A DNA stretch of 34,980 nt. Origin: an uncultured Gammaproteobacteria bacterium (lineage in GTDB: Bacteria > Patescibacteriota > Patescibacteriia > Magasanikbacterales > UBA922). Below are positions 1 to 34,980 of this stretch, piece after piece. The stretch spans positions 6,034-41,013 of the forward strand of contig CAZCHJ010000001.1 of the NCBI GenBank assembly GCA_964498735.1. Reading direction: 5' to 3'. Made by a program: the position numbers and the translations under genes. Within the stretch, counting starts at the first letter, position 1; each line of letters opens with the position of its first letter. The notes beneath the pieces are model-generated. The model searched no databases. It was given only the letters and a program-made list of their open reading frames with translations, and was not told where the DNA came from.

Positions 1-78
1 AAAATAAACCTTTTTTAAATGTTCCCATATAATTTTCTTTAGCACGATTAGTAGATAGTACTATACCACACCCACTCT

Positions 79-1254
79 CTATCCTGCAATAAGCTTCTGG
101 TACTGTTGTTCAAGATGATCTACGATCGGAGTCCAATTATATTTCTCTTCTACTACTTTCCGTGCCTTATTTTGAGCCGTTTCATGATCTACCTCTGGAC
201 CAAAAAAACCTATAATCGCCTCAGCAAGGTCCGTCGGGTCTCCAGGTGTAAACACATCTCCACCTTGCACACCTATCGTTCGGACACCGGGCAAATCGCT
301 TGTTAATACTGGAACACCACAGGACATTGCTTCAATCAATACCATCCCGAACGCTTCACCCTGGGTAGTTGATGGGAGCACACATACATCCCCCATTGCA
401 TAATGCAAGGGTAATTCATCGTACGAAACAGTACCTACAAATTTTATTATTTCTCCTAAGCCCAGTATCTTTGCTTGCAATTCGAATTCTTGACGTAGAT
501 TTCCTTCACCTACCAGAACTACTTGAACTATCATATCTTCATTTTTACAACGAGCAATTGCCTCGAGTAGTATCGGCACCCCCTTAAAATAATGGGCGCT
601 ATCCATTCCACCAACAAAAATAATAGTTGGAATTTCAGGATCAAGTCCATATCGTTCGAATAATATTTCTGGTTTTTCTCTTGGCTGGAAACGATTTATA
701 TCCACCCCGAATGGTAACTCGATCCATTTTTCTTTCGTTTCAGAATATACTTTTTTTGCGTCACTATGCTCAATATAATCAAATGAACTTGCAATCAATC
801 TGTCAGCTGACTTCAAAATGTTTGGCATGACGTAGTTCGCATATGTTTTGAATAGTAACCCCTTGAGCCCGGTACCCCTCGTATCCATATGATACGTAAT
901 AACCAGAGGCTTCTGTGGGTTACGTTTTTTCCATCGTGATACTAATTTTGCAGTGCCAAAAAATGGATAATGCAAATGCACCAGATCGAATTGATCAAGT
1001 TCGTGTGCAAGCGAAGGAAGGAACGCAGCGTTTCCATAGGTAACTGGCGCACTGAGTCTACGGCCAAAATCTTCTCGATCTTCGAGCGCTTTTGTTTCTT
1101 CCGCATTTTGATTGTTACGCTTGTATTCTGGAGTAAATACTTCAATAAAATGACCTCGTTCGTTTAGTCTACTCGCCATTTCAAATACCACATTCCCCAT
1201 TCCTCCATAGTATGGTGGATACGTGGAAACAATATGTGCAATTTTCATATACAT
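79..1254 (-). CDS. GT-B fold glycosyltransferase, family 4 (GT4)
   Basis: 391-aa ORF. N-terminal MKIAHIVSTYPPYYGGMGN loop and C-terminal GEAFGMVLIEAMSCGVPVL (E-x7-E) motif are typical of GT4. A GGAG-like SD lies about 8 nt upstream of the ATG at 1254 (alternative ATG at 1248). The start overlaps the upstream stop (TAATG). Confidence 0.85.
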   Translation of the reverse strand: MYMKIAHIVSTYPPYYGGMGNVVFEMASRLNERGHFIEVFTPEYKRNNQNAEETKALEDREDFGRRLSAPVTYGNAAFLPSLAHELDQFDLVHLHYPFFGTAKLVSRWKKRNPQKPLVITYHMDTRGTGLKGLLFKTYANYVMPNILKSADRLIASSFDYIEHSDAKKVYSETKEKWIELPFGVDINRFQPREKPEILFERYGLDPEIPTIIFVGGMDSAHYFKGVPILLEAIARCKNEDMIVQVVLVGEGNLRQEFELQAKILGLGEIIKFVGTVSYDELPLHYAMGDVCVLPSTTQGEAFGMVLIEAMSCGVPVLTSDLPGVRTIGVQGGDVFTPGDPTDLAEAIIGFFGPEVDHETAQNKARKVVEEKYNWTPIVDHLEQQYQKLIAG

Positions 1255-1595
1255 TATTTCTTCTCCCCTATTTCTTTCAATGCTTTATCACGTATCACCT
1301 GTGTCATGTCACGTTGCATTTTTTCTATTTTAATATGCAACTTGAATATTAAGAAAAATAAAAGCGCGATTGAAGTATACATTACCAGGTCAACTCCCCG
1401 TCCGATACCGATCACCCTCGAAATCCGATCGAGCAATTCAGTCGGGAGTGAGACCGTACCAACGACCGCTACCCAAAAAACAACCCAAAATAGCGCACCC
1501 ATTGGTCCGACAAAATGTTCTTTTTGTTTTCGAAGTACACTAATAATTGCCACGAGTGACAGTACCGCAATACCAAGTTGAAATATAATACGCAT
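1254..1595 (-). CDS. Small polytopic membrane protein, DUF2304-like (GT2-associated)
   Basis: 113-aa ORF with about 4 hydrophobic helices and a charged C-terminal tail (KIEKMQRDMTQVIRDKALKE). The size, the RISRVIGIGRGVDLVMY segment and the position directly downstream of a GT2 match my recollection of the DUF2304 family. Confidence 0.6.
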   Translation of the reverse strand: MRIIFQLGIAVLSLVAIISVLRKQKEHFVGPMGALFWVVFWVAVVGTVSLPTELLDRISRVIGIGRGVDLVMYTSIALLFFLIFKLHIKIEKMQRDMTQVIRDKALKEIGEKK

Positions 1596-1598
1596 AAT

Positions 1599-2261
1599 TT
1601 AACCTACAAATTTACCAATAATTAAATCTTTCAGGATAGCAAAACCACTCTTCATACGCTGTCCATATTCTCGATAAGTAACAGTTATCGGAATTTCTTT
1701 GAAAGTTAATCCGTGTTTATTTATTTGTTCAAGAATTTCTGTCGCATGAGCCATCCGATTATGTTTTAACTGAATTTTTGTAAACGCTCGCGAATTCAGT
1801 ACTCGAAACCCGTTATGTGCATCAGTAAGTGACAAGCCTGTAAATATACGATTAATTATACGTCCGATCGGCAATAATATATGTCGCTTGAACCATGGAA
1901 CCGATGAATTTTTTCCCAAAAAACGCGAACCTAGTACAATGTCTGCATTATTCTGTTCAATCATTTCTTTGGCGCGGAAAATATCGTCCACATCAAATTG
2001 TCCATCACCATCAAAATGGAGAACAAAATCAGCTTTTTTTTGCCGAGCATATTCATGCCCTGTCTCAAGCGCTGCTCCTTGTCCCAAATTTATTTCATGG
2101 ATAAGTACTGTAGCACCTGCATCGCGCGCACGAAGTGCAGTATCATCACTCGACCCATCATCAATTACTACCACTTCATCAACTTTTTTTTCCAATAGAG
2201 AACGCACTACCTCGGCGATTCTTTCTGACTCATTGTATGCTGGTACCAATGCAATAAACAT
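1599..2261 (-). CDS. GT2 glycosyltransferase, Dpm1/DPG-synthase-like (polyprenyl-phosphate sugar synthase candidate)
   Basis: 220-aa soluble GT-A. Motifs PAYNESERI, VIDDGSSDDT and the acidic FDGDGQFD motif. ATG start, 3 nt from the downstream gene. Confidence 0.8.
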   Translation of the reverse strand: MFIALVPAYNESERIAEVVRSLLEKKVDEVVVIDDGSSDDTALRARDAGATVLIHEINLGQGAALETGHEYARQKKADFVLHFDGDGQFDVDDIFRAKEMIEQNNADIVLGSRFLGKNSSVPWFKRHILLPIGRIINRIFTGLSLTDAHNGFRVLNSRAFTKIQLKHNRMAHATEILEQINKHGLTFKEIPITVTYREYGQRMKSGFAILKDLIIGKFVG

Positions 2262-2266
2262 ACATA

Positions 2267-3289
2267 TTACGCATTAAACTCAAGCGACTCCTTATGTGCA
2301 AGTGTGTAATCAATCGTACGCTTGAGACCTTCTTCAAGACGTACGAGAGGTATCCAGCTCAAATTTTCTTTTGCACGGCGTAAATCCGGAATTCCTTTTT
2401 TGGTAAGGAATACTAGAGGATTTTCATACCGAATGGTTGAAGTCGATCGAGTCATTTCAATAATTTTTTGCGCAACCGCACCCATTTTTTGAGGCTCATC
2501 ATGTCCTAAATTAATCAATGACACATCCGGATCTGTATTCATTAATCGAACTAATCCATCAACCAAATCTGAAATATAGCAGAGTGACTGGTGTAGTGTA
2601 TCATCCCCATAAATCACCAAATCTTCACCATTGATCGCACTCAAAATAAAATCTGGTATGAGGAGTCCGTCCCGTAGTTTCATCCGAGGTCCATATGTGG
2701 TAAATATTCTTGCGATTTTTGCATCAAGTCCATATACCTGAACATAGGTTTCAACACATGTCTCAGCAAAACGCTTTCCTTCATCATAACAACCTCGGGG
2801 TGATAGATGATGGACGATACCCTCTTCTTCTTCGCTAAAAATATGATCCTCTGCAGTTGGTTCGCCATAGACGACTGAGCTCGAACCAAATAAATATTTG
2901 GCCCGATATTTTACCGCCAAATCGAGTGTGTTCAGCATTGCGCGAGAATTAGCCCACAATGATTGTATTTTTAATGATTCAAAATTTTTAGGACTTGTCG
3001 GGCATGCAAAATGATAAATTTCCTGTACACCCTGGAAACGAACTCGAAATTTCTCAAGTTCAGGAAATTGCATGAGATCAATCGGTTGCGTAACATCGTA
3101 CTTAATAAACTCAAAATCAGGGTATTGCAATAAATGTTCAATATTGGTGATGGTAGAATTTGACAAATCGTCCATACAAATCACATGAGCTTCTTTCAAG
3201 AGCCTCTCGCAAATATGTGATCCGATGAACCCTGCTCCACCAGTCACCAGAACATTTTTTTTCTCAAAAATAGGAGTTTCCTTTAGCAT
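2267..3289 (-). CDS. Extended SDR of the UDP-glucuronate decarboxylase (UXS/ArnA-DH) family, divergent paralog
   Basis: 340 aa. VLVTGGAGFIGSH Rossmann motif, CYDEGKRFAE (UXS-type YxxxK context) and IARIFTTYGPRM. It aligns by eye end to end with the canonical UXS at 9230..10168, but carries SSSV instead of STSE and LHQS instead of QTRS. Confidence 0.75.
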   Translation of the reverse strand: MLKETPIFEKKNVLVTGGAGFIGSHICERLLKEAHVICMDDLSNSTITNIEHLLQYPDFEFIKYDVTQPIDLMQFPELEKFRVRFQGVQEIYHFACPTSPKNFESLKIQSLWANSRAMLNTLDLAVKYRAKYLFGSSSVVYGEPTAEDHIFSEEEEGIVHHLSPRGCYDEGKRFAETCVETYVQVYGLDAKIARIFTTYGPRMKLRDGLLIPDFILSAINGEDLVIYGDDTLHQSLCYISDLVDGLVRLMNTDPDVSLINLGHDEPQKMGAVAQKIIEMTRSTSTIRYENPLVFLTKKGIPDLRRAKENLSWIPLVRLEEGLKRTIDYTLAHKESLEFNA

Positions 3290-3305
3290 ATGAAAGCTAA
3301 AAAGA

Positions 3306-5306
3306 TTAAAATGGCACTACTGCCGTAATAACATTAGTATTCACCGAGAGTACATTATCAATTGACCGATCGAGTAATTGTACACTTCCATCGGGTGTAA
3401 AAATTTTTAATGTTTGCATACCGCGTTTCGGAGTCACTACGAGCTGTTCTTCTCCCTCATCTCCATACACTACGCTAGACACATTGACTCCTCCACGGAA
3501 TGAAAGATCGTATGGTCTAAATGAACCAACTACTTCACCGCTCAACGAAAACAAACTTACCACTGGTCCGGTTCCAACATCTGAACCAATTGCAATCAAT
3601 TGTTCATCAGACGTATTGACCACGGCAACACTTCCACTTGTCTTCAATTGTGTTTCAAATAATTTCTGTGGTTCTTGCAAAAGAAGATCAATTTTTTGTA
3701 TTACTACTCTTCGATCATTTTCTTCTGTTACATATAGAAGTTCGTCATTATCATTCTCTAGATCTTGATACACTGTAGCATGTACACTCTTATGCTTCAC
3801 AGTATCCCCAATCGTTCGAAGGAGTGTGCCATCAATTGCGAACACTTGTATTACTGTATTACCACTATCGGTTGCGGATAGTACAATTTCTTTGGTTTCA
3901 TCGCCATATAAATTTGCAGAGAGAATTTGGTACGATCTATTATCAACAGACCATCGGTAACGACGTTTCCAAGACGAATCATACACGAGTACATACTGCT
4001 CAGTATTATTTTTTTTCTTGATCACTACATAATATACCGAACCATTGATATCTCGTACTGCTGAAAAATTAATAGCATCACCGAGAATGTTACTTGGCCG
4101 CTCAATCCTATTCCCTTCGAATATATCATCATACACAGCACCTCCTTGTGAACTGACTAAGATACGACGAGCTGCGGTAAATGATTCATCAGTTTCACCT
4201 GCAATAAAATTTTTTGCAGCTGGCACCACACCAAGTTGTGCCGCTTCGATAGCAGCTCCGACCTGCAGAAGTCCACTTCCATATGCCTCTTGATATATTT
4301 TTTCATCGCTGCCCACAGTATGATGTGCAGTTGCCTTCAGTACACGAACTATTTGATCGATATTCCACGACTGCTGCACACTCTTAACCAACGCAGCAGC
4401 ACCAGTAACAAAAGGTGCCGCAAATGACGTGCCGTTCCAACCATTTTTGAAATCAACATCACTACCCGTCCGGACAGAACCACCAATATTAACACCTGGA
4501 GCAGTAAGGTCGATGCATGATCCTCCAACATTAGAAAAAGATGCTAGGCGACGCGTGGGTCCAATAGCACTGACGCCGAGTACTGCCGTGTAAGGCCTAT
4601 GTGCATCACCGCAAACAGGAAATCGAGTAGATCCATCCAAGTCTACGCTCTCATTCCCAGCAGCAGCCACTACTATGACACCATTTTGGTATGCATAGTT
4701 GAGTGCCTGAACTACTTCAGGAACGAATCCGTATCCTACGATACTAATATTAATCACGCTTGCGCCATTATTCACTGCATAATAAATAGCGTCTACTAAT
4801 GGTTTAGTTTCTCCTAGCCCTTGAGAATCAATTATTTTGAGATCCATCAGCTTCACACCTGGAGCAATACCTACACCACCAATAGCATTATTACTTGTCG
4901 CAGCAATCAACCCTGCAACCATTGTTGCATGACTCCCGAGTGAATCTTCTTCGTCACTCTCTTTTGAAATATCGAGTTTATTAGAATTATCTAAAAAATT
5001 CCACCCATGTATATCATCAATGTACCCATTTCTATCATCATCAATACCATTATCAGGAATTTCTCGGGTATTGACCCATAGAGTACTCTTAAGATCTGGG
5101 TGTGTGGTATCAAATCCATTATCAATAATAGCAACAATGGTACTAGAAGACCCATGCGCAAGCTCCCACGCTCGGTACACATCAGCCGCTTCATAAGACC
5201 ACTGACGTGCTTGCGGATCATTAGGGAACTCACCGTGGACCGGTAAGCTGGTACCCAAAGTGCCTATCAATATCGCAACTATTGCTATATAAATGGATTT
5301 CCCCAT
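3306..5306 (-). CDS. Secreted subtilisin-like serine protease (peptidase S8) with C-terminal FG-GAP/beta-propeller-like repeat domain
   Basis: 666 aa. N-terminal signal peptide (MGKSIYIAIVAILIGTLGTSLPVHG/EF). Catalytic triad contexts AIIDNGFD (Asp), GSHATMVAG (His) and GTSFAAPFVTGAAAL (Ser), with oxyanion AAAGN. The C-terminal ~280 aa carries repeated YGDE/acidic-loop units (LYGDETKEIVL, VYQDLENDNDELLYV, FRGGVNVSSVVYGDEGEEQLVV). Confidence 0.85.
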   Translation of the reverse strand: MGKSIYIAIVAILIGTLGTSLPVHGEFPNDPQARQWSYEAADVYRAWELAHGSSSTIVAIIDNGFDTTHPDLKSTLWVNTREIPDNGIDDDRNGYIDDIHGWNFLDNSNKLDISKESDEEDSLGSHATMVAGLIAATSNNAIGGVGIAPGVKLMDLKIIDSQGLGETKPLVDAIYYAVNNGASVINISIVGYGFVPEVVQALNYAYQNGVIVVAAAGNESVDLDGSTRFPVCGDAHRPYTAVLGVSAIGPTRRLASFSNVGGSCIDLTAPGVNIGGSVRTGSDVDFKNGWNGTSFAAPFVTGAAALVKSVQQSWNIDQIVRVLKATAHHTVGSDEKIYQEAYGSGLLQVGAAIEAAQLGVVPAAKNFIAGETDESFTAARRILVSSQGGAVYDDIFEGNRIERPSNILGDAINFSAVRDINGSVYYVVIKKKNNTEQYVLVYDSSWKRRYRWSVDNRSYQILSANLYGDETKEIVLSATDSGNTVIQVFAIDGTLLRTIGDTVKHKSVHATVYQDLENDNDELLYVTEENDRRVVIQKIDLLLQEPQKLFETQLKTSGSVAVVNTSDEQLIAIGSDVGTGPVVSLFSLSGEVVGSFRPYDLSFRGGVNVSSVVYGDEGEEQLVVTPKRGMQTLKIFTPDGSVQLLDRSIDNVLSVNTNVITAVVPF

Positions 5307-5370
5307 AGTCCGCTTGTTTTTATCGCTATATTCTGCTAAATTATATTTATAAGCATAACATACTAACGTT
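5307..5370. promoter_or_regulatory. Divergent promoter region between the subtilase operon (-) and the phosphoglycosyltransferase gene (+)
   Basis: 64-bp AT-rich spacer between divergent starts. A weak plus-strand candidate is TTGTTT (5314-5319), 17 bp, TAAATT (5337-5342). Several TATATT-like hexamers are present and there is no strong consensus. Confidence 0.3.
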
Positions 5371-6795
5371 GTGTTCGCAACTATATCTTTTAGCTATAGA
5401 CTCCGCCAAATACTCCTTGTTTTAGGAGATTTTGCTTCATACTATATCGGGTTCATCATAGCCCTTGGTTTACGTATTTTTTCAATTCCATCTACCGACC
5501 TAATCATACAACACCTCGGTCCTTTTACTCTCGTTTTTTGTTTGTGGATCGTTGCTAATTATATTAATGGGCTCTATGATCTTCGACTTATGGCCCTCAA
5601 TGGTAATACTCGACGGATGATTGAGTCTGCGATTGTTGCTGTGCTCATTGGTATGATTTTTTTCTATCTCGCAGACACAAGTGATATTTCTCCAAAGACT
5701 ATACTCGCCCTCACTACAGTCATCGGATTCGGAATAGCGGGCATTTTCCGGACTCTCTACCTCTCGTATATCGGCACTCACAAACTCAAAACACGCATTT
5801 TATTTTTGGGTGTTACCGAGGAAATCAAAGAATTGATCTCGATTCTCGAGAGCCAACCACATCTCGGATATCACGTTTCTGCAATTGTTGATCCTGATCA
5901 TGTGTTTCAAAAAACTCCCCATGAAGAAATCGAGTTGTATCACACCATCAATACCCTCCGACCTGCGATTGACACACAGCACATACATACCGTCGTGGTT
6001 GCTCCACACATGAACAATCAGGAAGAGGTAAAGCGAGAACTATATGAACTTTTGTTCTGGCAAGTTAATATTATCGACATGACTTCATTCTATGAGACAG
6101 TGACTGGACGGATACCGCCGAGTACTTTCTCTGAAAGTTGGTTTCTCAGTAATTTACAAACTGCAGAACACCCAGTCTATACCAAAGCTAAACGTGGCAC
6201 AGATATTTTATTTGGTATTTTGTTTGGTTTAATCTTTGTCATCCTCTTCCCAATTCTCGCACTCATGATCAAATTATCATCACCTGGACCAATTTTTTTC
6301 AAACAGCAACGAGAGGGATCTGATGGAAACAAGATGGTTGGAGAGGGTGGAAAAATTTTCTGGATGTATAAACTGCGCACCATGTATGCACTTGCTGAAG
6401 ATGGAAGTGCCGAGACACATGGTTATGAGTTTGCGCAGAAGGGAGATCAGAGAATCACTCCGATTGGTAAATTTTTACGAAAAACAAGACTTGATGAATT
6501 ACCTCAGGCATTTAATTTACTTCGTGGTGACGTGACACTGGTTGGCCCTCGACCTGAACGACCAGAAATTGTTGAAGAGCTTACTAGAATCATGCCGTAT
6601 TATCCTCTCAGACATATTATAAAACCCGGTATCACAGGCTGGGCCGCTATTCATCAGCATTATACTGATAATCTCGAATCATCACTCAAGAAACTCCAGT
6701 ACGATCTGTATTATATAAAAAATAGATCAGCACTCCTCGATATATCAATTATTCTTAGAACCATTAATGTAGTGTTGCGTGGAATGGGGCAATAA
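5371..6795 (+). CDS. Polyprenyl-phosphate hexose-1-phosphate transferase (large PGT, WbaP/CpsE/EPS sugar-transferase family)
   Basis: 474 aa with a GTG start. N-terminal TM helices, central TRILFLGVTEE Rossmann-like domain and C-terminal bacterial sugar-transferase domain (KRGTDILFG..., PGPIFFKQQREG, YKLRTM, DELPQAFNLLRGDVTLVGPRPERPE). Confidence 0.85.
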   Translation: MFATISFSYRLRQILLVLGDFASYYIGFIIALGLRIFSIPSTDLIIQHLGPFTLVFCLWIVANYINGLYDLRLMALNGNTRRMIESAIVAVLIGMIFFYLADTSDISPKTILALTTVIGFGIAGIFRTLYLSYIGTHKLKTRILFLGVTEEIKELISILESQPHLGYHVSAIVDPDHVFQKTPHEEIELYHTINTLRPAIDTQHIHTVVVAPHMNNQEEVKRELYELLFWQVNIIDMTSFYETVTGRIPPSTFSESWFLSNLQTAEHPVYTKAKRGTDILFGILFGLIFVILFPILALMIKLSSPGPIFFKQQREGSDGNKMVGEGGKIFWMYKLRTMYALAEDGSAETHGYEFAQKGDQRITPIGKFLRKTRLDELPQAFNLLRGDVTLVGPRPERPEIVEELTRIMPYYPLRHIIKPGITGWAAIHQHYTDNLESSLKKLQYDLYYIKNRSALLDISIILRTINVVLRGMGQ

Positions 6796-6857
6796 CAAGG
6801 TCAAAAATAAAATGGAAGAAGTAAAAAGAAATAAATTCAAATACAAATTTTAATTAC

Positions 6858-6890
6858 AAAAATGCACATGTTACTGTGCATTTTCTTTTG
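6858..6890. terminator. Bidirectional intrinsic terminator between convergent genes
   Basis: Perfect 10-bp inverted repeat, aaaatgcaca (6859-6868) and tgtgcatttt (6875-6884), with a 6-nt loop. It is flanked by an A5 run on one side and ttttcttttg on the other, so either strand reads hairpin plus U-tract. The stem is GC-poor (3 G:C pairs). Confidence 0.55.
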
Positions 6891-6915
6891 CCTTTTTACT
6901 TTTAACTTTTTCCCT

Positions 6916-7833
6916 TTACTCAATTCCCCATTCTTTTTTGAGCTTAGCGATTCCTTCTTCGAGTGTAATCGTCGGTTCCCAATTGAGTAAACTTTTTGCT
7001 TTCGTAATATCAGCACGAAAATATCTTCCATCTCCTGGTCTTGGTGGTACCATTACATGTTTACCCCCGATCATAGCAACAATCTCATTTACCGAATGTG
7101 GATTATTATTTCCAATATTAATCATCTCGCCTTTTCCAACACTATCAGATGACATGGCCAATATATTGGCACGCGCAACATCAGATACATGGGTGTAATC
7201 TCGGAAATACTCACCATCCCCACATACGGTCATTGGCTCACCATTTTTGACTTGTTCGAGGAATCTACCTATGACAAGTGCATATGCTCCCTTAGGATCT
7301 ACATGTGGCCCATACACATTAAAATACACCAGTGACACTGTTTCGAGTGAATATAATTCTGAGAATAGACGGCAATACTGTTCTCCGATAAATTTGTGTA
7401 ATGCATATGGTGCAATCGGTTTTTTTACAACCGTATCTTCTTTGAGCGGGAACATCTCACGGGGTTGATCGCCGTAGGTTGAACTCGATGAAGAGAATAC
7501 CACGCGTTTTACTTTTCGATCTCTTGCAGCGAGCAATACATTGAGTGTTCCATTCACATTCACATCATGTGTTTCTTGGGGATGGTCTACTGAATACGTA
7601 ACTCTCGGAAGGGCAGCTAAATGAAATACACCATCTACACCCTCCATTTCCCGAAGAAGCAGATCAAAGTCTCGAATATCGCCCTCAACATATTCAACTT
7701 CTTTCTGAATTCGTTCTTCTTTTCTTCCTCCTGAAAAATTATCAACTACCTTCACTTCGTGTCCTGCATTTTTTAATGCAATAACTAGATTGGTTCCAAT
7801 GAACCCGGCTCCACCGGTGACAAGATACTTCAT
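6916..7833 (-). CDS. NAD-dependent UDP-sugar 4-epimerase (GalE/WbpP-like extended SDR)
   Basis: 305 aa. MKYLVTGGAGFIGTN, SSSSTYG and YALHKFIGE (YxxxK). Lies directly downstream of UGDH, so the substrate may be a UDP-uronate, UDP-hexose or UDP-pentose. Specificity cannot be read from the sequence. Confidence 0.75.
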   Translation of the reverse strand: MKYLVTGGAGFIGTNLVIALKNAGHEVKVVDNFSGGRKEERIQKEVEYVEGDIRDFDLLLREMEGVDGVFHLAALPRVTYSVDHPQETHDVNVNGTLNVLLAARDRKVKRVVFSSSSSTYGDQPREMFPLKEDTVVKKPIAPYALHKFIGEQYCRLFSELYSLETVSLVYFNVYGPHVDPKGAYALVIGRFLEQVKNGEPMTVCGDGEYFRDYTHVSDVARANILAMSSDSVGKGEMINIGNNNPHSVNEIVAMIGGKHVMVPPRPGDGRYFRADITKAKSLLNWEPTITLEEGIAKLKKEWGIE

Positions 7834-7844
7834 AGGGATAATGT

Positions 7845-9233
7845 TTAAATTTTATTTTTTGATAAAAAAGGAGAACCCACAGCAATAATAGAAAAACCAG
7901 CTTCTACTAAATCAGCATATCGATGCTGTAAAATCCGCCGACCATCCATAATAAGCGGTCGTTTTTTTTGCGTCAACAGTGTATCGCCTAACTCTCGAAA
8001 CTGTGGCCAATCAGTCGCCAATATTACCACATCAGCATTTTCTAGTACTGATGTTTCTTGATCAGCATATTCAACTTTCTTATTATCTTTTGTTGCGATT
8101 TTAAAATTTTCCATTGCCACAGGATCATACACCGCAACAGTAGCCACATCTTCTTTGGTCAGGTGGAGTACAATATCGAGACTTGGTGAATTTCGTATAT
8201 CATTGGTCCCCTGCTTGAATGCAGCACCAAGTAACGCAATACGCTTACCCGACCATGAAACTCCTGCTTCTTTTACGGCACGCCCAAGAAATAGCTCTAG
8301 TTGTCGTTTATTAGCAAGATATGTTTCGTCAATCAGAGTTGCACCATACCCTGCGGTTTGTAGTTGATGAGATAGCGAACGCGCATCTTTGATAAAGCAA
8401 CTCCCTCCGGCATACAGACTATCATAGAGCCCCCACGTTCCAATACGTGGATCGGTTGTGAGTACTCTTCGAATATTCTCAAAATTCAAACCTGGAAATG
8501 CTTCGCAGGTTCGACCAATCACATCGAAACAAATGGCGAGCTTATTAAACAGATAAAAATTTGCAAGTAACTTTCCAGCTGCTGCTTCGTGTGGATTAAT
8601 TTCAATATACTCAATTCCTGACGCATCATAAAAGCGTCGGTATATTTTTCTCATGATTTCAAAATCTTTTTCACTTTGTGCACCAATTACAACTCGATCA
8701 GGATGCAGGGAACCCTGTATCGCTTTCCCCTCTACCAAAAATTCTGGATTAGATACTACGCCATATTCTTGTACCTCATGTTTTTTCATTATCTGCTCTG
8801 TTTGATCAATCATTGAGATAGGTACAGTGCTTTTGTTTACGATAACAATATATTTTGACTGCGTTCCTTCATTTCGTGTAGCGAGTGTTTGGGCTATTTT
8901 TTCTGCTCCCGCAAAATAATAAGAGAGATCACTCTCACCAGTCTCACCAATTTCTGGTGTTGGCAGACACATGAAAATAGCGTCACACGTATTAATAAAC
9001 TTTTCCACCACATCGTACGTTGACGTAAATTCAATACGTTCTTTATTGCGAATAATCAGGTCTGCAAGACCTTCTTCAAATAAACAAGACTGAATCTGAC
9101 TTCGGTCGCCACTATTTAATTTTTTTACTTTATTTTCATCGGTATCATATACTATTACTTGATGACCACTATCAGCCGAAACGGCGGCTGAGCACGCACC
9201 AACAAATCCTCCACCGATATACACAATGTTCAT
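7845..9233 (-). CDS. ugd: UDP-glucose 6-dehydrogenase
   Basis: The ORF-track entry 7845..9335 is trimmed to the internal ATG at 9233, which gives the canonical N-terminus [13 protein letters not shown] and an ATGA overlap with the upstream stop. Motifs [10 protein letters not shown], catalytic-Cys motif GGSCFIKD and [12 protein letters not shown]. Adjacent to UXS. Confidence 0.85.
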
Positions 9234-10168
9234 ATAATAGACGTAAAATACGTTATAGTCTCTTGTAATCCTTTTGTTATACCAACTTTTGGCGACCAGT
9301 GCAAGAGTTTTTTGGCTTTTGAAATATCCGGACACCGACGACGAGGATCATCGATTGGTAGTTTTTTAAATACCATTTTACTTTTTGATTGCGTAAGTGT
9401 AATTACCATTTCTGCCAACTCTTTCACCGTTCGCTCTTCTGGGTTACCCAGATTGATCGGACCTTGTACTTTTTTTGGAGAATTCATTAATTTGATAAGG
9501 CCATCTACCAGGTCGCTTACATAACAAAAACTTCGTGTCTGCTCACCGTTACCATATAATTCAAGTGGCTTATTTCCAAGTGCTTGTACGATAAAATTTG
9601 ATACCACTCGCCCATCTTCTTTTGACATACGAGGTCCATAGGTATTGAAAATTCGAGCAATTTTTATGTCCATTCCATGCATGCGGTAATAATCGAAGAA
9701 TAGTGTCTCCGCAACGCGTTTTCCTTCATCGTAACATGCTCGAGGACCAATCGGATTCACATTTCCACGATATTCTTCAATCTGTGGATGCGTCTCTGGA
9801 TCACCGTATACTTCTGAAGTAGAGGCTTGTAGGATTCGTGCTCCATGTTTACGTGCAAGTCCAAGTATATTGATTACACCTAGCGTACATGCCTTAATGG
9901 TGTGTACCTGATTCGACTGATAATGTATCGGTGACGCAGGACACGCAAGATTATATACCTGATCGATATGTCCCTTGATAAATAACGGATCAACAATGTC
10001 GTGTTCGATAAACTTAAAATTCTTATTTTTCAAAGCTTCTTTAATATTTTCTTTTGAACCGGTAAATAAATTATCAACCCCAATTACTCGATTTCCTTTT
10101 TGCAGTAATCGATCAACGAGATGCGAACCAATAAAACCCGCAGCTCCGGTTACAAGAATTGTTTTCAT
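9230..10168 (-). CDS. uxs: UDP-glucuronate decarboxylase (UDP-xylose synthase)
   Basis: 312 aa. [45 protein letters not shown] and [16 protein letters not shown] are all canonical UXS signatures. Confidence 0.85.
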
Positions 10169-11028
10169 ACAGTTGTATGTTTAAAGAAATTTACTAAGAG
10201 AGAGAAAAATAATTTTGTCTTAATTCCCAAAAAAATTACTGCATCAAAAAACATGTTGACATGAAAATGCTTCTGATAGTAAATCCACATTGCATCATAA
10301 AAATTAATCAACGATTGTGTTTTGCGTTTTTTGCTACTACTCCCACCAAAATGAATGATATGTGCCTCACTCACGTAAAAAATTTTCCAGCCATTATCCT
10401 GTATCTGTTTACACAAATCCAGATCTTCTCCATAAAAGAAAAACCGTTCATCAAAACCACCTGTTTTTTCAAACACTTCTTTTCGGAACATCATAGCTGC
10501 TCCTGAAATTGCTTCGACTGGTTCAGTCTTGTCAGGATTATCGCTGAATCGCTTATATGCTGTAGCTCGCCTACTATTTTTGAAAATTTTTGCAAATCCG
10601 AAAAGATGAAAGAAAGCATTTGCGGGGTTTGGCAAGTTTCTTCGACATGCGTGCTGGAATGTGAGGTCACGGTTGAGTAATTTTGGACCAACGCACACAA
10701 TCTCGGGATGCGTATCGAGAAATGTGACCAATTTGTTGATAGCGCCATCAAGTACGACGGTGTCACTATTGAGGAGAAAAATATATTCCCCACGAGCTAT
10801 TTTCATTCCTTGATTATTTGCTTTTCCAAAGCCTAGATTTTCTTTATTTTCAATTAATACCACTTGCGGAAATTCTTGTATTACCATTTTTACACTCTCG
10901 TCAGCAGAGTTATTGTCAATCAGAATTACTTCGTAATTGAAGCCCGTTGTTTCTTTAAAAACCGAAGTGAGTGCTTGTCGGGTTAGGTCACATGTATTCC
11001 AATTGACCACAATAATCGAGAGTTTCAT
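10165..11028 (-). CDS. GT2 glycosyltransferase (rhamnosyltransferase-like subgroup)
   Basis: 287 aa. [29 protein letters not shown] and LLNSDTVV (DxD equivalent). ATGA overlap with the uxs start. Confidence 0.8.
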
Positions 11029-11045
11029 ACTACCAAATCCTATAT

Positions 11046-11597
11046 CTATTTTGCCAATGTAATAAGTAGATTACATGCAGGAAATAAACGGGACAAAAAT
11101 GTAGACTCGTAAATTTTCTGCATACGGGGACTTACGTTGATCCACCGCTCAATCAGAGGGTGCAGAAAAAAAAGAACCGAACCTCTTTCAAAGCTTATTT
11201 TTGCAGATACACACTGTTTAAAGGCAAAATCAAAATAGTACCCTCTTCCATGCTGAGCAAATGAATCTTTTACAAAAAAATCAAACGTATTGATCGAAAA
11301 CATTTTTTTATGTGTCGGATCGATGAAGTTGTGTTTTGACGTAAAATGAGGAACACGAATTCGGATAACTCCTCCAGGTTTAAGTATTCGATGCAGATCC
11401 TTAATGATTGGAATATATTCGACATGTTCAAGAATGTCCTGACACAGGATTTCATCAAATTCATTGTCAGAAAAAGGAAGTGGCAGTTTCTCAATATCAT
11501 GAACCACATCAACGCCTGGTAGGGCCGAAATGTCTAAGTTTACCCAACCTTTCTGTATATTGGTACCACACCCTAGATTTAATTTTTTTGTTTCCAT
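11046..11597 (-). CDS. Class I SAM-dependent methyltransferase
   Basis: The ORF-track start at 11636 is a TTG. I prefer the ATG at 11597 (METKKLNLGCGTN). Motif I is LNLGCG and the post-I acidic residue sits in VNLDI. PGGVIRIRVP is typical of the Methyltransf_11-like fold. Confidence 0.75.
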   Translation of the reverse strand: METKKLNLGCGTNIQKGWVNLDISALPGVDVVHDIEKLPLPFSDNEFDEILCQDILEHVEYIPIIKDLHRILKPGGVIRIRVPHFTSKHNFIDPTHKKMFSINTFDFFVKDSFAQHGRGYYFDFAFKQCVSAKISFERGSVLFFLHPLIERWINVSPRMQKIYESTFLSRLFPACNLLITLAK

Positions 11598-11659
11598 ATT
11601 GGTTGGTATGGTATCGTAAAATACCCTATTTAGCAAGCCACTGGAAGAAAAGTTCCTTA

Positions 11660-11668
11660 TGCTATAAT
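11660..11668 (+). promoter_or_regulatory. Extended -10 promoter element (TGnTATAAT) for the plus-strand GT4 gene
   Basis: tgctataat is an exact extended -10 consensus, 29 nt upstream of the ATG at 11698. There is no good -35, which extended -10 promoters can tolerate. Chance matches are plausible in AT-rich DNA. Confidence 0.4.
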
Positions 11669-11697
11669 ATAGGTGCTATACATGAAAATTAGTGCAT

Positions 11698-12834
11698 ATG
11701 AAGCAGATTACTATTGCAGTAAATACACGAATGCTTATTAGAGAGCGCCTCGATGGCATTGGTTATTTTGCATATCACACACTCAAAAGAATCACCGAAG
11801 CACATCCAGAAATTCAATTTTTCTTTATCTTTGACCGTCCATATGATTCTTCGTTTATTTTTTCTCACAACATTACACCCATAATCATCCCTCCTTCCAC
11901 TACCAATCCATTATATACGTATCTATGGAATACTCATTATCTTAGGACAACAGTGCAGAAGCTACATCCTGACCTATTCCTAGCTCCTGATGGTATTATT
12001 CCACTAGACTCCCCCATAAAACGTCTTTCGGTAATACATGATATTAATTTCCATCATTACCCGCATGATCTCAAATTTTTATCTTCCAAATTCTATAACT
12101 CTTATTTCCCTCGCTATGCGAAACAGGCTAGTCGCATTGCAACTGTTTCAGAATATAGTAAAAATGATTTAGCTAATACATACAACATTGATCCCACTAA
12201 AATCGATGTGGTCTATAATGGTGTCGGACCACAATTCAAACGTATTGACGAAAAAACAAAAATAGAAACACGGAATACATTTTCTAAAGGCAAAGAATAT
12301 TTTATTTTCATCGGATCGATCCATCCCAGAAAAAACATTACTCGTTTACTACGTGCTTTTGAGTTATTCAAAAAACGTACTGGGAGTGATACGAAATTAC
12401 TAATTGTTGGGCAATCTTTTTGGGGTAACCGTGAACTCACTAAGGCACTCGCTCACCTTACCTATAAAACAGACGTGGTTTTTACTGGACGCGTTGATGA
12501 GCGAGAGCTCAACAACTTACTTGGCTCAGCTCTATCACTTGTCCAACCTTCATATTTTGAAGGATTTTCCGTTCCCTTGATCGAAGCAATGTATGCAGAA
12601 GTTCCTATCATCTCTTCACAGACGACTGCGATGCCAGAAATTGCTGGTGATGCTGCTCTATATTTCGACCCTTTTGATATAGAGGATATGTCCACAGTTC
12701 TCAAAACAATCAGTGCTGATAAAAAATTAAGAGAGCAATTGATTGAAAAAGGAATCAAACAAAGAAGCAGATTTTCGTGGGACAATACTGCCAAAAAATT
12801 GTGGGAGTCAATAGAACGAACATTACATCAATAG
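11698..12834 (+). CDS. GT4 glycosyltransferase (mannosyltransferase-like)
   Basis: The ORF track starts at GTG 11692, and the ATG at 11698 gives MKQITIAVNTRML...GIGYF. C-terminal EGFSVPLIEAMYAEVPII E-x7-E motif. The 3' end overlaps the convergent gene by 7 nt. Confidence 0.85.
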   Translation: MKQITIAVNTRMLIRERLDGIGYFAYHTLKRITEAHPEIQFFFIFDRPYDSSFIFSHNITPIIIPPSTTNPLYTYLWNTHYLRTTVQKLHPDLFLAPDGIIPLDSPIKRLSVIHDINFHHYPHDLKFLSSKFYNSYFPRYAKQASRIATVSEYSKNDLANTYNIDPTKIDVVYNGVGPQFKRIDEKTKIETRNTFSKGKEYFIFIGSIHPRKNITRLLRAFELFKKRTGSDTKLLIVGQSFWGNRELTKALAHLTYKTDVVFTGRVDERELNNLLGSALSLVQPSYFEGFSVPLIEAMYAEVPIISSQTTAMPEIAGDAALYFDPFDIEDMSTVLKTISADKKLREQLIEKGIKQRSRFSWDNTAKKLWESIERTLHQ

Positions 12835-13790
12835 TGATGGTATTTTATTTTCCCTGACCACCGCTCACCAATTCCCACAATCCACCCACACATCTTCGCA
12901 ATATCTCCAACTGCAATAACCGGAATAAGCAACATATACCCGAATACTCGGATCATAGAGGGTAGTGGTTTACCAAATTCAAAGAATCGAAACCAAAATT
13001 TTTTCATATATATTGCGCCACACACCATAAGTATGAGTCCGAAAAGTAGCGGGTAATATACCATTCCATAGATGAGTCCGAGCAATCCAATGTATACACA
13101 AAATCGCACTATCTGTCTTTCGTAGAATAATTTTCCATGGGCATCACTCCGTGTATAATTATACAGTTGTCGCATAAATGCTCCCAAAGTATGTCTCGGC
13201 CTCCATGCAACTAACGTATTCTCAACATGTGCAATCTCTACTCCTTTTTTCTGTATCGTAATATCAAAAATTACATCCTCACAATACGGAATCCACTCAG
13301 GATACCCTCCAACGTCTGTCCAAAGTGATTTCACACATGCAAAAGAACGACTCGAAGGAAGCCAACTTTTTTTGAATTCCCGTTCTCGGGGAATAGTCGC
13401 TGCTGCAATAAGATACTGAATAAGATTATCAGTTTTCTTGAACCAAGGTTTAAAGGCCGTAGTAGATGCTTTTAAATCATCCTTTTCCAAAGGTTCAACA
13501 ATTTCTTTAAGCCATGTCTCGCCATATATACACCCAGCATCAGTAACCACAATGATCTCTCCCCTGGCCTGAGTTATTGCATAGTTACGTCCTGTAGCAA
13601 TATTTCCTTCTTTTTGGAATACGCGTATATTCTGCGATGCAATACTTTGCAACCACTCCCACGTACCGTCAGTCGACATACCGTCAACAACAATAATTTC
13701 ATCAGGATTTTTTTTCTGCTTCTGTATACTTTGAAACCACTCTTTGATATTGGTGAGCTCATTTTTTACCGTAATGACAAGAGAAATCAT
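12828..13790 (-). CDS. Membrane-anchored GT2 glycosyltransferase
   Basis: 320 aa. N-terminal GT-A (ISLVITVKNE, VVDGMSTDGT, VVTDAGC) followed by about 3 C-terminal TM helices (CVYIGLLGLIYGMVYYPLLFGLILMV..., GYMLLIPVIAVG). Confidence 0.75.
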   Translation of the reverse strand: MISLVITVKNELTNIKEWFQSIQKQKKNPDEIIVVDGMSTDGTWEWLQSIASQNIRVFQKEGNIATGRNYAITQARGEIIVVTDAGCIYGETWLKEIVEPLEKDDLKASTTAFKPWFKKTDNLIQYLIAAATIPREREFKKSWLPSSRSFACVKSLWTDVGGYPEWIPYCEDVIFDITIQKKGVEIAHVENTLVAWRPRHTLGAFMRQLYNYTRSDAHGKLFYERQIVRFCVYIGLLGLIYGMVYYPLLFGLILMVCGAIYMKKFWFRFFEFGKPLPSMIRVFGYMLLIPVIAVGDIAKMCGWIVGIGERWSGKIKYHHY

Positions 13791-13793
13791 AGT

Positions 13794-14648
13794 CTACACC
13801 TTACGCGCAATAATAAATGCCGTGTCTCGAACATTGATTGGAATAGAGATATTTTTGAGAAATGTCTGCGAGGACCACTCGGCGAGTTTTGAAAATAAAC
13901 GCATACCTGTCCAGCTGTATAGTAGACGGATGATGTATGGTATTGCAAAACGCTTCCCATCGTGCGAACTTTTTCTAATCTCAAAACCGTTCGCGACTAA
14001 AATTTCACATAAATTTTTATCTGAAAAATAGAAGAGGTGTTGTGGTGGAACAAAAGCATGCCATTTTTTTCCCCACACCTTAGCCCACAGGCTTCCCGCA
14101 TCTGGAGTAGTTATAACCAATAATCCATTGTCCCGAAGCAATGCATGTGCTTTGTGTATTGTCTCAATCGGATCTTTCACATGTTCGATGAGATCATACA
14201 TTGCAATCACGTCATATTTTTTTTCACCACCAATTGATTCAAAGGTATCTGTCGAAACAGCGAGTCCTTTTTCCTTCCCTCTCTCGACTGCATATGCCGA
14301 GAGGTCAATCCCACTTACACTCCACCCTCTTTGCTTCGCAAGTTCAAGAAAAAAACCAGTTGCACACCCCACTTCAAACAAATCTGAAGAAGTCTTGTTT
14401 GCGTGCTCCTGTTCTATTTTATCAAGATATCCTAGATACGTTTTTTTTGTTACTTGTTTATCTACCTCATAATCCATGTATCCATCAAGCGTTACGTCTC
14501 CGGTAAAATAACCCTCACCATAATACGGTGCAAGATCATCTGGTACGTTCTCAACCACCATCAATTTGCAATGCGCACATTTAAAAATCCGAAATTCTTT
14601 TTTTGTAAAATAAAAATTCATCTGGTTTTTGCAATTGACGCATGTCAT
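13794..14648 (-). CDS. SAM-dependent methyltransferase with N-terminal CxxC...CxxC zinc-ribbon
   Basis: 284 aa. CVNC(x19)CAHC at the N-terminus, motif I FEVGCATGFF and a DVIAMYDLIEHV segment. ATGA overlap with the upstream gene. Confidence 0.75.
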   Translation of the reverse strand: MTCVNCKNQMNFYFTKKEFRIFKCAHCKLMVVENVPDDLAPYYGEGYFTGDVTLDGYMDYEVDKQVTKKTYLGYLDKIEQEHANKTSSDLFEVGCATGFFLELAKQRGWSVSGIDLSAYAVERGKEKGLAVSTDTFESIGGEKKYDVIAMYDLIEHVKDPIETIHKAHALLRDNGLLVITTPDAGSLWAKVWGKKWHAFVPPQHLFYFSDKNLCEILVANGFEIRKSSHDGKRFAIPYIIRLLYSWTGMRLFSKLAEWSSQTFLKNISIPINVRDTAFIIARKV

Positions 14649-16198
14649 ATTTTTTTAAGTAAAAATACTGTGTACTTGTACGTATAACTTGGTCTGTTAA
14701 GAAACTTTTCTTTTAGCATTTTAAATTTAGGATCAAGCGGAACACTATCAAATTGAGAGATGATTGTATAGCCTACAGGTATCTTACTCTCGGTTGCAAC
14801 ACTTTCTTCACTACCATCAGCGCTCGTAGAAAAAAACCATACTCGGGTAGAGGCAGGTATCGTTGATGATTGAAATCCATTCCAACCAAGTGGCTTTAAT
14901 TTTTTAAAATACGTAGTCTGATAAAAATCATATACTCCCTGACTCGCATCAGGTGTAATAGCCACATAATCTCCATCCTCGGAATGATTCTCTACATATT
15001 GAAATGCTTCAAATGTACGGAAGTAGCTAGGATTTAGATAATTTTCAACACGATAAAAATGTGTCAATCCGACCAGTTCAACAATCCCCCACAATACAAA
15101 AAGTGTATTTCTTATTTTTTTCGACTGTATGCGTGATAAGGAAATCACAAAAATCATTATCCATATCGGATATGCAATAAAACCAAATTTTGGATATACC
15201 GTAAAATTATAACGGGCATCAGCCTTATTCATGAATAAAGTATTCAATATAATCAACGCTATACCTAAACCTATCATCAATCCATAGCTTTTATTTTCTT
15301 TTTTATTTCGAAAAAATCCAATAATACCCACAAATACACCCATTAATACAGTACATCCGACTCCTACTATTACATAATCCCACGGAAAAATATTCTCTCC
15401 AAAAAAATATGCATAGATATGAAAAAATACACCTCCAATAATACTCAGCCATGAATTGCCCAGCAAATTCATATCCCCCCACCCTCCATCTCCCTGAATT
15501 ATAATCCTGTGATAGAGCATCCATGCTAATGGACTACATACCACAGCAACACACACATTTCCTATTAACCAATTTTTCAAAGAAATAATAGAATGCTTAC
15601 GTACTATTTGATACAAAAAAAGTGTATTAGTGATTAACACAACATAAATGAAATGGGGATAATCAATATATCCGGTCAGCATCAGTGCCCCTAGATACCT
15701 CCACCACAGTTCTTTTTTGAACCCTTCAGTGTAGACGCGATAAAAATAATACAGCGCCAGAAGTGCACTCAATCCTGCTAGACCGTGGTAACGCGCCATT
15801 TGCGAGATAAGAACAAAATAAGATGAAAAACCTGTAAAAAAAGATGCCAATGACGCTATCTTCTTATCATCAGTAATACGGTACATGAACCGGTATACAA
15901 GTATCACAGTACCAAGCCCAGAAAGAATTGAGACAAATCGTATCGTGAGTTCTGACCATGGTAATACCTTACTCACCAGAAGAACAAGAAAATAATACAA
16001 GGGCGGATGATTGTCTGGAAATCTTATATACTCGATAATAAATTCAATTGGTCCCTGATGCAAATAGTTCAATACCATGGTCTCGTCCATCCAAAACGTC
16101 CGATAACCCACTCTAAATACCAACAAAAAAAGAACGAAACAGAAAATTATAGCTGGTATTTTATTTTTGTATGTCCAATTTTTTATTTTTGTGAACAT
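14645..16198 (-). CDS. GT-C fold polyprenyl-phosphate-sugar-dependent glycosyltransferase (GT39/GT83, PMT/ArnT-like)
   Basis: 517 aa with more than 10 predicted TM helices. The acidic D-E pair right after TM1 (FWMDETMV) and the HPPLYYF motif are characteristic of the PMT_2/ArnT family. C-terminal ~130 aa soluble domain. Confidence 0.8.
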   Translation of the reverse strand: MFTKIKNWTYKNKIPAIIFCFVLFLLVFRVGYRTFWMDETMVLNYLHQGPIEFIIEYIRFPDNHPPLYYFLVLLVSKVLPWSELTIRFVSILSGLGTVILVYRFMYRITDDKKIASLASFFTGFSSYFVLISQMARYHGLAGLSALLALYYFYRVYTEGFKKELWWRYLGALMLTGYIDYPHFIYVVLITNTLFLYQIVRKHSIISLKNWLIGNVCVAVVCSPLAWMLYHRIIIQGDGGWGDMNLLGNSWLSIIGGVFFHIYAYFFGENIFPWDYVIVGVGCTVLMGVFVGIIGFFRNKKENKSYGLMIGLGIALIILNTLFMNKADARYNFTVYPKFGFIAYPIWIMIFVISLSRIQSKKIRNTLFVLWGIVELVGLTHFYRVENYLNPSYFRTFEAFQYVENHSEDGDYVAITPDASQGVYDFYQTTYFKKLKPLGWNGFQSSTIPASTRVWFFSTSADGSEESVATESKIPVGYTIISQFDSVPLDPKFKMLKEKFLNRPSYTYKYTVFLLKKI

Positions 16199-16199
16199 A

Positions 16200-16892
16200 T
16201 TATTTTCTAAATAATTTGTACCAGCTGTATGCGATAATTTGTTTCAAAAAAAGCACATGTTCCTTGCTATTAAGTTTTGAGGTGCTAAATTTTCTGATTC
16301 GAAACCTGAAAGGAACTTCTTTAATTTTTTTATACCTACCTTTGATCAGTATTTCAAGTAATATTTTATAACCACTTGTATTGAGGGCAGCACCCTCTAA
16401 TACATTTCTATGCAAAAAGAAATATCCGCTTAAAGGATCTTTAACCCCCGTCAGAAAATGCGTAATCCACACACCAATTCGTGATATAAGTTCACGCCAC
16501 CACTTCCATTGTTCAACCACACTTTCTTTTTCAAATCTACTACCAAGCACAATATCATATTCACTCAATGAGTTGATCATAGAATTGAGTACACTGGGAT
16601 CGTGGCTCAGATCAGCGTCCATGACACCCAAATACGAACGTGTGGACGCTGTAAAACCTGCACGCACAGCGCTTCCCAATCCTAATTTTCCTGTTCGATG
16701 AACAACTTTTATTGGATATTCTTTCCTCAATTCTTCAGCCACTTCGCCCGTGCCATCCGGAGAATTATCGTCAACAATTATTAATTCGAGATCAATCAAC
16801 GAGTGGTCTATGGTTTCAAAAATTTCTCTGACTAGTAATGGTAGATTTTTTGCCTCATTATAGGTAGGAATGACTAAAGAAACTTGAAACAT
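16200..16892 (-). CDS. Polyprenol-phosphate mannose (or hexose) synthase, Dpm1/Ppm1-like GT2
   Basis: Trimmed from 16940 to the ATG at 16892 (MFQVSLVIPTYNEAKNLP). IVDDNSPDGTGEVAEEL, VMDADLSHDP and GSRF are classic Dpm1 signatures. There is a 1-nt gap on each side. Confidence 0.8.
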   Translation of the reverse strand: MFQVSLVIPTYNEAKNLPLLVREIFETIDHSLIDLELIIVDDNSPDGTGEVAEELRKEYPIKVVHRTGKLGLGSAVRAGFTASTRSYLGVMDADLSHDPSVLNSMINSLSEYDIVLGSRFEKESVVEQWKWWRELISRIGVWITHFLTGVKDPLSGYFFLHRNVLEGAALNTSGYKILLEILIKGRYKKIKEVPFRFRIRKFSTSKLNSKEHVLFLKQIIAYSWYKLFRK

Positions 16893-16893
16893 A

Positions 16894-18093
16894 TTAGGGT
16901 ACCAGTGGTGCTGAATAAACACCCGTGCGACTGAACTCATGCCAATGAGCTACAAAATATTGTGCACTGCACACGGGATTATAGTGACATACCTCGAGTA
17001 TGGAAAATAATGGTGCATATGCGATTATGTATTGCAATATATAGGGTGCAATCACGCATAGTACTACCGAACATATTCCAATCAATTTATTTTTTTTATG
17101 AGAATCTATCAGAGACGATAATGCAAAAGCTGCAATAGGAATAAAGAACCATGCTGAAATAAATACTGTTCTCCCAATAAACATCGGCCATGCGAAATAT
17201 GACGCACTCGAAGGAATTACAAGCACGAGGTATTTTTTTATGTCAGGATTAATTGACTTTCTATTTTTAACCAAAAGGTACAAACCATAGATAATAAAAA
17301 TCCAGGCTATATTATACGTGGTTAAATTTACCCCCAACCACTTTACTATCGTGTAATTACCCGGAGCGTATACTTGCCAATTTTCTATAAACCATCTCGC
17401 TGAACTATACCCGACATCATGCCCTCTGAGCGCATTAATAACAATTGTGATGAATGGAAGTAATGCAAATCCAAGAATAAGCGCTATTTTCTTTCTTACA
17501 CGTATCCCCTGTTCGGTAAGTAATATCAATCCTGCAAAAAGAGCTCCCATACACCCACTCTCCTTTGTTAAAACTCCAAAAGCAGTAGAAATACTTCCGA
17601 TAGCAAGCCATCGCCAATTTTTATCTTCATACCATCTCCATGCAGCATATATAGTGAGTACGAACCAAAAATAACCCCCCATATCCTGGACCTGCAGCAA
17701 TCCATATCTAAGTATGGGATATGCAGTTATAACCAAAAGTGCTGCAATAAAACCTGTGGTATTATTTTTAAATACTCGACGTACTAATCCATAGGTAAGG
17801 AAAATAAGTCCGGTATAAAAAATAATATTGATTACCACAATACTCTGTGCTGAATTCAAGAATGGCAATATTTGTGATGCCACGACTGCGTAAAATGGAT
17901 TCAAGTAGCGATTAGGATAAATAATATCACTCTTCCCTTTAAAAAAATCAATGGCCATGAGAAAACTATCCGTATCACTTGTTGCATGAAAACCGAAAAT
18001 GGCGCTAAAAATAAATAGATTTAAAATAACCAAAATCATTAATAAAAAAATAATTTTTCGCTGGTTCTCGAATATATTATTTAAATATCCCAT
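16894..18093 (-). CDS. Polytopic membrane protein, GT-C-like candidate
   Basis: 399 aa with about 11 hydrophobic helices. An acidic first loop ([16 protein letters not shown]) and PMT_2-like helix spacing are present, but HPPLYY is degenerate (LNPFYAVV). It sits between two Dpm1-like GT2 genes. Confidence 0.5.
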
Positions 18094-18769
18094 ATTTTAA
18101 AATACAATAAACTACTCGAAACCCATCTTTCCAGGTGATTTTCTTACCTTCAGCGTAGGTGCGCCCATTATATGATATCCCCACTTCAAAAATTCGTATC
18201 GGCTTTATCGCTGCGACTTTTGCAGTAACCTCTGGATCAAATCCGAATCGAGCCTGTTCAAGTTTTACTTTCTGTATAATTTCTCTTCTGAAAAGTTTAT
18301 AACAAGTTTCCATATCTGTCAGATTGAGATTGGTAAACATGTTCGAAAGCAAGGTCAAAAATTTATTACCGAGATAGTGCCAAAAATACACTACTCGATG
18401 TGCCTCTCCACCCATAAAACGTGAGCCATATACCACATCTGCGTCATATTTTTGAACAGGTTCCAATAATTTGGGGTACTCTCCTGGATCATACTCAAGA
18501 TCAGCATCCTGAACTAGTACGTAATCACCTGTAGCTGCGGCAAAACCAGTTTTCAGCGCAGCACCCTTTCCCTGATTTTTTTCATGAAAAATAATTTTGT
18601 ATTGATTAACCAATTTCTTTAGCACTTCCCCCGTTCCATCAGTTGAACAATCTTCAACTACAATTATTTCTTTCTCCCAGCCAGGAACTGCAACCGAAGA
18701 AACTCTAGCAAGCAGAGATTCAATGGTATTTTTTTCATTATACACTGGAATTATAATCGATACTTTCAT
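18077..18769 (-). CDS. GT2 glycosyltransferase, Dpm1/DPG-synthase-like
   Basis: 230 aa. [38 protein letters not shown] and GSRF. Confidence 0.8.
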
Positions 18770-19932
18770 ACTAATTCAGAATAAAGTTCACTCATTTCTT
18801 TTTGAAAACGGTTTTCTGTAAATCTCGCTTTTGAACGAAGTACTTTTTCTTTATATGCCGCATAGACTGTAGCCTCATCAAGTGCTTTCATCGCTCCCAT
18901 GAGAGCTACAGGATTACCTGGCGGACAAAGAATTCCTGCATCACCTACCACTTCCGGTATTGAACCTGATGTAGTTGCTATTACTGGACACCCTGAAGTG
19001 AGTGCTTCTGCAAGTACATATCCAAATTGTTCTTGCCACAGAGGAGTTGGGATACTTGCTAGGATCAGTGCACGGGCATGGCTATAGAGCTGAGTTACTT
19101 CCTGATTTGGCAGGTTCTGGATGTAGACTGTATACTTTTCAATTCCCCATTCTCTGATCAATCGAAGCATGTTTGATCGTTCAGGACCATTGCCTACTAT
19201 CACCAGAATTGGAGTTTTATTTTTTGTATTTTTTAAATACATCTTCCATGCATAGAGCACATCATATATACCTTTTTCTTTTTTCAACCGATTCACCATA
19301 AGAAAAAATGGTGTGTTTGTTAAATTATATTTTTCAATCAACATCGTTTCTTTTTGAGCAGTCGGAGCAAGACTAGGTACTATGATTCTAATTTTTTCTT
19401 CTGGTACTCCATAATCTTCAAGGAGCTTTTTACTATATTCGCTTACTGCAACAAATAAATCGACGCCCTCGATATTTTGTGTAATAATCTTTTTAATTTT
19501 TTCTCTCCAAAATGTAGGCGGATGCATGGAGAGCGCATACTCATATTCAAAACGACCAAAGCTGTTATCCCAAACAGTGGTTACAATTTTTAGTTTTTTA
19601 TTCTTCTTTTTTGCTTCGACTGCCTGGTAGGTATAATAATTATAGAGCTCCACTGTGTGTGCAATTGAAAAATTTTCTAACTCGGATTCTAAACCGTACA
19701 TCTTCTGAAATACACCTGAAAATAGGAGTGAGATTTTACTATAAATCGGCATATCAGTACTCGTCTTCAGCCGAATAATGGGGAATGTAAGATCATCGAC
19801 AGGAAATAGATTTTTTTGTGAACAAAAACCCGTGACCGAGAACTGATCACTCATATCATTCCACATCCTCCCTTCCCAGGAATTCATACCATTTCCCCTA
19901 ATAAGGGCTATCTTGGAACTATTTTTATCCAT
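18766..19932 (-). CDS. GT4 glycosyltransferase
   Basis: 388 aa. C-terminal [30 protein letters not shown]-x7-E motif. ATGA overlap with the downstream gene. Confidence 0.85.
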
Positions 19933-19935
19933 AGT

Positions 19936-20754
19936 TTAGGCTTTTTTTGAATCCATTCGTCTCTTAATTTGCCAGTACAGCATACCATAATAGACCGACC
20001 TCTCCAATACTACCTGCCAACCATACCTACTCATCCATAAACCATTTTTCAGCTGCCCCAAAGACATTTTTATAGGTTCGACCAGCACATAATACCAGAT
20101 ATTTTTTCTTATTTTTTGGGTATGCAGTAACCATGCATCGGGGGTAGTATTAAAGCATGAGAAACTTACTTCTTCGGGAAAGAAATAACCCACATGAATA
20201 GGTACCCATTGTCTAGTTTTTCTCATGAAATTCGACCACGCAATATTATTGTATGCTGGTCTATGATGAAGATACACATCAAGTTTTTTTATTTTTCCAT
20301 CAACTGAACCATTTTCATGTGGAATTCCACGATAGTGAAAATGGTCTCGTCTGACTAAACACATTTTTTGCAACCCTGGAAAAGTAATTACCTTTTTCCC
20401 ATTCCATAATTCCCATTTGAAAATCAAGGCATCTACCTCACTATCTTCAATACTATGCCTAATAGTCTCAAAATCTTCAGGATCCACATATTCATCTGCA
20501 TCAATTCGAAAAATCCAGTCACCCACAGCTTGTTCAAATGCAAATACCAGATGCGCTTCCATAATTCCCACATGATCGCGTATAAACACTTTATCAGTAT
20601 ATTTCTTTGCAATCTCTAATGTCCTATCATTACAAGGTCCATCATGTACCACGATAATTTCATCTACCAAACCCTGGATACTCTTGAGACATCTCTCAAT
20701 AACTTTCTCCTCGTGATATACAACTAAACAAGCTGAGATTTTTTTATCGTACAT
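19936..20754 (-). CDS. GT2 glycosyltransferase
   Basis: 272 aa. ISACLVVYHEEKVIERCL, IVVHDGPCNDRT and RIDADEYV (DxD). Confidence 0.8.
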   Translation of the reverse strand: MYDKKISACLVVYHEEKVIERCLKSIQGLVDEIIVVHDGPCNDRTLEIAKKYTDKVFIRDHVGIMEAHLVFAFEQAVGDWIFRIDADEYVDPEDFETIRHSIEDSEVDALIFKWELWNGKKVITFPGLQKMCLVRRDHFHYRGIPHENGSVDGKIKKLDVYLHHRPAYNNIAWSNFMRKTRQWVPIHVGYFFPEEVSFSCFNTTPDAWLLHTQKIRKNIWYYVLVEPIKMSLGQLKNGLWMSRYGWQVVLERSVYYGMLYWQIKRRMDSKKA

Positions 20755-22084
20755 ATGATTTCCATTTATGTTCTACAAAATCTCTTAGTTTGAAATAAAA
20801 TTTTCTAGGGAATAATACTATGAGACATAATCGGTCCATCACTGAAAGTGTTCCAAATTCCCACTTCAGACGTACTCTGTACTCTTGCTTATACTCTCTA
20901 ACCTCCTGTTCAGTTGGATGGTATGCGATACTCGCATATTCTTCAGGCACTAAAAAATCTTTGATGTTTATTTTTTCAAAGAATACTTTTTCCAATCTTT
21001 TGGTTACTTGTATAGGATCATACTCTGAACATATCTGCAGATATCCCGCCTCACCCATTTTTTTTGCTTCATTCTCGTTTTTACGAAGATATTCTAATGC
21101 ACGGGCAAATGTCATAGGAGTATTAGCAACAATCCCATTCTGCATATGAATTACCTGTTCAAGCTGTCCGTTATCTTTTCGTGGAGTAGAATTGACGAGT
21201 ACTGGCTTTTTCCAAAACATAGCTTCATTGATCGTATTCCCATTGCATTCACCAATTTTTGAGCTATGTGCAAGCACATCAATAGACTGATAAAACAAAT
21301 GGATATCACGCTGTTCACTTGTCTCAGGAAGTATGATAAAGAAATTTTTATATTTACTTTTATTAATTCTCCGTATTCGAGACTCTGGGCACCCAATAAT
21401 TACTATCTTAAAATCCTGTATTTTACGCACGAGATACGGCACCATATCAATCAGTAAATCGCTCCATTTTTCAAGCGCTGGGCGAGCAATTTTACCGATC
21501 AGATAGTCCCCTGATTTTGCACCTATTTTTTCTCGAAATTTTTCTATATTTTCTTTTGAAGCGCGATAGCTTTCAAATTCTTCCCGATCGACCAGGTTAT
21601 AAAAAACTTTTTGATTTTTAAAATTAAACTCTTTGTGTGATTTTGGTATGTACCGTTCATGAATATGCATCATGCTCTGAAATAATGAACAATCCAATAG
21701 TGCATCCACGCTCGGATCATATTTACCAAAAACATTTTTTTCAATAATAACAATGTTCGGATTGATCTCTTTTGCTCTTGATAATATTTTCTTCTCAATT
21801 GCCACATACCCGCCTGATCGGTGTATATGGATAATATCAATATTTTTTTCCTTAATAACCGTTGCTATTTTTTCGACATCACCATGAGCAACTACGCAAG
21901 TAATCCCCAAAGATTTAATAACATTCTCAAGCGGCCCACCATCACGGTATGCACACACCGTAACCGAAAAAATATCCTTTCTCAGATATTTTGCAAACGT
22001 AACCATGTTACGCTGTCCGCCAGCGTATTCTAGATTTGCATTGATTTCAAGTACATTTATTGTGCGTGGTATTCCTTGAGCCAT
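20744..22084 (-). CDS. GT-B glycosyltransferase (GT4-like) with C-terminal extension
   Basis: 446 aa. N-terminal INVLEINANLEYAGGQRN, a degenerate E-x7-E (ECNGNTINEAMFWKKPVL) and a ~80 aa C-terminal tail with a hydrophobic segment. The start overlaps the asnB-like gene by 28 nt. Confidence 0.7.
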   Translation of the reverse strand: MAQGIPRTINVLEINANLEYAGGQRNMVTFAKYLRKDIFSVTVCAYRDGGPLENVIKSLGITCVVAHGDVEKIATVIKEKNIDIIHIHRSGGYVAIEKKILSRAKEINPNIVIIEKNVFGKYDPSVDALLDCSLFQSMMHIHERYIPKSHKEFNFKNQKVFYNLVDREEFESYRASKENIEKFREKIGAKSGDYLIGKIARPALEKWSDLLIDMVPYLVRKIQDFKIVIIGCPESRIRRINKSKYKNFFIILPETSEQRDIHLFYQSIDVLAHSSKIGECNGNTINEAMFWKKPVLVNSTPRKDNGQLEQVIHMQNGIVANTPMTFARALEYLRKNENEAKKMGEAGYLQICSEYDPIQVTKRLEKVFFEKINIKDFLVPEEYASIAYHPTEQEVREYKQEYRVRLKWEFGTLSVMDRLCLIVLFPRKFYFKLRDFVEHKWKSYVR

Positions 22085-23937
22085 AATTCAAGCATAAGTA
22101 GTGACCAAAGATGGTTACTATAATCTGCATTCTGTGCGAGATGCTGTGACCATACATGGGAAATTGTTTTTTTGGAAAAATATTTTTGTATCTCAGAATT
22201 TTCACTTAACAGCACATCTTCAATAAGATTCTTCATTTCTTTTTTAATAAGTTCGTGTAATGGAATACCGAATCCAGCTTTTGGTCGACCAATAATACTT
22301 TCGGGGATCTTATCTTTCATTACTTCCTTCCAGATATACTTACCTTCTTTATTTCTAATCTTCAAGTCACTTGGCATTGAAAGTGCAGATTCTACCAGTC
22401 TGACATCAAGAAAAGGTGGTCGTGTTTCAATTGCATATGCCATTGAACTAAAATCAACCTTGGCAAGATATCCATCTGGTAAACGCCCTCGAATATCTGC
22501 AAGCATTGCATTGTTTACACTATCCGCATTCACGCTTGAAAACCATCTTTTCATGTACTCTGAAGCAAGATTTTGATCAATTTTTTTTCTTAATTCAGGA
22601 AGATATATGTCATCCTTGGTAATATAACGATGACTGATCGGTAGCGAATTCTTCCACATGCTGTAGTACTCTGTATATATTTTTTCAAATGTTTCCGCAG
22701 TCATTTCAGCTTTATATGAAAGTGCATTATTAACACGTACAAGCCTTGCTATTGCTTTTCTTATACCGCTTGGAATACGGCCGAGGAGACCGAATCTGTG
22801 AATTTGCGCATACGAACTATATCCCCCAAATAATTCATCTCCACCATCCCCACTCAAAACAACGGTAACCTTTTTTTTCATCACCTCACTGATCATGAGG
22901 GTGGGTAGTGCTGCTTGATCAAAAAAAGGTTCATCGTAATGTTTACTCAAACGAGAAATATATGAAGTAAAGTCCACATCAGAGAGATTCACTGAGTGGT
23001 GGTTGGTATCGAAGTATCGAGCTGCAATGTCAGCGTACTTTTCATCCTCGCTCACACCCCCAAGACTGATCACAAACGTATCAAGTTTCCTCTGAGTTGC
23101 TTCACTTGCTGCAGCAATAATTGATGTGGAATCAAGTCCACCGCTCAAAAGCGCACCCAACGGAACATCACTCATGAGACGTTTTTTTACTGAACTAACA
23201 AATAAATTCCATGACTCCTTCTTCCACTCAACCAAATTTCTATCGTTCCGCACCTTAATTTTTTCTGGAAACCAATATTGTACTATCTCAACTTTTCCCT
23301 GCTTCCAGACCAGATAGTGACCTGCGGGAAGCTTTTTGATATGTATAAAACCAGTATGAGGAGCGGGCACGTATCTAAAGCTTAATGCCAAATCAATCGC
23401 ACTCCAATCGATTTCTCGTGGTACTGATGGATCTTTCAGTATTGCTTTGACTTCTGATGCAAAAATAAATTTCTCGCTATCAGTATAGTATTTCAAGGGT
23501 TTTTCTCCTACATGATCGCGAGCGACAAATAATTCTTTCTTATACTCATCCCAAATTCCAAATGAAAACATTCCATTCAATTTTTCTACACATGCCCTAC
23601 CCCACACCGCATATGCCTGTAGTAATACTTCAGTATCACTCTTGGTATGAAATATCACACCTTGTTTCTCGAGCTCAGTCTTCAATTCGAGATAATTATA
23701 AATTTCACCATTAAACGTTATACTATAACGTCCATCTTTTGTCTGCATGGGTTGGTTCCCGTCTGAGGAAATATCAATGATTGCCAATCTTTGATGACCG
23801 AGCAAAACTTTTTTATCTGAAGAAATCCACGTACCACGATTCTCAGGTCCACGATGTCTAATTGTCTCTAGCATATCCAAAAGCAACGACTCGTCTACCT
23901 GCTTTTGCATATATACTACCCCAACAATTCCACACAT
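22057..23937 (-). CDS. Glutamine-dependent amidotransferase, asparagine synthase B family (WbpS-like sugar amidotransferase candidate)
   Basis: 626 aa. MCGIVG (Cys2 nucleophile), HRGPEN, RLAIIDISSDGNQPM, NGEIYNY and PP-loop LSGGLDSTS. Confidence 0.85.
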   Translation of the reverse strand: MCGIVGVVYMQKQVDESLLLDMLETIRHRGPENRGTWISSDKKVLLGHQRLAIIDISSDGNQPMQTKDGRYSITFNGEIYNYLELKTELEKQGVIFHTKSDTEVLLQAYAVWGRACVEKLNGMFSFGIWDEYKKELFVARDHVGEKPLKYYTDSEKFIFASEVKAILKDPSVPREIDWSAIDLALSFRYVPAPHTGFIHIKKLPAGHYLVWKQGKVEIVQYWFPEKIKVRNDRNLVEWKKESWNLFVSSVKKRLMSDVPLGALLSGGLDSTSIIAAASEATQRKLDTFVISLGGVSEDEKYADIAARYFDTNHHSVNLSDVDFTSYISRLSKHYDEPFFDQAALPTLMISEVMKKKVTVVLSGDGGDELFGGYSSYAQIHRFGLLGRIPSGIRKAIARLVRVNNALSYKAEMTAETFEKIYTEYYSMWKNSLPISHRYITKDDIYLPELRKKIDQNLASEYMKRWFSSVNADSVNNAMLADIRGRLPDGYLAKVDFSSMAYAIETRPPFLDVRLVESALSMPSDLKIRNKEGKYIWKEVMKDKIPESIIGRPKAGFGIPLHELIKKEMKNLIEDVLLSENSEIQKYFSKKTISHVWSQHLAQNADYSNHLWSLLMLELWLKEYHAQ

Positions 23938-23940
23938 ATA

Positions 23941-25770
23941 TTATTTCTGATATATAACGTATTTCTCCGTATCAGTAGCAGCTCTAAATTCTTGTTGACG
24001 ATATTCATTGATCACACGCATAAAGCGGGTATCAGTGAGATATGGTTCAGGCACTCCAAAAAAATGAAGTTCTTTTGGATAAATCATAATATTAGTCGAC
24101 AAAGCTTTCATTCTTTCGACTAATATATACTCTTTACTATACGCCATATAGTAAGCAGGAATCAAGACTATGGGTCGAGAGTTGAGTATGTAGTATAGAC
24201 TAAATGTGTCATCGTATATATATATCTGTCTACCATTAACTTGCTGGTTGAGCTTCTCCAGATCAGAGACTAGTTTTTCGTCGCACCATTCGAATCCAGC
24301 AAATTTTAATTTTTCTCCCACAAACGTATCTGCACATAACACGAGCCCTTCATGTTTCTTTTGTTTCTCATAGTTCGTCGACAAATCTCTAGCGACATAA
24401 TAAAAAGAATGAAGACTAGAAATCATAATCAGGGTAAAAAATACACTGCTTACTCGTACAATATTTTTAGTCGCTCTCCCTCTAAAATGTAGGAGCAATA
24501 ACACAATGAACACTAGTACCGTACTTGCGATCCCGATTCGCCCGATCCCTGCATCTCCAAAATTCTGTCTAAAATACAGCGCATACGAAATAGCTAGTCC
24601 AATCAATAACCGATATGGAGTGTACATCAAATGTTCTTTCCGATACGAAAGTACGATAAAAATAAGAATACTCCCTAATGCTATAATTGGCAGATAATAT
24701 ATAAGACAATATGCACACATCTTCATCAACGTACCTAACCCATGTGAAAGAGAGATATCAAAAATATTAAAATATGGTGTAGTATTTGCGTATCCGGAAT
24801 AGAAAAAAATTGAAGATATTTGATTTTTTAATATATAAAAATACTGGAATCCTGTAAGGATACTCATGAACATGATCGCCACCAATGGTGTGCATAAGAA
24901 CGGCACAAGGTCGTTAATTCTTCTTCGCTCATACCACGCTATTCCTAGATATAACACGTATATTGTATAGCCGATAACCAAAACATCAGCAGATGAAAAA
25001 AATAATATTCCAATGTTACATAATACCAACAATACAACCCTGTATGCGGACTTTATATGCATACGATTGATCAGATATTCCAACACGATCGGAATCAGTG
25101 CAGGTAAGAGAAACCTCAAAAAATTTCGATGAAGTGAGGGGGAAATAAGTGGCTGAACGAAGAAGACAAGAAACCCAAAAAAAGTAATCATTCTGGTGCG
25201 TATTTTTTTTACTATCATGCTTATTGCCCAATATCCACAAATTAGAGCTAGTGTATTTAAAATAATTTTATACCCAATCAGGTTTAGTCCAAGTGAACTA
25301 AATAAATTAAGCATTATTAAATTCCCAATTGAGTACGGATAGATAATATCAAAATGGCCATTTTTTAATTCTAGTAATGCTGAAAGATTGTAGAACTCTT
25401 CACTATGTAGCGTAGATTGGTCAAAAATTCTCTCTCGAAAAAATAGTGCGAGTATACTGAACACACCAATCGTCGCAATAACAATAATCCATTCATTTTT
25501 TGTAATTTTGTGATACACAGATTCCTTTTCCTTCAGTAATACTAATTTTGTATTATTCTTCTTATGGATATACGCAACAATACCTGCACCACATACCATA
25601 ATCAATAAATATACACTGTAGGACATGAGACTACGTGCAATTGAGTATCCTGTGGTTGACGTGAAAGAGAACACTCCTTCATTGATCGCCTCTACAGCAT
25701 CATGGAAGGGAATCAGATGGATTATTGATACGGTAATAAATCCAAGAAGTTGTAATGCGAAGAATATCAT
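23941..25770 (-). CDS. Large polytopic membrane protein with C-terminal soluble domain (candidate Wzy-type polymerase or novel GT-C)
   Basis: 609 aa. About 12-14 hydrophobic helices over the first ~460 aa, then a ~140 aa hydrophilic C-terminus. I found no recognisable family motif. The function is suggested only by context (Wzx and PGT present, no other polymerase candidate). Confidence 0.35.
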   Translation of the reverse strand: MIFFALQLLGFITVSIIHLIPFHDAVEAINEGVFSFTSTTGYSIARSLMSYSVYLLIMVCGAGIVAYIHKKNNTKLVLLKEKESVYHKITKNEWIIVIATIGVFSILALFFRERIFDQSTLHSEEFYNLSALLELKNGHFDIIYPYSIGNLIMLNLFSSLGLNLIGYKIILNTLALICGYWAISMIVKKIRTRMITFFGFLVFFVQPLISPSLHRNFLRFLLPALIPIVLEYLINRMHIKSAYRVVLLVLCNIGILFFSSADVLVIGYTIYVLYLGIAWYERRRINDLVPFLCTPLVAIMFMSILTGFQYFYILKNQISSIFFYSGYANTTPYFNIFDISLSHGLGTLMKMCAYCLIYYLPIIALGSILIFIVLSYRKEHLMYTPYRLLIGLAISYALYFRQNFGDAGIGRIGIASTVLVFIVLLLLHFRGRATKNIVRVSSVFFTLIMISSLHSFYYVARDLSTNYEKQKKHEGLVLCADTFVGEKLKFAGFEWCDEKLVSDLEKLNQQVNGRQIYIYDDTFSLYYILNSRPIVLIPAYYMAYSKEYILVERMKALSTNIMIYPKELHFFGVPEPYLTDTRFMRVINEYRQQEFRAATDTEKYVIYQK

Positions 25771-26663
25771 ATACTCATGGTAGTTGAATCAACCGTTTTT
25801 TGTAATCCTTCACGCCAATCAGTCTCTGCCACCCACTTCAATTTTTGATTATGAGAAATATCTGCCTTTGATTCCATAATTTCATGATCCCTGTATGGTA
25901 TATGTCCCCACTCAAGCTTTGAGGTATTCTTTGTGGCCTTTTGTAAAAAAAGCACCGCTTCTTTTATTGAAACTGATTCACCGGTGCCTACTCCAAATTC
26001 TTCAAAATTTTCAAACGAATCAATATGCTGTACTGCAGACACAAACGCTTCTGCAGCGTCTTCTACATACACAAAATCACGTTTTTGTTCCCCTTTTGTT
26101 AATTCAATCAACGGTACGCCTGAATACAACTTCTGTATTAACCATGGAATAAATTTTTCAATATGGTCCCCTGGCCCATACATTTGTTCAATCCGCATAT
26201 TCACAAACTTTATCGAAGCCCCCGATATCATACTTTTAGCAATTTCAAGAAAAAATTTTTTGGTTGTAATATAACTCTTTTCTTTCGGTTTTAAACCCAA
26301 ATCTTGATGAAAAAAGGTATCTGCATTAATGAATCCTTCGCAGCCATGGGCAATTGCTTTTTCGAGTATACGAATTGGTAACAACAAATTAGTTTCTATC
26401 ACATCTGCAAATGTTTCATGATCTCTTCCATAGCTCGTGGCAATATGTACCACACACTCAATACCTAATTTGAACTCTCGCACAACCTCTCTCTCAGACG
26501 TACACCATGTAATTTTTTTATTAAATTTAGTATCAAAAATCTTTGTTCGACTCTTTTTTCTAGTTAAAGCTACAACATGATAACCAGAACTAATTAAGAG
26601 CGGTACGAGATACTTCCCTAAAAATCCAGTTGCACCCGTAATAAAAATACGTTTTGGAGACAT
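25767..26663 (-). CDS. NAD(P)-dependent sugar epimerase/4-ketoreductase (extended SDR)
   Basis: 298 aa. IFITGATGFLGKY Rossmann motif and YITTK (YxxxK). The size is similar to NDP-4-keto-sugar reductases. ATGA overlap with the downstream gene. Confidence 0.7.
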   Translation of the reverse strand: MSPKRIFITGATGFLGKYLVPLLISSGYHVVALTRKKSRTKIFDTKFNKKITWCTSEREVVREFKLGIECVVHIATSYGRDHETFADVIETNLLLPIRILEKAIAHGCEGFINADTFFHQDLGLKPKEKSYITTKKFFLEIAKSMISGASIKFVNMRIEQMYGPGDHIEKFIPWLIQKLYSGVPLIELTKGEQKRDFVYVEDAAEAFVSAVQHIDSFENFEEFGVGTGESVSIKEAVLFLQKATKNTSKLEWGHIPYRDHEIMESKADISHNQKLKWVAETDWREGLQKTVDSTTMSI

Positions 26664-26673
26664 ATCTGAATTT

Positions 26674-27378
26674 TTATAGTTTTGTAAACTTATACTTAAT
26701 TAAATTCCAAAAAAACTCAAAGCATGTACTAAAACGTACATTTGATTTCCCAAACTTACGAGGTAAAAATGTAATTGGCAATTCCTTTACCCCTGAAGGA
26801 GTAATCAGTTTTGTTGCTTTTATCATGATTTCAGCATCAATAAACCAGTCATCTGAAACTAAGGGATTTAATTTTTTAAAAAAATCTATTCGAAATAACT
26901 TTGGTCCAGAATTAATATCACGTGTATATATTCCATATAAAACTCGGAATAAAAGTTGATATAGTTTACTCACCCACAATCTGAATGCCCCATCATATCG
27001 CTTTACTCGATATGTTTTCACAATTTCCACTTTTTGATCCTCAACAAAAGCTTGTATCATTTTCTCAACAATCGCAGCATCAAATTGATTATCACCCCAC
27101 ATATAGCCGACGATATCTCCCTGAAGGAGTCCTAATCCAGTGCGAATCCCATAACCGTATCCCTTATTTTCTGGGATGGTGTGATGGCGTACAAACGAAT
27201 ATTCTGACTCAACTTTTTTTATAACATCTGGTGTATTATCTTTAGAACCATTATCAATAATCATGACCTTAAGTTCAATTGGTACCAGACGTGCTCGAAC
27301 TTCTGATAACGTTCGCAGTACCAGAGGAATATTTCGAGCTTCATTGTAAGATAGAATAGCTATTTCAACACAGAGCAT
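26674..27378 (-). CDS. GT2 glycosyltransferase, Dpm1/GtrB/ArnC-like polyprenyl-phosphate sugar synthase candidate
   Basis: Trimmed from 27531 to the ATG at 27378 (MLCVEIAILSYNEARNIP). IIDNGSKDNT, ENKGYGYGIRTG and the acidic GDNQFD motif. There is a 1-nt gap to the upstream stop. Confidence 0.75.
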   Translation of the reverse strand: MLCVEIAILSYNEARNIPLVLRTLSEVRARLVPIELKVMIIDNGSKDNTPDVIKKVESEYSFVRHHTIPENKGYGYGIRTGLGLLQGDIVGYMWGDNQFDAAIVEKMIQAFVEDQKVEIVKTYRVKRYDGAFRLWVSKLYQLLFRVLYGIYTRDINSGPKLFRIDFFKKLNPLVSDDWFIDAEIMIKATKLITPSGVKELPITFLPRKFGKSNVRFSTCFEFFWNLIKYKFTKL

Positions 27379-27379
27379 A

Positions 27380-28039
27380 CTATGGTTTTGGTTTTGCTGT
27401 GAAGATAAACTGTACGGCACATAATTCTGGAAACATAAATAATACTCGTCGTCCAAAATGCGCTGCTCGACGTAAAAATCGTTCGATATATCCAGCAGAA
27501 GGACGATCAAGAAGTATTTCAAATCCAGCACCCTCGATCATTTCTCGCATAGTTTTTCTGGTGAAAAATACCATATGAGTTCGATCCATAATCCCTGAAT
27601 CAGTCATATCCCACTTACCCCACAACAATTGCCAACGAATCGAATAATGTGCAACATTGGGTAAGGAAATCACACACGTACCTTCTGGTTTCAGATATTT
27701 TCTCAAATTCTTGAGTACCTCATGTGGATGAGTCATATGTTCAAGAACATCTCCGAGTAAGATATGATCGAACTGTTGACCATCTAGGTCATTATCACGA
27801 ATAATTTCCTCTCCAGTTTTATTAAATAATTTAGCATACCCGATCGGCAATGCGTCATCATACAATTCTTTCACTGGTTCAATTCCCCACACTTCACATT
27901 CTTTTTCATGAATCAAGTACTCCCCCAAATAACCACTCGCGGTACCTACCTCAAGTACTTTAGTTTTTTCGTTTATCTGATTTAACAGTAGCATGTGGGT
28001 ATTTACCGGATTTGGGTCAAATCTATAATTTCTTTTCAT
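27380..28039 (-). CDS. Class I SAM-dependent methyltransferase
   Basis: Trimmed to the ATG at 28039 (MKRNYRFDPNPV...). Motif I VLEVGTASGYLG, FDHILLGDVLEHM and PEGTCVISLPN. A 17-nt overlap with the upstream gene remains. Confidence 0.75.
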   Translation of the reverse strand: MKRNYRFDPNPVNTHMLLLNQINEKTKVLEVGTASGYLGEYLIHEKECEVWGIEPVKELYDDALPIGYAKLFNKTGEEIIRDNDLDGQQFDHILLGDVLEHMTHPHEVLKNLRKYLKPEGTCVISLPNVAHYSIRWQLLWGKWDMTDSGIMDRTHMVFFTRKTMREMIEGAGFEILLDRPSAGYIERFLRRAAHFGRRVLFMFPELCAVQFIFTAKPKP

Positions 28040-28826
28040 AGAAAAATTGCGATATTTTAAGCGGAAATAACAGAATAAAATTTTTAAGTGACTCCAATAC
28101 ACCCATTTCTTTCACATATTTTCCTGGATTTTCTTCAAATACTTCAGGAATTTTTTCTTCAATTTTTTTACCAATCAAGAAATAAGTTAATCTTCTCTTG
28201 AACTTTCTGCTTGATCCAGAGCTATATTCCTGATCATCGATTGAGGATCTCCTCAGGTGAGAAAGATGCCAAAATTTTTCTTGTAAAAAAACAACTTTTT
28301 CTTTTTCAAATACCTTTCTTCCTTCATTATCACATATGGCATCATGATTATATGAACCGCTCCAATGTAATCCTTTATTATTTTTGAAAAGACGTGGAGT
28401 TGCGTGTACAACTTTTCCTCGTAGCGTATAGGCTCCTTTTTTTGAATAATGATAGACATCTCCTACGCACAAATAGAATGGCGCAATAAAACATTCAGTA
28501 TCCTCCGTACTCATCACTCTCATTATCTCCTCCATACCTCGTCTAGACCATACCTCATCCCCATCAAGAATCATAAACCAATCACTCATTGTTCGTTCAA
28601 TCATTTCCTGTCTTAATTCTGTATGTCTTTTTTGGTCACATTCACCTTTTTCTTCAAAAATAATATTCGGATAATGTACCTGCAATTCTTTTATGATACT
28701 AACTGTTTTATCACTCGATCCTGTATCGAAGACTATAATTTTGTCTGCAAACGCAACAACAGAGGTGAGTGCATACCAAATATAATTTTCTTCATTTTTT
28801 ACAATACAGTGTACAGCAAGCTTCAT
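28023..28826 (-). CDS. GT2 glycosyltransferase
   Basis: 267 aa. LAVHCIVKNEENYI, IVFDTGSSDKT and ILDGDEVW (DxD). Overall similar in layout to the GT2 at 19936..20754. Confidence 0.8.
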   Translation of the reverse strand: MKLAVHCIVKNEENYIWYALTSVVAFADKIIVFDTGSSDKTVSIIKELQVHYPNIIFEEKGECDQKRHTELRQEMIERTMSDWFMILDGDEVWSRRGMEEIMRVMSTEDTECFIAPFYLCVGDVYHYSKKGAYTLRGKVVHATPRLFKNNKGLHWSGSYNHDAICDNEGRKVFEKEKVVFLQEKFWHLSHLRRSSIDDQEYSSGSSRKFKRRLTYFLIGKKIEEKIPEVFEENPGKYVKEMGVLESLKNFILLFPLKISQFFYEKKL

Positions 28827-28837
28827 ATTACTAGTTA

Positions 28838-30139
28838 CTAGCGTACGATAATTTCTTTATTCTTCAAAAGATAATATGCACATCCTATATTATAGAATAC
28901 TGCAACAATAATACCGAGCATGAATGTATAGCCGGCGCCTATAACTCCAAATCGCGGGATAAGGAGTATAGTACCAACCACATTCACTATCAATTGCACC
29001 ACACCAGAGAAAGCCATCATGTAGGTACGGTTATATACTGTAATTACTAATGAGAAAGGCACTGTTATTAGATTGAGTACTAGACTGTATGCTAATACTA
29101 GATACACTGACAATGACTCCGTGTACCCTTGTCCAAAAAAGAAGGTAATCAAATATTGAGAAGGAAATACCAGAATACTCAGTATCACTATTATTAACAA
29201 AATCCATTTGAGTGTACGTTTTAAAAATATTTTTACATCCGTTACTGACGCAAGACTGTTAATTCTCGGAGATAAAACTGCAGTAATTGATTGTGCGATA
29301 TACGGATAGAGCTGAATCAATTGATATGCAGCCGCGTAAATTGCAACCTCTTGGAGACCCAGGAATCTGCTAATCATTATCTGATCGACCCTGCTTGAAA
29401 CAATGGAAAATAAAGACCAAATGGTCAGCCACATACTAAATTTGGCAAGCTGTGCATGTATATTTTTTTTAACTTCCTGGTCGATTTCCACTTTAAGAAA
29501 ATTTTTTGGCAATACATGAAAGCTTGCAAAAAATAAAATCCACGGAACAAATATATAAACGGCGAGATAGAAGTATATATTATCCACACCAAACATCATG
29601 AGCACCGCGATCAGACCCAATCTAAGCGTTCCTTTGAGTGTCTGTAGTCCAGCATTATAGAAAAATCTCTGTGCTGCCTGTAAGTAAGTATTAATAAAAC
29701 CAAGAAAAATCACACCACCGACCCCAATAAAAGAAAAGATTAGATAACCAACCATTCCTTCTTGCTTTAGTAGCACGTGAGATAATGGGTAGGATAGCAT
29801 AATACCGCCACAGGTTATTATTGCTGCAATACTTACTCGCCATCTCCAGATTGTTTTTACCAATTGTTTTAATTTATCCAACTCTTTGTGTGCAATATAA
29901 AATGGTGCAAACCGGAGTAGCCCCCCATTCAACCCCAGGTCAGACATTTCAGAAACAGTACTAAGAACTAAAATAGAAAGCGTAAAAACAGCGAACCATT
30001 CTTTTGAAAAATTTCGTCCCAAAATAACACTGATTAAAAATAATGATGCGCCGTTAACCAATGAACTTATGTACGTATACGTTGCATCTCGTAGATATTT
30101 TTTTTCTTTCAATTTTTTGATGTATGAAATAATACCCAT
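28838..30139 (-). CDS. wzx: Wzx-type oligosaccharide flippase (MOP/PST family)
   Basis: 433 aa with about 12 TM helices. The N-terminal basic segment followed by LVNGASLFLISVILGRNFSKEWFAVF is typical of polysaccharide-biosynthesis (PST) flippases. Confidence 0.75.
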   Translation of the reverse strand: MGIISYIKKLKEKKYLRDATYTYISSLVNGASLFLISVILGRNFSKEWFAVFTLSILVLSTVSEMSDLGLNGGLLRFAPFYIAHKELDKLKQLVKTIWRWRVSIAAIITCGGIMLSYPLSHVLLKQEGMVGYLIFSFIGVGGVIFLGFINTYLQAAQRFFYNAGLQTLKGTLRLGLIAVLMMFGVDNIYFYLAVYIFVPWILFFASFHVLPKNFLKVEIDQEVKKNIHAQLAKFSMWLTIWSLFSIVSSRVDQIMISRFLGLQEVAIYAAAYQLIQLYPYIAQSITAVLSPRINSLASVTDVKIFLKRTLKWILLIIVILSILVFPSQYLITFFFGQGYTESLSVYLVLAYSLVLNLITVPFSLVITVYNRTYMMAFSGVVQLIVNVVGTILLIPRFGVIGAGYTFMLGIIVAVFYNIGCAYYLLKNKEIIVR

Positions 30140-30141
30140 AT

Positions 30142-32394
30142 CTATTCTTTAATTTCTCTTCCATTGGTGGCATCATTCCCCATCACACCAACACTTTCAA
30201 CTGTGGAAATATATTTTTTCGATACAAACCGATTCAGTGTGTACTCTACCGGATAATCGAGCAATAGATATGGAATTCCTTTAGCAAGAGATTTGAGCCA
30301 TATTTTTTTTGCATTGTTGGAAAAACTATATAATCGAGTAGAGACGAAATCAGGTCTGATATAATAAAACACCATGCCTTCTCTATTCCATTCCTTCAAA
30401 TTGAATTCGTGAGTTAGTACGTATCTTCCACTGATTTTCCAATATTGCCTTGCTCGTGGTAACTTGGATCCTGCAGCAAGAAGCATACTCACCTCTCCCA
30501 AACTTTTGAGACTACTATCGCATGCACGACGAACCAAGAATCTATCTCCGACATATACATATTCATCTACCTGGTTTTTCAAATCAAAAGGTGCCGCCTC
30601 TAGTCCAGCTTCAATACACACAATACGTGCGCCTGGTATTTTTTCTCTGATCGATCGAATTGTTGCAAGCGTCTGTGCATACCGCTCTTCGGGAGAATAG
30701 ACTGAACGCGTACTAGCATATGATAATGCTTTTTGTTTGTGATAGATAACCGAGGTTATGCATACACAATATTCATACGGCACTTCTTCTATCATCTTTT
30801 TCTTACCCAAGAATATGAGTTCTATCAAAAAACCAAAAGGAATTGCAATACACATTTTATAAACCTGACGAATCAAAAAACGTACAATATTTTTCTTTTC
30901 AAGATTTTTTTCTTTTTGTATTGCAAATCCAGATGCACGCCATTCCAAAATAATTGAAAATGGATAAAGAAAAACTATTCCCACCATTGCATAGTAAAAC
31001 CACAATTCACTTCCTGCATCTGTGTGTGTGAAGAACCAATCAACAAGCCAGAGTAGATAATATATAAAAGGACTCAGTGTAATCCAACGTGTGATCCGGA
31101 GTAGATATGGATTTTGGTAGATGCTATACAAGACAATTCCTAATGGTAGAAACCAGAGTCCATACCAAGGTAGAAATGATTTTTGCCAGACTAACAAATA
31201 GACTAACAAAAAAACAAACATGCCTGCGATATAGTCCCCTGTTTCCCAAACCATTTTTTTTCTGAGTATAGAAAAAACCTTTTTGAAATATGGAAATAAT
31301 ACATATGCAAATACAGTAAACACTGCTACATGCACTCCTCGTGTCAATATCCAGTGTGCATTGCTGCCGAATACACTTTCAAATAATGGTTTCAGTGAAA
31401 AATAAATCACTGCAAACAGACTCATGACTGCCCATTTTGATTGAATCACCACTGACTGAAACACCTCAGGACCAATCCAATATTTGTGCCAAACTAGCGT
31501 TGTTATTACCACACCAAGCACCACACCCCCCACAGTTCTCCATAATTGCTTTTTCCAATTTTCTTTCGTAATTGATTGCCACCACCATAGGAGAAAAAAA
31601 GGCGCAATAAGAGCGGGAACAAATTTAATCCAAATTCCAATTACTAAAAGTGGAATCACCCATATCCATTTTTTCTTGTGTGCGGCTATGATCGCCTCGA
31701 GTACACAGATCAGCCACAATACATCAAAATGTCCATTCACTACTGTTTCGAATACGAGTAACGGCTGTAGCAAAAATACTGCATATATTAATTTTTTATC
31801 TACTTTTCCATCAAGTAGAGATATTAAACGGTAGATACTATAGCCACACAATACCACACTAGTTGCCATAAGTAACTTCCACATCACCATAAACCACACA
31901 CTTTCATTGTTTGAAATTTGGTATAAACCGCTAAAAGCGTGAGCAATGATAGGTCCGTAGGAGAAACCAATTATGTCGCTCATTGGTACTGGATATACAA
32001 ATTCTTTTTCCATCTGCCAATGATCGTGATAAATATTCAATCCCTGATTTTGTGCCCGTCCTGCGGCAAAATAATAGCTCATGTCGCTTGAGCCAAAAGG
32101 AACCACCAGAATCGCGCTTATAAAAAGAAACGCTATAAGCGCTGATATTTTTTTGAATTTCGGTGATATATCCATCTTTTTCAAGATACTCCACAATTTC
32201 CAACCAAACAATGCAAATACACTAGTCATCACTATGACAATGAGTAGGCTTACTATTTTTTCATTTACCGAGAGCACTGCCGGACACAACAATGTACTTG
32301 ATTGAAAGAAACATTTTTTTTCGAGTATCAAAGAATACGATGTAATAGAAAATCCACCGAGTATAAGCCAAGTAATTATATAGAGGGATATCAT
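30142..32394 (-). CDS. Fusion protein: N-terminal GT-C membrane glycosyltransferase (GT87/DUF2029/PimE-like) and C-terminal ~230 aa uncharacterised globular domain
   Basis: Trimmed from 32484 to the ATG at 32394 (MISLYIITW...), giving an ATGA overlap with the upstream stop. About 520 aa are polytopic, with SSDMSYYF in an early loop, SYGPIIAHAF and ETVVNGHFDVLWL motifs reminiscent of DUF2029-type mannosyltransferases. The C-terminal soluble domain starts near VPYEYCVCITSVIY...STRSVYSPEERYAQTLATIRSIREKIPGARIVCIEAG. Confidence 0.65.
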   Translation of the reverse strand: MISLYIITWLILGGFSITSYSLILEKKCFFQSSTLLCPAVLSVNEKIVSLLIVIVMTSVFALFGWKLWSILKKMDISPKFKKISALIAFLFISAILVVPFGSSDMSYYFAAGRAQNQGLNIYHDHWQMEKEFVYPVPMSDIIGFSYGPIIAHAFSGLYQISNNESVWFMVMWKLLMATSVVLCGYSIYRLISLLDGKVDKKLIYAVFLLQPLLVFETVVNGHFDVLWLICVLEAIIAAHKKKWIWVIPLLVIGIWIKFVPALIAPFFLLWWWQSITKENWKKQLWRTVGGVVLGVVITTLVWHKYWIGPEVFQSVVIQSKWAVMSLFAVIYFSLKPLFESVFGSNAHWILTRGVHVAVFTVFAYVLFPYFKKVFSILRKKMVWETGDYIAGMFVFLLVYLLVWQKSFLPWYGLWFLPLGIVLYSIYQNPYLLRITRWITLSPFIYYLLWLVDWFFTHTDAGSELWFYYAMVGIVFLYPFSIILEWRASGFAIQKEKNLEKKNIVRFLIRQVYKMCIAIPFGFLIELIFLGKKKMIEEVPYEYCVCITSVIYHKQKALSYASTRSVYSPEERYAQTLATIRSIREKIPGARIVCIEAGLEAAPFDLKNQVDEYVYVGDRFLVRRACDSSLKSLGEVSMLLAAGSKLPRARQYWKISGRYVLTHEFNLKEWNREGMVFYYIRPDFVSTRLYSFSNNAKKIWLKSLAKGIPYLLLDYPVEYTLNRFVSKKYISTVESVGVMGNDATNGREIKE

Positions 32395-33701
32395 ACACTC
32401 TCGTATGTCGATAAGAATATTTCGAATGTCTCTATCACATATTCCAACATCTCCTTCGTAAGACCGGGATACACACCAATCCAAAATGTTTGTTTCATAA
32501 TCGTATCAGCGTTCTTCAAATCTCCTATAACTCTATATTCAATATCTTGATTCGTGAAGTATGGTTGTCTGAGTAAATTTCCTGAAAATAAAAATCTCGT
32601 ACCAATTTTCTTTTCTTGTAAGAATTGTACTATTTCATCACGGCTGAATGGTGCATCGTCCTTTACCGTAAGTAAAAATCCAAACCAGCTTGGTCGTGCT
32701 TCTTTTTGCCAAGAAGGCAGCAAAAAATATTTCTCAAATTTTTTCAATCCTTCATAGAGAATATTAAAATTCTCCCTTCTTTTTCCTACGAAAGAATCAA
32801 GTTTTGCAAATTGGGCAAGACCGAGAGCAGCCTGAATATCAGTTGCTTTGAGGTTATACCCCATTTCGGAATAAATATATTTATGATCATAACCGTAGGG
32901 TAACTCACCCAATTGCCAACAGAAACGCTTCTGGCACGTGTTGTCCTTACCTGTTTCACACCAACAGTCACGCCCCCAATCTCTAATTGATTCAATAATC
33001 TTATAGAGTCGTGAATTATTGGTGAATACCATTCCCCCTTCAGCGGTAGTGATGTGGTGTGCAGGATAAAAACTGCACGTTGCTATATGTCCAAATGTTC
33101 CTGTTTTCTTTCCATTGAATGTTGCACCCAACGCATCACAGTTGTCTTCAATAAGCCACAAATCATGTTTATCACATAATTCTCTAATTGCCCCAAGATC
33201 AAATGGATTGCCCAGTGTATGTGCAATCATTATTGCTCGAGTTTTTGATGAAAGTGCTTTTTGTATCTCCTTAATATTTGCGTTATACGTTCCTAGATCA
33301 ACATCAACAAACACCGGGACAAGACCATTTTGTATAATTGGATTTACAGTACTAGGGAAACCTGCAGCTACCGTGATTACCTCGTCCCCCTTTTTTAATC
33401 TTTTTTCTCCGAGCTTCACCGAAGTAAGTGCGGTCAACGCGATTAGATTTGCGGAAGATCCAGAATTTACATAACATCCGTACTTCACTCCCAACCATTG
33501 TGCAAGACGATGCTCGAACATGGCACTATACTTACCATCAGTCCACCAACCTTCAAGTATTGACTCAACGGCGATTGTAATTTCTTCAGTATCAAAAACT
33601 TTCCCAGATACAGGAACCGCAGAAACTCCGGGTACAAATTCTTTTTTTGGAAAACGAAAATTATAATCTTCTACGAGCAATTGTTTCAACTTCTCATCCA
33701 T
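32391..33701 (-). CDS. rfbH: PMP-dependent NDP-6-deoxy-4-hexulose 3-dehydrase (E1/RfbH/DdhC-type, DegT family)
   Basis: 436 aa in the DegT/DnrJ/EryC1 fold (VNSGSSANL, IEDNCDALG). The Schiff-base Lys position is His (SFYPAHHITTAEGG). Cys188-x57-Cys246-x1-Cys248-x7-Cys256 matches the [2Fe-2S] spacing described for Yersinia E1. Confidence 0.8.
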   Translation of the reverse strand: MDEKLKQLLVEDYNFRFPKKEFVPGVSAVPVSGKVFDTEEITIAVESILEGWWTDGKYSAMFEHRLAQWLGVKYGCYVNSGSSANLIALTALTSVKLGEKRLKKGDEVITVAAGFPSTVNPIIQNGLVPVFVDVDLGTYNANIKEIQKALSSKTRAIMIAHTLGNPFDLGAIRELCDKHDLWLIEDNCDALGATFNGKKTGTFGHIATCSFYPAHHITTAEGGMVFTNNSRLYKIIESIRDWGRDCWCETGKDNTCQKRFCWQLGELPYGYDHKYIYSEMGYNLKATDIQAALGLAQFAKLDSFVGKRRENFNILYEGLKKFEKYFLLPSWQKEARPSWFGFLLTVKDDAPFSRDEIVQFLQEKKIGTRFLFSGNLLRQPYFTNQDIEYRVIGDLKNADTIMKQTFWIGVYPGLTKEMLEYVIETFEIFLSTYESV

Positions 33702-33883
33702 ATACGTACATCAAATTATCTTTTTGAATTCTTTTACTGCTTTGGGTATTACAAAATTTTTATGAAAACTGATGGTATTTTTTGGAAGTTTGGAAACTGG
33801 AAACTAATTTCCCCATCGAAATCTTATTTTTGTGCCTTTTTTAAGCCTTTTTTTGCACATTTTTTATCCCAAAATACTCTCGT

Positions 33884-33912
33884 ATTCTACCATTTTAGAT
33901 AGAAAATGGCAA
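33884..33912 (-). promoter_or_regulatory. Candidate sigma70-type promoter of the 18-gene minus-strand operon
   Basis: On the minus strand: TTGCCA (33912-33907), a 17-nt spacer, then TGG-TAGAAT (extended -10, hexamer 33889-33884). This would give a ~175-nt A-rich leader before the rfbH-like ATG at 33701. Sequence match only. Confidence 0.4.
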
Positions 33913-33970
33913 CTCTCCAGTGACTATTGATTTTCAAGATATCTTATCTCTTTATATTTCAATAGATACC

Positions 33971-33993
33971 ACGTAATTTTAGATATATTACGT
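33971..33993 (-). terminator. Weak hairpin immediately after the acyltransferase stop
   Basis: acgtaat (33971-33977) and attacgt (33987-33993) form a 7-bp stem with a 9-nt loop, starting 1 nt past the TAG at 33995-33997. There is no clean U-tract after it. Confidence 0.25.
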
Positions 33994-33994
33994 A

Positions 33995-34980
33995 CTATGG
34001 TAACTCTTGTGCCAAATCTTTTTTCTTTGATTTCAATTTAAAAAATGGAGCTTCAATTGCATAATAAGTTATCGTTGAAACTACAAGAGTAGCCACTACA
34101 TCTAAGATGATTTTTGTATGATTTGTTACCAATAGTTTATCCACTCTTTCAAAAACTACGGGATGCCAGACATAAATACTAAAACTGATTTTGGCGATAA
34201 ATAAAATGGGTCTAGTTGTCAGCACATACGATAAGACAGTTCTATCATCGCCCAGAAACGAAAGAATAAGGAGTATCGTAATCGTGCCCAAAAGTATCGG
34301 CGCCAAAACATACGAGATGGTGGGGGCAAATTCTAGATCATAAAAACGTACAAACAAAAAGAATAGTAATACGAAAAGAAACTGGAATCTTGCACTGCCC
34401 AATTTTTCTATTACATTTTTCTTATATATATACAAGTAACTACCGAGCATTCCTAATGCAAAAAAATCAAAATCTGCAGGTGTGAATCTCAATAATTGCA
34501 TAGTTGGATTTTTCACAACAAATACTAGGATGATTCTATATATAATCCCGAATGCGAGTGGGGCCAAAAAAAGAACCATTTTTTTATATTTATAAAAAAA
34601 GTAATAAAAAACTGGGAGAAGTATATAAAAGTGCATTTCAACCACCAGTGACCAGTAGACTGGATTAATCGTTAAGATCCCCCCTCCACTACTACTTTTT
34701 ATCTCACGGATAAAGAGCATGTTATAGATAATCGATTTGAGCCCAGGAATGTTTAAAAAAACGTCAGATTTTAGAATCAATGTGATCACCAGTATCGAGA
34801 AGTAGTACAAGGGCAAAATTCTGAGTAATCTCTTTTTTGTGTATTTCCATATAGCTTTTTTATCCAACGGTTCATCGTTCTTGCATAATTGATAAAAGAG
34901 TAGAAAACCACTTAATACAAAAAATACACTCACACCGACTGTTCCTCCAAAATATACGAGTCTCTGCCAATTGAAAAAAG
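33995..34980 (-). CDS. Membrane O-acyltransferase, acyltransferase family 3 (OafA/WecH-like), 5'-truncated by the window edge
   Basis: The reading frame stays open upstream of the annotated GTG (34933) to the window end (...FFNWQRLVYFGGTVGVSVFFVLSGFLL). The FFVLSGFLL motif and about 9 further TM helices are typical of acyltransferase_3. Confidence 0.8.
   Translation of the reverse strand, partial: FFNWQRLVYFGGTVGVSVFFVLSGFLLFYQLCKNDEPLDKKAIWKYTKKRLLRILPLYYFSILVITLILKSDVFLNIPGLKSIIYNMLFIREIKSSSGGGILTINPVYWSLVVEMHFYILLPVFYYFFYKYKKMVLFLAPLAFGIIYRIILVFVVKNPTMQLLRFTPADFDFFALGMLGSYLYIYKKNVIEKLGSARFQFLFVLLFFLFVRFYDLEFAPTISYVLAPILLGTITILLILSFLGDDRTVLSYVLTTRPILFIAKISFSIYVWHPVVFERVDKLLVTNHTKIILDVVATLVVSTITYYAIEAPFFKLKSKKKDLAQELP

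Follow-up and report, generated by a model that had tools for sequence, protein, structure and literature searches.

Gene content and organization

The window, the 34,980-nt stretch of DNA analyzed here, is part of a metagenomic contig of 35.6 kb and takes up nearly all of it. There are 31 ORFs in the window, 29 of which lie on the minus strand; the two plus-strand genes encode a phosphoglycosyl transferase (PGT) and a GT4 glycosyltransferase. The features are listed in order, and genes are named below by their first coordinate.

79–1254, minus: GT4 (Pfam Glyco_trans_1_4 and Glycos_transf_1), kept in the module of a relative
1254–1595, minus: DUF2304 small membrane protein, 113 aa, three TM helices (PF10066, 68 bits)
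1599–2261, minus: GT2, PpgS/GacI-like polyprenyl-phosphate sugar synthase candidate (PpgS is the best NCBIfam match)
2267–3289, minus: extended SDR, NDP-sugar dehydratase/epimerase family (Pfam, NCBIfam)
3306–5306, minus: S8 subtilase, membrane-anchored or secreted (Pfam Peptidase_S8)
5371–6795, plus: polyprenyl glycosylphosphotransferase, WbaP/WcaJ type, initiating enzyme (Bac_transf and CoA_binding_3)
6916–7833, minus: SDR epimerase, GalE/TviC-like (Pfam, NCBIfam)
7845–9233, minus: UDP-glucose 6-dehydrogenase, UGDH (three UDPG_MGDP_dh domains; TIGR03026, 285 versus 189.8)
9230–10168, minus: SDR, candidate UDP-GlcA decarboxylase, UXS/ArnA-C-like (passes no curated cut-off)
10165–11028, minus: GT2, ordinary cytoplasmic type (Pfam)
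11046–11636, minus: SAM methyltransferase (Pfam)
11692–12834, plus: GT4 (Pfam)
12828–13790, minus: GT2 with C-terminal TM helices (weak full-length PfDPMS match, E 4e-6)
13794–14648, minus: SAM methyltransferase (Pfam)
14645–16198, minus: GT-C of the PMT_2 family, 517 aa, ~9 TM helices (44.3 bits versus gathering 26.1)
16200–16940, minus: GT2, Dpm1/DPMS-like polyprenyl-P-sugar synthase candidate (PfDPMS 5mlz, E 1.3e-53, residues 14–236)
16894–18093, minus: GT-C of the PMT_2 family, 399 aa (39.4 bits versus gathering 26.1)
18077–18769, minus: GT2, Dpm1/DPMS-like polyprenyl-P-sugar synthase candidate (PfDPMS, E 2.7e-25)
18766–19932, minus: GT4 (Pfam)
19936–20754, minus: GT2 with SunS-like N-terminal domain (Pfam)
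20744–22084, minus: GT4 (Pfam)
22057–23937, minus: AsnB-type glutamine amidotransferase (Pfam, NCBIfam)
23941–25770, minus: orphan polytopic membrane protein, GT-C-like by fold only, 609 aa
25767–26663, minus: extended SDR, middle of a three-gene cassette (Pfam, NCBIfam)
26674–27378, minus: GT2, ArnC-like polyprenyl-P-sugar synthase candidate, 234 aa (ArnC over the full length, E 6e-9; DPMS, E 4e-6)
27380–28039, minus: SAM methyltransferase, 219 aa (Pfam)
28023–28826, minus: GT2 with SunS-like N-terminal domain, in the conserved core (Pfam)
28838–30139, minus: Wzx/MOP-family flippase, ~11 TM helices (Polysacc_synt, 68 bits versus 28.2)
30142–32394, minus: two-domain protein, 750 aa (PF26314 MptA_B_family; AF2 model)
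32391–33701, minus: RfbH, CDP-6-deoxy-4-hexulose 3-dehydrase, DegT family (NF011936, 701 bits versus 423)
33995–34980, minus: Acyl_transf_3 O-acyltransferase (PF01757, 86.6 bits)

Pfam assigns eight proteins to GT2, four to GT4, three to methyltransferases, and five to extended SDRs. Together with NCBIfam, it bears out the gene inventory of the original prediction (GTs, PGT, Wzx, methyltransferases, AsnB, RfbH, UGDH, SDRs, and acyltransferase), with the island spanning 79–34980 instead of 6916–34980 and revised ends for the genes at 30142–32394, 26674–27378, 27380–28039, and 7845–9233. The true start of the last gives a protein of ~462 aa, with homologues of 458–466 aa. TIGR03026 secures the UGDH half of the proposed UGDH/UXS pair, whereas UXS stays a candidate. 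The PGT scores 344 bits against TIGR03025 (NCBIfam cut-off 295.55), RfbH belongs to a 3,6-dideoxyhexose pathway family, and the AsnB-type enzyme may serve in uronic-acid amidation. The acyltransferase gene, cut at its 5′ end by the window end, encodes 370 aa in full on the contig.

Nineteen genes, from 33701 to 12828, are separated by intergenic gaps of −47 to +11 nt. The co-transcription proposed earlier is suggested by this tight packing only, and two genes of the window lie on the opposite strand. Within the window there is no Wzy, Wzy_C, Wzz, ligase, LCP, O-OTase, or GtrA-type flippase. Since Wzy, Wzz, and a ligase are missing, polymerization is at most putative and the label of a Wzx/PGT repeat-unit pathway overstated; these absences also count against the reading favored below.

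Candidate lipid-linked sugar synthases and GT-C proteins

The GT2 proteins divide, as anticipated, into cytoplasmic glycosyltransferases and putative polyprenyl-P-sugar synthases. Four of them (1599, 16200, 18077, and 26674) align with one another over their full length and give full-length matches to DPMS, ArnC, PpgS, or GtrB, in agreement with their description as Dpm1-like. For 18077, PfDPMS is followed by ArnC and GtrB, with AglJ and ArnC matches in NCBIfam; 1599 aligns over its full length with ArnC and DPMS and scores 176 bits against PpgS, under the equivalog cut-off of 370. None of the four has TM segments and none reaches an NCBIfam equivalog cut-off, both of which weigh against the reading favored below. 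Among the other four GT2s, 10165, 19936, and 28023 have no DPMS, ArnC, or PpgS match, and 12828, with its weak PfDPMS alignment, is possibly a fifth lipid-P-sugar synthase. Gene 1599 is followed by 1254, whose DUF2304 product is a candidate activator of the GacJ/Rv3632/WpsB type; the GT4 gene at 79 lies directly downstream of this pair and overlaps 1254 by 1 nt. The order is that of GacI and GacJ, and GacJ is likewise a 113-aa DUF2304 protein.

All four proposed GT-C proteins were recovered: 14645 and 16894 through PMT_2, 30142 through MptA_B/PimE, and 23941 through its fold. After TM1, 14645 carries a DE motif and 16894 a DTD motif. The original ranking, with 14645 and 30142 as confident and 16894 and 23941 as candidate GT-Cs, is partly reversed, as 16894 is HMM-supported and 30142 has no match in the local Pfam copy. 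The N-terminal part of 30142 is an MptA_B/PimE-like GT-C (AF2 model versus PimE, Foldseek TM 0.65). Its C-terminal ~220 aa, overlooked earlier, are predicted to adopt a GT-A fold and belong to a domain family not yet described, with Foldseek matches to glycogenin, GT8, and GT6; in 13 relatives this domain is a separate ORF. Protein 23941 has no Pfam or NCBIfam match and represents a very small family (16 representatives among 1.84e9 proteins), and the high-probability Foldseek matches of its AF2 model (pLDDT 86.8) are exclusively GT-Cs: DPY19, EmbA/B/C, ALG3, and Pmt1.

Synthase and GT-C genes are neighbors in three places. Gene 18077 overlaps the downstream 16894 by 17 nt, 16200 lies upstream of 14645 with a 1-nt gap, and 26674, SDR 25767, and 23941 form a three-gene run that 26674 opens and that close relatives have or lack as a unit. 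In one relative (L013), a single 623-aa GT2+PMT_2 fusion combines an orthologue of 18077 (47% identity) with one of 16894 (55% identity). With these adjacencies, the fusion, and the GacI/GacJ-type pair, the predicted extracytoplasmic glycosylation is a reasonable inference. The enrichment of GT2/GT-C adjacency within the window alone is modest (permutation P ~0.04), which counts against our main reading.

Related loci and source organism

Syntenic loci are found in ~20 MAGs, none of them characterized. All named top UGDH matches are from Parcubacteria, Magasanikbacteria, or Patescibacteria, and the related loci with informative labels are mostly from Patescibacteria. The contig carries no marker genes; best matches of horizontally transferable sugar-metabolism genes indicate that the source is most likely an uncultured, ultra-small Patescibacteria (CPR) bacterium.

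In GCA_964394405.1, the module corresponding to 79–9335 borders a different, nonulosonic-acid-type glycan cluster, and the PGT may therefore serve more than this cassette. The S8 subtilase gene belongs to this conserved flanking module and adjoins the PGT there too. Such a placement would suit a mosaic of independent neighbors, in which a PGT/UGDH/GacIJ-like module and a swappable repeat-unit cassette stand beside GT2/GT-C pairs with no link to them, which would modify lipids or other polymers of the envelope (for example, teichoic-acid-like). The two strand switches point the same way, as do the slightly higher GC content of the conserved module (0.39–0.42 versus 0.34–0.39 elsewhere) and the variable presence of GT2/GT-C pairs among relatives, where the 26674-25767-23941 trio is present or absent as a whole (in L002, L003, and L005, missing from L004). 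We nevertheless consider a mosaic quite unlikely: the 19 tightly packed, partly overlapping same-direction genes interleave GT2/GT-C pairs with GT4, GT2, AsnB, and Wzx genes, and this interleaved order is kept in L002–L005 at 50–87% protein identity.

Proposed assembly pathway and known systems

The window is probably one large cell-surface glycan assembly island that builds on the inside, flips, and decorates on the outside. Family and fold assignments, gene adjacency, synteny, and the fusion in a relative are shown, and from them we infer donors, acceptors, step order, membrane side of each step, and final acceptor as follows. UGDH, SDR epimerases/decarboxylases, RfbH, and the AsnB-type amidotransferase would supply nucleotide sugars; the WbaP/WcaJ-type PGT would prime undecaprenyl phosphate, and the GacI/GacJ-like GT2+DUF2304 pair might prime a second, monophosphate-linked chain. 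At the cytoplasmic face, four GT4s, three or four ordinary GT2s, three methyltransferases, and the O-acyltransferase would extend and modify the oligosaccharide before the single Wzx flips it. In parallel, the four DPMS/ArnC/PpgS-like GT2s would charge polyprenyl phosphate with single sugars, which two PMT_2 proteins, the MptA_B/PimE-like protein, and the orphan GT-C would transfer at the outer face to the exported glycan or to its protein or cell-wall acceptor. This scheme requires one Wzx to accept several substrates, or an unlinked flippase, which weighs against it.

The same genes could work as a dual-chain system of the lactococcal type, although this seems unlikely. Here 1599/1254 would prime an Und-P-linked monophosphate oligosaccharide, which cytoplasmic GTs extend, Wzx flips, and one or more GT-Cs polymerize or transfer en bloc onto the PGT-started chain, so that some GT-Cs would handle oligosaccharides and not single side-chain sugars. 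Lactococci use just such a route, in which WpsA/WpsB are homologous to GacI/J, WpsG resembles Wzx, and WpsH/WpsJ are the GT-Cs (PMC10821137). The conserved module holds both a PGT and the GacI/J-like pair with its overlapping GT4, the window has no Wzy, and the MptA_B-type GT-C adjoins Wzx in every case. However, three GT-Cs have their own adjacent DPMS-like GT2, for which monosaccharide donors fit better, the parallel with WpsH/WpsJ would be one of proposed role, and a Wzy_C+TPR protein encoded in relatives is a candidate polymerase or ligase.

This Wzy_C+TPR protein, together with the missing Wzy and Wzz, would accommodate a glycoprotein product, which we regard as improbable. A Wzy_C-type O-oligosaccharyltransferase just outside the window would move the Und-PP-oligosaccharide, unpolymerized, onto pilin, S-layer, or other envelope proteins, and the PMT_2 GT-Cs would O-glycosylate proteins from lipid-P-sugars, like Pmt and PgfM. 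Pili and S-layers are abundant on CPR cells, and PMT_2 is the protein O-mannosyltransferase superfamily. The GT2s include PgfS-type matches, and among solved structures or NCBIfam models, 28023 and 19936 best match the protein glycosyltransferases SunS and GmaR, but this likeness is limited to the generic N-terminal GT2 fold. PMT_2 also includes the polysaccharide-acting GacL, CsdD/F, and GtsC (PMC8035078), and no protein of the window, the S8 protease included, offers a Ser/Thr-rich glycosylation target.

For the favored assembly island, the combination of Wzx with polyprenyl-P-sugar/GT-C steps is standard in mycobacteria and archaeal Agl pathways. Wzx-dependent assembly with lipid-P-sugar/GT-C steps is also established for Gram-positive cell-wall polysaccharides, as in streptococcal GacIJKL, the B. 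anthracis Wzx/Wzy SCWP with GtsABC, and lactococcal WpsA/B-WpsG-WpsH/J with CsdAB/CD/EF (PMC8035078, PMC10821137, bioRxiv 10.1101/180810). The claim that no characterized locus matches stands for gene order, for which the only syntenic loci found are in uncharacterized MAGs, and fails for the logic, known from Gram-positives, mycobacteria, and archaea; the novelty of the hybrid architecture was overstated. Instead of a new system type, the locus is an interesting variant of a known assembly logic, sharing the multi-component transmembrane glycosylation of Gram-positive cell-wall polysaccharides but at unusually high copy in a single putative operon.

Gene content of the island

The window holds a real and coherent glycan-assembly island. 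Its 31 open reading frames (ORFs, named here by start coordinate) fill the 34,980-bp window at a GC content of about 0.37, with 29 of them on the minus strand and no tRNA gene in the window. The original prediction had set the limits of the island at 6916–34980; it occupies the entire window instead. Pfam assignments of the window proteins agree almost item by item with the predicted gene inventory, and the WbaP-type initiating phosphoglycosyl transferase (PGT) and Wzx flippase named there pass the cut-offs of TIGR03025 and PF01943, respectively. Using the source-contig gene calls and the lengths of homologues, we revised the starts of four ORFs, now 30142–32394, 26674–27378, 27380–28039, and 7845–9233.

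Principal features of the window, with coordinates, strand, and supporting match where available
1599, 10165, 12828, 16200, 18077, 19936, 26674, 28023: eight GT2 glycosyltransferases; Pfam
79, 11692 (plus strand), 18766, 20744: four GT4 glycosyltransferases; Pfam
1254–1595, minus: DUF2304 protein of 113 aa with three TM helices; PF10066, 68 bits
3306–5306, minus: S8 subtilase; mycosin-like best match
5371–6795, plus: Bac_transf phosphoglycosyl transferase; Pfam, 189 bits; TIGR03025, 344 against a cut-off of 295.55
7845–9233, minus: UGDH; Pfam, and above the cut-off of the nucleotide-sugar dehydrogenase NCBIfam model
22057–23937, minus: AsnB-type amidotransferase of 626 aa, in agreement with the contig's own gene call; Pfam
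28838–30139, minus: Polysacc_synt/Wzx flippase with ~11 TM helices; PF01943, 68 bits against 28.2
Minus: RfbH, a CDP-6-deoxy-D-xylo-4-hexulose 3-dehydrase (DegT family); equivalog score 701.3 bits against a cut-off of 423
Minus, continuing past the window end: Acyl_transf_3 protein; Pfam
Three SAM methyltransferases; Pfam
Five extended SDRs; Pfam

The genes are tightly packed. Across the 19 genes from RfbH down to 12828, intergenic gaps range from -47 to +11 nt, a spacing consistent with, though not proof of, a single operon. A promoter and terminator scan of the window performed no better than on shuffled sequence.

Candidate lipid-phosphate-sugar synthases and GT-C transferases

Four GT2 enzymes are candidate polyprenyl-phosphate-sugar synthases of the DPMS/GtrB/ArnC/GacI type on the basis of homology. 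The closest match is between 16200 and the Pyrococcus DPMS (E 1.3e-53, spanning the catalytic domain), followed by 18077 (E 2.7e-25 to DPMS; next best ArnC and GtrB). AglJ is the top NCBIfam match of both, with all scores far under the equivalog cut-offs. Alignment to ArnC spans all of 26674, and 1599 aligns at full length to ArnC and DPMS with PpgS as its top NCBIfam match. The score of 1599 against the PpgS equivalog NF058614 (176.5 bits) lies under the cut-off of 370, and by sequence the protein can be called PpgS-like only. The four candidates align with one another over their full length at 25–28% identity, a level that rules out their origin by recent duplication. DPMS, ArnC, and PpgS matches are absent from three of the four remaining GT2s. 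The fourth, 12828, carries TM helices at its C-terminus and aligns weakly with DPMS over the full length; it may therefore be a fifth synthase.

Candidate 1599 (1599–2261) is separated by a 3-nt gap from the DUF2304 gene (1254–1595). By sequence, this order reproduces the arrangement of GacI/GacJ, where GacJ, a DUF2304 protein that is likewise 113 aa long, stimulates GacI (bioRxiv 10.1101/180810), and of the mycobacterial PpgS/Rv3632 pair (PMC3485146).

Four further proteins are assigned to the GT-C type. ORFs 14645–16198 and 16894–18093 both pass the PMT_2 gathering score and carry an acidic motif after TM1 ('MDET' with Asp38/Glu39 in 14645, 'SDTDS' with Asp40/Asp42 in 16894). A sequence search of both against PDB chains returned nothing at E ≤ 1, so Pfam is the one source of their GT-C assignment; BLAST detects no similarity between the two.

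The 750-aa product of 30142–32394 is annotated as PF26314 MptA_B_family in precomputed annotation, as are all 19 of 19 homologues. The N-terminal 490 residues of its AlphaFold2 model (pLDDT 84) superpose on PimE (9dm5; Foldseek probability 1.00, TM 0.65), and this part also superposes on ALG6 and PIG-U. Its Asp104 is invariant. By HMM family and predicted GT-C_A fold, 30142 is classed as an MptA/MptB/PimE-type GT-C. The protein continues into a C-terminal domain of ~220 aa (window 30142–~30800, minus strand), where residues 540–750 match retaining GT-A enzymes, namely glycogenin/GT8 and GT6, by Foldseek. No Pfam family covers this GT-A-like domain, which also lacks a strict DxD motif. R..QT, KSLGE, K(I)SGRY, TRxY, and Y..E are invariant in it, and on its N-terminal side stands a conserved 'RQxYR...PF' helix whose two flanks are Lys-rich. 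The domain is a separate ORF of 250–275 aa in 13 relatives (e.g., L019:19655–20470 and L013:4273–5085, two related loci), and its fusion to the GT-C is restricted to the closest relatives of the window. It belongs to an undescribed family.

The fourth protein, the 609-aa product of 23941–25770, has no HMM match. Its model (pLDDT 86.8, pTM 0.88) finds only GT-C proteins among high-probability PDB matches (DPY19, EmbA/B/C, ALG3, and Pmt1; TM scores just 0.3–0.4), and Asp24 and Glu134 are conserved. The predicted fold is thus what marks 23941 as a putative GT-C. Among 1.84 billion representative proteins, a profile search recovered just 16 family members, and this rarity explains why a scan of genome contigs with the 609-aa protein detected no relative. 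Lacking an HMM match, resembling only GT-C folds, and counting 16 members, 23941 represents a rare orphan GT-C-like family. With a Pfam copy that does not include PF26314, relaxing the threshold to E ≤ 10 still yielded no match to 30142, to 23941, or to the GT-A-like domain. We also considered 23941 and 30142 as the absent Wzy polymerase and rejected both, since their models match the GT-C_A type (PimE, ALG6, DPY19, Emb, ALG3), not the WaaL, RodA, or SEDS type.

The original prediction had named the same four Dpm1-like synthases, and homology to DPMS, ArnC, GtrB, or PpgS is found for each. Its four GT-C calls also hold (PMT_2, PF26314, and folds), but the ranking that made 14645 and 30142 confident and 16894 and 23941 candidates changes.

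Synthase and GT-C genes are genetically linked. ORFs 18077 and 16894 overlap by 17 nt, 16200 lies 1 nt from 14645, and 26674, the SDR 25767, and 23941 form a consecutive three-gene run. Inside the window alone, enrichment of synthase/GT-C adjacency is modest (permutation P about 0.04). In a related locus (L013:10382–12253), the orthologues of 18077 and 16894 are fused into a single 623-aa protein, with a DPMS-like GT2 part 47% identical to 18077 and a PMT_2 part 55% identical to 16894. The three-gene cassette of 26674, 25767, and 23941 is gained and lost as a unit: it is found in the related loci L002, L003, and L005, and is cleanly missing from L004.

Related loci and the conserved core

A GTDB-wide scan identified 23 loci with relatives of the MptA_B-type protein. 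The informative labels among them are Magasanikbacteria, Paceibacterota, and Patescibacteria, with one Udaeobacter. Fifteen TPA MAGs (CAY*/CAZ*) labelled 'uncultured Gammaproteobacteria' share the locus with MAGs of the first three groups, and these gammaproteobacterial labels look unreliable. The named best matches of UGDH, at 65–68% identity, are all Parcubacteria, Magasanikbacteria, or Patescibacteria. The source contig carries no marker genes because the window is nearly the whole contig.

The search for syntenic loci in relatives, proposed along with the original prediction, found them, with gene order kept in the closest (L002–L005). These retain the succession RfbH, GT-C/GT-A fusion, Wzx, GT2, and methyltransferase, then AsnB, GT4, GT2, GT4, GT2, and PMT_2, at 51–87% protein identity to the window. 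More broadly, a DPMS-like GT2 lies ≤1.1 kb upstream of the MptA_B GT-C in 14 of 22 loci, and RfbH occupies this slot, as in the window, in six. Wzx is downstream of the MptA_B GT-C in 18 of the 22, a GT-A-like protein is present in 16, and a SunS-like GT2 in 15. We define the conserved core as the Wzy_C+TPR protein, DPMS-like GT2, methyltransferase, MptA_B-type GT-C, GT-A-like protein, Wzx, and SunS-like GT2.

The first of these core components bears on what is missing from the window. Among the 31 window proteins there is no match to Wzy_C or Wzz, and the window has no LCP, O-OTase, ABC transporter, or WaaL. In 12 of the 22 loci (e.g., L002:1–20 and L019:6153–8213), the core begins with a Wzy_C+TPR membrane protein of ~690 aa. 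It is likely the missing polymerase, ligase, or O-OTase, and the window's own copy would fall past the end of the source contig (ERZ17987696 NODE_470, 35,656 bp), which stops 676 nt beyond the window. Upstream of RfbH, L002 (1808–3537) and L003 carry an NTP-transferase, SDRs, and a transketolase split into a pair of genes for its N and C halves. Such a gene set suggests a branched or modified CDP-dideoxyhexose pathway, and on the window's contig it would likewise fall off the end.

The right-hand module of the window (79–9335) comprises UGDH, an SDR, the PGT on the opposite strand, the S8 protease, an SDR, a GT2, DUF2304, and a GT4. It is kept in L029 (GCA_964394405.1, CAYMVY010000001.1, 575–597 kb), where it adjoins a different cluster of the NeuB/nonulosonic-acid type, a pattern that suggests an initiation module that is conserved and a neighbouring cassette that is exchanged. 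Positions 1–9 kb also have a slightly higher GC content than the remainder.

Relation to characterised systems and a possible pathway

The combination of cytoplasmic assembly, Wzx, and lipid-phosphate-sugar/GT-C steps is known from GacIJKL of S. pyogenes (PMC8035078; bioRxiv 10.1101/180810), from CsdAB, CsdCD, and CsdEF of L. lactis, and from B. anthracis GtsABC, which acts on a Wzx/Wzy-made SCWP (PMC8035078). In such multi-component systems, a GT-A/GT2 enzyme makes the C55-P-sugar, a Wzx-type flippase is recognised as able to replace GtrA, and the GT-C often belongs to PMT_2 (PMC8035078). In the lactococcal PSP pathway, a GacI/J-type primer grows in the cytoplasm, a Wzx-like protein flips it, and GT-Cs then act on it (PMC10821137). 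Because the same combination is well established in these systems, the extracytoplasmic elaboration proposed in the original prediction is supported. Its statement that the architecture matches no characterised locus was too strong: GacIJKL, Csd, GtsABC, PSP, the mycobacterial machinery, and archaeal Agl share the logic. What is new is confined to the precise order and content of the genes, the density, with four GT-C families in one locus, and the host lineage.

The Gram-positive multi-component systems resemble the window in the C55-P-sugar GT2, the optional 3-TM DUF2304 activator, the PMT_2 GT-C, and the combination with a Wzx unit. In contrast, the window gathers four synthase candidates and four GT-Cs of as many unrelated families in one locus, its synthases have no TM anchors, it has neither GtrA (no PF04138 match in the window) nor a rhamnan/ABC-transporter backbone, and its host is an uncultured CPR-like lineage. 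The single Wzx could flip the lipid-phosphate sugars, by analogy with GacK. The lactococcal Rha-CWPS/PSP cluster (WpsA/WpsB, WpsC–F, WpsG, WpsH/WpsJ) likewise groups a GacI/J-type primer, cytoplasmic glycosyltransferases, a Wzx-like flippase, and GT-Cs. The window differs from it in gene order and content, and adds a WbaP-type PGT, the UGDH/RfbH/AsnB pathways, and three DPMS-like/GT-C pairs.

Mycobacterial and corynebacterial machinery (Ppm1, PimE, MptA/MptB; PpgS-Rv3632-Rv3779) finds its likeness in 30142, in 1599 with DUF2304, and in the Ppm1/DPMS-like 16200 and 18077. However, the window comes from outside Actinomycetota, 1599 scores under the PpgS equivalog cut-off, and 30142, unlike the mycobacterial enzymes, carries a fused GT-A-like domain and has Wzx and RfbH as linked genes. 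Wzx/Wzy loci for O-antigen or capsule (WbaP/WcaJ) share the PGT, Wzx, GT2/GT4 enzymes, RfbH, UGDH, an AsnB-like protein, an acyltransferase, and one-directional packing, whereas the window lacks Wzy, Wzz, and WaaL and has four GT-Cs in the cluster. Its likely CPR host would be monoderm-like and devoid of LPS. Archaeal Agl systems (AglJ/AglD, the Wzx-like AglR, and the GT-C AglS) follow the same logic of lipid-phosphate sugar, Wzx-like flippase, and external GT-C; unlike them, the window has no AglB/STT3 OST, and its PGT belongs to the bacterial Bac_transf type.

Family and fold membership, adjacency, synteny, and one fusion are established, and from these we infer the steps of a pathway. The PGT would prime Und-P, possibly together with the GacI/J-like pair, and the GT4 and GT2 enzymes would build an oligosaccharide in the cytoplasm. 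Its sugars would likely include uronic acids (possibly amidated), a pentose or 4-epimer, and a 3,6-dideoxyhexose, with added methyl and acyl groups. Wzx would flip the oligosaccharide across the membrane, and four lipid-phosphate-sugar/GT-C sets would work on the outer face. A bolder reading, which we regard as possible but unlikely, is that the core conserved in ~20 MAGs encodes a Patescibacteria-typical pathway for envelope glycoconjugates that has not yet been described. The PimE/MptA-like GT-C would then extend or polymerise the Wzx-flipped primer outside the cell from polyprenyl-phosphate sugars, in a lipomannan-like manner, and the lineage of the window would have added the GT-C/GT-A fusion, the orphan GT-C, and two more GT2/GT-C pairs.

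Episymbiotic CPR cells rely on surface contact with the host. A search of full-text literature found no characterised surface glycan or glycan locus from CPR/Patescibacteria. The most original elements here are the orphan GT-C cassette, the GT-C/GT-A-like fusion, the L013 fusion, and the core recurring in Patescibacteria-labelled MAGs. They offer as leads candidate synthase/GT-C pairs, a 16-cluster orphan GT-C family, and an undescribed GT-A-like family tied to MptA_B-type GT-Cs, with the L013 GT2+PMT_2 fusion as a model of synthase and transferase joined in one polypeptide. If the proposed stepwise pathway holds, a Gram-positive-type toolkit for extracytoplasmic glycosylation is heavily used beyond Bacillota and Actinomycetota.

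The S8 subtilase (3306–5306, minus strand) sits within the conserved glycan module, also in a relative. Its N-terminus includes a hydrophobic segment, and no domain is assigned to the C-terminal ~300 aa. We rejected it as a Ser/Thr-rich glycosylation target, as the sequence has no such region. In two GT2s, the N-terminal ~130 aa alone resemble protein glycosyltransferases: the best solved-structure and NCBIfam matches of 28023–28826 (minus strand) are SunS and GmaR, and the best match of 19936–20754 (minus strand) is SunS. These sequence matches give a faint hint that the product may be a glycoprotein.
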